A DNA stretch of 64,000 nt from Gnetum montanum. Lineage: Eukaryota > Plantae > Gnetophyta. Positions 1-64,000 of the stretch are shown piece by piece (the first letter of the stretch is position 1; every line of letters begins with the position of its first letter). The translations under genes and the position numbers were made by a program. The notes under the pieces are model-generated. The model ran no database searches. It was given only the letters and a program-made list of their open reading frames with translations, and was not told where the DNA came from. The stretch is from the NCBI GenBank assembly GCA_015680685.1, contig MNCI01001992.1, positions 18,751 through 82,750 on the forward strand, written 5' to 3'.

Positions 1-3000
1 TGTTAATATTCTTGTGATCTCTCGGTTAGTAACTTTCTCTTGGCCATTAGCTTGGGGGTGGTAAGGTGTGGTCAATTTATGCTCAACCCCTAAGCATTAC
101 ATCAATTTTCGAAAGGTTGCACCTGTAAAATGTGTTCCATTATCAAAGATGAGTGCACGCAACACACCAAACCTGTTTACGATTTGTTGTTGTACAAATC
201 GTGCAGCCGTAGGTGATGTGCAGTCTGTTACTACAACTACTTCAGCCCATTTGGTTAAGTAATCAACAGCAATGATGATATATGCTTTTCCGTTGGACAT
301 CAATGTAATAGGCCCCATAAAATCTATGCCCCAGATATTGAAGGATTCCAAAGGTTGAATCCATTGTTGCAAACCCTCTATTCTAGCAGTCATTCCACCA
401 TCATGTTGGCAGCGTTCACAGGATTAGGCAAAATGATGGGCATCCCAAAAGAGTGTTGGCCAATAATATCCTGCGAGCAGGACCTTGGTAGCCGTTCGTC
501 TCCCAACATAATGACCCCCATAGGGGCCCTCATGAGCATCCTGGAGAACTTTTAATTGATCCTTATCGGGTACGCACCATCGAACCAAGCCATCAGGACA
601 GACTTTATAAAGTTGTCCCTTGATTTCCATGAAGTACGTGGTTTTGTGAAGAAATTGTTGTTTCTTCCTAAAGTCCAACCCCTGTGGTGTTTTTTGGGAA
701 ATGAGATAAGTAAGAATGCTACTATACCAATTTATTTTCGTGAGTTGATCATTTACTACACTGGCAAAGAGGGTTTCATTAGGAAAATGGTCGGATACAG
801 CATATTCATCCTCTTTGTTGTCCCAATGCAACTTAGATAGGTGATCTGCGACTACATTCTCGGTGCCTTTGTGATCTACTATTGTTAAGTCGAACTCTTG
901 AAGAATTACCAACCAACGTATGATACGTGGGCTAACCATTAGCTTGTTCATAAGGAACCTAATTGCACTATGATCCGTGTGGATGTATACCTTGTAACCC
1001 AATACATACTACCTAAATTTGTCCAGTGCAAACACTACAGCCATTAATTCTTTTTCCGTAGTCATGTAGTTGAGTTGTGCACCATTGATACTTTTACTAG
1101 CACAATGGATGTAATAAAGTCATTTTTGTTCATCTAATTATGTCAGTATGGCTCCTAAGGCATAATTAGATGCATCAATCATGATATGGAATGGCCTGGA
1201 CCAGTCAGGGGCTTATAGAATGGGAGTTTCCACAAGTCTCTATTTAAGAGTTTGGAATGCTCGTTTTCATTCCCTGGTCCATTCGAATGGTGCATCTTTT
1301 TTCGTTAATTCCACCAACGGCTTGGAAATTTTGGAGAAGTTCTTGATAAATCTCCTGTAGTAGCCAATGTGTCCAAGGAATGACTAAATGTCTTTGACAG
1401 TCTCTAGTTGTCGGGTAATTCCTTGGATAACTTTAATTTTTTTTGGATCCACCTCTATTCCTGATTGTGAAATTTTATGCCCTAGTACTACGCCCTCTTG
1501 AATCAGCAAATGGCTTTTCTACCAGTTGAGCTTTAGGTTGGTTTCAACACATTGTTTTAATACTTGCTCCAACCAATCGAGGGCTTGATCAAAGCTTGTC
1601 CCATAAGTGGAGAAGTCGTCCATAAAGACTTCTACTCCATTACCTATTTGCTGCTGAAAGATGCTTAGAACTAATCGTTGGAATGTGNCCCATATTCAAT
1701 AGCCTAAAGTCTATACATACCCTCCATTTTCCTCCTTTCTTTGGTACGATTACAAGAGGGCTAACCCATTCGCTATCAGCAATGCAGTAAATGAACCTAG
1801 CCTTGAGAAGTTGCTCTATCTCCTCTTTTACTATTTGTTTTAACTTCGGGTTCAATCGCCTCTGCGGTTGTTTGCGAGGCTTCATGGAGGGGTCCGTGTA
1901 AATCCTATGCTAGCATATCCTAGGGTCTATTCCGATTAGTTTAGGGTATGACCAAGTAAAGGATGTTGACCACTTATTTATCACCTTCAGCAAACTCTCT
2001 TTTTGCTTGGGGGCAAGCTTTGCATTGATGACTACCGATTTTCCATTTTTAAGGGTCATGTATTCCAAACCGGCGGGCAACAGTTTTAAATCTAGGGGCT
2101 TTTGTTTAAACTTCTTAGGAATCTCCAACTTTCCCTAGTTAATGTTTTCAGGTTTAAGGGTTGGAAGTTGGCCATGGACCTGCTCAAGTGCATCCATGCT
2201 TTCAACGTAAGTACTCGTTATTCCCTCAGTCAGTTTCATGCATGTCATTGAATTGTTCTCTTGGTCAGCCATCAGCCACTGGGTGTTTTCTTGTTGTGTG
2301 GCTACTGCATATAAGCACTTTTGTATGTTGATGTCTTGTGCACATCGATTGCATGCAGGCAATGTTAAACTCCTTATTACCCATGATTTCTGCACACAAT
2401 GGCATCCTGTGTCACTATATGCGATGCATGGGACTTTCTTCTTCTCAATCTTTCCAAAGGTATTTTTCTTGGATATTTCTAGGGAAAGATTGCGAATTCC
2501 TAGGCGCACATCTACTGTGCTCAGCCATGCCCTTCCCATTATTATCGGGAAGTCCCCTTTTTCATTGTTTATTTGGATCACCAGGAAATCAGCTGGATAT
2601 GACCAACCATCTACGGTGGTGACAATGTCCTCAACTTGTCCCAAAGGAACAGTGATGGACTGGTTAGCCAGCTCTAAGTGAATATTGCTCTTCTTGAGTG
2701 GAGGTAGGTTCTAGGTCTTATACAATTCTTGTGAAATTAAATTGACCCCAAAGCCTGAGTCAAGAAGAGCCTTATGAGGTTTATTCCCAGCAACTTGGAG
2801 ATAAATCAAGGGGCTTCCTAGATCAAAGAATTTCTTGGGAAGGTGGCCTACCTTAATCCAGTCGGTAACAGTATGTGTTAACATAACCGTGTGCATTGGC
2901 CTCAATTTCTCGATTGAAGGGTTTCCCGAAACCTTATTTGGTATGGAGGTGTTTAGATGTTCAACCGCTTGTGAAGGCAAGGGCTTGGTTGGATTGTTGG

Positions 3001-5400
3001 TCCTAAAGAAAGGTCTTTTTGGTGTATGATTTTTAGGACCAACTGAGAATTGAGGATTGGGAGCCCTCATGGTATCGGATTGTTGCGGTTGAGTGGGAAT
3101 TACTCTGGGCCTTGTTGGAGCGGTTGGTGGTGGAGCTACTGGTGTAAGAGATGTGGATGGATTTGGAGGATAGTATGGGTATGGAGCACTTCCCAAAGGA
3201 GAAGGAGTCCTAAAATACTCTTGAACTTTGTAGTAACGTGGAGGGTTTATGTGACCCATAAAGTCACCTGGAGAAACCGGCTACTGCACATAATATCCAT
3301 AATATCCATATGGGTCTGGCTACCAGTAAGGGTACTATTGTGTTGGTGGTGGCATCCCCCATGATTGTGGGTGTTACCATTGTTGATGTTGTTCGATGGG
3401 TTGTGGTGGAGTTCCACTTGGATAATACGTTAGTGGTTGGTGGAACTACCTTAGGTTACCTTGAGGATAAGGTAACCTTCGGGGTGTTTGCCATTGGTTA
3501 AGTCTTGGATTAAGTGCATACACCCCAAACTCCTGTAGATGTGAGATAATTAGACAACATCCCTTAGGATGGTCGTATTGGCAGATCTCACATCCACCGT
3601 CATCGTCTTTATCTGAATCCACAACCTCATCGGACATAGTAATTTTCCCCTTACCCTTGTTATGTGCAGGGCCTAAATTTCTCCGCTTTGTCTTACCTTT
3701 GTTACTACTTCGTTCCTCCTTAGACTCTTCTACAATTCTTAAGAAACTTTCAAGTCTAGAGTCTAAGGAATCCCACAATTGGTCTACCTTAGCTGATACT
3801 TCGATTGTTAGTTTTTGAATTGGCAAGGTTTTTCTACTCACCAACTCTTTGAGTGGTGACTCATCCTCCTTATCACAAAATTTCACTCCCTTCTTCTAAA
3901 GGGAGGGATCGCAATTGTATTCCTCCGCACTTTCCCTTTTTCATAGCTCATCTTCTTCTTTTGCTACTTATTCCAACAAGTGATGTACTTCATGGACTCT
4001 AAGTTTTGATAGTCTCCCTTGGGCATAAGTCCCAAGGATTCTTCTAGTTTCATGCCTTAGCCGATCCACGATGTGGTGAAGTTGATCCCGTTGAGCGTAT
4101 CCATGGCCTGGGCAACGATGTAACAATGCGTAGTAGTGGCCCATGATAGCATCCAAGGGTTCATGATTACCTTACTTCCATCCTTGGATCTGCTTACGCA
4201 AATTAGACACTCAGGAGTACGTTTGATACTTATCGTTGAAGAGTTCTAACATCGTACTCCACCTCCTGATAGTTTCCGGTTCTAAGGACTGGTACCAACT
4301 CTCTGCTTCCTTGGTGAGTGTCCTGGGAAATAACTTAAGTTTTTGCCACTCGTTTTCTATGTTCTGCAAGGTGCAGGCATTGTGGAATGCCTGTAAATGA
4401 TGTTGTGGATCTGAGTTGTATCTCCCTTCAAAGTATGGGATATTATTCATATCTAAGTGTTTGATCCGACTGTCCTTTTGATGCCTTGTTGGAATTCTTA
4501 TTGCCTCTGTTATGTCAAGCATACTTTGGGTTGCAAGTAGGGGCTCATCATGATCATCTCTTTCATAACGCCTATGATGTCTTCATTGTTCCCTACTTTC
4601 CCTTTGTTCATGCCCTTGTCCCCTCTCTCGACTTTCCTGTCGAGGTCTCTCTTCTTTCCTACCTCTATTCTCACCGTTATGTTCATGGTGGCTATGCCCA
4701 GATGTGGAAGGAGAGGATAATGATGAGATGAAGGAGAAGAAGAAGGAGAACCATTGCCATGATGATGTTTCCTACCTTCTCTTCGGCTGCTACGGCCCCG
4801 ATCGTGATGACGATCTAAGTGCCCGTCCTTACCATGAGTTTTTGTTCCATCTGTGAACAGTTGGCGTTCAAGGGGATCAGAACCAATGTTATGTATTGTT
4901 GATTGTAGGTTCTGATACCCAACCTCCTCACCATCGTTAGGAGGGGGAACATCATTTGTTAGAGAACTCATGATAATGGGTCCATCATCTCCTATTTCGC
5001 TAAGGACCCGCAGGCCCTTGCCCTTCAACAGGGTATGTTGGCTCTCCTGCCTTGTATCCTGAATACGTTGTGCTTCTGTGGGATGATAATCCCTTGTATC
5101 AAAATCTACTATAACGTATTCAGCATAGAGCTGAGTCATGCCAACCTATGCCAAAGCATAGAGGAGCATGTTAGGAATTGATCGATCTGGGGGTAACACG
5201 ATGTTACCTTGCAAATCTCTCCATTGCAGCTATTTGTCTTGATGGAGGATAAAGGTAAAGTTTGGAATATACTCATCGAGATGAGTCTAGACTATCCGGT
5301 ATTGTTTAGGACTTGGCTGATTTCGGTTATGTGTTTTTGATTGCCAACTATTTCATGTATTATCCCTAGGCGGTGAGTTGCTTTTGTTAGAAGAAGACAT
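1..5400 (-). pseudogene. gag-pol polyprotein pseudogene
   Basis: ATG at 5400 is in frame with ORF 4510-5139 through TGA/TAG stops. Retrotrans-gag motifs (LKLFPRTLTKEAESWYQSL), CEICQYDHPKGC Cys/His motif, and PR, RT, RH, INT fragments in the ORF track. Many stops and frameshifts. Confidence 0.88.
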
Positions 5401-5521
5401 TTTTATCGGTGTGCTAATTTTACTGTTATATAAATTTTTCTTTTAATCAACCTGAAGGTTTGTTTAGGCTCCCAACGATGTGAGTGATATCCTATGTTCT
5501 ATTCAGCACACAAACACTTAG

Positions 5522-5539
5522 TCCCCGACAACGGCGCCA
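5522..5539 (-). promoter_or_regulatory. Primer binding site (tRNA-Asp type, Athila-like)
   Basis: Minus strand reads TGGCGCCGTTGTCGGGGA one base after the LTR end ...CCACTCATCA. Confidence 0.88.
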
Positions 5540-5540
5540 A

Positions 5541-6354
5541 TGATGAGTGGCGAGATACCCCTACACTCAACCATACTAATACGAGCATAGCACGCACGAT
5601 CCAGTCGAACTCCATAGACTAAGTGCCTACACACCCCATGGAACACTTAGGGTTAATCTTCATTGTCTTCCTAGACTTACTTGTAGTTGTCACGATGTAT
5701 GGTTAAGTAAGTCTGAGGTATATGATTTTTATAGCTTTTTATGTTTTTGTCTCCTATGCTAACAAGATGAAGGGTTGAGAAACTAATTACTAACTCTAAC
5801 TAATGAACTAAGTCTAAATTACCTAGCGTCAGCATCCATTCCCGCTTACCGTACACACCCTGAACCGATGCAACCATGGTTACCAAACGCTAATCGTTGT
5901 TGGGATCACCACACGTAACGCACGTGCTCGAAGTGGTCGTACTTAGGCACTTAACCAGGAGAGAAGGGTGAGAGAGAAAGCAGTAAATAACAGATAATAA
6001 ATAATAGTTAAGAAAATCCTAATTAGCCTATTCCATGCACTGCAAGGTTTATCCAAGAAGCTCGTCTTTATTTCCGTACACAAACTTGTGTTTAGGTACA
6101 ATGTCTGCTCGAATAAAGATCCATTCACTTTAGGACTCCTACTACGGGCACATGGAAAATATTCTATCTCTGGAGTGATCAATCTGCCAGAGTTTCCATA
6201 CTATCTAGCCTAGGATGAAGAAATAAGGGAGAGCCGCCTCTTATTTATAGATATGATGGCGCACCACGATATTGCAGGGGAAGACACGATATCACATACG
6301 CGATATCACAAGGGATGCAATATCGCAGCCCATGCGATATATCGCGTCCCATCA
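5541..6354 (-). repeat. 5' LTR of the minus-strand element (814 bp)
   Basis: TGAT...ATCA termini, TATAAATAAGAGGCG box on the minus strand, reverse-complement homology to 9897-10717, adjacent PBS. Confidence 0.9.
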
Positions 6355-8838
6355 GTGTGCATACATTTTAGGTTGCTAAACATGACAACATTTAAGGATT
6401 ACTTTCTGTTGCCATTTGTTGACCAAGTCTTAGAAAGAATCATAGGGCATCGCTATTATAGTTTTTTGGATGGCTATAGCGCATACAACCAAATACAAAT
6501 AGCCCCAGAAGACCAAGCCAAAACCAGGTTCACTAGTCCTTGGGGAATGTTTGCATATAAACAAATGTCATTTGGCTTGTGCAATGCCCTTGCCATGTTT
6601 CAATGCTTAGTTCTAAGCATATTCCAGCAGCAAATAGGAAATGGCGTGGAATTCTTTATGGATGACTTCTCCACTTACAGAGGAAGTTTTGATCAAGCCT
6701 TGGACCGGTTAGAGCAAGTGCTAAAAAGATGTGTAGAAACTAATCTAAGGCTCAATTGGCAAAAGAGTCCTTTAATGGTCCAAGACGGCGTAGTAACTGG
6801 GCATAAAATTTCACATGCAGGGATAAAGGTAGACCCTGAAAAAATCAAAGTCATCCAAGGAATTACCCATCAACCAGAAACTATCAAAGACATTCGGTCA
6901 TTCCTTGGACACACTAGCTACTATAGTAGATTCATAGAGAACTTTTTGAAGGTTGCTAAACCATTGGTAGAGTTAACGAAAAAGGACATACCCTTCGAGT
7001 GGACTAGGAAATGCGAACTAGCTTTCCAAACTTTGAAACAGAAGTTGGTGGAAACACCCATTCTACAAGCTCCTAACTAGTCCAAACCATTCCATGTCAT
7101 GACTAATGCATCCAACTATGCTTTAAGAGTTGTGATTACATAGTTAGATGACCAGAAATGCCCTTATTACATCCACTATGCAAGTAAAAGTATAGCTAGT
7201 GCACAACTTAACTACACTACTACAGAAAAAGAATTAATGGTTGTAGTGTTTGCACTAGAAAAATTTAGGCACTATGTATTGGGGTACAAAGTATTCATAC
7301 ATACAGATCATAGTGCAATTCAGTTCCTCATGAATAAGCCAATGGTAAGCCTCCATATTATATGATGGCTGGTAATCCTACAAGAGTTTGATTTGACAAT
7401 GATCGATTGCAAGGGCACCAAGAATGTAGTTGACGATCATTTATCTCAGTTGCGTTGGGACAGCAAAGAGGACGAGTATCCAATTTCAAGTCATTTCCCT
7501 GATGAGTTCCTCTTTGCCGGTGTAGTGAATAATTAATCACCCATGGAGACAAACTGGTATGGTAGTATTCTTACCTATCTCCTTACCCAACAAACACCAC
7601 AAGAGATGGACCTTAGGAAGAAATAACAGTTTCTTCATAAGGCCAAGTACTTTATGGAGATCAATGGAAAACTTTACAAAGTATGTCCTGATGGCTTGGT
7701 TCGATGGTGTGTTCCCGATAGAGATCAACTAAGAGTTCTCCAAGATGCTCATGAGGGCCCTTGTAGGGGTCACTATGTTGGGAGATGAACAGCTATTAAA
7801 ATCCTGTTTGTAGGGTATTATTGGCCTACCTTGTTCTGGGACACCCATTTATTTGTCCAATCTTGTGAGTGTTGTCAACGTGATGGGGGAATAACTGCTA
7901 GAATAGAGGGTCTGCAATAATGGATTCAACTATTAGAACCCTTCGACATTTGGGGAATTGATTTCGTGGAGCCCATTACACCAATGTCCAATGGAAAATC
8001 TTACATCATAGTTGCCATAGACTACTTAACCAAATGGGCTAAAGCAGCTACTATTAAAGATTGCACATCATCTACAGCTACAGGATGTGTTCAACAACAA
8101 GTTGTCAACAAGTTTGGTGTGCCACGTGCACTTATCTCAGATAATGGTACACACTTTATAGGTGCAACTTTTCGAAAGTCAATGCAACACTTAAGGGTTG
8201 AGCATAAATTGACTACACCATACCACCCCCAAGCAAATGATCAAGCCGAGGTCACTAACAGGGAGATTATGAAGATACTAACTAAAACCATTTGCAAGTA
8301 TAGGTGAGATTGGAGCACTAAGCTGAATGATGCTCTTTGGACGTACCGCTCCACATGGAAACTCCCTATAGGCTACTCTCCCTATGAGTTAGTGTATGGA
8401 AAACTTCCAACACTCCCTATCCAAACTGAGCTCCATACACCAGCCACGACATGTGACCTCAACCTTGACCTTGATCTAGCACAAAAGCAAAGGTTGATGA
8501 CTCTTAACTTGCTAGATGAGAATCGATTGGATACCCTGTCATCTAATGAGTTGCACAAGGCATTTAATAAACAATGTCATGACCTAAAAATTAGGAAAGT
8601 TAAGTATCAACTAGGAGATAAGGTCCTCTATTGGAACCCCACACATGTATCACAATGTACCAAATTTCAAACACTATGGGAAGGACCTTACATCATCTAT
8701 GCAACTTTTCCTTCAGGAGCCATGACCATATATAAACCTGAGAGCCCAAATAAAAGACTGCTAGTCAACGTGCAACAAACAAAACCTTTCCATGAATTTA
8801 GAATAGCCAAAACATATGCTACCTCTATAGGTGGGTAA
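6355..8838 (+). pseudogene. pol pseudogene (RT, RNase H, integrase)
   Basis: ORFs 6253-7080, 7966-8307 and 8392-8838 are joined by in-frame stops. C-terminal WEGPY integrase motif. Confidence 0.9.
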
Positions 8839-9896
8839 CCCTACTCATTATTTTGGTTCTTCTCCTTCCAACTCAGTCATGGGGGAGATGGCCACCTCTG
8901 CTAACCATTGAAGGCCCTCAGTCCTTTCTATGTTTTTTTTTTACACATTTTTGGTTTTCTAAATTTTTGTTTTACACATTTTTATTTTACACATTTTTGT
9001 TTTACACATTTTTGTTTTGGACACTTCTTTAAACTTTCTCGTTTTTTTTACACCATCATTCATATTTTTACCATTTCTTTGTGTGATTACTTTATATTTT
9101 TCATCACCCAATAAGTGTTCATGATGGTGGCATGAATAACACCACGTTGATTGCTAATGTTTGGATTTTACCTTTGAAGTACAATGTTGATATTAAGGTA
9201 TGGTTCTTTTGATTAAACAGGCAATAAGTCCATGACGTTCATGCATCCATAAAATCCTATAGTTTCCCTTGGCTTGGAACTGTACAGTCCCTTTCTTTAA
9301 TAAAACTATTAATGAATTGGTGACTGGGTATTTCTCAGACTAAGGAAAGACTCAAAGGATGAAAAGTGTGTGACTTCAAGGGGATTCTATGCATCTATAC
9401 TGGCTATTCTCTTGAGTGCTTAGATGCTTTTTCTTTGATTTTTCTACCATTCTAACCATTCATCAAATCTTCGGAAGTTGAATGCATAAAAATAAGTCTT
9501 TGCATGGTGTGGTTCTAATGCAAAAAAAAAAAAGTGGAAATTCAAAGCACACCCCTTAGACACAGTAATGAACTTGGGCTACACACATTGGTTATGGCAT
9601 TGGAAAGACATGTTACCCATGCAGCAACAACACGTATTCTTCTTCTTCTTCTCTCTCTCTCTCTCTCCTTCTTCTCTTCCAACTGCCAAATAAGGCTAGA
9701 TGTCGTTTATGTACAGTGTTCACTTTTGTGGTCATGAACACTAATGTTGTCATGTATTGTATTGTTGATCTGTTCACTGGGCACGTTGAGTCAGTCACAC
9801 TATTCCACCGTCAATAGTAATTCAGTCAATAATCCCATACTTTCCCAATATTTTGTAAGGAACTCGAGGATGAGTTTTCATTCAGTCATGGGGGTA

Positions 9897-10717
9897 TGAT
9901 GAACTGCAATATTGCATATATAATATCGCGTCCGTGATATTGGATCAACCATGCGATGTTGGATACTTGATAGTGCAGCATGTCTCCTCGCCTATAAATA
10001 AGAGGCGACGCCCTTGGTTTCCCTCATTAGAAGCTAGACCCTTAGCCAAACTCTTGCCATTTTCCCCCTCCAAAGTTAGAATTATTTCTGCATGCCCGTA
10101 GTAGGAGTCATAGAGTGAATGAATCTTTATTCGAGCATTGTGTACCTGAGCACACTTTGTGTATGGCAATAAAGACAAACTTTATGATAAACCTTGCAAC
10201 ATACAGAATAGAATAATTACCATTAATTATTATTTAATGCTTTCTTAGTTAATTAATGATTTCTCTCACCCTACAACTCTCTTAGTTAAATACACTTAGT
10301 ACGACCGCTTCGAGCATGCGTGTAGCGCTTGGCAACCCAATAACAATTAGCATTTGGTAATCCCAGTAGCGTTACATTGGTTCAGGATGTGTACGGCAAG
10401 TGGGAATGGAAATTGGTGTTAGGAGTACTTAGAACTTAGTTAATGAGTAGTTAATTTAGATTAGTTACTTAGTTATCTCTCTTCCCCTCCTTATTAGCAC
10501 AGGATATAAAACACATAAAAGCCATAAAAATCATATGCCTCAAGCTTACTTAACCATACAACCGTGACATACAAGTAAGTTTGGGAAGACAACGATTAAC
10601 CAACCCGTTATTGTTCCACGAGGACCCATAGGCACTTAGTCCTTGGAATTCGACCGGATCATGTGTGAAACACTCGTATTCGTATGGTTGAGCGTAGAGT
10701 AACCTGACCACTCATCA
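9897..10717 (+). repeat. 3' LTR of the plus-strand element (821 bp)
   Basis: Preceded by PPT-like TCAGTCATGGGGGTA, TGAT...CCACTCATCA termini, TATAAATAAGAGGCG near 9993. Confidence 0.88.
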
Positions 10718-10727
10718 GCTTGTAATA

Positions 10728-11504
10728 CTTTTTTTTTATGATTATAAAGATTGATATTTTTCTAAAAAGACATCTACAAGAAAAAAATATCTATGAGAAC
10801 TAAATAATGTTGAAATAGATTCTATATGCTTAATGAGAACGAGAATACTAACAATGTCTTGCTCAACTTTTCGAAAAATTAGTGAAAGATAAAATAACTT
10901 GATAAAACATGAAACTTTAGAATAATTTTCAACTGACATCAAAATTTGAAGTCCACATACAAATGATCAACACTTCATGCTTATGTATAAATGATCCTAT
11001 ATCTAGGGCACATTGTACCATCAAAGCATTACTTAGCTCAACAAGTAGAAAAAAACGAGAATAATACTTGGCATGAATCACTTGAATATCATATTTTTGC
11101 ATTGCATCATTTAATTATGAGGTGAAACTTTAATTACGATGAAGATAATTCAAATTTTGAATGAACATATATTGTGATGTAAGATGAGCTACTAGTGACT
11201 TGTATACATCATGAGGGAGAATAAAATCATGTGTCTTAGTTATATTAACATTAATAGAAAAAAACATATCAAATTTTTGATCACCAGCTTATACATCTAC
11301 ATTGTTAGAATTAACAAAAATTCTTGCATCAATAGAAGAATGAGAAATTTTGGCATTAGTTGAAGAAATTGGAGGTAATTTAGAATCCCCCATAGGGGAA
11401 TTCTAGAGAGATGTAATTGACTAGAGAAAAATCGAATGCAAAAAAATAAGATCAATTGGAGAAACTTCAAATCCATTGAAAATCAAATTTGCTATAAAAA
11501 ACAT
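10728..11504 (-). mobile_element. Possible very old LINE 3' remnant, perhaps continuing at about 17327-17600
   Basis: Begins with poly(T) on +. Weak RNase H-like wording (ELSNALMVQCALDIG) here and a CIYNI*D zf-RVT-like remnant beyond the younger LINE. Highly degenerate. Confidence 0.3.
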
Positions 11505-11924
11505 TAGCCTCTAATAACATATTATTTGAGAAGGGGGGTGGTGTTAGACCCCAAAAAAAGGTTATCAATAAAAATAGAGCATTAAATATACATGTAGCAT
11601 TTGACAATTACTAGATAGAATGACCCCGAAAAGAAGTTCTATTGATATTAAAAGTATATCAATTACAGTAACCTGAATAAGTCATAGGTTTGAGGGGAAG
11701 GGAAAGCTGGGAGCACTGTGAATGAGACTTAGGAACAACCTTATAAATAAACGAGTATTAAAGGAGGAAACTTGAATTGGGGCACTATCAAACGTCCACA
11801 CATATTGACTCATTACTAGATAGAATGACATGGAATTAGATGAGGCAAACAACTCTCAATTAATGATAGAGAGAGTTCCAATGATGACTACACTCAACAG
11901 AGAGGGGAAGCTTCCCTACAGATA

Positions 11925-14900
11925 TTACTGATGATGAGTGTTACTAGAACGCACAGGTCTTTCCCACGGCTGCAAGAGATGAACTAACTGATGAGTATCC
12001 AAATTGAACTTAGATGCTTGAGATGTGAGTTGGAAATGAATGAGGCAAAAGATCTGCAACTTCTCCGACCTGGTGAGCAAACATATATTAGAATAATCTG
12101 TCCTTTGAAATATAACATTGCATCTTTGCTTCCAAATATAATATAAAATAATAGGCCTAATAACTTCCCACAAAAACTTGAGATTAGCAGAAGTAATGTT
12201 CAAAAAGCTGAATAGGACATCCTCTTGAGATAGCTTGTATGATGGAAAAACTATGGAAGCCCACCCCCACACATGCTGAGCAAAGGGACAATGCCAAAAC
12301 ACATGGACAAAGTCATCTTGTCCACCATAAAGAGGGCAATTGGGATTGGGAATCCCTAGATATTTTAAACATCTACCAATAGGTAGACCATGGTGGAGGA
12401 GACACCAAAGGAACTGCTTAATTTTAGGGAGAGTTGGAAGTTTCCAAATGTGTTGGAAGAGAGGGATCCAAAATGTTACTGACTCTTGTTTGTTCCAATA
12501 CTTATTGCAGTGTTGAATAACCTCAGATGGGTTGTGCATAAGATGAAAGGGGACAGATGGCCGGTAGGGCAAGAGTTTAACCCCATTAAGCCATTGAAGA
12601 CCATGAAAAGGACTTTGCACTACAACATCTAGTTGCCAATGACCATGGAGAAAGGAGTAAATCTAGATTAGGCAATGGTTTATTGCCATCGACTCCCCAT
12701 ATAAATTGTTGAACTCAACCCCCGAAATCCAACGACTAGCTAGCCTAAGACAATTCAAGGAGATGACACCCTTCCGATACCACGAGGTAGCTACCTTAGC
12801 CTTTGTGATGGCAAAGGGAGCAAGCGATAGAGGTAACCACCATGGACACAAATGAGAGAGAATAGTAGGGTTGATCTTGACGTTAGTCCAGTCTATGTAA
12901 CTATGTAGAATTTGCCAGGCCCTCCAGATGCTTTTGAAGACATGAGATCCAGGAAGAATGATAGTGAGGGGGGAAAAGATCCAATTGACAAAATGGATGC
13001 CTTTCCAAAAGGGCTTGTTTTTAGGAAATGCTTGATGAAGCCTTAATTGGAGGAGGGTCCCAATAATATCTGAGGCATCTAAATGTTGTACCAACCATTT
13101 AGCAACCAGGGTAATTTCCTGCTTATAGGAATTCAAAAGACCTAAGCCACCCTTATTCTTGGGGAGAGTAACAATATTCCAAGCAACTCGATGAAATCCT
13201 TTCTAAGAATCTTTGGAGGACCACATAAAGTCACGAAATAACCGTTCAAGCTTCTGGTAGGCAGCTTGGGAGGGGGCCCAACATGAAGAGTAGTGCACAT
13301 GGGTTGATGCACATATGGACTTACATACAAGGTATTTACCTGCAAGTGTGAGGGGTTTAGTCTTCCATTTGTCAAGTTTCTTTTGGATCCGATAAATAAC
13401 CTACTCCCAGAGAATGGAGGTTGAACCTCTAAAATAGAAAGGGATTCCCAGAATCTTAACAATGTCTTGATCCTGAAGTCGCTTCCAGTTATAGTTGCTC
13501 ACATGGTTGTAATTTCCCGTAAAGCTATAAACAGAGGATTTATTCCAATTGATATTGGAACCTGAGAGTGTGCAATATTGCTCCACCCTTGATAAGAGGT
13601 AGTGGAAATTGGTGGCTGTGTTATGAACTAGAAAAAAAGAGTCATTAGCAAAGTGCATATTGAGAAGCTGTTGTTGAGAGGAAGAAAGGCAAACCCCAGT
13701 GAGGACTTTAGTTTGAATGTCCAGGTTAATCTGATGACAAAGAAAGTTTGCGGAAATGATAAAGAGAGGGGGCGAGAGGACAACCTTGCCGCATTGATCT
13801 ATGTATTGGAAAGGGAGAGGTAATGCCAAAGGTAGTGGCTACTCTTGCGGTAGCATATGAGAATAAGCATTGCACCATATGCAGGAACTTAGGTCCAAAA
13901 CCAAGTTTGGTCATGGTCTGTAAGATAAAATCCCACTTAATGTTGTCATACACTTTGGCGTAATCAAGTTTCACCAAGAGAATATCTTGACCATCATCCT
14001 CGGCCCACTTAAGACCTTCCCACGCCACAACCACATTGTCTAAAATATATCTACTAGGAACAAATCTTGTTTGTTGGGGTGATATGATTTGGCCAAGAAT
14101 TTTTTTCAATTGTAGGGCTAGGCACTTAGCCCAAATTTTATATACTACATTGAGAAGAGTTATGGGATGCCAATTGGAGATATCAGTAAGATCCCCAAAC
14201 TTGGGGAGGAGACGAATTACCCCTTGATTTAGATTGGGCCCGAGGGAACCAATGAAGATAGCCTCGTTAATGACCTGCAGAAGATCATTACCCACCAAAT
14301 CCCAATGATTTTGAAAAAATTCCATGGGGAAATCGTCATAACCAGGAGCCTTTCCCCGACTTAACTTGGAACAAGCCACCTGAAGCTCCACTAGAGTGAT
14401 ATCTACATCAAAACTTTGCAGCATAGTGGAGTTGATAAGGTAAGGATAATTGGGGGTGGCAAACTTGAACGAAGAGATGTCCATTGGGATAGCTGCGAAA
14501 AGGGTTCCATAGTGGTTCTTAAGAAAAGAGAGGATACTATTGTGATCAGTAATGGTGGTACCATCACTAGAAATTTTGTCTATAGAATGTGAATGGGAAG
14601 TAGTGTTGAGGTACTTGAAAAATTCCTTACAGTGTTCATCTTGAATATTTAACCAAGTGAGCTGACTTTTAGTTAAGGAAATTTGTGCTCGGTACACATC
14701 CCAATGTTGAAAGGCTAATCATGCTCTAGCTAGCTCCTCGTGAACTAGAGTGTTGAAGGGATCTTGAGCTAGTCTATTAGTGAGATGTTCAATAGTGAGG
14801 TGAATTTTATTGTATTCCTGTCTGGCCTAAGTATCCACTACCTTACTATACGAACGAACAAAGTTTCAAACTCGACATGAAGCACGATGCCACCAGTTAA

Positions 14901-15762
14901 TCCAGCCCACTTGATTTAGGGGCCTAGGTTCAGCATTCCAAAGATTGGATAGAAGAAGTTGGGTAGTAGGGGAAGAAAAACAGTTGGTGTGTAGTCGAAA
15001 AAGATGGAATTTTTGTCGGTGAGGGCTGCCATGAATCTTGATAGATATGGAGGTAGGAAGATGGTCTGATAAGGTGGCATGGCGATGTGTTGTAGTAGCG
15101 GAGAAGGCTTACCAGAAGGAAAGGGTGGAGAAATAGAACCTATCTAACCTATTGTAGATGTGAGCCTGCCCAAGACAGAGATTGCTCCAAGTAAATCTGT
15201 GAAGGGGAGTACTCGAGGAGGTGTCCACCCCATCAGAAAGGGAAAACTTTTTCTAAAAGGCGGACCAGGTCTGATACTCGAGATTAGGCAGTTGAAAAAA
15301 CACCCCTCCAAGCTTATCTTGAGGAAATTTGGCCATATTAAAATCTCCTCCGAATATCCAAGGCATTGGGGGAAGAGCATTTGCAAGTTCTTGCCAAAGG
15401 AGAGCTCATTCTGTGGAGTCATTTGGGGCATATATCGAGCAAATGCCAAAAGGGCCATGCAAGGAGGAGAAGGTGGCCCAAGAAACTCTATGCCCAAAAT
15501 CAAAACCACTTTGAAGGATTTTAGTTTTCCAGTAAGGTGAGAGGAGAATGGTTGTGCCTCCTTTCCCACTCATATGGGACGTCGCTAGGATTGAGGAGTA
15601 AGGAAGAAACCAATGGGCAGAAAAGGATAAAAGATCGACTGATACCTTAATTTCTTGAAGGAGAACAAAATCAAAGGCTGTATTAAGACTAGAAATAAAG
15701 TTGCCTGCTCATTTCCGACGAAGCCTACTAGTAAGGCCTCGAACGTTCCATGAAAGGAGGTT
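11925..15762 (-). pseudogene. LINE ORF2 (APE-RT-zf-RVT), ending at a stop at 11925
   Basis: ORFs 13726-14697, 13401-13829, 12663-13136 and 11925-12620 are collinear L1 ORF2 segments. Confidence 0.88.
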
Positions 15763-16847
15763 CATGGGGAGACAAGAGGCAGTTTGGATGAGAGGTCAAT
15801 AGAAGATTCATAAGTCAAATTATCAACTTCCATTGTTCCTGACAAGAGGGAAAAGGAGTTGTTGGTGGAGACAGGGGCCATGGAAGTATTCAGTGAAGAG
15901 GAGTTGGAGGGAGGAGTAGAACTAAAAGAAGCTTTGACTCGTTTCCTTCCACTGCTCACCACGAACTCATCCATCAAAACTGAGTCCTTGACAACCTTTG
16001 AGGGGATGACATGGGTGGAGGTGTGATTACCTTATTGTTGTTTCTGTAGCTTGGAGGGGCTAGACTGAGAGGAGGTTTGTGGAGCTATTGGGGCAGGAGA
16101 TCCAAATTTAAAGGATACTGAGGATGGACGTAATGGTGTGACTGGGGGACGGGTGTTCTGAGATGCTACAGATGATTTCTTCCTGGCTAGGATGGGACAC
16201 GCCGAAATATGATGCTTAGCCCTATGACAATAGCTACATGAGTTTGGAAGGTAAAAATAGTCCACTTTTTGGATGAAGATTTTTCCATGAGCAGCAAGGG
16301 TTAATGAGGTCTTCCGAAGAGCTATGTCCAATTCAATACAATAACGACGAATTTGAGTTCCATTGATCACCATACAATGATCGGAAATAATAGGACCTAG
16401 GATGCTCACAATGTCCCTCTCAATAGATGAGAAAATAAGTGGAAGATTGGGCAATTCCACATAACAGGGAATTATATTAAAAGCTGGGTCATTAACATTA
16501 AAGTCAAATTTCCAGGCACGGGCTATTAGGGTTGCATTATGTGTTGGAAAAATTTTTAAAGAGAGAGCCTTCTCAACTTGAGAGGCATCAGATAGTTCCA
16601 CCAAAATAAAGTTTTGAGCGTAGTATCGTGCATAAGAAACCTGAATGCCCTGGGGTAGAAGGAGGCTTTGAACTTGAGTGTCGATACTTGGGGACCTTGG
16701 TAAAAATCCCACAATTTGAAAAAAAATAAAATGAGTTGTGAAATCATTGGAAACTGCTTTAAAAATATCATCAGGTAAAAGAAAATCAATTTGAGGTGAG
16801 GTAGAGGAACTTCCCTAAGGAAGAGCAGAATCTGACGAATCCGCCAT
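15762..16847 (-). pseudogene. LINE ORF1 (DUF4283-like region, zinc knuckle, Ser/Pro-rich tail)
   Basis: ORFs 16032-16712 and 15762-15977; CCHC motif; likely start ATGGCGGATTCG near 16847. Confidence 0.75.
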
Positions 16848-17717
16848 TGCGACTCGCCTACCTACGCAACAGGCACAGCCTCTTCACAGCGGCAATGCAG
16901 AGATGCCCAACCACCACTCCAGATTGATTTAGATCTGTAAACGCACTCTCTAGATCGTATTTTTGGATGCCAATTTTCCAAGAAAAATTGAGCAAAGTAA
17001 AGTAGATGTGGTGTGAAATTCAGAAAATCCAGATCCATGTTTATTATCCCGCTGCAAGTTTTTGACAAGATTTCTGTGGACCTTGACGCTATCAGCAGGT
17101 GCAATGGCGCATGAAAGGTGGAGAGAAGAGCAGATCAGAGCAGCAGGGAATCCAGGATAATGGATCCATGGGGATTCATCATCCAAAAAATGCCGAACCC
17201 TGGATTCACCCGTTGCAAGCCCTTTCTGACAAAGAGTGAGGGTTTTTCTTCGCTAAAATCGAAAATAAAGCTATATTTGACCAACCCTAATAGAAAGGGT
17301 AAAACATATACAAGTAGCATCTAATAGAAAAAATAGAAATAACATGAAAGGAAAAAGATTATTAAAATTGAACATAAGCATTATAAAAGTGTACAACATA
17401 AATCATGTCTCAAATGTTGTAAATGCAAGATAGCTTAGTGGTCTTTGGACAAACATGGTCAAACAAGGAAGCTACACCAATAAGAGGTGGCTTAAGTCAT
17501 AGGTTTGATTCAAGTAGGTTAGCTAATTTGACATATTGTTATGATTGACAAAAGTATTGTGAAAGTTTATGCTGGTTATTTACCTTTAGATACATAATCA
17601 TCTAGTTTTGGTTTAATAATGAGATGTTATCTTAGTGGTAAGACTCTTAATTTGGTAACTCCAAGTTAAGGGTTTGATTTTGGTGGGCAATACTAAGTTA
17701 TATAGTTTTAAAGAATC

Positions 17718-17870
17718 ATCACCTAGAGACTTAACGCTCATCCTACTAAGATAGAGTCTTGGGAAGGTTAGTTGATAAGCACAAACCTAACCTCTTTTCA
17801 AGTGGTTGTGCCTAGGCTCAAACCTAGGTCTTATGACCTGAGAAACAAGCACCTTATCATAACTCTAAAT
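17718..17870 (-). mobile_element. Au-like tRNA-derived SINE
   Basis: Minus strand GATAAGGTGCTTGTTTCTCAGGTCATAAGACCTAGGTTTGAGCCTAGG...GAAAAGAGGTTAGG; homologous to copies at 30.3/32.9, 44.6 and 63.7 kb. Confidence 0.65.
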
Positions 17871-18445
17871 AATGCTTGCTACTAAGTTATAAAGTTCTAA
17901 TTTGATGATGTCTTAGAGGTAAATATTGTTAAATAAACATTTCAAGTTCTAACCACCCCTCTAAAAAAATTATAGTTTTGGTTTGGATACATCCTCCTAC
18001 GTCTTGTTGAACAAAGAAGCTAGCTAGCTTTTTAATCATCATGATGGAGTTAAAGAAAATTTCTTTATTATGTTTAAAAATAAGATGTCAATGTTCAAAG
18101 CATTGTAAAGTGAAAACCTAACTTCTTTTCAAGTTGTTGTGCTTAGGCTTGAACCTAGATCTTATGACTTGAGAAACAAGCACCCTACCATAACTCTAAA
18201 TGATGGTCCTTACTAAGTTATAAAGTTCTAATGTGACGATATGTCTTAGAGGTAAATATTGTTAAATAAACATTTTAAGTTCTAACCCCACTCCTCTAAA
18301 AAAAATATAATTTTGGTTTCGACATCCCCTTCTATGTCTAGCTTGACAAAAAAGCTACTTAGGTTTTTTAATCATCATGACAGAGTTAAAGGAAAACTCT
18401 TTATTATGTTTACAAATAAGATGTCAATGTTAAAAGCATTGTAAA
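17783..18445. repeat. Diverged tandem duplication, unit about 331 bp, includes the SINE head
   Basis: AAACCTAAC.TCTTTTCAAGT...AAAGCATTGTAAA occurs at about 17783-18109 and 18114-18445. Confidence 0.85.
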
Positions 18446-18575
18446 ATTTTTCACTAGTCTTGAAAATGAATTTGAGGGAGATATGATTACCAAAAGTAGA
18501 ATTATTGACTATACTTAGAATTAATGGGTGTACTTGATGAAATCAAACCCATAACTTGAAATTTCTAAATAAAAA

Positions 18576-18758
18576 AAGTCTTACCTGTAAGGTAACACTT
18601 CATTGTTTGAAATTGAATTTAAACTTAAAATCAACATTTCTTAATACTATTTTGATGTTTTACAATCACAAGGGAAGTCTTACCTCTAAGGTAACACGTC
18701 ATTGTTTGAAAATGAATTTAAACTCACAATCAACATTTCCTAATATTATTTGATATTT
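18576..18758. repeat. Tandem duplication, unit about 99 bp, about 400 bp upstream of the host ATG
   Basis: AAGTCTTACCT.TAAGGTAACAC.TCATTGTTTGAAA.TGAATTTAAACT twice. Confidence 0.85.
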
Positions 18759-18974
18759 GTGAAGCAAACAAGTTACAAAGAGGTATTGGAACCCCAAATA
18801 ATTATAATATAGGTACACTGCCAACCTATATAGTAGAATTAGAACTTTATAATATAACATTGTCCACTAAAAATGATCCCATTAGTTAAAAAACTTTCAA
18901 ATCAAAATAAAAAATCTTACAAATCAAAATCAAAAACCTTACCATAAACTACCACTTCATTGTTAACAAACCGA

Positions 18975-19155
18975 CTACAGGTCGAGATCAACCAATTCAA
19001 TTCAAATAACACACGCACCTTAAAAAGGCAAGGTGACGGCACATTTTATGCGAATCCGAGGAGGCATTATTAAAGGTGGCAATTTGCAAGGAAGCATAAT
19101 TAAAACGGCAACGCAAAGAAGCAAGAGTAAGCACAGGAGTGGCCGCAGAAGTAAA
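18975..19155 (+). promoter_or_regulatory. CpG-retaining proximal promoter / 5' UTR of the host gene
   Basis: Visibly more CG dinucleotides than the CG-depleted flanks, directly upstream of the ATG. No TSS can be assigned. Confidence 0.5.
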
Positions 19156-19239
19156 ATGGCTTGTCTCCATGATCACGATTGCGCAGAGCATGAGTGTGCT
19201 TCCTCGTGGACGCTTTATAAATACATTGACGTTGCCCGC
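19156..19239 (+). CDS. PITHD1: PITH domain-containing protein 1, coding exon 1
   Basis: MACLHDHDCAEHECASSWTLYKYIDVAR then GTAAGA donor; matches the N-terminus of plant PITH (DUF1000) proteins as I recall them (MACLHDHSCEDHDCSSDWSLYKHID). Confidence 0.93.
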
Positions 19240-19661
19240 GTAAGAATGTCGTTCGTTGCCCTTGCTCTTTTCTTGTTGGGACTATGTTAATTGTTTTTTG
19301 TTTTTTGTTTTTTTTTTTTGTAGCGCAAGTTTGGCGAGAATTTGATTGATTTTCATTGTAATTTGGCATTATTCTTCTTGGTATTTGAATTCGAGGTGAA
19401 AGATGAGTGAACTTGATTTGGGAAAAAGATTGATCAACTCGCAGATTAACATACTATATTTACATCTATATCTATCCCTTTCGTATTGATTTGTAGGTAA
19501 AGTGAATGATGAGCGGCTTTTGTAAAAAATCAGGATAAAAAAAAAATAAAAAACAGATTACTGCATACAATACAATGAAGTTTATCATGGTAGATGAAGC
19601 AATTAAGTCATACTGCCCTACAAATTCTTGAGTTTAGAATAAAAGAAGAACTATGAAGTAC

Positions 19662-19855
19662 CTAAAGGTGTAGCACAGTGATTGAGACACTCACCTCTCG
19701 GTTGGGAGATTGTGTGTTCAGTTCCTGCCTTGTTTACATGTGTGATAGCAGTGGTGTAGCCTTGTGATGGACACTCTTGTTTAAGGGCTTCCATCTATCT
19801 TGCTGTGGTGAAGAGGTTATACTATTAGCCCCTATATCTCCCCCCTTTTTTTAAA
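19662..19855 (+). mobile_element. tRNA-derived SINE-like element (second type)
   Basis: A-box-like GTAGCACAGTGA and B-box-like GTTCAGTTCC at tRNA spacing, ending in CCCCCCTTTTTTT. Only one clear copy in the window. Confidence 0.45.
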
Positions 19856-21276
19856 TAACTGAGAAGATGAGTTTGAGTAGTATAAAGCCCTACATGATGC
19901 TAGAAACACATGCCACTGATATTTTTCATACAAGGTAAAAATTTAGTTCTTAGGACTGGATTCCCTGATCTGGTGCTGTTTTCTTGCAATATCCACTTGT
20001 TGGTGTTGTGAAAGTAGAATTGCACATGTTTTCCTTAATTACTTTAAAAATTTGTTTATGAAGGCTATGGTATCATCATGCCCTTTTTGTTATTAACTGT
20101 GGTGTGCAAACATGAGAGGCTAAGAACAAAAGAGAATTCATGAAGCATTTGGGAGCTGGGGTGTCATGTCTGTCCGCTGTGCTTACCCCATTTGACTATT
20201 CCTTTCGTATTTTTGTTTTTTGTTTCAATTTATAAAAACTAGAATTTGTTCTCTGCTTTAGGAGATTGAAATCTATTCACTTAGCTAATCAAGGTTTATT
20301 TCTCATGGCAATTAATATTTATTTATCTTAAGCTACTGTTAAGCTTGAAATCAGTCTTTGTTCCCTGTCTCAAGACAATTAGATTTGATCGACTTTTGTT
20401 GTTAGTATGGAATGTTAGAATATCCTTTTTATGTGTGCAGTGGCATCAGAATTTATACTTGAAATTAGAAAAACTGAATTTAGGCTTTGTATAAAAAAAT
20501 TAATATCCACTACCTGCAACATATGACCAAAATTATTTCTTTTTAATATTAAATAATCATAGTTCATTTTCACATTATTTTTACCATTGAAAAGAACTCA
20601 AAGTGGCAAAACTAACGGATCAGTGTAAGCAATGGGTGCTGTTAATATTAGCATATTAGTTTTTTTGTTTATTGCAAGCTCTTAGGATATTGAAATGTGC
20701 TGACCTAATTATGGTTATTGATGGTCCTATTCACGTTGGTGCCTTTTGTTGTTAGGTTTTATTTTTTGACTATTTTTACTAGTTGCATCTTACATGGTTC
20801 CTGTATGTTCTGCTTAATGCTTTCACAATAGTAGATTTTGTTTTCTGTTTCAAGAAATTAGGATATAATTTCTTTGTTAAATGGTTATGATTTCTTGTTT
20901 TGTTTTCTTTATGTTAAATGTTGTATGGTTTGTGCATAATGTAAATTGGAAAAGGCTAGTAGATTATGTTGGTAACTAACAATTATTATTTCTCCTCCTA
21001 CTGATGTTATCTCTGCCAGTGATATAGATGTATGGTTGTTCACTGTTCAATAAATTGCATTCCTTTGTATTTGGATTATTATAAAGTAGCTCCTTCTGCT
21101 GTAAAGATGAGAATTTAATTTTAGGATTATAATTACCAGCATAATTGTTTAACCTCCCATGTTTGTTCTTTATGCAACCTTCAAGCTACGTTCATGAAGA
21201 ATTAATGTGTCACATGTTTTTTTGACTAGTTGAATCTTTTTGTAAGGTAGTAAGTTCAACTTATTCTTCCTAGTAA

Positions 21277-21780
21277 TTTTTCTAAACATTTTTCTATTAT
21301 TTTACAATTGGAAAATCTCCATTTCAAGGGATGACATTTCAATGTTTTGTTGTATTACTATTCCCATAAGGGTTAGTTTTTGGTTTACCCTTTGTTATCC
21401 TATTCACCTCATCTTTTGTTGTCATTGAATTCTGGACCACTAAAGTTGGAGACTTCATTTATGATCATTTGCATTTTATGAATCAAACATTATTGTGCCT
21501 AGGATCTTTTGTTGTGATTGAATTCTGGACCACTAAAGTTGGACACTTCATTTATGATCATTTACATTTTTATGAGTCAAACATTGTTGTGCCTAGGACA
21601 AACAAAGAAGTTTCGTGTTTTGGTATTTCATTTTCTTTGCTTCCAAGTGATATTTCTAAACATTTTTCTATTAGTTTACATTTGGAAAGTCTCCATTTTA
21701 AGTGATGGCATCTTAATGTTTGGTTGTATTATTGTTCCCATAATGGCTGATTTTTGTTCTGCCCTTTGTTATTCTCTTTC
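21277..21780. repeat. Compound duplication A-B-B-x-A' (A about 130 bp, B about 93 bp)
   Basis: TTTCTAAACATTTTTCTATTA... near 21277 and 21652; ATCTTTTGTTGT.ATTGAATTCTGGACCACTAAAGTTGGA near 21411 and 21504. Confidence 0.85.
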
Positions 21781-24700
21781 CCATAACTTGCTTATTTTGT
21801 TGTTTCATTTACTTAGCCTTACTTCATCTAATAGGCCTTCCCTAGCCTAGTAGTGTAGCGTAGTGCTATAAATATTATTAATTTGATTATAATCTAGTAG
21901 ACACAAGTTTTGTTAAAGTTCTAATATTATTTTAAACATGTGGTCCTCCAGGCCAATTAAAAAAATTCTTGTGAATGTTTTAGCCATTTTTTTGGCGCTG
22001 AGGCCAATTACCAGCCCCATCCAAGAGAGTCCTCCTTTGTCAAAGTAAAATAATTTATTGTCATAATGGTGAGAGGGAGCTCTCTTGGTCACGTTTTTTT
22101 TTTTTTGCTGGACTTTGCCATGGTAAATAAATGATTATTGTTGTAATGCTGGGATAAGAGATGAACTTTTTCATGGGAATTATTATTTACGAGAGTCCAA
22201 CTACTTTGTAACTTGAACTTTGTCCATGGAAATTATTATTTGTGAGAGTCCAGTTATTTTGTAATTTGGATGTCCTTGGAAAATCAATTCTCAGTGAATC
22301 ACTTTGAGATTTTTTAATTTGGAAAATATAAAAAATTCTCTTGCCCAAATAATAGATATATATCATAACTATATAGCTAAACTAGTTTTACCTTAAAGAA
22401 TGCTCTGCTTGGTTCAGTTTTTAATGTGCAGGATAGCTGTGTGATAGTTTTAATAAATATGTCATGTGATTAAGGTGAAAAACATAGCACTGTATATTAG
22501 GAAAGAGAACATTTTCTGATGAGTTCTAAGAGGCCGATTGACATGGCTTCTAAAAAGGGTAAAATTCTCAATGGTGATGGTTGTTTGTAGGAAGGATAAT
22601 TATGGTTGAAAAAATGGGAGTTTAAAACAAGATCTAACATTTGCAATGTCTTTCATTTATTCAATGGTTAAGAAAAAGTGCTGGAAGATTTTTGAAGATA
22701 GCAAATGGTGATTACAAATTTTTCTTGACATAATTAGTAGTAGAGATTTGCACGAAATTTATTTTACTTAGAGGTAGCATTTCCAATGTGTGAAAGCACA
22801 AAGATTAAAAGAGCATGCTTGACTTTCTTATGCCTAAGAATTGAAGCGTTTCAATATATCAAAATCCTAGCTAATTTGTACCATATAATATAAATTTACT
22901 GAATTTCTTAGAGAAAACAGTGAATCATTTAGAAAAATTTCTATTTGTTTTTCTAACTTTGTATTTTCACCTTGAGAGCAAACTTTTTGTAGCTATGTAT
23001 GCTTATATTCAATTTTCATCAATTGAGCCTCTTATGAGTACAAAAGCTTAATTAATCTCTACAGAATTGCGTTTGATTTTAAGATTAAATTTTAAATTTG
23101 ATTCTGTTTTACCAAGAAGGTGTTCAGTTCAAGTCCATATAGCCCCTACACACACTGGCCTTTGTTTTTGTGCGATTTCTTGTTTCTAGGCTTGATATGA
23201 ATTGCATACTTAAAGTGATTGGAATGTATCATAACAGTTTCAATCATGAACTTAAAATATTGAACGTGTATAGGAAATCAAGTAACTAGCTGTCACAATG
23301 TGAATATTAGCTTTATTTTTTTGTAATAAGTAAAAATAGATTATACCAATAAAACAATATTTGAAGTACAATGAGATTAATCTTAGGATCTTAATGATCA
23401 ACCAAGATGCTCAGAGTAAATTGTTAATGAAAAGTTTAAAAATAAATTATGAATATTATTTTTATTTGGAATACTATAAATTTTATGTGCATGGGAGCAA
23501 TTTCATTTTGCTTAATTTAACATCTATTCTTCAAAATCCACTTTCCAAGAGGGATCTAATTTGCAGTCAATACACCTAAGAATTGGGAGTGATTGTTAAG
23601 AGTGTAATTCATACTTCATGTGGGTTTGCAAGTCAAATCATAAGTCGTTAAGTTAATTAGGAAGTTAATGTGTTGAATCGTCAGTTAAAAACCAAACAGA
23701 TTTTTTATTTTGTAAAACCAGAGAAATTATTCCATATTATGAGGAATCCTAATGCCAAACATAAAAACGTAAAGTTCAAGACGAGTCTTGTGACCCGTGT
23801 GCCAACTTGTTAGCTGAAGAAGAAACAGCTGTGAGTAATAACTCATGAACCACACAAACCTCTGTAAATCATGCACTGTACAAAAGGAACATGAGGTGGT
23901 GAAACCTAAGTAGGCAAGTTGGAAGTTATGAAGATTGGTTGAGTAAAGAAGATGCGAAGAGGACTTGGGAAAAGTGCTGAATAGATCATGAACTAGAATA
24001 CATGTAAGTCAAAATGTAGCTGTCTGGGAGAGTGTGAGGAAGGGATCTTACGTGAGTTAACCTTCCAAGAAAGTAAGTGGGATCCAGTTCCCAAATAGGA
24101 GAGAAAATTCAAGTATCAGACTGATGTTGAAGAAGTGTCAATGCAATCTGGATTTCTCCAAACCATATGAAAAGCTGATTGTAGCTGCTGCTGCAACAAA
24201 TTTCTTATGCATATAAACATGGATTGGCATGTTTTTTTTTTTTTAAAGATGAAATGATAGTTTTTATTGGAACTAAGAGGCTTTTCTATTTAAAAATGTG
24301 TTGTGGAGAATATGATGGTGGTACGTTGGCGTAATAAAATTCCAATTAAATTCCTTGATAGGAACTATGGATTTATGTTGGCAGTTCGGTGGAATGAGAA
24401 CGATAACGTATGTTAGAATCGGCCGGCCAGCCAGCCAAGGGAATTAAGAGGAAGGTGCATCAGAACCAGCCATTTAGAATCCCATGATCTGCAAGCTTCC
24501 TTTGAAGTACAAAAGCTATAGACAAGTGGGCTTCAGATCTAATTAATATTCTACTAGGTGATGTTGTACATAGTATATATTGTAATTCATCCCTAATCTA
24601 TATCCTGGGAATTACACTTTATAATTTGTGCATAAAAACTTGAGGAAGTTTTTTTGTTCTCCCAAATCGTTGGAAATCTTGTTTCTGTTGTTGAGAGCAT

Positions 24701-25466
24701 ATTTATAAATCATAACTGTAGAAAGTTCTGGACTCTGAGATCAGTGTTTTAAGGGACTCAATGAGCTAAGCATGAGGGATACTAGTCAATAAAAAATCTA
24801 AGCGATTGACGAAGTTCTATAAAAGTTGATAGTGAAAAGATATATAACTGGCAGAAAAATCAACTTTTGTGAATCTCAAACACCAAAGCCAATACATGAC
24901 ATTTAGTTTATAAAAACTAAAAACCACACGAGGACAAGAAGTTCTCAAAATCTGTTTTATTATAAATCTTATATTTCTTTAAATCAAATTTGTTTGTCAT
25001 TATTGATGGAGTTGACAATAAGGTGGATTGTTTTGTCATTCATCCAAACACTTCACATTTTGTTTAGAATTATCAATATTTAGCACAAAATGAACTTATT
25101 AATTGTTTTTGAATTAAAGCATCTTTTTCAAATCAAGTTTTCTGAAGTTAGACATCCAAAAATTTAGATGCTATCATGGATAATTATATAATTAAAAAGA
25201 AAAATATATTTCATTTTGGGTGTTTCTGGTGGTCGAACAATTTTCACATGTCATTGACTGATGAACATTGTTTTTTCTAGGTATATTGTGCCAAGTATTC
25301 TTGTCACTACTACTACAAATATATAAATGTTGTTTGATGTTTTTAGAACCTTGCGTGGTTTATAAATAAATTTTAAATTCAATTTGCGGCAAAATGAGTC
25401 CATTGATACCGTGTTATAGTTTTTAAATAATTTTTGTGTTTCTGATTTTCTTGATGGTGATATTAG

Positions 25467-25547
25467 GTTTCTGCATTGAATGAGTCAGTTCCAGGGAGTG
25501 TTAAGTCCATATTTAAAAGCTGGGAACTTCGTTTGGAGCATTCGCAA
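25467..25547 (+). CDS. PITHD1: PITH domain-containing protein 1, coding exon 2
   Basis: TAG|VSALNESVPGSVKSIFKSWELRLEHSQ|GTACGT, phase 0/0, in frame with exon 1. Confidence 0.93.
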
Positions 25548-25949
25548 GTACGTTTGTTATGCTTTATTAGAGTTTTAATGCCTTTCTTAGTTTGACAGTT
25601 TAGAGTTTTTATTGGAAGTATGTTGGAGTTAATGAAATAATAATTGCTTTATAAATTCATTTCTTTACATTTCATACAGGTTGGAGCATCTGTCTTTATG
25701 GGCTCAATTATTTATCTTCACCCTTGATCCTATAGCATTAGAGCTTCACTTCCAAATTGATCTGTTTGTAATTTTGACATCAAGACTTAGTTTTTATTCT
25801 TCCCTTGATGCAACTTAATGTTAGAGTTCAGCTTCCTCCTTTTAACTTAACTTTGTGATTAAGGCTTGGTCGTAACAGCTTTTGCGTTGGAGTTCAGATT
25901 TTAGCTGCTATGCTTCCTGACTGTTTAAGCATTATAGTGGACAACGATC

Positions 25950-28020
25950 TTTTTCGGATGGTTTGTACAAAATGACATCCAAAATTGGTCAGTATCCTTA
26001 AATACAAAACCAGGCCGGTTACTATACAAAATGGTCTTTCAGAAAGGTATAGACAAAGGGAAGATAACATCTTCCTGTTGGAAATATACAGGAAATACAC
26101 AAAATGGGAAATTTCCTCTGCCATCTGGGGGAGAGCGCATAATCGGTGCGATGCTAGTGACTAAACAAGAGGGAGCCCGTTTTTTAAAGAGAACTTGAAG
26201 AACAGATACAAGCGAAGCAATGTAGGACAAACTTATAAATGCCTATGGGAATCACATGAGGTAGATAGGGTAGTTCATATTGTGGACCAGGGCAATAATT
26301 GCCCTATTCTTAATCCTCTGCAAGACTTCATATATGGCTGTGACAATTTTAAATTATTCTGCTACACGTGGATTTTTCTTAGGGTGGAGGGTGTATGTAG
26401 GTTTCTTAGCTTGCTTCGTGGCCAGCTCTTTCTTAGCGATGCATTCCACTAGGTTCATCTCAGGCTGATTTGTGTTGTTCTCATTCACAAGTTCTATGTT
26501 GGCTTCATTCTCATGTCATCCTCCTCATTGGTTGTGGGGGAGGGGGGGAGGAGGAGAGGTTGGTCCCTTATATATTTTTCATTGTTGTCCTCCTAAACCG
26601 GCCTTGATATGGAAGGGTTCACACCTTCAGCCAGCTCACCTTTGCTTCATTGAGTATATTCTCTTGGCATGCCATCCTCTTGTGCTCCCATGCATAAGGG
26701 GATCTTTAGCCTCAGTCTATTTTGCTTTGGTAGTTGTCTAGTCTTTTGGAGTGAGAAACCTTCTGTTTTGTCAAACCTTCACATTGAGCTTGTTGTGAGA
26801 GCTCTATCCTTCTAACCCTAGAAGAGGATGGATGCTGTGACCTCTGAAAACTTGGGACATGAGCATGTATGGTGTTGTCCCATAGAATGGATGTTGCCAT
26901 GTTCCATAATGCTACGAAAAGATTGGACTGGCTGGTTGTATTCTTCTTCAAGCCTTGAAGGAAGAAATTTGAGAGGTTCATTGTTTGTCCATGTTTTATA
27001 CTTTTGAGAAAGGTGAAATTTAGCTCCTTGAGCATAGAACCATTGCTTAATTGTATGAAGTATCTTTTGTTTTTGTGTTTGTGTTTGTTTTTTTTTTATT
27101 TTTATTTGTGGAGTGGTCAGGTTATGTGAGAGTGGTGGTATTCAAAACCACAACGACCTGCAATGGAAGGTGGGATTCAAAACCGCTATGACCTGCAATG
27201 GAAGGTGGGATTCAAAACCGCTATGACCTGCAATGGAATGTGGGATTGCAACACTTGGCAATTAGCACTTCTGGGGGCATTTGGTAACAAAATCAACGAT
27301 GTCATGCATTCCATGGCATGTTAGGACAAGAATTTTCCCATCATTAGGGATCCCTAACATATGCACCATTGTGTCTTAGTCAAAGAGTATTTCTCTTCCC
27401 TTGAAAATAGTGCTATATCCTCTCTAGTTTCTAACAAAGGGGGAGGAGTTAATGTCTCTATTCCCATGAATTCACGGTAGTAGTTTTGCACATCCTGCAT
27501 TTGTGATTGACAACCAAAGCATGCCATCGTCCTGAAATCTGGCAACATTTGGTTTGAATGTTAGTGTTATTCCCATAACAATTGTGAGCTCTGCCTAATC
27601 ATAGAGATCTTGGCTAGCAATAATGGAGGGGAGGGGCAAATGATTCAAGCCATCAAGCATGACATCTGGTATAATGGTTTTGACAACATTTTTAACTGCA
27701 TTGTTGGTAGTTTGATCATGATGATCATTAAAATTTGGCACTGGTGATAGTTTGTGTATTCTTACTTGGTGATCTGGGCATTCATAAGCAGTGCAATATG
27801 AGTATGACTACGATTGCCAACAATGTTAAAGCCTTTAGTTAGAAACCCGATGGAAGTATCCAAGATCACTACTGCTAGCATGCCACAATTATGGATGCAA
27901 TTTGTGTTTATCCTGCCCATGCTTGTGCCCCTTAATGAATGCCATTTTCCAAATGAGGCTGCCCAATAGTAGAAACAAGTAGCATGAAAATAAGAATCCT
28001 TACCTCCCTTGCTTATGTGA
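25950..28020 (-). mobile_element. LINE copy A: old 3' fragment with PMD-like domain and partial J-domain
   Basis: Hand translation: PFVRN*RGYSTIFKGREILFD*DTMVHMLGIPNDGKIL, then YFIQLSNGSMLKELNFTFLKSIKHGQTMNLSNFF, then KKPTYTLHPKKNPRVAE*FKIVTAIYEVLQ. Boundaries approximate. Confidence 0.7.
27141..27245. repeat. Tandem repeat, 35 bp x 3
   Basis: TTCAAAACCGCTATGACCTGCAATGGAAGGTGGGA head to tail without spacers, inside LINE copy A. Confidence 0.92.
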
Positions 28021-29099
28021 ATATACTATATGTTTTTTTAATGAAATTGGTCCAAATACTTCTATGATTAAAAATCCAAACCAAGTACATTTCCAGATAC
28101 TTCTATGATTAAAATCTCCTTTTGGAATATTGGCTTTCCATGGACAAAACATCCAAAATCAACGTTGATTTGACAGTAACAGGTCACACAGTGGCATCTA
28201 AGCGTCATGCTCATATAATATTATGAAATTGATGAATGAAGTTGAAGGAATAATGAAGAACAAAGAAGAAAAATTGTAACTAAATACTTTAAAGATATAT
28301 CTTCATTTACAGAAGCTCTGTATGAACGATTATTAAATAAAGTACTTGCCAATGTTGAGGCTAAACTTACAGAGGCTGATGTTGCATTTTTGAATAGTCC
28401 TAGAATTGATGAAGAAATTAAAAATGCTGTTTTTATGATGAAAATTAATAAAGCACTAGGTCTTGATGGTTTTCTATTAGATTTCTATGATAAATATTGA
28501 AATTTTGTAGGCAAGGATATGCAAGATGTGGTACCTAAATTTTGGAGATTTGAAGATATACTAAAATCTGTTAATTCTATAGGATTACTTAATTCTAAAG
28601 AAGTAAAGCGCTTTATCCATCTTTGACTTTAGACTTAGTCGCATACGTAACACTCTTTGTAAAATTATTTTTGAAGTCTTAGTATAAAGAGTAAAAATTT
28701 TCATGTCAACCATCATCAGTGATTGGCAAGTAGGATTTGTGAAATGGAGACAAATTTTGGATTAGATTATTATTGTTTATAACATTTTTCATTCAACTTC
28801 AAAACAAAATAGATGTCTACTTGGGCTTAAATGTGTAAGCAAAACTTATATTCATGTTTTATGAAGCTTTTTGAATGCAATATTACATAAATTTGGATTT
28901 TCTGATTATGGGTATACAATACTTCCATGGTGTTAGGCTATTACTTCACTTTTGGTGTTGCTTTAATAAGGAAGCACATGAAAGATTTTATAGTAGCAAT
29001 AAGCTAAAACAAGGAGATCTTATTTTATCATGGTGGTTGAAGCTTTAGGATGTATGATTAAAGAAAGAGCTAAACAAGGAGAGATTAAGGAATGACAAC

Positions 29100-29586
29100 A
29101 GTTTATCGTTTTGGTTATTCCAATAAAACTGAAGGGAAAGTTTTACATGTCAGTAATCAAATTTGCTATATTATATGATGCTGAATGTTGGGCTGTAAAA
29201 AAGAGAGGCATGAACAACAAATTAGTCTGGCAGAAATGAAATGCTTAAACGGATGTTAAATGTTACAACAGATAACTTGCATAATATAGAAATTAGAGGA
29301 AGTCTTGGAGTGGTTTCTATATTAGATAAGCTACAAGAAGACATTTTAGATGGTATGGTCATGTTCAAAGAAGATCAAATTATGAATCTATCAAAAAAGG
29401 CTTGTTGTACCATAGTTTCAACTAAACATCAAAGGACAGATAAGAAAATGACAGGGAAAAATGATTGAAGATGATATGAAGACATTGCAAATAGATAAGG
29501 ATTTAGCTCTTTATACAGGTGAATGATAAAAGAGAACTCATGTAGATGACCGTATTTTTTTGGTACAAGACTAAGATGATGATGAC
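29100..29586 (+). mobile_element. RTE-clade LINE 3' end
   Basis: IPIKLKGKFY...AILYDAECWAVKK...LAEM motif typical of plant RTE; ends in a (GAT)n tail. Confidence 0.82.
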
Positions 29587-29733
29587 ATCGACTTATGGTT
29601 TACTTGATTGAAGCTTGATGAATAAGTGTAAGGAAGCTTTAGCTATGAAAATAAAGACTTGATGAAGTACCTACAATCAAAAGGGTTGAGGAATGGCAGA
29701 AGTAAAATGGAATGCATAGAGTGCTTTTTTTTT

Positions 29734-29878
29734 NNNNNNNNNNNNNNNNNNNNNNNNNNNNNNNNNNNNNNNNNNNNNNNNNNNNNNNNNNNNNNNNNNN
29801 NNNNNNNNNNNNNNNNNNNNNNNNNNNNNNNNNNNNNNNNNNNNNNNNNNNNNNNNNNNNNNNNNNNNNNNNNNNNNN
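29734..29878. other. Assembly gap (145 N)
   Basis: Run of N. Confidence 0.99.
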
Positions 29879-30269
29879 AGTTTATGGTTTGTTTGATTCT
29901 ACACATGGGCAATTTGTCGATGATACATTTATCTTCTTAGAAGCTTAAGAAAGGTGCATCTTACATTTTAAAGAAGTGTTGGATCATTTTTTCAAAGTTT
30001 CTAGATTAAAAATTAATTTTGATAAAAGAATTTTGTTTCCTTTTCATCATTTAGAGATTAATAAAAAAATATTACGAGTGTGTTAAAATATTAGTGGGCT
30101 AATCTTCCAAGAAAATATTTGGGTTTACCTTTGTTTTTGGGAAAAGTAAGTTAGAATTGTGGACTAGGGTTTTAGAGAGGGATGACTCAAAGTTTAGTTG
30201 GTTGGTGAGAAAAGCTTCTTACTAGGGATGGAAAAAAGGGTCATTAGTCATTTTGCCAAGTGGGGTTTC

Positions 30270-30341
30270 AAGAGGGTTGGTAGATGAACGATAACCTTTT
30301 TTCAAGTGGTTGCACCTATGCTTGAACCTAGGTCTTATGAC
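30270..30341 (-). mobile_element. Au-like SINE, 3' portion (head displaced to 32851-32886)
   Basis: TTCAAGTGGTTGCACCTATGCTTGAACCTAGGTCTTATGAC matches the 17.8 kb copy; the continuation TTGAAAAACAAGAACCTTACCATCACTC lies at 32853. Confidence 0.65.
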
Positions 30342-32850
30342 TGTTATGATTTTGGGCAATGCCCAACTTTGTCTTTGTTGTTTTCTCTAAACCTTTGAAG
30401 TCAAGTAGTTGTTAGTGTTTATATGCTTTAAAGTTATGGACCAAAAGAAGTCTTTGAAAGCCAAGAAATGTAGTTAGAATAGATAGAAAAAACATAGTAG
30501 GAGAAAATATCCCAAAAGAGAAAGAAGAGATTAATAGATCGTTCATGAGGATCATGTTGAACTTGGTAAAGTTTTCCCCTTCTCCAACTATAAAAGGAGG
30601 CTATGGTTCTCACTTGTAACCCAAAAAAAGAATATTGAAGGATTTCTAAGATGAATAGAGTGAACCTTTTCTTTCTCCTCTCATGTGTCGGAAAAATGAA
30701 GACAAATACATTAATTGTTGTATTTCCTTTTATGTTGCATTTGATGTGGGGATGTGTTTTATCCCACATGTATTAGGATTGGGGTTTGGTCCTCATGTTT
30801 CCTCATAAATAGGAGGCTTGGTGTTTTATCTCACATTTATTAGGATTGGGGTTTGGTCCTCATGTTTCTTCATAAATAGGAGGTTTGGGGTAGCCTATAG
30901 GGTGTGTGCTTTGAAGTGAAAGCATTGTATCAAGGTTTTACGTTGGAGACGTGAGTATTGTTGGTGTTGATCTGAGATCTGTTGGAATAACAGATTGGGT
31001 GTTTGGAAAAGTTACAAGGACAGCTTGTGTCCTGAAGATTTGAGAAGAATAGAAGGCAAATCAGCATTGTTGTGGAAGTAGGGTAAAAAGGGCCCGAACC
31101 ACATAACTCTCTGTGTTCTTGTGCCATTTTTACTGGTTTCATTTTGCTTTTATTTTGTTATCACAGCAAATGTTTGCTAGAGTTTAGAACATTTTGAGAG
31201 TGATTTATAGTGTTTCTTGACATGCTACAGCACAATATTTTGCCTCTAATGATTTATTCAAATCTGTAGGGTTCTAATAATTTCTCTAGAGCATTTGTAG
31301 TGTGTTTTCAGATCTAATTGTTTTCAGATCTGATTATAACATCATGCTCCATATTCTATCATTTTGAGTGGTTGCCATATTATCAAGCTCCATGAAGAGC
31401 ATTCTCCTCCTCTTATACTTGCAGCAACCCTACTCACACAATTGAAAGCTCTCCTAGCCATAGTAAGACCTAAAGGTTGAATTCCCTTACCCATTCTCTC
31501 ATTCTCACAAAAAAAATCCAATTCTCTCATAACTCTCATACCCTCATAAAGGCCAAATCTCACACAAGATTCGAGGAAGATTCCCTCATAAAGGCCAAAT
31601 CTCACACAAGATCCAAGGAGGAAGATGCCTCAAAGAGGCCATGAATTGCATCCCAAGCGATGCTAAACCTTGTTTGTTTTCATGTTTTAAGCCAAGTTTT
31701 ATTATGAGTTTATGTTATGAATAATGTTGAGACAAGTGTTTGTAGAAATAAATGTTTATATTTGTTGGCTTGAAAGTCACCATAATTGCTAAGTTTATCC
31801 ATGCATTTTCTTCCATCTTATGTATTAGAGAATATATAAAAAGATCTTTGAAGTCTAGATGTTTACATGGTTGATTTGTGGAGTTTTTTTTTTCATCATT
31901 ATGAAGCTGATTATGTTGTGAAAAAGAGCTCATCTTAATGCCTCTATATTTGAGTCCTTGGTTGTTATGTTTGATGGGAGATTTCAAGAGACGTAAGCAT
32001 CTCCATGCTTGACGTGATAAAGATGATTAGATCTAGGCACTTCTTTCATGACTTTAAGCCCCAATTATGCTGAATGTAGAAGATAGAAAGGGCATTTGAT
32101 GTTTGAACGTGGAAGCCCTTTTTTTGAAAGTATAAGCATGCAATTTCATGTTCACCTGTTCAACTACAACCACAAAACCATATGCCTGGACCTCCCATGT
32201 TTACAATAAGATTTAGGCATTTTTCATCTCATTCCAAGCCCTAAATCGAGCCTGAAATTTAGTCATGTGCCATGCCCAAGTTATCTCAAAATTCCATAAC
32301 CATGATGCCCTTTAAGCTCAAATTACTCAAAATCATATCCAAGTGACATATCTAGGACCCTCACATGTTATGCCTAAATTTCTATGGCTCCTTCCATTCA
32401 TAAATTTATAGATTGGGGCAGATCTGATGTTTATTTTTGCGCATGCACATTCATCACAACCTCAATGCTATTGCAAATAACTCGCAACCAACTTGCTCTT
32501 GAAACCAATGAGGGTGAGTAATAGGAACCTTCACATCCAACTCACAGTGAAGAATAAAAATTGATTGTGACTTGCAGTTTGGTCATGGTTGCCTTGTGGC
32601 TTCATATTTTTTCTTAATTAGGAGACTACGACCTGTGGTCAGGTCATGGTTAGCTTGTCGTCATTCAAAAGCTTTCAACATCACTTGTGGTGAACTCATG
32701 CTGAGAAAGAAAATTGGCTGCAACCTCCAGTCAACTTTTGACCAAGTGGCAATGCCACATTAGCTACCACCTTGCCTTGGTCTTAACATCTTTGACTTTT
32801 GCTACATTGTAGGGCCCACAATGCTTCTACTTGCCTCAATTTCAATAACC
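30342..32850 (+). mobile_element. Non-coding insertion of about 2.5 kb with LTR-like features
   Basis: Splits a SINE; starts TGTTATGA; inverted matches TTATAACA at 31341 and TCAATAACC at 32850; duplicated CATAAATAGGAGG TATA-like block. No clean TSD and no PBS. Confidence 0.55.
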
Positions 32851-34349
32851 ACTTGAAAAACAAGAACCTTACCATCACTCCAAATGAGGCCCTTCTTTTT
32901 ACTGTGGTTGGAAAATTACAATTAATTCATAGTTGTCTTCAATTTGAACCACTACCCTAAAGGAGATAGTAAAGAGATTAGAAAAATTAGAATATCATTT
33001 TCTTTAGTAGGATTTGGAAGAATAAAAAAATCATCGATTGAATTTGGATACATTTTGTCATCCATGAGAATGTGTTAGACCTGGACGTCAAAAATTATAT
33101 TATTTGAATATGACTCTTTTATGAAAGCTAGCTTAGAGAATTATGAATGAAGATGCCATGTGTGTTAAAGTGACAAAGACTAAATATGTGAGTTACATTA
33201 AAAAATTTTCTAGTAGGATCACATATTATTGGTGCTTCCACAATATGCACAAGACTTGAAAAGTACATGCATAGATAAGAAAATATCATATGAAATCTGA
33301 AGATGTTGAGGTGTGGATATGGAAAAATAAACATTCATACAAAGTTACAATTACTTATAATACTTCATGCACAAGTCAACTAGATTAAAAACCTATTCAA
33401 TTGAAGAAAGTAGTCTAATTCTTAAAGTTCATATCTTTTCTAAATTGGTATGAAAGGGAAAATTTTAACAATTAATAATTTGTTAAAATGAAAATGGATG
33501 ATGGCGAATAGATGATGATGCTTCTGTAAGAATTCTTAGTAGATGTTAATCATTTCTTTCTGTACTTCCTCGCAATTGGTTATATTTGGAACAAGATCTT
33601 ACAGCAGCATGGACTTGGATTGGTGGTATTTGACACATGAATAAAATCTGGAGTATTTTGCTAGTACATGTGATGTTTCAAATTTAGAAAGTAAGAAATC
33701 GATCTAGATAGAGTGTGCAGTAAAAAATTGGAAAGAGAATGTGATATTTAAAATGGAACTTGACTGCCTAAATTTTTGAGCCTTACAGAATTATAATTTT
33801 TATTTCCGAACTTAGGATTAGATTGATACCTTGAGATGATTATCTTATTAGAAATTTGATTCTATCATTTTGGTTAATCCTTAAGATCCCAAGACTAATC
33901 TTGTTGTACTTCAAATCTTTTTTATTAATATGTTATGTTTTTTCAGAAAAAAAAAACTTGTGATTCAGAACAACTATTCACAAATCATAGTGTCTTGTGA
34001 CTAGGTTTTATGAGCCAATCACAAAAGTAATTACACCTCATCATGGAAGTTTATAATGATTCATGAATTGAGAGAAATAACAAGGATGGATTACTATCTT
34101 AATACATCTCCTTAATTCATATTTCATCATACACAAGCTCTAAGTTTGTTACCAAGTATTCTACTTGGTTGTCAATACGATATATAACCACCTAGCAAGT
34201 AGGATAAATACCACTCCAAACATGCACAAGCTCTAAGTTTGTCTGTGCATGTCATGTGCTTGCAGGAACAGATCTTCTTTGTAGTTTTTTCAAGCATGCA
34301 TGTGTATTAGAGTAAATGAGCCATTTGTCTAGGTTTTTTGCAAGCTTTG

Positions 34350-35340
34350 TTTTTTTTTTTTTATAAATTTGAGAAGAATTTGGGTTGTCATATTATAAAC
34401 ATTTCCACATGATCATATGCACACTCGTGAACAAAATTGGGGAAGAAAGACCCCCTTTATGCACAGCCTGTTGTGGGGGGTGCACGGGCACGCGGGGGCA
34501 GGGAGATGGTGTGGGGAAGAAGAACCCCCTTGAGTAACAAGGTAGCCGAAAGACCCAAAGGGGCAAAGCCAAAGACCCCATTCCCATCAAATTCCAGACA
34601 TAGGCCCAACCTAACAAAGACTCAAAAATAGCAATGTGCCATACTAGGCACTAGACTCGTATTGATGTAATACCTTTTCAACCAAAAACAGTTTAGGCCT
34701 GAACCTAATGAACCAACGAAATGGAAACACCACAAACGCAACAGCGGGCCAAAGGCCCCCACTATCAATAGCCAACTCTAAAGCTATCTTGGTAGCCTTG
34801 TACAAGGGTAGATAGTCTGTTCTTGGGCATGAATGACATCCAACACTGCTCGATGACACACTCTCACCACAAATGTTGTAGCTTTTTGGAATTCTTTGTA
34901 TTTTTCCTCCCTATGCATGTGTTCAACATCATTGCTAGTGCCATCCAGGTGAAGCTTGGTTGCAGTCCTCCTTATGTACCTGCGAGGGCGGGCCAGGCAG
35001 TGTTGTGATTCACATGCACAATCACATATAGGCATTTGCCTTCTTGCAGCCAACAGTGTGAATTGGCATCATGGGTTTTGTCTATTGCTGTTGCAATTGC
35101 TTTTCCTCAAGTCTATCCTTCTCCTTTTGCTCCTACTTGGCAGGCTCCCTTTCCCTGTGTTCTTGTTCTTCCCACCACAACTCTTCCCTGATCTTCCTAG
35201 GCAGATCATCTTCTCGTTCATTTCTGATGGCCACCTCATGCAGTTCCCTTTGGGGTTGGTAGGGGTGAATGTTGTAAAGTTTTCATCCAACTGTTCTTAT
35301 GCTATTTCCTTTCTTTTTTGTGTTCATGGAGCAGATATTT
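34350..35340 (-). mobile_element. LINE copy B: 3' fragment with coiled coil and J-like domain
   Basis: Poly(T) at 34350-34362. WLQEGKCLYVIVHVNHNTAWPAL/RYIRRTATKLHLDG...REEKYKEFQKATTFV. Confidence 0.75.
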
Positions 35341-35362
35341 TTGTTGGTAACAACTTGTTTGA

Positions 35363-36037
35363 TTGAGAGATGATTGGGTTTTGTATTAGTATTGGCATCG
35401 AACAGTACAAAACAGGGTGTCTATTAGATGTGTCAAAACTTGGGCAAAATTAGGTGATCATGGACCGTACAAAAAGGGGCCATGCCACCATTCACTATAC
35501 AAAATCTAGCAGCCCACCTGCACTCCACCTTTTAGCAATATATAACCACCCAAAATAATGGACTAAAAGATATAAAACACTCCTCCCCTTGGTGTGAGCA
35601 AATCCAGGGAGCTATCCCCCTCCCAGTGCAGGGACACAGAACTAAAGACTGAAAATATACCATAGATGGCAGTCCCCAACCCAACTACTAAGGGGTGCAG
35701 TGTGCAAATGAAGAAGCATCAATTATGCATGCAGGCGACGAACTTACTTTCCTCATCCTTCTGCAGAACATCATAGATATTTGTGAGCATTTTGAACGCC
35801 ACTCTTCCTCCTCGGCTCTTATCTGGGTGGAAGGTTTTGGAGAGTCTTCTGTAATTTTGTGTGATTTCTCCGATGCTGTCTGTCTCGTGAAGCCTAAGGT
35901 CTCAAAAGCCCAATTTCCAGAATTAAGGATCCTATTCCTTACTGCATTTTACATATCAGCTTTCTTCTCCTCCAAATTCTTCAGAAGCTCATTTCCAACG
36001 TGTGTTGTAGACTGGGGCTGCTTCCTTCTCTCCCTCC
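35363..36037 (-). mobile_element. LINE copy C: 5'-truncated insertion encoding a J-domain with intact HPD
   Basis: Identical 18-bp TSD TGGTAACAACTTGTTTGA at 35345-35362 and 36038-36055. RILNSGNWAFETLG/LHETDSIGEITQNYRRLSKTFHPDKSRGGRVAFKMLTNIYDVLQ with one frameshift. Confidence 0.8.
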
Positions 36038-36545
36038 TGGTAACAACTTGTTTGAGATAGATGTGTTTTAACAGTTTATGAGGCATGTTAGTCTTATTGA
36101 TTACTCTGGGAAATGATAGTACCAATTATTTTTTGATGATAGTCAGTTATTGTTATAAAAAGCCTTGGTATTATAGCCAAATTTGCGTTGCATCCTCAAT
36201 ATGAGTAGATAAAATACTTGTTTTTTTCAGCTCTTGTGCGTACATACTATAGTGCATGAAATAACCCTGAATTGACATTACTGAAAAATACAACACTTGT
36301 TGCCCCAAGTTAAAAAGATAGGTTTAGATGTTATGCGGTTGCTGGCATATTGTTTTTACTTTGCATGGAGAGAACTCTTGTATCATATTATATCTTCACA
36401 TTTTAAAATTAAAATTATGCAAACAAGTAGTGGGTTATATCTGGTTTTCTTACAAGACGTGAATGTAAGCAAAAACAATGTCTCAAGTTAACTTTATTCC
36501 TGTCAATATGAAATTTAATTATCTGTTTTATTTTATATTTTGCAG

Positions 36546-36595
36546 GAGTTTCTAGAGAGCAATGATGGTGATCCAGAACTGATTGTTTTTATACC
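36546..36595 (+). CDS. PITHD1: PITH domain-containing protein 1, coding exon 3
   Basis: TGCAG|EFLESNDGDPELIVFI(P)|GTAAAT, phase 0/2. Confidence 0.93.
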
Positions 36596-37815
36596 GTAAA
36601 TCTCAGTTTTTTCTTTTCTTTTCTTCTGGAAGAAGTTTTTGGTCAACATATAGTTTGTTTACCTGAGATACCTAGTTCTCTTCAGCACTGAAACTTAAAG
36701 ATTGGACATAATTTTTGAAAGTCAAAATGAATCAACTAGGGCATTGACATACTTTCTTGTATGAATATTTATTTAAGGGTCCATAAGAGAATGTTTATGA
36801 GAAAACAATAGGATTAAAAAAAAAGTCTAAGTTACATGCATCTGTTGTTAAACCTGGAGATTGGAGTTTAGATTTGTGTAACATGTTTGTTAATCAACTG
36901 CATTAATGCAAACTTAACATTTAAAATAGTTTCTTCTTTTAAACCATTGAGCAGACTGTCTTGACTATGTTGAAAGCTTGTAGTTACCACTTAGGCTAAC
37001 CTTCACATTAATGAAAACTCTGATGATACGAATAAAGGCAGAGAGGATGTGTAGTAAAAATGCAAGACTTGCATGGGCTAAAACTACTAGCTTTCAAGAT
37101 ATGAATGCTTAAATTTAACATGAGAGAAACAAGGAAAAAGCATGTATATAGAATGCAATAAAAATGAATCAAAAGCAATTGACTCATTTAGGACATCATG
37201 CATGGAGAGAACAAACCCTTCTCTATATGCTATTTTAGGGTTGGGTTTTTTAGTAACTACTAAAACCACCAAACATAGTGATGCATTTTATAGAGGAAAC
37301 ATTTGACAATAAGTTGGGATGATTTTGAAACTATAACAACACATGAAATTCAGGTTGGAATCTTGATTCCCACAATCTGGAAGCTTGATCCAGCTCAACA
37401 TGATACAGATTGGTGTTGGAATCTCAATTCTGATTCCAGGCAACTCCAAGCGATTCTTGATCATAATTTCAAGCAATTTTGAGTGATGCCATGTTATTCT
37501 AAAAGATTATGACTTGTTTCTCATATTTTTTTGATATACATTTTTCAAAATTCTGAAAAATCTAACATTTTTTGTTATTTTAATATTGTGGTTCCCAACA
37601 ATTACATACCAAGATTTAAGCGATCTACAGATTAGAACCTCTAAAATGAAAAACGAATCTGCGATCTGATTTACATTTTAGAAGCATGTAGCTACATGAT
37701 ATGAATTAAATATTTTTTGGGGAAATTGAAATGCCTAGAGGAAATCCCCATGCAAAATGTATATGCATCCTAAAATTTAACAAGGGTGGCTTAGGTGAAC
37801 TTCATTTTGTCAATA

Positions 37816-40800
37816 GTCAATTATCTAATTGAGGTTCTGCTTAGTTCTAGCTATAATCTCTTTGCAAGGAGATTAATTGTTCTAGGATTGTCCTTCCAAA
37901 AATGTCCAATCCTATAGATCCCTCGCAGTTTAGACCAATTGGCATTTGTAATACCTTGCTCCAAGTATTTACAAAAATGCTGGTACAACACATGATCCTG
38001 CTAATGCTGTGCCTTGTGGGAGCACATCAGGCTAGCTTCATCAAAGGTAGGTTCTTATAGGATTAGCTAATTCTACCGCAGGAGGTTCTTCATTTGCTGC
38101 AGATGGCAAGGTTACTAGGAATGTGTTTGAAGTTGGACATTACGAAAGCTTATGATATTGTCAGCTGGGAAGCATTATTTGAGATCATGATACGTAAGGG
38201 GTTTAACTCTAGGTTTGTGTATTTATGCATTTAGTTATAGGCATCAAGAGCATACTCATTCGACATTGGGGGTAAACTATGGGGGTTTTCCTTCCCTAGC
38301 TGAGACTTCTGCAAGGAGATTTGCTATCCCCATTACTGTTTATTATAGCAATGGATACCCTACAGATGTATTACAAGTTGGAAGGTGTTTGAGGTTTGGA
38401 GATCGCTAGGGTGGAATGTCTAGCAGAGCATTATGTGGACGATATCATGCTCCTATTGTGGGTGGCGGTCCCGCAAGCTCAGGCAATTGATTGAGCTCTT
38501 CGCAAAATGGCCCTAGAGGTGGGCTTAGAGATTAATAGGGGAAAATCCACCCTTCATCGACTCAACACTAATGCCTACATTGGTAGCAGGATATCTTAGA
38601 TCTTGGGGGTTCTCTGTGGTATTGCTCAAGACTCATATTTAGGTATGCCCCTCTACAATTGGGGTAGGAATTAAACTTGGTTGAACATGATCTAGAAAAT
38701 GTAGAACTGGATTGGACATTGGTCAAATCGATTCCTCACCCAAAAAGGATGGGTCATACTTGCCACCTTAATGTTGGTGGCCATGGCTCTCTTCATGGCA
38801 TTGGGGGCCTTCCCCCCCATAGGTACTATATTGAAAGTAATTAGAGACTTTATTTGGTCCCCTGNNNNNNNNNNNNNNNNNNNNNNNNNNNNNNNNNNNN
38901 NGGTAATCGCATGCATCTAGTATGTTGGGATACTACTGCTAGACCAAGGGAGGCTAGGTGGCTTGGAATTCTCAAATTTCAAGATAAGATTACAATGGGA
39001 TACTAGCAGCTTACTAATCGAGTCTTGTAGCATGATGAGGGGACTGCCTAATGGATTCGTATTATGTGCAACAAGTAGCAACAATGAGAGGCGGATACCC
39101 ATGTTTCACCAATCTAGCACAATCTCTGCAAGCATGCACATGATATTATGCGGGGGGATATGTTGGGGGTATCACCATGGGAAATTATTAAAGCTAAGTA
39201 TCCTAGAATTGAAGGTTGTAGAGCATACGGAATGGTAGAGTATTAGAAAAGTTAAAGGTGTTTATTTGGCTGGTAGGCCACACATGGCTTCCGGTATGTC
39301 ATGGTTCTTCATGCACGAGGCTTGAATTTTAATCATTCCTACCCATTATGTATTGACACCCTTGAGACCTTAGCTCACTTTATGTATCCGTGTCCATTCA
39401 TGGTGGACACCTAGCAAGTTGTAGCTATTCCAACTCCAATGAATTTAGATAGTGACTCCAAGGTGATGATGGTGCTTTGGTCATTTTGGAAAACCAAAAA
39501 TAGTGCAATTTTTAGGGCTCTATGACCTCCATCGGCATAGGTTGCGGCAATTGGATTCCGTTTGTGGAGGGAAGCTTCTGCTACCATGGGAGTGATGCCT
39601 ACTTTTGAATCATCTTGTGTAGCCTACCAGGCAAACTAGGAGCTTTGGAGGCTTGTCGAACGAGTTAGGTGGGCTGATGTCCTTCCCCTATTAGAGGGGG
39701 ACCATGACTTGGTAGATGGCCCTTTCTTCTCCAATTGGGTTGGTGAGTTTACTTCTTTTCGTGGCATTTGGATAGAGCTCATGAAGGCTTCCTTGCCATG
39801 GTATTTGGGCATCTTGGCAACAGAGGAGACTATCCTTCCCATTGGTCATGGATTGCAGGATGCAAAAGGCTTCTTCCAAAGATCGGTAGTGGCTAGGTGC
39901 CGAAATCGGCATTACGACAACTGTGGAAAGACATGGCAGAGCTCGTTGATTGGTTCTTGGTGCAATCGAGGAATGTATGGAAACTTCAGGGCATACACTT
40001 CACTTTGTTGAAGTGCATGCGCTTGGGTTAGGGAATCAATCTCCCAAAATTTTTTCTGGCTACACTTTGCCAACAATGACAAGGCTGCCATTTAGGCCTT
40101 ATTTTGGCATTGTGGTGGGCCACCACACCGGTTATTCCTCCACCCCAAGGGTTGGTCGTTGTCCAGCTGTCTATGAGCATAGATTGGTGGGCAACAGGAG
40201 TGTTGCCCCAACCTTAACCCTAGATTTGATGTCGATGCCACCATTGGCATAGGCCCAAGTCATGGATAGCTCGATGGTTTAGGGGGAGGAGTTGGAGGGG
40301 TTGTAAGAGACATTAGGGAAGTCTTCTTCCCTAGCTCAGCTCGGTTAAGAGCTCGAACAACGTTTCAATGAGGGCTTGCAATAGAAGACCAAGGAGGTGG
40401 CTGAATAGGCGAGGTGGGAAGAGCGGTTCTTGTGGGAAGCCAAATGGCTAGCCTAGGAGGAAGAATTTCAGTGGCTTACAGCCCAGATGGAGATGTGGCA
40501 CGTTGACAAGGAGAAAGAGCTTTTATAGAAGTGGGACCTACAAGAAATGGTAGCTAGGGCTGCGTTGATTGATGAATTGTGCATCCAAATCAGGATGGAG
40601 CTGCAACAAGAAGAATAGCAGAGGGCGAAGTAGGAGCAGGTAGAGTTATAGGCCAAGGAGTAGTAGGAAGAGGTCGAGTAGATGCAACGGCAATAGGATA
40701 AGATGCATGCAAATAGTGCCTAACTTTGGTTACAAGATGGCAAATGTCTATATGTCATTATGGGCATCAACTATAACACCTTTTGGCTAGCTTTGCGTTG

Positions 40801-41366
40801 ACATGTCAGGTGCATGGCTGCCAAACTTTACCTAGATGGCAAAGGAGATGTTGTAGAATGTGCATGGAAAGAGGTTGCCTTCAAGGAATTTCAATAGGCG
40901 GTTGTGTTTGTAGATACTGAGCATCATCGTGACATTCTCCAAGTGATACATTGCTAGAAATGCCATGCCTGCCATTGTAATAGGCTCCCCAAGAGACTTT
41001 GGAGGAGTGGGTCCTATGGCTAATTGTACCTGCTTTTCTTAGTCTCCTTGTTTTTGTCAGTTTCTCTTTTGGTCAGTGGTAGCAACTGTTTGTAGTTCCC
41101 TGTTATGTTGGTCCTTCCCATGGAGTCCCCCAGATATGGGGACAGTTGTCCTTGTCTATTTTCTATACCTTGTTTGTCAGTTTTCTCTTGGTCTTAGAGG
41201 TCCCAGGGCATAACATAGTTTGCGGCATGACGAGAGGGGAGAAAATACCCCCTCTATAAATGGGGGTTTCTCACCCCCAAAATAATTTTTGACTGTACAT
41301 AAACTGTGATCTTTCATTAGTATAATCCTGAACTTTCTCTCAACAAAATAAAAATAAAAATAAAAA
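37816..41366 (+). mobile_element. LINE copy D: 5'-truncated; RT, zf-RVT, PMD-like, coiled coil, J-like, 3' UTR
   Basis: FRPIGICNTL, LKLDITKAYD, HYVDD, FWKTKNSAIFR, then PFFSNWVGEFTSFRG, an E/R/Q-rich tract, and CLYVIMGINYNTFWLALR*HVRCMAAKLYLDG. (A4-5T)n tail. Candidate TSD TTCATTTTGTCAATA / TTCATTTTATGAATA. Contains a 37-N gap at 38865-38901. Confidence 0.85.
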
Positions 41367-41509
41367 TTCATTTTATGAATATTTTGGCCAAAAACAAGCT
41401 TGGCCCCCTACAATATACATTGGCCCTTGCACATTTTTATATGGAGGCTGTCTTTCTCATCATATATAACTTGTTGAAATTCATTGATTTAAGTTAATGA
41501 TTGATGATT

Positions 41510-42015
41510 GATGATGAAATTGATGAACTTGTGATGACCTTGATAATTTGATGATAATCAAATAATTGCAACAAAATTTTCCCTCTTCTATTTGTCTACC
41601 AGTTCACCATGAAACATCATGATACAAAGAATTAAACAATCTTAAACAAACCTTTGACATATTTTGAGGGTAAAACAATCCTTGTTTGAACATTTGATAG
41701 AGGTGTGATGTTGACCAAAGTTATTCAAAGTCGCTTGGGGAAGATTTCAAGTTTTGGAAATCATTGATGAAGTTGATGAACTTTTGATGACAATCAAATA
41801 ATTGCAACACAATTTTCTCTCTCTTTGTTCTCTCTCCCTCTTTTACAATTGAAACACCAATTTCACCATGAAGCATCATGACATGAAGAGTTAAACAATC
41901 TTAAACATACCTTAGACATATTCTAAGGCTAAAACAATCCTTGTTCAAAAAATTGTCAAAAGGTTTGAAGTTGACCAGAGTTGTTTAGAGTTTGGGAAAG
42001 ATTTCAAGTTTTAGA
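41510..42015. repeat. Diverged tandem duplication, unit about 250 bp
   Basis: TGATGAA.TTGATGAACTT...AATCAAATAATTGCAACA...TTAAACAATCTTAAACA...AAGATTTCAAGTTTT twice. Confidence 0.8.
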
Positions 42016-42258
42016 ATTGATTTTTTGGTTCGACCATGAGTCATGGCCTAGTTGCAATAGTCACCATGACCTTACCACATGTTGGAATCAGCCAAAAATC
42101 AATTAACACTAGTGGACCCCTGATGAAGACCCTCAAAATTAGTATAATGTTTTTTTTCTCCAATCCTCTTAAAATAGGGGCCTAGACTTACAGTAGCAAC
42201 TAATTAGGATATGACTCATAATAATGGTAGGTTGATGACAAGGCTTATGTACCTCTTT

Positions 42259-42626
42259 TTTTTTTGGGAAAATATTCGGAAGTATATTACTGAAAAAAGA
42301 AATATAGTACAGGGAATTACAAATCGTGGGTCATCAGTAATGGCCCTCAATGGGTGGGGAAAAACCCCAAGTCACAAAGCAATCCAACACCCCATCATTC
42401 ATTGTAAAACCAAGCAAAAAGAAACCCCCAGAAAACCTAGCAAACACATTTTGGGGGGGAGGGCAAGCACCGCCTGCGGTTTGAAACAACACCCCCCCTA
42501 GGGGTTCGTCGGCAGTTGACGGTAGGCGCTCCAGCTCATGAAGAAGGTCCAACGTGTTTCGGTGGTCCTCCGTGTCCATGAAACTGGTGGCCTACTGGAT
42601 ACCCTGCATGGTCGACTTCCTGCATA
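42259..42626 (-). mobile_element. LINE copy H: young 368-bp 3' end with a very long TSD
   Basis: Identical 32-bp flanks GTAGGTTGATGACAAGGCTTATGTACCTCTTT at 42227-42258 and 42627-42658; poly(A); encodes GIQ*ATSFMDTEDHRNTLDLLH, homologous to the end of the J-like domain. Confidence 0.85.
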
Positions 42627-44627
42627 GTAGGTTGATGACAAGGCTTATGTACCTCTTTCCCTTGTTAATCATAACAAGTTTATGATGAGATGAGACTTTA
42701 CTACTCTTCATAATTCTAAGGATTGATGCATTGATTGCATATCACCTATCTTTAGTAGTACTAAAACAAATACTCATATAGATAAGGGTGATAGCTAACA
42801 TTTCTCATCGCTTAGGAAGCTAGAAAATATTAAACATTTGTGTGACTCGTTTGCTTCAAGTTTTGTTTTACAAGTAGCACCAAGGGTTGTAGTTGAATGT
42901 AATCCTAATCCTCCACTATGATTCCATCAAACAAGATCATTTAATGTATAATAGGTTTTAAATAATGGTTGGAGATAAAAAAAATATCTAGGTTTCAACA
43001 ACTTTACCCATGTAATGTTATTGCATTCCCATAGTGAGGGCTATCCAGCTCAACAAATCTGATCATTGTTTGGCCATGAGTTGGGTTATCTTTTGGTTTT
43101 AAGCTACACAAACCAAGCTCGACTCAATCATCATTTTTGGACCACACTTTAATATACCCCAAAATAGGTAATTGGGGATTGTATGTGAGGTGGGTACACA
43201 CTTATGAATAACACTTGCATCATAGTTTACGTTCGAGTGTTGTGCAACTCAACCCCCTTAGGTCCAATGGCTCAAGATATTAAGCCAAAGTAAGCACATG
43301 TATAAGTAGGGTTGGATAGTGGTGCTCATCTCCACATCCATGGTAGGGTGTATATAAAATAAATAAACAATGCAACCCATTCATTCAAGGTATGGGAATG
43401 ACTATATTATTATTTAAATGATTACTTAACAATCTTTAGAAATACTACATGCTTTATACAAAACATACCAATCAAATGCATCATTCACCTAATTACTAAC
43501 TGTGAGCTTAGGTGAATTGCTTATCTTGGGCCCAAAGAGTTTCTAATCATAATTCATGTGGGTGAATTTTATGGAAAGTAAATAAACATAGATAATCACA
43601 CATATTTTCTTTCTTTTCTTTACTAAAATAAGAGAGCATAATTGTTGGTAAATAAATGGGGTTAGCATATTGAAATAATAATAAATGATTAATATTTTAC
43701 TTTGCATGAAAGGAAAATTTAACTATGATAAAATATACAAAACATTCATTATGTATTAAAAGACTTACTCCAAGGAGACTTCCAGGCTTTCAAGATCCAC
43801 TATCCTTAACTTATAAGAGAGAGTAGATAACTGTGCATTTCAAGTAAGTTCTTAGATGCCATATAAAGAACTAGCTCATACATCAACAATGGAATGTCAC
43901 AACACAGGTTTGCTTCTTATTTATGTCAAGAAAAGGTATGTTACAGCCTTACACTTAATAAGTGTTCACATGCGAAAATCAACTACTATTTCCTTCATTT
44001 TAAGGCATTCTAAATTTGGTGCACAAAGTTTGAGGGTAGGGCCTGAATTTTTGGCAATCAAATATGACTATAGAGGAAAATAAGGGGCTATGATAGATAT
44101 GACTAATAATTATCAACAGCGTTTATGAAAATGGCATTTTGCAAGGTTTTCTTTCATCCTAAGGCATTTTCAAGCTCTGCAATATCCTTAATTGGAAGGT
44201 AGAATCATGGAGAAGAAAGTACCAACAATAAAAATAATAACTCTGTTCTTTTCTCAGGCTACAAGAGAGGATAGACACAATGTCTGATATATTTTTCTCT
44301 TGAACAGAAAGCCATCACAATTGCTCTCTCTCTCTCTCTTTCTGTAATAAAAAATATGGAGGACACAGAATAGACTTTTAAAACTGACGTTTCATCATTA
44401 TTAATCAAAATTTTTTCTTAATGGAATCAGAAAACAGTAAGCAGGGGGTAATGGCCATGAAAGAAAAAGTAGCAGTCTCTAATCTAAGGACAATCATCAT
44501 CAAAGAGTCTATAATCTCTAAAATTCTTATCTTAAGCAAATAAAATAACTAAACTACATGAGCTTAATTGCAAAATGAAAAGGACAGACAAATAAACACT
44601 GAAATGTACCAGGCTTGAACAATGCCA

Positions 44628-44745
44628 TCATTTAGAGTGATGGTAAGGTGCTAGTTTCTCAAGTCGAAGACCTGGGTTTGTGCTTGGGTGCTGCCACTTG
44701 AAGAGGTTAGGCTTTCGTTTATCTACTGACCTTTTGGAAGCTTGC
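44628..44745 (+). mobile_element. Au-like SINE
   Basis: GAGTGATGGTAAGGTGCTAGTTTCTCAAGTCGAAGACCTGGGTTTG...GAAGAGGTTAGGCT, homologous to the other copies. Confidence 0.65.
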
Positions 44746-45449
44746 TTAGTTGGATGAACACTATGGCTCCAGGTGATGATCCTTATGATCTTGATCCTAC
44801 CAAGCTTGAACGCCACGATGGATTAACATGGTGCCAAACTTTAAAATCCTTATTATTAAATTTTCCAACCTCATGTTTTCTCATTGAGAGATATGTAGGC
44901 TTGAACAAAGGACAATTTAACAATGAATTGGGACATGGCAACTCTTTGGAAGACCCCTAAAACTGACTACAAAAATGCTTAACAAACAGAACATGTGCAC
45001 TTCACACTTTTCACCATGAAAAAGACATTAAACAAATCCTCAATACGCATAGTTTTCTTTTATTTTTAAATGAGTACCCAACAGACCCTTTGGCCTTTCA
45101 GCTGTTACACACCAAGTCCCTCCAATCCTATAGCATATTGTAGCCCACACAAGCAGAACACCAAGGTTAGATAAAATGTTGGATGCGAACACCATCAAGC
45201 ACCTTCAAGGACTAAGCTCTTGTAGCCCTCATAAGAGATAACCAGCCTTCGATAGAATGGTAATGAAACACCAATTGCACATGACCCAAAGAAAGTGCTA
45301 ACTCATAAGCCCAATACATGTATGTCAAAAGTTAGACCCATAACTCATGAAAGGCCTTGTAGGTGACTCACAACTCATAAGAAAATCCCACATGCTCTCA
45401 TGAAATTATCCTCACTTGTTCAAACCAAGATAACAAACATCTTGGTGTT

Positions 45450-46402
45450 GTGGGTGGGTTGGGGGAGGGGTCTAGGTTTGATTGGTAGGAATTTGTCACC
45501 AACTAGTTGTCCAATGTGCATGAGCAGGTTATGCTGGCTTCCAAAGCACTCCACTGGGAGCTGTAGGTGAAATATGAGGACCTTGCTAGGGTTACCACGG
45601 AAGTGGAGGCTAGGGTGGGTGTGGAGGAAAGGGTTACTTGAAAGGTGGAGCTGCAAAAGTGGGAACAAGAGCAACAACTACATGCTGAGCAAGAAGAACA
45701 ACGTTGCATGGAGGCTGCCAAGGAGGAAAAGCACCAGAAGGACCTCTAGGAGGCCACCATCAGGAGCGAATTGGAGGATGCCTTGCGTGAGTAGACAAAA
45801 AAGGAGATGCACAAGGAAGAGCACGAGTGAAAAAGAAGGGTTGAAGAAGAGGAATAGTAGGCCAGAGACCTATTGGAGGCACAACAAATGAAGCGAAGCT
45901 AGGATGTTGTGCGTGAGTCAAATGCTCATCGCTGGCTGCAAATGGGGCACCACCCTTATGTCATCATGGACATTAACTGCAATACTGCTTGGCATGCCTT
46001 GCATCGATTCGTTCGGAAAATAGCGAGCAAGCTACATCTTGATGGGGTTGGGGGAGTCGAGGAGAACATGCAATGGGAAGAGCAATACAAACAATCCTAG
46101 GAGGTTGCTGCTTTCGTCACTTCTGAACATTAGCGGGTGGTCCTAGATGCCATCCACGCATAGGAAAGGGCTTACGACCCCTGCACAAGGCTGCCAAGAC
46201 CTCTTTAGCATTGTTTTCTAGGTGGACAATCAAGATCTCATGAGGGAGTGGACATGTAAGTGTGATAACATTCAAGAGAGCCACATGTCCTCTATTAAAT
46301 GAGTCCATTGCCCCTTTTCCTGCCATTAATATGAAGTGGACAATTAGCATATTTAAAAAAACATACATCACCCTCTCACATTGACTTTTCTTGTGGCCCC
46401 AT
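45450..46402 (+). mobile_element. LINE copy E: 3' fragment with coiled coil and J-like domain
   Basis: E/K/R-rich tract then WLQMGHHPYVIMDINCNTAWHALHRFVRKIASKLHLDG...WEEQYKQ (ORF 45909-46100). Left boundary approximate. Confidence 0.75.
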
Positions 46403-46414
46403 CTTTTTGGCTTG

Positions 46415-49400
46415 TTTTTTTTGGAAAATGGTCAGGCTAGATAAATTAATAATAATAAAAATATGTGCAATTAGGACCTAGATCAAAAAATAGGGGAGAC
46501 ATCCCCCCTGGGGACTTAATCCTCGAACACACCACAGTGCCTAGGGACCACCCTTAGGCCATTGGAAAGCGTGAAACCATCAAAGCAAAATGGGCCCCTA
46601 AAATAGGCCTTCTACGACATACTGCATTTGGCTAGGAAGCATTCGAGAAGCATGAAAACAAACCAATTGAAAAAAGATAAGTAGAGAGATAGATCAGAAC
46701 AGGAACTGAACAAAGCCAATCAACCGACACCCCAAAAACAACCACCCCCCAAAAACTCAACAAAAAACCAAAACAACACTCCATTACTCATGGTGGGGTA
46801 GGCTGGAGTAGGCACATCTAGGGTGCACCCTAGAGTGAACCTAGTCAAGAATTTCCCTTTGTTGTTTAGAGGTCATAAATGTTGCAACCTATTGGAACTG
46901 AATGAATTCCTCTTCCTTCCATTGTCTCTCCTCTGTAGGCTGATTTTTCATTTTATTTGGATGGAACCTAGTAGCAACTGATCAGATGTATTGTTGCAGC
47001 GTGGCCTATGACACATTCCTATTGATGCTATAATTATTTAGGGGTAGCATCCCTTCAGTAGCCAATGTTTGGCTTTCGACTAGTGAGCCTGATCAAGCTG
47101 CTTGCTCATCTGTTCCTCTTCAAAAGGGCCCTAGCTCTCTATGCTTTGGCTTCTTTCATAGGACATTTCCTATCCACGTCTTCTTGGAGGATTTTCGTCT
47201 TGATCTCTTGCCTAAGCTCCTTCTTCTCCTGCTAGATACTAGCCTCTTGATGCTTGTGTTGTCTCTGCAGCTCCTCGGCCTCCTCTCGAAGTTGGCGACG
47301 CTCAGCCTAGACCCTTGCCTAAACATCCTATGCCTATTGAAACATAATTACCTCCCATCTAATCCTTTCCTCGTCACGAACCCTGGCCTCCGTTTCTGCC
47401 ATAACCTGCTGAAGTTTGTCTTCTAGATCATTATGCACCTCCCTTCTCCTAGCCTCAATATCCATTGATACCCAAACGCCCCTAGAGGCTACGCTGAGGA
47501 TGACTTCCCAGAAACCCCCGTAGCTAGGGTTGATGATGACAAGGTAGCCTCTTGTAGATGTAGCTTGCAGTAAACATGAGCAAAAGGGATAGGGCGGGTT
47601 GGAGGGTCCAAAGGCTATGTAGTCCACCAAAGGGCCAGAATGAGCCCTGAGTGCTACCCCTTACATTCACGGTGCAGTGACGCTAGAAAGAACTTGGGGA
47701 GATTCACCAGCCATGCATCCCTCATGCAATGCAAGAAGGCAAAGTGAGCCCCTTGCAGTTTCCAAGCGTTGCTAGATTGCACAACGTATTGATCAACTAA
47801 TTTGGCCACCTCTTGCTAGAGGGGAGGTAGCGCAAACTACGGAACTTGCCCACTAGTAGTCTTGGGGATAGGCTCAATGAAGAAACCCTTGGCATATCTT
47901 TGGTCCCTCCCAGTAGGTAGAATGACCTCACTTGACGCTGGCATCCCTAGGTAAGCTACCAACGCTTCCTCAATTAGGGTAATCCGAACCCTTCTAAAAA
48001 TAGTTGCATCCCCCCACCATTACTGAAAGAAACTGCTATGTATGATGTAGGGTTCACTCACGAGAAGCAACAACACTTAAGCCCATTCCATCTCCTTTAC
48101 TACGTCCCAAAGGTACCTCTTCTTATGATACATCGTCGCCTTAGGCTCAAACGTTGACGTAACCCCCATAGCCACTGTTACTTCAACCCATAGTCTATGC
48201 GCTAAGCAAGTGACATGCGTAGGGGTAGGATAAGGTGGGGCACGGAAAGTCTTGGCATTGTGGGCTTTCTAGATTTGCCACAAAACAACAATATGAAAGG
48301 AGTCCCTAGACACATGCAGGGTCAGATTGGTTCGTACTTCAGCCCACACCATAGTAGCTAACAGGCAATGAAGAAAAAGATGAGCCGTTGACTCAGTGCA
48401 TGGGTGACATAATGGACAGTCATCATGATTGATAATCCCCCACACTTTGAGTGACACACATAGTGGTAATGCACCATGCAAAATAAGCCAAGTGAAACAC
48501 TTGATTTTCTTTGGAAGCCACCTCCTCCAGAGACACTTCCAACCATCTTGATTCGGGTATTTGAGCTTGATGGTGTCCTTGGGCGCCTATCCCATCATTC
48601 TTCCTTGAAGCAATTTGTGTGCATGAGCACAAATATTTTGCCACATGTGGGAATCCTTGGGCACTACCACCCAATGCATGTACTTAGAAGCCATGATATG
48701 GGCCCATTGTGGTTTGCTCCTTGAGTCTTGCATTAGTCGATTGATAACAGTTTGATGCCCCATCAAAAGGACATCTTCAAATTTTAGCACCCCTAGGCCT
48801 CTTGCAGCCTTGGGCCATGCCACCGTATCCCAACACACTAAGTGTGGACAGTTTCCACCTTTACCACCAGACTAGATGAAATTCTTGATGATTTGGTTGA
48901 TTTTATTGGTCACCCCCGCAGGTGGAGTGGCAAAAAAGCAACATTGTGGGTAATGGCAAGAAAAACAGAGGAGGTCTAAAGGATCTTACCTTTGTGAGTG
49001 AGAAACCACGTAGTCCAATGACCAACCCATGAAAGGAGTTGGATCAACCATGTCCACATTTTTGTTTTGTTCCATGTAAACATGGGAATACTTAGGTAAG
49101 ACTCATGGTTAGTTCCTGGCAAGATCCCAAGAGATTGACATGCTTGTTGCTGAATTGGTGCTTCCGTGTGGAAAAAGTGCACCGTAGACTTCCACCTATT
49201 TGGTTGTAAGCTAGTTTCCTGTGCCAAATGGTTCAATGCCCGATTAATAGCAAGAGCTTGCAGCACCACGACCCAGGTCATGATGATGGTATCATTGGTG
49301 TAATGTTTAGTAATGCATGTTGTGCCTAGAATTCTGAGTCCTTGAACACCCTCCTCCCTATAGTAAGTTTGCATGGTATCCATAATGATAATAAACAGGT

Positions 49401-52117
49401 AGGGTGAGAGAGGGTTATCCTAGTGTAATCCCCTAGTAGGGGATGGAAACCCCTAGAGTCAACCACATAGATCAAAAGAATAGGTGTTAGTCTTCTAGAT
49501 ATTAATGCAGAGGTGCACAAAATGTTGGTGAATCCCTTTCTTAAGCATGACCTCCCCGAGTGTTTGCCATTGAATAGTATCATAAGCATTTGCAATAACT
49601 AACTTAATGCACATACTAGGGAATGTAAATTGTTGGATGGAATGAACCACTTCTTGTAGCAGGAGAATATGGTCTTGAATGAACCTCCCCTTAACGAAAT
49701 TAGCTTGGTGGGAGCCAATCAAGGTTGACATCAGTGATTGAAGATGACACACCAAATTTTTGTGAACACTTTGAGTAATGTGTTGCACACCTCAATTGGT
49801 CTATAATGAGTAGGGAGAGTGGAGTTGCGAATCTTTGGCAATAAGACAATTCTAGAGCAATTAATCTCCTTTCAAACTTGTTCCCACCTAAGCATGAGAT
49901 TGAAAGTATCTAGCATGTTTTGCTCCAAAACGTCAAAGAATTCCCAAAAGAATTTGATGGACCACTCATCTGGGCCAGGGCTCTAGCAGCCTTAAGTGAA
50001 GCCATAGCACATGAGACTTCCACCATGGAGATGGGGGTGATGAGGGAGATATTGTTGGCTTTGCTGATAACCTTTTGGATTGGAATAGCAAGAAGGGAGG
50101 AATCTCCCTTAATAGATTGTGTTCTAGAAAATTTGTATTTCTTGTGCAATGTCCTATGGTTTATGTAGGCGGGTCGACCCTTTGAAAATGCTATTAATTC
50201 ATTTGCCGTGACAATTAGCCTTGGCCATTGCAAAGAAGAAATGAGTATTTTGATCCCCCTCTTTGAGCCAACACACCTTGGACCTTTCCTTCTAGTATTG
50301 GTCCTCCTCCACATCCAAACTTTGAAGTTCCATGAGCAGGTTATGCTCCTCTTCATCCAAAAGTTCCCCATTTTCCTACTTGGACTAGATGGAAGCCAAA
50401 TGGTGTTGAATTCTACTCCTGGTACCTTGGAAAGAGTACTTCTAGGTCACCTGTAAGGTCTGAATTCATTTCTTTAGGCAATTGAGGCCTTGTTTGAGGA
50501 AGTACCTTGGGTTAGTATTGGTAGTAGGATAGAAAGCCCAAGTATCTTCAACCAATTGACACAACCAACTTTTGGACAGCCATGCTCATTCAAACCAAAA
50601 AGGAGCCAGTGGGTTTTTTTGGGGGGATGGGGGTGGGGTTGGGGGTGTCCAAGGGGGGATAATCAAACAAATTAGCGCTTGGTGATTCAAGGCTTACCGT
50701 TCCCAGCATTGAACCAGAACCTCATATCTAGTGAGTAGTTTGGCATGAACCAAGGCTTTGTCAATGTAGGACATAAGGCCATTGTGGCTACTCCTCCTAT
50801 TGCTCCAAGTGAATTGGCATCCCCTAATGTCAAGATCCACTAGATTATGCCTATGCAAGAATTGCAAAAATCCAACTAAGGTTGTTGGGGAGCTAGTAGG
50901 TTGATCCTCTAAAATCAGAGTTTCAGCAAAGCTTGTGGGGGATGTGGTTTCTACCCTATCATCAGCCAAGGCATTGACATGCAACTCGTGGTTAGTAGAG
51001 GGGGCATAGGGCATTGAGGAGCCATTCCCGGCTTTAGCTCCCATATTCAATTTCTCATTAGAACCTTGGGAAGATGTATTTTCTGGCCTTGTTGGAGGGG
51101 GAGGCAATGGTGACACCTTCTCCTTTTTCCCCACCAGTAGCCACCCACCCTCATCCATGTTTCTTTTCGGCCCTTTTAGTCCCTTCGTGGGAGCTTTAGG
51201 GTGCACTCTACACTCATGAGTATAGTGGTTTGTCTTTCATAGGTTGCGTAGGCCATTTGACGCCCACGGGCTTCATGTCTTGGTGTAGGCTCCATTTGCA
51301 GAACATTATCATATTCCACATTTAAGTGTTCCTCTCCTGAAGGCAAGTTGCATATAACTTCCTTTAGGAGTTTTTTAGGGGATAATGATCCCTACATGCA
51401 GAAGTGGGCATAGCCCATGTGTTCCTTCATTTCAGTGAATTTATCAGAGGAGATAAATTCCCCAAATTGTTAAGCCAAAGTTCTTAGGAAACCTTCTGTC
51501 CAAAGCTCCCATGACACCTTGGAGACTTGCACCCGAACAAGAGTGCAGGAGAACAGCTTGGTTTCCTTATGAGCTCCTGGTCGCCAATACATGAGCACCA
51601 AGCCTTGCACACCCAAAAAACTAGGGCCCCCCCAAAAGGACCCTATCTCTGTCTACAAGCGATTGAAATACAAACAAAAGAAGGTTCCTTGCTAGTGACC
51701 TCACTTGGATTTGGTCAAGGGCCCAAGTAGCAATTGCCCATTTGCTAACAAGGTCAAGCAGAGGCTTGGACCTTGAGGAAACAAAATGGTTAATGAGGCT
51801 AAGCTTCATCATGTGTAGACCCTCCTGGGGAGGGCCCTTGACCGACAACCTCATGGTAGCCCCTTCCCAAACAATGGCATTAATGTCCCCAATGCTTGGC
51901 TGCCAAGCCCCAACCCCCCCATCATTGGGTTGTTGGTCTGTCCCTCGTCTATTGCTACCAGTACCGCTCTCGCCAAAGATGCATGTTGCATCCCCACCTG
52001 CTTTCTCATTAAGGTCCTTTGTGGCCCCTCCACCTTTGTGCCCATTGTTCTCGCTCCCTTTCCACTCCTCTTCCCCCTTGTGCCTGCCACTGCTACTCTT
52101 GCTCATTGCTCTTCTTG
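46415..52117 (-). mobile_element. LINE copy F: near full length; ORF1, partly deleted APE, RT, zf-RVT, PMD-like, coiled coil, J-like
   Basis: DUF4283 (DRDRVLLGGP), FTWSNRR, RT motifs, CPLCHPCTESTAHLFLHC, then LGMPASSEVILP and YI*SVATRFHPNK...KEEEFIQFQ*VATF. TSD CTTTTTGGC(T/A)TGTTTT at 46403-46418 and 52118-52133. Confidence 0.88.
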
Positions 52118-53479
52118 CTTTTTGGCATGTTTTAAGTCCCTTTTACTTTATAAACTAAGAGGGTTTCTAATATATTTTTGGCTTTTAATCTATTTTCCAT
52201 GTTTACTATAATTTATCTAGCAAAAATTATTAATACTAAACTTTTTGTACAACCAACATTTTACACATGTCGAGCCAGTCATAACGAGCATAAACACATC
52301 GTAGCTACCATGTTAGAATTAACATTTTAATCAAATTAAAGAAAATAGGAGCCACAATGTATTTTTTAATCGTCTAACATTAAAATCTCAAAATTTATGT
52401 CTTGAATTGAGACACTAATTATAGATCTATTCTCTATATGTAAAATTGAGTTGGTCCACCAACTTTGAGCGTGATTTGGCAACATTGAATTTTGGATGTA
52501 TTTTAGTTAATTAATTATTTAATAAATTAAAAATTGTAACTAAACACCAAAATACACCATGGATCCACATTATATTAATTTCATACTATTATTCTAAATT
52601 GATGTGTTAGAGTTGTCCATCCTTGTTATATATAAAGCTTAAAATAATAAATAATTAGAAAGAAATTAGAAATAAATAGTAAACTTGTGTATGTCACCGA
52701 ATCAAACGTCTTCATATTAACATTGAAGCGTTAGACACATCTACAAAAATTTATAAGCTTTAAAACAAGTTCAAGCCTTCAAGCCTATGTATTTAAAAGA
52801 GTATTAATGTCACATGTAGTTGTAGTTAGGTTGCAGTAGCTAACAAAACCTCACAAGCTATACCTACATGGCAGCTGATCAAAATTTGAATGCCATGAAT
52901 CGTGGTTGCATCCTGCCAAAAAATTTCAAATAGTATGAGTTGTGGTCTAGTTGGATTTGACTCATGACACTAAGTAAATTTTAAAGACTCCCCGTGGTCC
53001 TCATCGTGATTCGTGGTCAAGTTGTCATATGCAGAAAAATCAATCAAAGACTGAATTCTGAAAAATTGAAGTTTCCACTGAATCACAAGATCCACTGCTG
53101 AACCTACATTTACTTTTTCTGGGGCTGATTTACTGTAACATTTTACTTGTCCTATGTTAACCTCATCCCTTCCCTTTTCCGTTCCTTTAAAATAAATAAA
53201 TAAATAAATGTCCATTGCCTTGCAAATTCTATCTTGAGCTCTAAACCTCATTTATACTATCATGAATTAAGCATCACAAGAGAAAATAGATTATTAATAT
53301 TTTCAGCCCTAATTTTTCTTCTCATACTCAGTCCCTCTTAAGTGCTAGCTTTAAGTTGTCAACCCCAACTTGCTCTTTGAATCCTTGAAGGTGCTCTACC
53401 CATCACTTAGATTTGATTTTATTTAGCAAATTTGGAAGTAATGGTATAAATGTTTCAGTTTTCTCATAAGGGCAGAAAG

Positions 53480-53965
53480 TTGGTTCTTATTCCTCCTCGT
53501 CATCATCCTAACCTTGTCCCAACAAAATGGGATTGGCTACCTGAATTCTCTTTTGTCATTCACATCTATGAAGAGCTAGATCCTTATCTAGTTGTAATTT
53601 CTTCATATTCTTCAATCATTTTTCCCCATGTGTTTTTTTAAAATTTTCTTTTTAGTAGTTTGTTGGAACTGTGATGGAGCAAACTTTTTTGATAGACTCA
53701 AAATCTGATCTTCTTTGGACATGACCAAAGCATCCAAGATGTCATTTTTGTAACTTATCTAAAATAGGATGCATTCCAAGCCTCTCTCTAATGTCTATAT
53801 TATGCAATTTATCTCTTGTGACTTTCAACATCCATTTAAGCATTCTTATTTGTGCCATACTGATTTGTTGTTCATGCCTCTTTTCTTACAGCCAATATTC
53901 AGCATCATATAAAATAGTAGGCTTGATTATTGACTTGTAAAAATTTCCCTTCAGGGGATAACAAT
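53480..53965 (-). mobile_element. RTE-clade LINE 3' end
   Basis: Reverse-complement homologue of 29100-29586 (LKGKFYKS...LYDAEYW); ends TTGGGACAAGG followed by GAT/GAG repeats. Confidence 0.8.
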
Positions 53966-54007
53966 AGCAATAAATTGGTGTGATTCCTTCAGTCTCTTCT
54001 TGTTTAG

Positions 54008-54205
54008 CTTTTTCTTTAGTCATGCATCCTAAGGTTTCAACCACCATGATAAAAAGAAAAGGTAATATAAAATCTTGTCATTTTAGACTATTGCTACTAT
54101 AAAATCTTTTTCTTTAGTCATGCATCCTAAGGTTTCAACCACCATGATAAAAAGAAAAGGTAATATAAAATCTTGTTATTTTAGACTATTGCTACTATAA
54201 AATCT
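54008..54205. repeat. Near-perfect tandem duplication, 98 bp x 2
   Basis: CTTTTTCTTTAGTCATGCATCCTAAGG... at 54008 and 54106; one mismatch seen. Confidence 0.9.
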
Positions 54206-54359
54206 TTCGTGTGCTTCCTTATTAAATCCAGACTGAAACTGAAGCAATAGCCTAACACTTTTTTAAGTATTATACATAATGATAAAAAATTCAAATTTAT
54301 GTAATGTGGCATTAACAAATCTTCATATAACACAAACATAAGTTTTGCTTAAATCAAGT

Positions 54360-57300
54360 GTTTTTTTTTGGAAAATGATTGAGTGATTTTATTCCAAAAA
54401 AATAATGTACAAACGTACACAAAAGATCATCAACCGAAGTTGATACACCCCATCCACATGACCCAATGGTCACCTGCAACGTACCGTATGAACACCTACA
54501 TGCTTGCACAACACAACCCTCTCACCCTGCCCGATGACCCTCACCCCAAATATGCAACCCTTGTCCCCAAGAGCAAGGTACATACATGACACATACCCCT
54601 TGGAATGCCTAGGACCACAANGCTATGGCTGAAAGTCAGGGATCTAGGTCGTAGTTCGTCAAGACCACTGGACGTAGTAGTTCAAGGATAGATGCGAATA
54701 GGTAGTGCTGTGGTCCTAGGCATTCCAAGGGGTATGTGTCATGTATGTACCTTGCTCTTGGGGACAAGGGTTGCATATTTGGGGTGAGGGTCATCGGGCA
54801 GGGTGAGAGGGTTGTGTTGTGCANGCCTATGCCTTGGTAGACTACCCTTGGCACCACCTTCTTTGGTACACGATCGTTGGTGCCAGGTGAACGATTGTAC
54901 ACCCTCGCACCATAGCGCGAGGATCACTCCAGGGTGTTGTCCCAATTGTCTCCTATGAAGAGATTCCTAGAAAAAATGGGGCAAATTTATTGGGGAGCTT
55001 TGCCGAAGGTGCTTGAGAAAAGTGAAATGGACCCCCACCAGTTTGTGGGGGTACCCAGATTGCACAAAATACCTATCCACCAAGAGCGCTGCATCTCTCC
55101 AGACCCCTTGTAATTTGGACTTCCAGATGTGCTCGCTAGCAGTCTTGGGAATGTGTCTTGTGAAGAACTCCTGCGCATCATCTTGAGCCCTCGCAATTGG
55201 TGCCACAATTTCCCCTGCGTCCTTCATCCCTAGTGCAATTGCCAACAATTGCACTGTAATTTCAATTTTCTTGCCCTTGTATTGTGTAGTGTCTCCCACC
55301 CAGTTGTCGTAGAATTGTTGAGTAGGCAGGTTTGGCTCTCCCTCCCTGCGCTTGAGCATCTCCACCCACTCCATCTATTCAACCAACGCCCATAATTCGG
55401 GCAATCTAGCAAATTTTGTCCATGATGGTTCAAAAAGTAGGCGTTGCTCCATGGCCTCCGTGGCCTCCCTCCATAGCCCACATGCCTCTCTAACCACTAC
55501 CATGGCTGTAGGAAGTGGCTGTCCCCGAAAGATCAGAGAATTCCTATGTTTTCACAGGACCCATAGCATAGCCAGGTGCAAGGAGTCTCTGTGGAAACCT
55601 ATGGTGGGGGATATATGTGCAGCCAGCCACACCGCCTAAGAAAACCAACACCCAAAAATGAGATGATGCAACATTTCAGGCACCTCCTGGCAACATGGAC
55701 AGCTGGCATCCATCTTAATCCCCCTCTCTCAATGTGGCCCTCACTGGCAGAGCCCTATGTTTCAGCAACCATTTGAACGCCTTGATCTTTTTCGAGAGAT
55801 GGCCCTTCTAGATTGCAACCCATCCCTCTTCCTGCGGGTATCAGAATTTGACCAGTTCCTTTGGATGCTGCCCCAACAATTCGAGTTGCTCCACCACAAC
55901 AGCATGGCGGCAAAAATTCTTCCAGAGTTGTGAGCACTCTAGATGAACCTCCCATTGCTGATATTTCTGCCACAACATCTACACCCATGACGTTGCCCCC
56001 TCACTTTGCCCCATGTACTTGTTCATCAAACGTTGTGTGCCCAATGCCATCTCGTCTCCAAGTCCCAAAATACCAATGCCCCCTGCCAGTTTGGGCTACA
56101 CTGTAACCATCCACGACACTAGGTGCATTTTCCTGCCCCCTTTACCTCCTGACCACACAAACTCCCTTACAATGCTATCAATCTTTTGCACCACTGTGGC
56201 CAGAGGTGTTGCCATGGATGTTGTAAATTGGGCAATTGCCATTAGGACCGTCATAGGCAACACCATCTTCCCTTTCCTGGACAAAAAATGACTAGTCCAA
56301 AGCATAGTCCGTTGTTGCACCTGCTCTATTAGTCCCTACCATGTCCTCTGCCTATGCCAATCAAAAATAGGCATTCCCAAATATGTGTCATGTGCTTGGC
56401 CAAATAGAATGCCCAACGCCTATATAATTTTGGCCTGCACCCTTCCCCTCCGTGTGGGTGCAATAAATGGCTGATTTTCCTTTATTGACTTCTAGGCCTA
56501 CCTCCTACTACATCCTCTCCATTGCCTGTAACAAGGCCTCAGCTTGCGGCATCATAGCCCTGGAAAACACTGTTGTATCATTTGAATAATGGGCTACTAC
56601 ATTGTGCACTCTAGCAACTTGTAGTCCTTGAACATCTTCATCAAGGCAATAGCCTTTAAACAAGTCCATGACCATGATAAAGAAGAGCGGTGACAACAGA
56701 TCTCCCTATCTTAGTCCACATCTTGTTTCAACAAACCCACAGAGCCTCCCATTAATGTCAAGGGAATACTTGCCACTTTGTTGCATTTGAATGTAGAGAT
56801 TGAAAAACGTTGCATCAAACCCCTTTTCTATCATCACCATCCTAGGTGCCGTCTAGCTCACAGTGTCATAGGCCTTGGTTATGTCTAGTTTGATGCACAT
56901 GCCTAGAAATCTAGCCATCTTAATTGAGTGTAAGATCTCTTTCTAGAGTAACACCTGGTCTTGCAGGTATTGGCCCTTAATGAACCTTGTCTAATTCTCC
57001 CCAACCAGCTTCCCCATCAACGACGCAAGTTGCCCAACCAGTAGTTTGGAGAAAACACGCAACAACGTCTTGCAGACCTCGATAGGTTGAAAATGTCTTG
57101 GTGTTGTTAGGTTTGGGACCTTGGGTAGTAGCACCATCCTTGAACAATTTATCTTTCCTAACCTATTGCCAACTGAGAATACTATTGTATGTATCCAACA
57201 AATTAGGCTCCATGAGATCCTCATACTCCCTAAAGAATTCAATTGGCCATCCATCCAGTCCCAGAGCTTTGTTGGACTGCATGGATTTCAAAGCCCGCCT

Positions 57301-59999
57301 TAGCTCCTCCCGTGAGAAGGGATGCCGCAAATTGGAGTTGTCAGCACTTGTGATTGGCAAGGAGATCGGTTCTGTGGCCTACCATCTCCATATGTCTCCC
57401 CAATAGTTCTGCAATGCATCCAGCCCCCTCTTGCTACTTTGTGGGCCTCCCCCATTGATACCCTCTAGCAAATGCTAGATTTTGTTCTTGTGGGCCCTAT
57501 TTTGCTTGGCTGTGTCAAAGAAGAACCGTGTATGCTTGTCCCCTTTCCGCAGCCAAGTCACCCTTGACCATTGTTGCCAGTAGCTCTCTTCCTCCCTATC
57601 CATCTCCTAGAGTTCTCTAAGTAGCTCTTGTTCTTCAACGTCCCCGGCTGCCCCCATTTCCTGCAACCGTTGGATCTCCCGCAATTCCATCTGCACCTGC
57701 TGTCTGTATCCTTGGAAGCTGTACTTATCCAATGCTCTGGCCTTGACACTATTTTTTAGCACCCGCAAACCATCCCCTAGGAATTGTTGAGGCTCCTGTG
57801 CCCCAGTGTAATTGTCCCAAATTGCCACCACCATTGGTTTCAGCCAGGCTTTGTGTAGCCAAGCCCGCTCAAACTTGAATGGCCTGGGCTCCTGCCTCTC
57901 CCCCAATCGGAGCTGGCATAAAATGGACTAGTGGTCTGAAGCTTGTCTCTCCTTTCCCTCCGTCATGATGTCGTATTCTAGCATGAGGCGCTCACTCACC
58001 CATACTCGATTGATCCTAGACTGGACACGATCAGTGCCCCTCCGGCAATTACTCTAGGTGAATTTACACCCCATGATCTCCAGGTCAACTAGCTCATACT
58101 AACGGAGAAACTTGATGCATGCCTCAGCCCTCAGAGGATTAGCGTAGTCATGTCTAGGTTTTTCCCAGTAATAGAGCTGCTGGTTGAAATCTCCCAGCAA
58201 CATCCATCTGGCAAGATTAGGACCTGTTTGAGCTCTTGCATCTAGATCTCCTAGCTTTGCGCCCCATAAAAATTTGTTATCCAGAGATTCGCTTGTGGCA
58301 TGTGGACAGTTTGACTCCAATCAGAATCATCAACAAAATTGATTGGTATTTTGGCCAGAATGGCTAGACCTCTTGTGCGTCCCCTGCTGGGCACCATTTG
58401 GGTTGTCCATCCCTCCCAGATTAGCAACTTCCTTTTGGTCCTTTGCACCTTGGTTTCCTGTAAACAAACTACCTCACAACCTGCCTCCCTAACCATTGTT
58501 CATAGGGTATTTCTTTTGTATGGGGTACCCTGGCCTTGATAGTTCCAGGTGAGGACCTTTATGGAGATGTAGACACATGTCTGTGATACACTTCCCATAG
58601 CATTTGCGGCCCCCCCAAATCTAGATCTCGTAGTGTGAATTTCTTATACGCTGTGGTTTTACTGGGTTGCCCAATCTTGCTATTTAACCTGAGAACCACT
58701 GCGCCAAGCTGTCCCTCCGCTTGCCTAGGTTGGATGTCCTGCATTTTTGGCTTTGCAGAGCCCTGGCCAACTGTAATCCACTCTCCCAATCGGGGTAATT
58801 CAAGTGCTAAATCCTGCTACACAATAGTCCTGGGAACCAATGGGGTGCGGAGAGAGCTAGGAACCTCCTCCATCTCCTCACGTGCAGATGCCCCCTCAAT
58901 TGTGCCACTGGCTGGCAGCGGCTTTGTAACATCCTCCACTAGTGGCATTATATTTTCCTTTGTCTGCCTTTGCCCATCTCCCCTCCCCATTGCGGTTTGA
59001 CCTTGCGGTCATTTGGCCTGGGGTCTTCCGTCTATCGTGGTACTCGACCCCTGCTTCCATATTTGGTCCTTCTTGCCCATGAGATTCCAGCCCTTAGTGG
59101 CCTCTGTTGATCCTCTGCAGCGCTCTAATTTTGCATGCCATGTGCCACAGGTTTTGCACCTTTGGTGCCCCTCCCTACGCTTTGGCAAGTTTTCAAATTT
59201 TATGTGGATCTTCTCTTCTTCGCCAATGGTGTCTAGCACTACCTCTTTAACTAGATCCGGACAACCTCTTTAACTAGATCCTTTGTCCTTAGCAACCTCC
59301 ACATGTAGAAATGGGCGTAGTCCATTCACTTCATGGACTTTGTGAATGCATCAAATTTTATAAATTCCCTGAACAGCCCCGCTAGAGACTTCAGGAACCC
59401 TAGTTCCCAGTACTCCAGCGCCAGATCAAACAACCGGATCTAGACTAGCGTTTGATCAAACAGACCAGTATCTCAATGTGCTCTAGGTCTCTAGGGGGCT
59501 AGGGCCAGTCCACGGGTGTCGTAAAACCATGGACCCCCTAGCAGCACCTTGTCCCGATCTTCCACCGTTGAGAATGTGAACAGCAGCCGATCATTTGCTA
59601 GCCCCCGAACATAGATGTCCTCCAACCCCCACGTCACTTTGACCCATTTTTGGATCAGATCTAGATGCAGCTAGACTCCCTTTGATATGAACTTGCCTAG
59701 TAAGCTCCGCTCCAGTTTCTGTACCGCCTCCTTTGGCAGACGCCCAACTCGAACCTGCATGACCGCTCCATCCTGCGCATAGGTATCAAGACCAGCACCA
59801 TTCGCCTGACCTTCTATGGCCCCACCCTTACTACCTCCTGCAACAACCGATCCTTTGGCCCCTCCTGCCACCGCTCCCATCACCGTCGCACCCGCTCTTG
59901 GTGCCACTGCTGCTGCCGCTCCTGTTGCTGCTGTTGCTATTGCTGCCGCTCCTGTTTCGGTTGCCGTTCCCAGGCCTTTGGTCTTCCTAATTTTTTGTC
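54360..59999 (-). mobile_element. LINE copy G: near full length; ORF1, APE, RT, zf-RVT, PMD-like domain; 3' part mis-assembled
   Basis: Identical 15-bp TSD TTGCTTAAATCAAGT at 54345-54359 and 60000-60014; poly(A); KVLTWN, VVCLQETK, LLGDFN, IKLDITKAYD, CPCC zf-RVT; ORF 54967-55374. Confidence 0.92.
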
Positions 60000-60683
60000 T
60001 TGCTTAAATCAAGTTAAAGCCCAAGTAGACCCCTATTTTGTTTTGGAGTTGAATGAGAAATTTTATGAACAAGAATCTAGTCTAAAATTTTATGAACAAG
60101 AATCTAGTCTAAAATTTTTTGAATGACACAGCTATGAATATTGGTTGTTAAACATGATTGTTTACTTGCTTTTTATAAAATAAATTTGACATAAATTATG
60201 ATTACAAAAGCCATATGGGCCCCAGGTTAAACAGTGCCACCTATCCTCGCCATCACTAAGTTTGTGATATGATGAATTGGTTTTGTGTGCGTTGTTGATA
60301 GCATGTAGCATTCTAAGAGCACATTTCAATAAATTCTTCATGATGTAGTCATCCGCTTACGATGATTGGATGAGTTGCATCATTTATTTTACTGTTGCCA
60401 AGCTTGCAGAAACTTTGTCAAGTATTCAGTAGTTCCAAGTTGGAGAGGGCAAAACAAATGGATAACCTATGAACACGGGGATCTACTTTTGCTAGTTAAC
60501 TTGCATTTTTAAGAGGGAACTTGCACTTCACAGGCCTTGCCAGTCTACTTTATGCTGTTAGCATCTTTCATTTACGAAACTCAAATTAAAATTCATAGAT
60601 TGTCAACACTATTTGATCTCATATAAATGAAAAAAATGAATAAAAGTAATTCCTGCGACAACCCAATGATAAGTACTTTCTTT

Positions 60684-61255
60684 AGATGTAGGCTTGGTGC
60701 ATCCACTTGCCACTCTATTGTATTGTGACATAGTTGCAATTGATTGATTTTATATTAGATAATATCCCAGAATATCAAGCATATTGCCCAATCTAATGTG
60801 ATGGCTTTTATGCCCATTTAACCCATTAACAATAATTAATGAAAAATATAGTGGTCGAATGAATATTAAGAACCATCCGTGAGACAAATGGAAAGGTAAA
60901 AGAGTGAACGTGTGTCACACATGATATGAAAGAAGTGTGTACACGGAACCAATGCATGATCCACAGGAGAAATGTCCAAGAGCAGGAGCAAACATTCTTG
61001 ATGAAGAATACAAGTGAAACAAGTTGATATGACTACAATATTGATGTGTATGCGCGTTGGAAACATCAATCCGTGTGAAAACTGGATGATGGAAGAGCAA
61101 TCCATGAAGAAGAACGGATAGAGCAAGGTCAGTCCATGTGAGAGAACGGATGGTGAAAGAAATTTGCGAAAAGGACAAGATATGAAGAAGGAGACATTGG
61201 GTCTCGATGCCAGATGAAACAGATAGATGAATTGTGATATGATCAACCTGTTTCA
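60684..61255. repeat. Candidate solo LTR (572 bp)
   Basis: Flanked by TCTTT on both sides, ends in CA, begins AG (TG expected); internal degenerate TCCGTG/ACGGAT repeats. Confidence 0.35.
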
Positions 61256-61788
61256 TCTTTCATTGATTAATCATAGCATCAATATATGTGTGTCTGTGTG
61301 TATATAGTCAAACATACATCTTTGATAGAAATGGTCCTCTTTTCTTATGTATATAGAGGATTACACAACACCTATTGCATTACAGTACAAACACAATTTG
61401 TTACCATGTTGCGATTGATGAAAACAATTTTGTTACCATGGTAAACAATTTATTACCATGTTGCGATTGAAGAAATACATTAAAACAATTTAATCCAAAA
61501 TTTATAAATAGATGTGTGAACTTTTAGGTAGAAATTTCTACTATATTTTGGTAGGATATGGTACAATTATTATTGTTGCATGTAGGGTTTTCAATCAACC
61601 TGTCACAATGTCAAGTTTCTCTTATCGAACTAAATCAGTTACCAGTGATCTTTCACAAGTTGTTTTAGTGCATGTCTAGGTTCCAAGGCTACAAAATTAT
61701 ATAGGAAAAAGAAATTGGTGAATTTTAGAGTTTGATTAGAGATGATCGTACATTATTGAATGATTGACATTGTCATTTTGCGTTGCAG

Positions 61789-61866
61789 ATTTACATCTGA
61801 TGTAAAGATAAAAAGCATTTCTGTCATTGGCGGGAGTGGAGGAGCAAGCCCTTCAAAAATGAAAGC
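61789..61866 (+). CDS. PITHD1: PITH domain-containing protein 1, coding exon 4; later exons lie beyond the window
   Basis: TGCAG|(P)FTSDVKIKSISVIGGSGGASPSKMK(A)|GTAAGT, phase 2/2, in frame with exon 3. Confidence 0.95.
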
Positions 61867-62142
61867 GTAAGTTGCTGTTTTGACATTACGCCAGTTATAA
61901 AATAAATGAACATAAATATTGATTTCTGTTTTATTTTCAGTATAAAATAACAAGAATAAAGACTGTTTATGTTGTAAAGCATTTGTACATAATTTAATGA
62001 ATTCATATTTTGCAACTATTAGAATGAACAGATATCGCTTTTTATTGAAGCTGGTTATTGGTACTTATGTTTTGCTTGTATAATTAAATAATAAGAGGGT
62101 TTTGTTATAACTGGCATGCAATGATAGTTTTGTTGTAACAAA

Positions 62143-62270
62143 TCATCATCATCCTAGCCTTGTCCCAACAAACTAGGATCACCTACATGAGTTCTCTTTT
62201 ACTATTTTCTTCTATTAAGGACTATATCCTTATCTATCTGCAATTTTTTCATTTTATTTTCATATCTCTT
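62143..62270 (-). mobile_element. Short RTE 3' end; a smaller one lies at about 63281-63325
   Basis: (ATC)n + CTAGCCTTGTCCCAACAAA matches the terminus of the 53.5 kb RTE. Confidence 0.7.
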
Positions 62271-63711
62271 TTACTTGCACATGAAATTTGCGTCAAATAA
62301 CTTAAAGTTGTAGTTCAAACAATATAATTATTTGCCCTATAAAATTGTCATATAAACTTACACTATAAAAAAACATCATCCCTGAATACATTGACAGGGT
62401 TGTTATGATGATAGTATAATATTAGTTCCGGTTTGAGTTTTACAAGCACACAATATTTCTTTCATGTATGTTCAATATACAAATGCTGGTGTAGTAGTAA
62501 TGAAATTTTTTCTCCGCATTTAATATGTTCAGAATTGATAAGTTAGGTCCAATGTGCAAATCCTGAACTTCTAAGATTCTCGGTAAAGTTTCTTTTACTT
62601 GGATTAGAATTAAGTATGATATCAATACCTAATAGTTAACTATAAATTTTATACCCAATGCAAGAGAGCCTAAACACCTTTTAAATAAACATTACAACTG
62701 TATTTTCATTGTCCTGTTAAATAAGAGGTAACTAGTTCGAGTAATACTTAAGGTATCATTGTACTTCCCTATTAATGCCGCCATTGGTGCTTGGTCAATT
62801 TGTAGAGTCTATCTTTATTTTTCATGAAAATTTAATATCTGTCTAATAGATCCTATGGGTCTTTGGATGTAATAAAACTTCATTTCATTTCATTTTTATC
62901 TGATTTGTCACACCATTTTATTGAGTGATGAACTATCCATTTAAAGAATCTTGAAACATTTATACTTCATGTTGATAGATATAGAGGAAAATTTTCCGTA
63001 CAAGTATTTGTTTACAATATATAAGTGCTTACAGTTGCTGTGATTTATTTTGAAATTAATGGTAATTTTTACTAGAAGAAAGAACCTTCTGTTCTATATA
63101 AATACAAGCACTTAATATGAATATTGGAGAAAAAAAGGAAATGAAACTGATTTCTAGTTTGCTAGGAAAGCTTGTGATTTGTATTGAACAAGTTACACTG
63201 AGATATACAAGAATCATATAAAGGGAAATGGCTGAAATTGAATACCATCCAACTAATTGATAACATCTATCTATCTATCTATCATCATCATTGTAGCCTT
63301 GTCCCAACAAAATGGGTCAGCTATCATAACATCTATATATGGGCATAATAAAATACATTAGTTTCAGTTCTAGTATGGGCTTATCAAGCTATGCTTTTCA
63401 ATGGGGAATTCTGAGTTCAGCAAGACCAGCTGCACAAAAATGAATTTTGCTTCAATGGATATGAAAGTAATCATATAGTTTCTTTGAAAATACATTGAAG
63501 AGATTATGAACAATTTGAGTGAGAGATGCATACGAGGGTGTTGAGGTTATGGGCTTATGGCCTTTGCTTGGGCAAGAAAACTTAAAGGAAAATTGCTCTT
63601 TGCCTATTAAAAATTGTAACAAAAACTTGCTAGAGACCCTAAAGTACAGCAGATTATTGAAACAATGCATAATGTTTTAAAAATCCTTGCAGAACTTTAA
63701 ATAGGGACTAT

Positions 63712-63865
63712 CATTTGAAGTGATGTTAAGGGGCTTGTTTCTCAAGTTGGACGACATAGGTTTGAGCCAGAGTACAACCGCTTGAAAAGAGGTTAGGTTT
63801 TTGCTCATTCACTGACCTTGTCTTGGGACCCTGCTTGGTGGGATAAGCATTGAGGCTTCAGGTGT
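63712..63865 (+). mobile_element. Au-like SINE, most complete copy
   Basis: GCTTGTTTCTCAAG...GGTTTGAGCC...GAAAAGAGGTTAGG...GACCTT...GGACCCTGCTTGGTGGGA; the 3' part resembles the Au SINE GACCCT...GGACCCTGC...GCGGGA block. Confidence 0.65.
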
Positions 63866-64000
63866 ATCAAAGTGGTACAGCAGAAGGTTAGGAGGAACAA
63901 ATTGGAATGGCCTAGGATTGGTGGCAAATGGCCTTGGGATGAAGCATAGGTTTCAGAATTCTCAGGGCTATCGATTGATGTTTCATGATGCAATGACAGG

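Follow-up and report, generated by a model that had tools for sequence, protein, structure and literature searches.

LINEs are thought to depend on host chaperones, and Hsp70 as well as J-proteins appear in human L1 interactomes; other reverse-transcribing elements need Hsp70 and J-proteins, and the large and small T antigens of polyomaviruses carry a J-domain engaging host Hsc70. Regarding the gain of additional modules, plant L1-clade LINEs with an RNase H added to ORF2 are mentioned in PMC5203782 (citing Smyshlyaev et al., 2013), and a C-terminal viral-type helicase domain is found in ORF2 of insect R1 LINEs (PMC4686597). In the literature searched, no LINE combining RT, zf-RVT, a further globular domain, a charged helix and a J-domain was found, in agreement with an earlier sequence-only reading of the locus presented here, which knew of no described LINE with such an architecture. 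In the window, i.e. the whole stretch of 64,000 nucleotides from Gnetum montanum that was analysed, a canonical LINE on the minus strand (11928-15198) stops about 70 aa beyond zf-RVT, and eight insertions, designated A to H, are old, dead and decayed copies from one group of plant LINEs of the L1 type. With what we judge to be an even chance, ORF2 of this group would run in frame into the globular domain, with the helix/J module made as a separate ORF3 product or via a frameshift and the J-domain bringing Hsp70.

Stops and frameshifts are found throughout every copy. A six-frame comparison within the window bore out the claim that the eight insertions have coding sequence in common, and almost no similarity between copies is seen at the DNA level in the same window; at least three diverged lineages are present, namely G, the group F/D/E/B/H and the pair of A and C. 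As judged from their domains, with APE, RT and zf-RVT in ORF2 and a DUF4283-type ORF1, these elements are assigned to the plant L1-clade LINEs: Pfam finds zf-RVT in F at E 2.5e-16, RVT_1 (E 5.9e-5) and Exo_endo_phos (in G, E 2.2e-4) both on fragments and below the cut-off, and DUF4283 weakly (E 0.063). The marks of target-primed insertion are seen as TSDs of 9-32 bp (F, G, C and H), an A-rich 3' end and 5' truncation (C, H, B, E, D and A). The borders proposed earlier for four insertions were confirmed by exact TSDs, of 18 bp for C (35345-35362 / 36038-36055), 32 bp for H (42227-42258 / 42627-42658, plus poly(A)), 15 bp for G (54345-54359 / 60000-60014) and 9 bp for F (46403-46411 / 52118-52126). 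No convincing TSD was found at A, B, D and E, so that their borders are approximate (Table 1). After the J-like region come a 3' UTR of about 200-450 nt and the A-rich end, with poly(A) present in H and B, and the motif CATTTTCCAAAAAAAA is identical at the very 3' ends of F and G, with one mismatch in H. Some copies adjoin one another, C lying beside B and E beside F. For B, many contigs 80-90% alike were found in a DNA sequencing run, and evidence of expression is confined to a few RNA reads; database searches, including HMMER over 1.84 billion proteins, found neither an intact copy nor a database relative.

Table 1. Coordinates of the LINE copies and of their domains in the window.
Feature	Position	Strand	Evidence
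F, full-length decayed LINE: ORF1, RT, zf-RVT, globular domain, linker, charged helix, J-like domain, 3' UTR	46412-52117	-	TSD, Pfam, collinear protein matches to G and D
F RVT_1	49498-49791	-	Pfam
F zf-RVT	48272-48586	-	Pfam, E 2.5e-16
F globular domain, same frame as zf-RVT	47629-48184	-	single HSP with G
F junction: ORF2-frame stop 47489-47491, then +2-frame ATG 47463-47465	47463-47491	-	ATG column common to D and E
F charged helix, about 107 aa, 52% E/K/R/Q/D	47099-47420	-	matches E 45576-45897
F J-like domain, HPN replacing HPD	46844-47045	-	part of profile matching only J-domains
F 3' terminus motif CATTTTCCAAAAAAAA	46415-46430	-	identical in G
G, full-length decayed LINE with globular domain, without charged helix or J-domain	54360-59999	-	15-bp TSD, collinear with F
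G Exo_endo_phos fragment	58254-58499	-	Pfam
G globular domain; ORF continues 55 codons to stop near 54742	54912-55515	-	protein comparison
D, 5'-truncated LINE: RT, assembly gap, zf-RVT, globular domain, helix, J-like domain	37791-41366	+	protein comparison
D assembly gap	38865-38901	+	between RT and zf-RVT parts
D globular domain, one internal frameshift	39571-40134	+	protein comparison
D junction: first ORF2-frame stop 40215-40217, then +2-frame ATG 40262-40264	40215-40264	+	
D charged helix	40370-40723	+	
D J-like domain, YLD	40748-40954	+	
E, 5'-truncated tail, 5' and 3' borders uncertain: ATG 45531-45533, charged helix 45576-45902, J-like domain 45954-46160 (HLD)	45531-46402	+	
B, 5'-truncated tail: helix end 35083-35248, J-like domain 34826-35028 (HLD, one frameshift), poly(A) about 34350-34363	34350-35340	-	
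C, TSD-flanked 5'-truncated tail, second subfamily	35363-36037	-	18-bp TSD
C J-domain with HPDK	35722-35901	-	Pfam DnaJ, E 1.9e-9
H, very short 3' fragment: last J-like helix, 3' UTR, poly(A)	42259-42626	-	32-bp TSD, weak matches, 3' motif
A, 5'-truncated copy, second subfamily: globular halves 27240-27639 and 26885-27065, tandem duplication between; J-domain 26281-26419 (HPK)	25950-28020	-	

Downstream of zf-RVT, a globular domain of about 190 aa is common to F, G, D and A. In six-frame comparisons within the window, F and G match from zf-RVT into this domain in one HSP (48439-47629, 38% over 271 aa, E 9e-49), the globular domains of F and D match at E 4e-27, and that of A matches those of D, G and F at E 1e-8 to 1e-4. 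In both the F-G and the F-D comparison, single HSPs cross the boundary, which places the globular domain in the reading frame of zf-RVT, and the earlier statement that ORF2 extends into the additional domains holds for this part, but not for the helix and J-domain, which in D and F stand in the +2 frame behind a stop and an ATG. The designation of the globular domain as PMD-like was not established, five tests being blank or unusable. There was no match to Pfam up to E 10, the sole phmmer match among 1.84 billion proteins was a low-complexity false match, a profile search brought up nothing with an E of 0.01 or less, the profile found nothing in the PDB, and the AlphaFold model is of low confidence (pLDDT 48). 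A language-model lead pointed to DUF1985 (0.88) and PMD (0.84), under the method's bar of 0.9, and D did not reproduce it. To our knowledge, PMD (PF10536), DUF1985 (PF09331) and Transposase_32 (PF20167) have been reported from LTR retrotransposons and MULEs as well as from host genes, e.g. MAIN and MAIL1, and not from LINEs, with which the literature searched agrees; the globular domain is alike by eye and through the one language-model lead, and its membership is unsupported by any profile, sequence or structure test.

The flanks of the assembly gap in D align to sites in G separated by only four codons (D 38579-38858 to G 56440-56152; D 38902-39283 to G 56137-55759), and they run collinear with F, so that order and strand are continuous across it. 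The frame of D as written changes across this gap, whose N length is an estimate only, and no claim on the extension depends on it. Another gap (29734-29878), for which no comparator was found, falls in none of the eight insertions and follows a plus-strand LINE RT fragment (28354-28907) at a distance of about 800 bp.

The charged helix and the J-like tail are common to D, E, F and B. In the six-frame comparison within the window, D and E match over helix plus J in one frame (37% over 209 aa, E 8e-28), the tail of B matches those of E (E 6e-17) and D (E 6e-13), the J-domains of A and C match each other (E 6e-6), and H matches D (E 0.002) and B (E 0.008) weakly. The J-domain of C reaches 37.9 bits against Pfam DnaJ (PF00226), for a cut-off of 27.8 (E 1.9e-9), and 19 out of its 19 matches to PDB sequences are J-domains; the pieces of A, B, D, E and F had no match in Pfam. 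A profile made from the tails of B, D, E and F only, searched against 177,635 PDB sequences, matched J-domain proteins in ten cases out of ten (best E 0.0073), with the helix I, helix II and H-x-D segments in register with the PDB J-domains, and hhalign aligns these tails with C weakly (P 0.018), though again in register. The Pfam and PDB matches of C and the four-copy profile thus bear out the J-domain claimed earlier for the tail, and point to a real but divergent one. For the J-like piece of E, AlphaFold gives, at low confidence (pLDDT 63.5), one long helix, no stop-free piece spanning the whole domain. The charged helix, of about 110 aa with 45-55% E/K/R/Q/D and one Pro or Gly, is described by composition only, which fits a single charged helix as well as a coiled coil. 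As for the order RT, zf-RVT, globular domain, helix and J-like domain reported for D and F, it is indeed seen in both, though not in one frame. As corrections to the earlier reading, C, H, B and E are 5'-truncated tails and G has the globular domain only; nothing in the 552-bp tail that follows this domain in G matches the helix or the J portion of any other copy.

In F (209 nt) and D (257 nt), the only copies spanning the junction, the helix/J frame is +2 (-1) relative to ORF2, with an ORF2-frame stop just upstream of it; the ATG at which the helix/J frame begins is aligned in F, D and E, and the ORF of the J-less G ends at a comparable place. One continuous ORF2 is no more probable an explanation than a separate ORF3 or a -1 frameshift. 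Such a continuous frame, in which RT, zf-RVT, globular domain, helix and J-domain would form a single product and the frame change in D and F would be post-insertion decay, seems doubtful without being far-fetched: the linker is poorly conserved, D and F carry further frameshifts (inside the globular domain in D, between helix and J-domain in F), and precedents for C-terminal domains on ORF2 exist in plant L1 (RNase H, PMC5203782) and insect R1 (helicase, PMC4686597), but independent frameshifts with the same net offset are needed in the 210-260 nt linker of both copies, the chance of which is a few per cent by a rough estimate from the local frameshift density, and a stop followed by a conserved ATG stands at the junction, where the ORF of G ends. 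The +2 offset, shared by two copies only, could be decay, and the conserved Met could be an ordinary internal residue.

The helix/J module is part of the retrotransposed unit, as established by the TSD-flanked truncated copies, the 3' terminus that the J-less G has as well, and copy A, in which the globular domain lies on the same strand as a C-like J-domain; the J-like region lies inside the element, upstream of the 3' terminus shared by F, G and H. An origin of the tail as host sequence without a role in the element, be it a 3' transduction, a processed DnaJ pseudogene chimera or a separate neighbouring element, is highly improbable and largely refuted: C alone, with its TSD and without LINE domains, does resemble a 5'-truncated processed DnaJ pseudogene, and copies adjoin (C/B and E/F), but the tail stands upstream of the family's own 3' terminus, the same order recurs in copies with almost no DNA-level similarity, the LINE-specific globular domain is joined to a C-like J-domain in A, and the codon-position pattern of the tail is that of RT. 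Both in RT and in each part of the extension, about 55, 60 and 33% of the bases are identical at codon positions 1, 2 and 3, respectively (chi-square p 1e-12 to 5e-3 across RT and extension parts); dS has reached saturation, and a dN/dS of 0.32-0.36 is obtained where computable. Since third positions are saturated while first and second positions are conserved, as in RT, the extension evolved as protein; the helix/J module was kept under protein-level selection during the divergence of the lineages, and the selection claimed earlier on shared motifs is upheld by this pattern and by dN/dS.

Regarding the HPD motif, it is intact in C only (HPDK), and it is lost in A (HPK), B and E (HLD), D (YLD) and F (HPN). 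Because C keeps HPDK and F and A keep His-Pro, HPD was ancestral. In B, E and D, different third bases are found in the Leu codons at the proline position (CTG, CTT and CTA), which makes Leu the probable ancestral state of this clade; no alternative letter at the Leu codon of B occurs among the best-supported differences listed for its paralogous contigs. E. coli DnaJ cannot do without the HPD proline, and, going by established J-domain mutagenesis, Leu in its place should weaken or abolish Hsp70 ATPase stimulation in the B/D/E clade, which may use the tail as a J-like module. The HLD and YLD motifs, with codons suggesting an ancestral Leu kept by synonymous change, the lack of another letter among the differences listed for the contigs of B, and the established need for the proline would all suit a module that was retained but is not, or never was, an Hsp70 activator, i.e. 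a J-like scaffold, or a helix for oligomerisation, that has some other partner, comparable to HPD-less J-like proteins; with HPDK in C and His-Pro in F and A making HPD ancestral, and with three parallel C-to-T changes in methylated dead copies as a possible origin of Leu, we consider this unlikely.

In the favoured reading with a J-domain bringing Hsp70, ORF2 would continue in frame from zf-RVT into the conserved domain of about 190 aa, followed in two of the three lineages by a module of about 230-260 aa with a conserved Met, a charged helix of about 110 aa and the J-domain, most likely made as a separate ORF3 product or by frameshift rather than as a plain ORF2 tail. Through the J-domain, host Hsp70 would be brought to the proteins or the RNP of the LINE itself, where it could serve folding, assembly, remodelling or import. 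Such an Hsp70 co-chaperone role, like the chromatin- and silencing-remodelling ideas of the sequence-only reading, is an inference. More specifically, and only tentatively, the third LINE protein may be a small coiled-coil J-protein encoded in the -1 frame after ORF2, produced by reinitiation or frameshifting, and recruiting Hsp70 to the RNP or, in the HLD clade, competing with host J-proteins. If so, this would be the first retrotransposon known with its own Hsp70 co-chaperone gene, and, were the module a separate ORF3, it would bear on the translation of multi-ORF LINE RNAs. A LINE carrying its own J-domain would mean that chaperone recruitment can limit retrotransposition enough for selection in cis; the HPD and HLD clades and the J-less G lineage would then offer a natural contrast for the function of the module, which would be a second kind of accessory module in plant L1 besides RNase H.

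Compared with the plant L1 elements carrying RNase H, the present group has the same DUF4283-type ORF1, APE, RT and zf-RVT and has likewise gained and kept an extra module downstream of the RT/zinc-binding region, but instead of RNase H this consists of an unassigned domain of about 190 aa together with a charged helix and a J-domain, the last two maybe in a separate frame. The insect R1 LINEs are alike in that ORF2 has gained a foreign C-terminal domain, and differ in LINE clade, host and domain, with no chaperone link. Polyomavirus T antigens share the principle of a mobile or viral element encoding its own J-domain; there, however, it is N-terminal, in an animal DNA virus and with a strict HPD, whereas in the plant LINE it is C-terminal, after a charged helix, in a non-LTR retrotransposon, and HPD has been lost in one clade.

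The region from 25.9 to 60 kb of the window is a pile of decayed copies of L1-type LINEs (longest ORF at most 180 aa), whose similarity is almost nil when compared as DNA within the window, yet strong and collinear in a six-frame protein comparison of the same region. These comparisons took in natural copies only, as they stand. In copy F, Pfam recognised the zf-RVT domain, part of RVT_1 and, weakly, DUF4283; in copy G it recognised an Exo_endo_phos fragment. On the basis of exact TSDs, the borders drawn for C, H, G and F in the sequence-only reading are correct to the base, while the search around A, B, D and E returned none that was convincing, so that their ends are approximate. H also bears poly(A), and ordinary 5' truncation explains the shortness of C, H, B and E. 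Some copies abut: C stops 23 bp short of the start of B on the same strand (35340-35363), and E lies tail against tail with F (46402-46415), in keeping with LINEs inserting into A-rich ends of earlier copies.

Coordinates of the LINE copies and of features discussed in the text (positions in the window)
Feature	Position	Strand	Detail
Canonical L1-type LINE	11928-15198	-	
Copy A	25950-28020	-	
Tandem duplication in A	27066-27239	-	unit ~30 aa
Diverged LINE RT fragment	28354-28907	+	between A and B
Assembly gap	29734-29878		outside all eight insertions
Copy B	34350-35340	-	
Read pile on B poly(A) tract	34346-34382		RNA run X12
Copy C	35363-36037	-	TSD 18 bp
J-domain in C	35722-35901	-	Pfam DnaJ, E 1.9e-9
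Copy D	37791-41366	+	
Assembly gap in D	38865-38901		between RT and zf-RVT parts
D, globular domain to helix	40113 to 40370	+	257 nt
D, stop in ORF2 frame	40215-40217	+	
D, ATG in new frame	40262-40264	+	
D, apparent duplication	40265-40369	+	~21 codons
Copy H	42259-42626	-	TSD 32 bp
H, 3' motif	42259-42275	-	one mismatch
Copy E	45531-46402	+	borders uncertain
E, aligned Met	45531-45533	+	
Copy F	46412-52117	-	TSD 9 bp
F, 3' motif	46415-46430	-	
F, globular domain to helix	47629 to 47420	-	209 nt
F, ATG in new frame	47463-47465	-	
F, stop in ORF2 frame	47489-47491	-	
zf-RVT in F	48272-48586	-	Pfam E 2.5e-16
Copy G	54360-59999	-	TSD 15 bp
G, 3' motif	54362-54377	-	

Regarding the assembly, the gap within D is flanked by sequences that align to sites of G four codons apart and are collinear with F; the order and orientation of D are therefore continuous over it. 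As written, the frame of D changes across this gap, where the number of Ns is an estimate only, and the claims on the extension do not depend on it. Some 800 bp separate the other gap from the diverged LINE RT fragment upstream of it. DNA runs with four different organism labels contain the F insertion (from 0.91 to 0.35 of the words sampled), and it is therefore old. In the contigs of a DNA run, B-type paralogues are many, at 80-90% identity, and C-type ones are absent. A few reads only of the RNA runs fall on B and C, and they give no evidence of activity. Hundreds of reads of run X12 with long T or A overhangs pile up on the poly(A) tract of B; this pile is a low-complexity poly(A) artefact rather than expression.

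The usual end of ORF2 is shown by the canonical LINE of the same window, where a 224-aa open piece runs across zf-RVT; this LINE ends about 70 aa past the zinc-binding region, with neither globular domain, helix nor J-domain. In contrast to this internal reference, one alignment of F with G (38% over 271 aa, E 9e-49) starts within zf-RVT and continues into a globular domain of about 190 aa, and that of F with D does likewise; the sole stop at a shared position in these alignments is a Trp codon retained in D. In A, the globular domain is split in two halves (E 1e-8 to 1e-4) around a tandem duplication internal to the domain, which a Lys/His/Asn-rich low-complexity run adjoins. The label "PMD-like" once given to this domain is not established. 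Pfam matched none of its stop-free pieces, phmmer, run with the piece from G on 1.84 billion protein representatives, returned one low-complexity false match only, none of the 325 candidates from a profile search with the domain alignment (A3) reached E 0.01, and a profile search of the PDB was blank. The AlphaFold model is too poor to be of use, with a pLDDT of 48, and the ESM Atlas proposed DUF1985 (0.88) and PMD (0.84) for G, below its 0.9 bar, and nothing for D. The DUF1985/PMD resemblance is thus best kept as a lead.

Further downstream, a charged segment of about 110 aa (45-55% E/K/R/Q/D, Pro and Gly almost nil) precedes a J-like tail. From its composition, this segment could be one charged helix standing alone or form a coiled coil. 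Both parts stand in one frame when D is compared with E (37% over 209 aa, E 8e-28); B matches E (E 6e-17) and D (E 6e-13), the matches of F to E and B are weaker, and H matches the last helix only (E 0.002 to 0.008). Compared with E and F, D shows an apparent duplication at the start of the charged helix, with two ELEGL/ELEQ-like units. G, full length with TSDs, has just 552 bp past the globular domain, helix and J-domain being absent.

The tail had been read as a DnaJ J-domain, and this identification is borne out. C passes Pfam DnaJ, scoring 37.9 bits where the cut-off is 27.8, with HPDK present, and its PDB sequence matches are all J-domains (19/19). Pfam returned no match for the stop-free J-like pieces of A, B, D, E and F. 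A profile of the B, D, E and F pieces from which C was left out (A2) matched J-domain proteins in 10 of 10 PDB matches (best E 0.0073), in register at the Y-x-I/L-G-I/V segment, helix II and the H-x-D loop; a chance motif resemblance was rejected as a reading of the tail. Aligned by hhalign, A2 and C match weakly (P 0.018) yet in register, and the AlphaFold model of the E piece, with a pLDDT of 63.5, is too poor to weigh. We accept, from these profile comparisons, that both subfamilies carry predicted J-domains, that of B/D/E/F being very divergent. As A joins a LINE-type globular domain to a C-like J-domain (E 6e-6) downstream on the same strand, C is tied to the LINE, which speaks against a host pseudogene.

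When aligned in the true frame, the copies are identical at about 50-65% of first, 55-73% of second and 30-42% of third codon positions, a pattern common to RT, globular domain, helix and J-domain (chi-square p 1e-12 to 5e-3), so that the extension appears selected as RT is, in agreement with the sequence-only reading. dS is saturated; where computable, dN/dS is 0.36 (J-domain, B vs D) and 0.32 (helix, F vs E). F and G end in the identical 16-nt 3' motif CATTTTCCAAAAAAAA, which H carries with one mismatch, the remaining 3' UTR being unalignable among the three; the RT of the family may recognise its 3' end by this motif. The J-like region lies upstream of this shared terminus. A neutral 3' transduction is very unlikely, since protein similarity combined with randomised third positions cannot be the product of neutral decay, and it was rejected on this ground and on the position of the tail. 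The latter, together with the junction in A and the constant order of parts among copies that have almost no similarity as DNA, also led to rejection of the tail as a separate element. The codon pattern, the position upstream of the 3' terminus and the 5'-truncated copies therefore place the tail within the retrotransposed unit, under constraint during the divergence of the lineages. We regard it as a real and selected accessory module of a plant L1 group.

A single ORF2 had been proposed to run through all these domains, which holds for the globular domain, in frame with zf-RVT, and probably not for the helix and J-domain. At the junction, read from D and F only (n=2), the latter lie in both copies in the +2 frame relative to zf-RVT and globular domain, with a stop in the ORF2 frame shortly followed by an ATG in the new frame. 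This Met is aligned in F, D and E, 13-14 codons ahead of the conserved helix start, and the ORF of the J-less G ends 55 codons past the same conserved block. The offset could also result from decay of a plain continuous ORF2 tail, as D and F both carry further frameshifts and the linker between globular domain and helix is unconserved, but the same net shift would have had to arise in both linkers, with a chance estimated at a few per cent from the frameshift density elsewhere in the copies, and decay leaves the aligned ATG after the stop to be accounted for. A single ORF2 is thus probably not the architecture here; we lean, by a modest degree, towards helix and J-domain being made from an ORF3 of their own or through a -1 frameshift.

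The HPD motif expected in the tails is present in C, while the corresponding residues are HPN in F, HPK in A, HLD in B and E, and YLD in D; one clade (B/D/E) thus appears to have lost the canonical HPD. Its Leu is encoded by CTG, CTT and CTA, which looks like an ancestral Leu kept via synonymous change rather than three parallel C-to-T decays, although the latter may have produced it. Since the HPD proline is essential, as known from DnaJ mutagenesis, and is here replaced by Leu, canonical Hsp70 activation is doubtful for this clade. More generally, the J-domain of the tail would recruit Hsp70.

The papers searched describe no LINE that carries a J-domain. A survey of L1 elements mentions an RNase H variant only and never DnaJ (PMC5203782). 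Beside this RNase H variant, the J-domain module would stand as a further variant of LINE accessory domains, with Hsp70 recruitment as its putative mechanism.

Follow-up and report, generated by a model that had tools for sequence, protein, structure and literature searches.

Does a J-domain that lies within a short, duplication-flanked insert derive from a retroposed host DnaJ mRNA, or from the end of a LINE? This question was addressed for a 675-bp insert, referred to here as copy C, located in a 64-kb window (the whole stretch of DNA that was analysed). The window consisted of repeat-rich DNA that was plant-like and in no respect suggestive of a human contig. It contained LINEs (in which DUF4283, RVT_1 and zf-RVT were recognised) together with Ty3/gypsy pieces, and all comparisons among copies were confined to it. 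Two Ty3/gypsy pol fragments (1–1700 and 6200–8300) were found in inverted orientation with 60–85% protein identity. The positions of the insert, of its parts and of the related copies are given in Table 1.

Table 1. Positions of copy C, its parts and the LINE copies compared with it in the 64-kb window
Feature	Position	Strand	Remarks
Copy C, insert	35363–36037	minus	675 bp; probable 5'-truncated 3' end of a J-domain LINE
Target-site duplication, upstream copy	36038–36055		18 bp; TGGTAACAACTTGTTTGA on the plus strand
Target-site duplication, downstream copy	35345–35362		18 bp
Copy C, end of upstream tail ORF	35952–36037	minus	~29 codons, E/K-rich, coiled-coil-like, ...GNELLKNLEEKKADM; helix I frame
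Copy C, in-frame stop TAA	35949–35951	minus	between coiled-coil tail and J-domain
Copy C, linker and helix I	35892–35948	minus	NAVRNRILNSGNWAFETLG; frame of upstream ORF
Copy C, single 1-nt frameshift	35890–35893	minus	separates helices I and II; base 35892 common to both frames
Copy C, helix II, HPD loop, helix III, short C-terminal tail	35722–35891	minus	HPD at 35821–35829
Copy C, 3'UTR	35363–35718	minus	356 nt; three TTTTGTA motifs
Copy C, TTTTGTA motifs	35406, 35468, 35498	minus (sense)	TACAAAA on the plus strand; cluster 35406–35504
Copy A, same subfamily as copy C	25900–27591	minus	tail domain, J-domain, 3'UTR
Copy A, tail domain	26961–27591	minus
Copy A, J-domain	26255–26497	minus	HPK
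Copy A, stop TGA	26516–26518		second at 26525–26527
Copy A, 3'UTR TTTTGTA motifs	25966, 26003, 26025	minus (sense)	three
LINE-1	37850–41365	plus	RT, zf-RVT region, tail domain, coiled coil, J-like domain, (AAAAT)n tail
LINE-1, tail domain	39490–40214	plus
LINE-1, stop TAG	40694–40696
LINE-1, J-like domain	40697–40993	plus	YLD
LINE-2	46415–52142	minus	DUF4283-like ORF1, RVT_1, zf-RVT, tail domain, coiled coil, J-like domain, A8 tail
LINE-2, RVT_1 and zf-RVT	49498–49791 (RVT_1); 48272–48586 (zf-RVT, E 2.5e-16)	minus	by Pfam
LINE-2, tail domain	47657–48268	minus
LINE-2, stop TAG	47080–47082
LINE-2, J-like domain	46796–47065	minus	HPNK
LINE-3	54910–59772	minus	tail domain 54910–55551
B-type LINE tail fragment	34353–35300	minus	5'-truncated; J-like domain with HLD 34787–35106; A13 tail 34353–34365
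34.8-kb fragment, stop TAG	35082–35084		followed by a 1-nt deletion
Truncated fragment of the same LINE end	45500–46360	plus	A7 tail at about 46354–46360
45.9-kb fragment, stop TAG	45900–45902
Classical plant L1	11925–16712	minus	DUF4283 ORF1, RVT_1, zf-RVT

The insert and its J-domain

According to the original prediction, the 675-bp insert is bounded by identical 18-bp target-site duplications, and the exact repeat TGGTAACAACTTGTTTGA was recovered on its two sides. Even when two mismatches were allowed, only these two matches occurred in the window, where 0.01 18-mer matches are expected by chance. The last four nucleotides of the insert (TCAA) were identical to the first four of the duplication. 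No terminal inverted repeats were found on the insert, neither BLASTN nor Smith-Waterman alignment detected DNA-level copies of it elsewhere in the window, and its flanks had no usable paralogue in the window for a paralogous empty-site comparison. The 3' terminus of copy C reads ...CTCTCAA, ending in AA only and without poly(A), so that the A-rich or poly(A) terminus by which the L1 type is recognised was absent, while the other LINE copies end in A13, A8, A7 or (AAAAT)n. The RNA structure of the 3'UTR was not unusual (z +0.98). A SINE-like unit was also considered for copy C and was rejected because the Rfam and tRNA scans returned no match. About 60 bp from the insert on its 3' side, a B-type LINE tail (34353–35300) was observed in the same orientation. 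No target duplication was found for this fragment, nor for copy A.

The peptide encoded on the minus strand could be reproduced by translation. As predicted, it is interrupted by one 1-nt frameshift (indel at about 35890–35893), its HPD lies at 35821–35829, and it is missing from the list of open reading frames, which shows just a 27-aa GTG ORF at this place. The helix I frame reads ...RILNSGNWAFETLG at 35892–35942 (minus strand); base 35892 is common to this frame and the one that follows, which leaves one 1-nt indel between helices I and II. Downstream, a stop-free piece of 60 aa (DLRLHETDS...FHPDKSRGG...ACMHN) spans 35722–35901 on the minus strand and is followed by TGA at 35719–35721. Comparison of this piece with the Pfam DnaJ family (PF00226) gave 37.9 bits (E 1.9e-9) over profile positions 6–58 of 63, against a gathering score of 27.8, a margin of 10 bits; the J-domain pieces on either side of the frameshift were searched apart. 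FHPDK occupies residues 24–28 of the 60-aa piece, and the HPD did not vary when the piece was aligned with library J-domains. The helix I sequence NWAFETLG (the ..Y..LG. region) is present, but it is frameshifted from helix II at about 35891.

By sequence, the 60-aa piece matched 19 solved J-domains, the best being C. elegans dnj-12 and human DNAJB12, with human DNAJA1 and E. coli DnaJ as further close ones. The AlphaFold model of the piece contained helices at residues 10–24 and 33–59 arranged as a hairpin, with a mean pLDDT of 78. All the Foldseek matches listed were J-domains or chains that contain one, with TM-scores (normalised to the query) of 0.55–0.80 and a best rmsd of 1.0–1.7 Å, at E-values that are weak (at least 0.05) for so small a fold. 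Because the alignment on which the model was built was itself made of J-domains, the model is biased towards this fold and the structural result is confirmatory only. In place of the usual helix IV (KR..YD), copy C carries ...SKFVACMHN, a part in which the model had low confidence. Judged from its sequence, the module in copy C is a real J-domain and not just a weak look-alike, and it is the most canonical J-domain in the window.

J-domain homologues at the ends of LINEs in the window

LINE-1, LINE-2 and LINE-3 have the same unnamed domain, termed here the tail domain, directly after zf-RVT. When the stop-free tail-domain pieces of these three elements and of copy A were searched with Pfam, no match at E 1 or better was obtained; the name PMD/Transposase_32, which had been suggested for this domain, was thus not borne out by any such Pfam match. 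A word search with a 135-aa tail-domain piece likewise returned nothing at E 0.001 or better. The description of the domain as LINE-specific rests on the three RT-bearing copies in the window. The classical L1 of the window stops shortly after zf-RVT, without an extra tail or J-domain, and as it occurs alongside the J-type LINEs, two LINE types coexist in the window. In LINE-3, an inverted duplication (54473–54622/54709–54822) with 96–100% protein identity was observed beside single N positions at 54621 and 54824; a palindrome or an artefact of assembly may account for it.

In LINE-1 and LINE-2, the tail domain precedes a coiled coil and, after that, a terminal domain of about 90 codons, containing KLYLDG in LINE-1 and RFHPNK in LINE-2. 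The canonical J-domain HMM gave no significant match to the B-type ends (best E 0.32, for LINE-2), and an HMM of the B-type J-like domain did not detect copy C. Stops lying in frame within the LINE copies were treated as X in scripted analyses. Profile-profile comparison of the four B-type ends with the J-domain profile gave a probability of 95% (E 3.7e-8) over 59 columns and placed the HLD/HPN of the B-type ends in register with HPD. In all six pairs of B-type copies, pN in the J-like region (0.35–0.47) was below pS (0.74–0.98), which indicates that this region evolved as protein. On these sequence comparisons, J-domain homologues sit at the end of RT-bearing LINEs in the window. LINE-2, whose A8 tail lies at about 46415–46422, and the truncated fragment at 45.5–46.36 kb were seen to end tail to tail, about 55 bp apart.

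The architecture of copy C resembles that of LINE-1 and LINE-2 (coiled coil, in-frame stop, J-domain and a UTR of about 350 nt), with no DNA-level alignment to any RT-linked copy. A terminal motif, AACCCAA..TC.TCTCAA, gave a marginal result between copy C and the copy designated host34 (p 0.036) and was not significant against LINE-1.

The tie of copy C to the LINEs passes through copy A. The J-domain of copy A matched copy C in tblastn (E 3e-6) and the canonical J-domain profile at E 3.5e-6. The motif TTTTGTA occurred 30 times over both strands of the window, and at least three occurrences within 200 bp were found only in the 3'UTRs of copies A and C (64 kb, either strand). In both copies the clusters are on the sense strand, past the stop by 225–285 nt in copy A and by 215–310 nt in copy C; a rough estimate of the chance of at least three such motifs in the copy A 3'UTR is about 1e-4. 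The cluster may represent a subfamily-specific 3'UTR element of copies A and C. An exact 12-mer, ATTTTGTATAGT, is also common to the two copies, and alignment of the last 200 nt of copy C with copy A was marginal (p about 0.04). Helix III and the C-terminal tail of copy C were no closer to copy A than to unrelated J-domains. The original prediction had tied copy C to a LINE through a likeness of this tail (FKxxTxIYxVLQ...AxxHN) to copy A; the conclusion found support in the other evidence described here, while the tail likeness itself proved no better than that to unrelated J-domains.

The upstream region of copy A matched the post-zf-RVT domain of LINE-1, LINE-2 and LINE-3 in collinear order, and the spacing between tail domain and J-domain was about 490 bp in copy A against about 590–640 bp in LINE-1 and LINE-2. 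Copy A is 5'-truncated, and the window contained no RT-bearing copy of the subfamily to which copy C belongs. Between the tail-domain pieces of copy A, a 35-nt unit was found three times in tandem (27134–27247) with 89–91% identity. As copy C is like copy A, copy A has the LINE tail domain, and this domain is linked to RT in the LINEs, copy C is tied to LINEs. The chain from copy C through copy A and the tail domain to the RT-bearing LINEs is coherent, though indirect.

Origin of the insert

A host parent was sought among known proteins. A word search with the 60-aa piece gave no candidates, and a HMMER search of 1.84 billion representative proteins gave only 17 matches at E 0.001 or better. 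The best of these 17 were multi-J, bacterial CbpA-like or nematode proteins with 29–51% identity over the matched stretches, and the top-scoring ones rank high only through the several J-domains that each of them has. The matches that could be named were CbpA-like bacterial proteins of metagenomic origin, along with J-proteins of nematodes. Pfam detected no RT domain in any of the eight matches submitted to it, and the six whose source was looked up included no plant protein. No close host DnaJ parent of copy C was thus present among the 1.84 billion representative proteins. Had a conserved plant J-protein been retrocopied recently, its family would be expected among the matches at much higher identity. 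A lineage-specific host gene could still have been the parent, yet the results support copy C as a LINE tail fragment and not a host DnaJ retrocopy.

With good probability, the insert stems from a plant LINE of the L1 type in which a J-domain closes the tail of ORF2, and is a dead, 5'-truncated copy of the 3' end of that LINE. A unit that bears a LINE-like 3'UTR at its end and is bracketed precisely by an exact 18-bp duplication shows the classic LINE signature; around copy C, such a duplication is direct evidence that retroposition mobilised this 3' end. In the LINE lineage concerned, ORF2 would run past RT and zf-RVT into the unnamed domain, a coiled coil and the J-domain. The LINE endonuclease would have nicked the target at ...GTTTGA^GATAGA, target-primed reverse transcription would have started from the 3' end of the LINE RNA and ended prematurely after 675 nt, and a staggered second nick 18 bp away would have given rise to the duplication. 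In the active parent, the J-domain may have recruited host Hsp70 via its HPD to the ORF2 protein or RNP, where Hsp70 could serve in folding, assembly or remodelling. Copy C itself is inert: it lacks a promoter context and is broken by one frameshift and one stop.

A processed pseudogene would arise if LINE machinery had retroposed a 5'-truncated cDNA of a lineage-specific host mRNA with a C-terminal J-domain. Copy C shares its target duplication, 5' truncation and decayed frame with processed pseudogenes, and the first two of these are equally expected of retrocopies. Such an origin would also suit the J-domain of copy C, which is canonical where the RT-linked LINEs have degenerate J-like ends, and the absence of any LINE copy that matches copy C at the DNA level. 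However, an mRNA retrocopy is expected to carry poly(A), and copy C has only AA before the downstream duplication. Nor is there an identifiable parent, as no host-type relative above about 50% identity was found in the 1.84 billion proteins and the closest ones are not plant J-proteins. Further, the rare 3'UTR motif cluster is common to copy C and to copy A, which bears the LINE tail, and the coiled coil and in-frame stop precede the J-domain as they do in LINE tails. On balance, a host mRNA origin is improbable.

Insertion at the DNA level, as filler DNA in double-strand-break repair or by another transposon, with the 18-bp repeat produced by repair, would agree with the missing poly(A), and the 4-nt microhomology TCAA could equally be a trace of end joining. 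Against this stand the absence of terminal inverted repeats and the position of the duplication, which precisely encloses a unit whose end is a LINE-like 3'UTR; filler-DNA events, moreover, rarely yield duplications as long as 18 bp. Such an insertion is accordingly considered very unlikely. The possibility that non-coding DNA produced the J-domain match or the flanking repeat by chance has the short length of the piece (60 aa) as the sole point in its favour and was refuted by the Pfam score, 10 bits over the threshold, and by the 0.01 18-mer matches expected, leaving it a negligible probability.

Known systems and the stop before the J-domain

Plant L1-clade LINEs (ORF1 with DUF4283/zinc knuckle; ORF2 with endonuclease, RVT_1 and zf-RVT) are comparable to copy C in retroposition, 5' truncation and target duplications of variable length, and the RT-bearing relatives in the window carry RVT_1 and zf-RVT as these LINEs do. 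The J-type lineage differs from them in adding several hundred codons after zf-RVT, which end in a J-domain, and copy C differs in lacking the A-rich tail of the other copies. With J-domain proteins (PF00226; DnaJ/Hsp40, class C/III), copy C has in common a helix II with basic residues, the HPD loop and helix III, whereas it has no G/F or zinc-finger region and its J-domain would be the C-terminal end of a retrotransposon protein. In class C/III proteins the J-domain can be positioned anywhere. The large T antigen of polyomaviruses provides an example of a selfish element with its own HPD J-domain (HPDKGG), which enlists host Hsc70 for a replication protein. Its HPDKGG can be set beside the HPDKSRGG of copy C, although the likeness is at the family level only, and large T antigen, unlike copy C, belongs to an animal DNA virus and has its J-domain at the N-terminus. 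LINEs depend on host chaperones, and the full-text literature searched contained no description of a LINE or other retrotransposon with a J-domain and no report of a LINE encoding its own Hsp70 co-chaperone module. Confirmation of the family would provide a tractable example of the capture of a host proteostasis module by a retroelement.

An in-frame stop was present 5–11 codons before helix I in all six J or J-like copies of the window, in frame with both the upstream coiled coil and the downstream J-domain. In three B-type copies, which are only 48–56% identical at the DNA level, a TAG precedes the Trp of WLQ by exactly ten codons. Copy C is the least decayed copy, and the TAA is its only stop. 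No conserved ATG was found after the stop among the six copies, although, as the pN and pS values of the B-type copies show, the sequence beyond it evolved as protein. It is conceivable, though doubtful, that the stop is native, such that ORF2 ends there and the J-domain is a programmed readthrough extension comparable to retroviral Gag-Pol and the readthrough proteins of plant viruses; a minority of ORF2 molecules would then carry the Hsp70-recruiting module. The occurrence of the stop in every copy of the window makes control by readthrough a testable hypothesis. Parallel C-to-T decay of Gln codons (CAG to TAG) at methylated sites is a plausible alternative, because among the stops of the LINE copies TAG clearly predominates, as expected at methylated CHG sites. 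In agreement with such decay, a TAG inside the J-like domain was common to LINE-1 and LINE-2.
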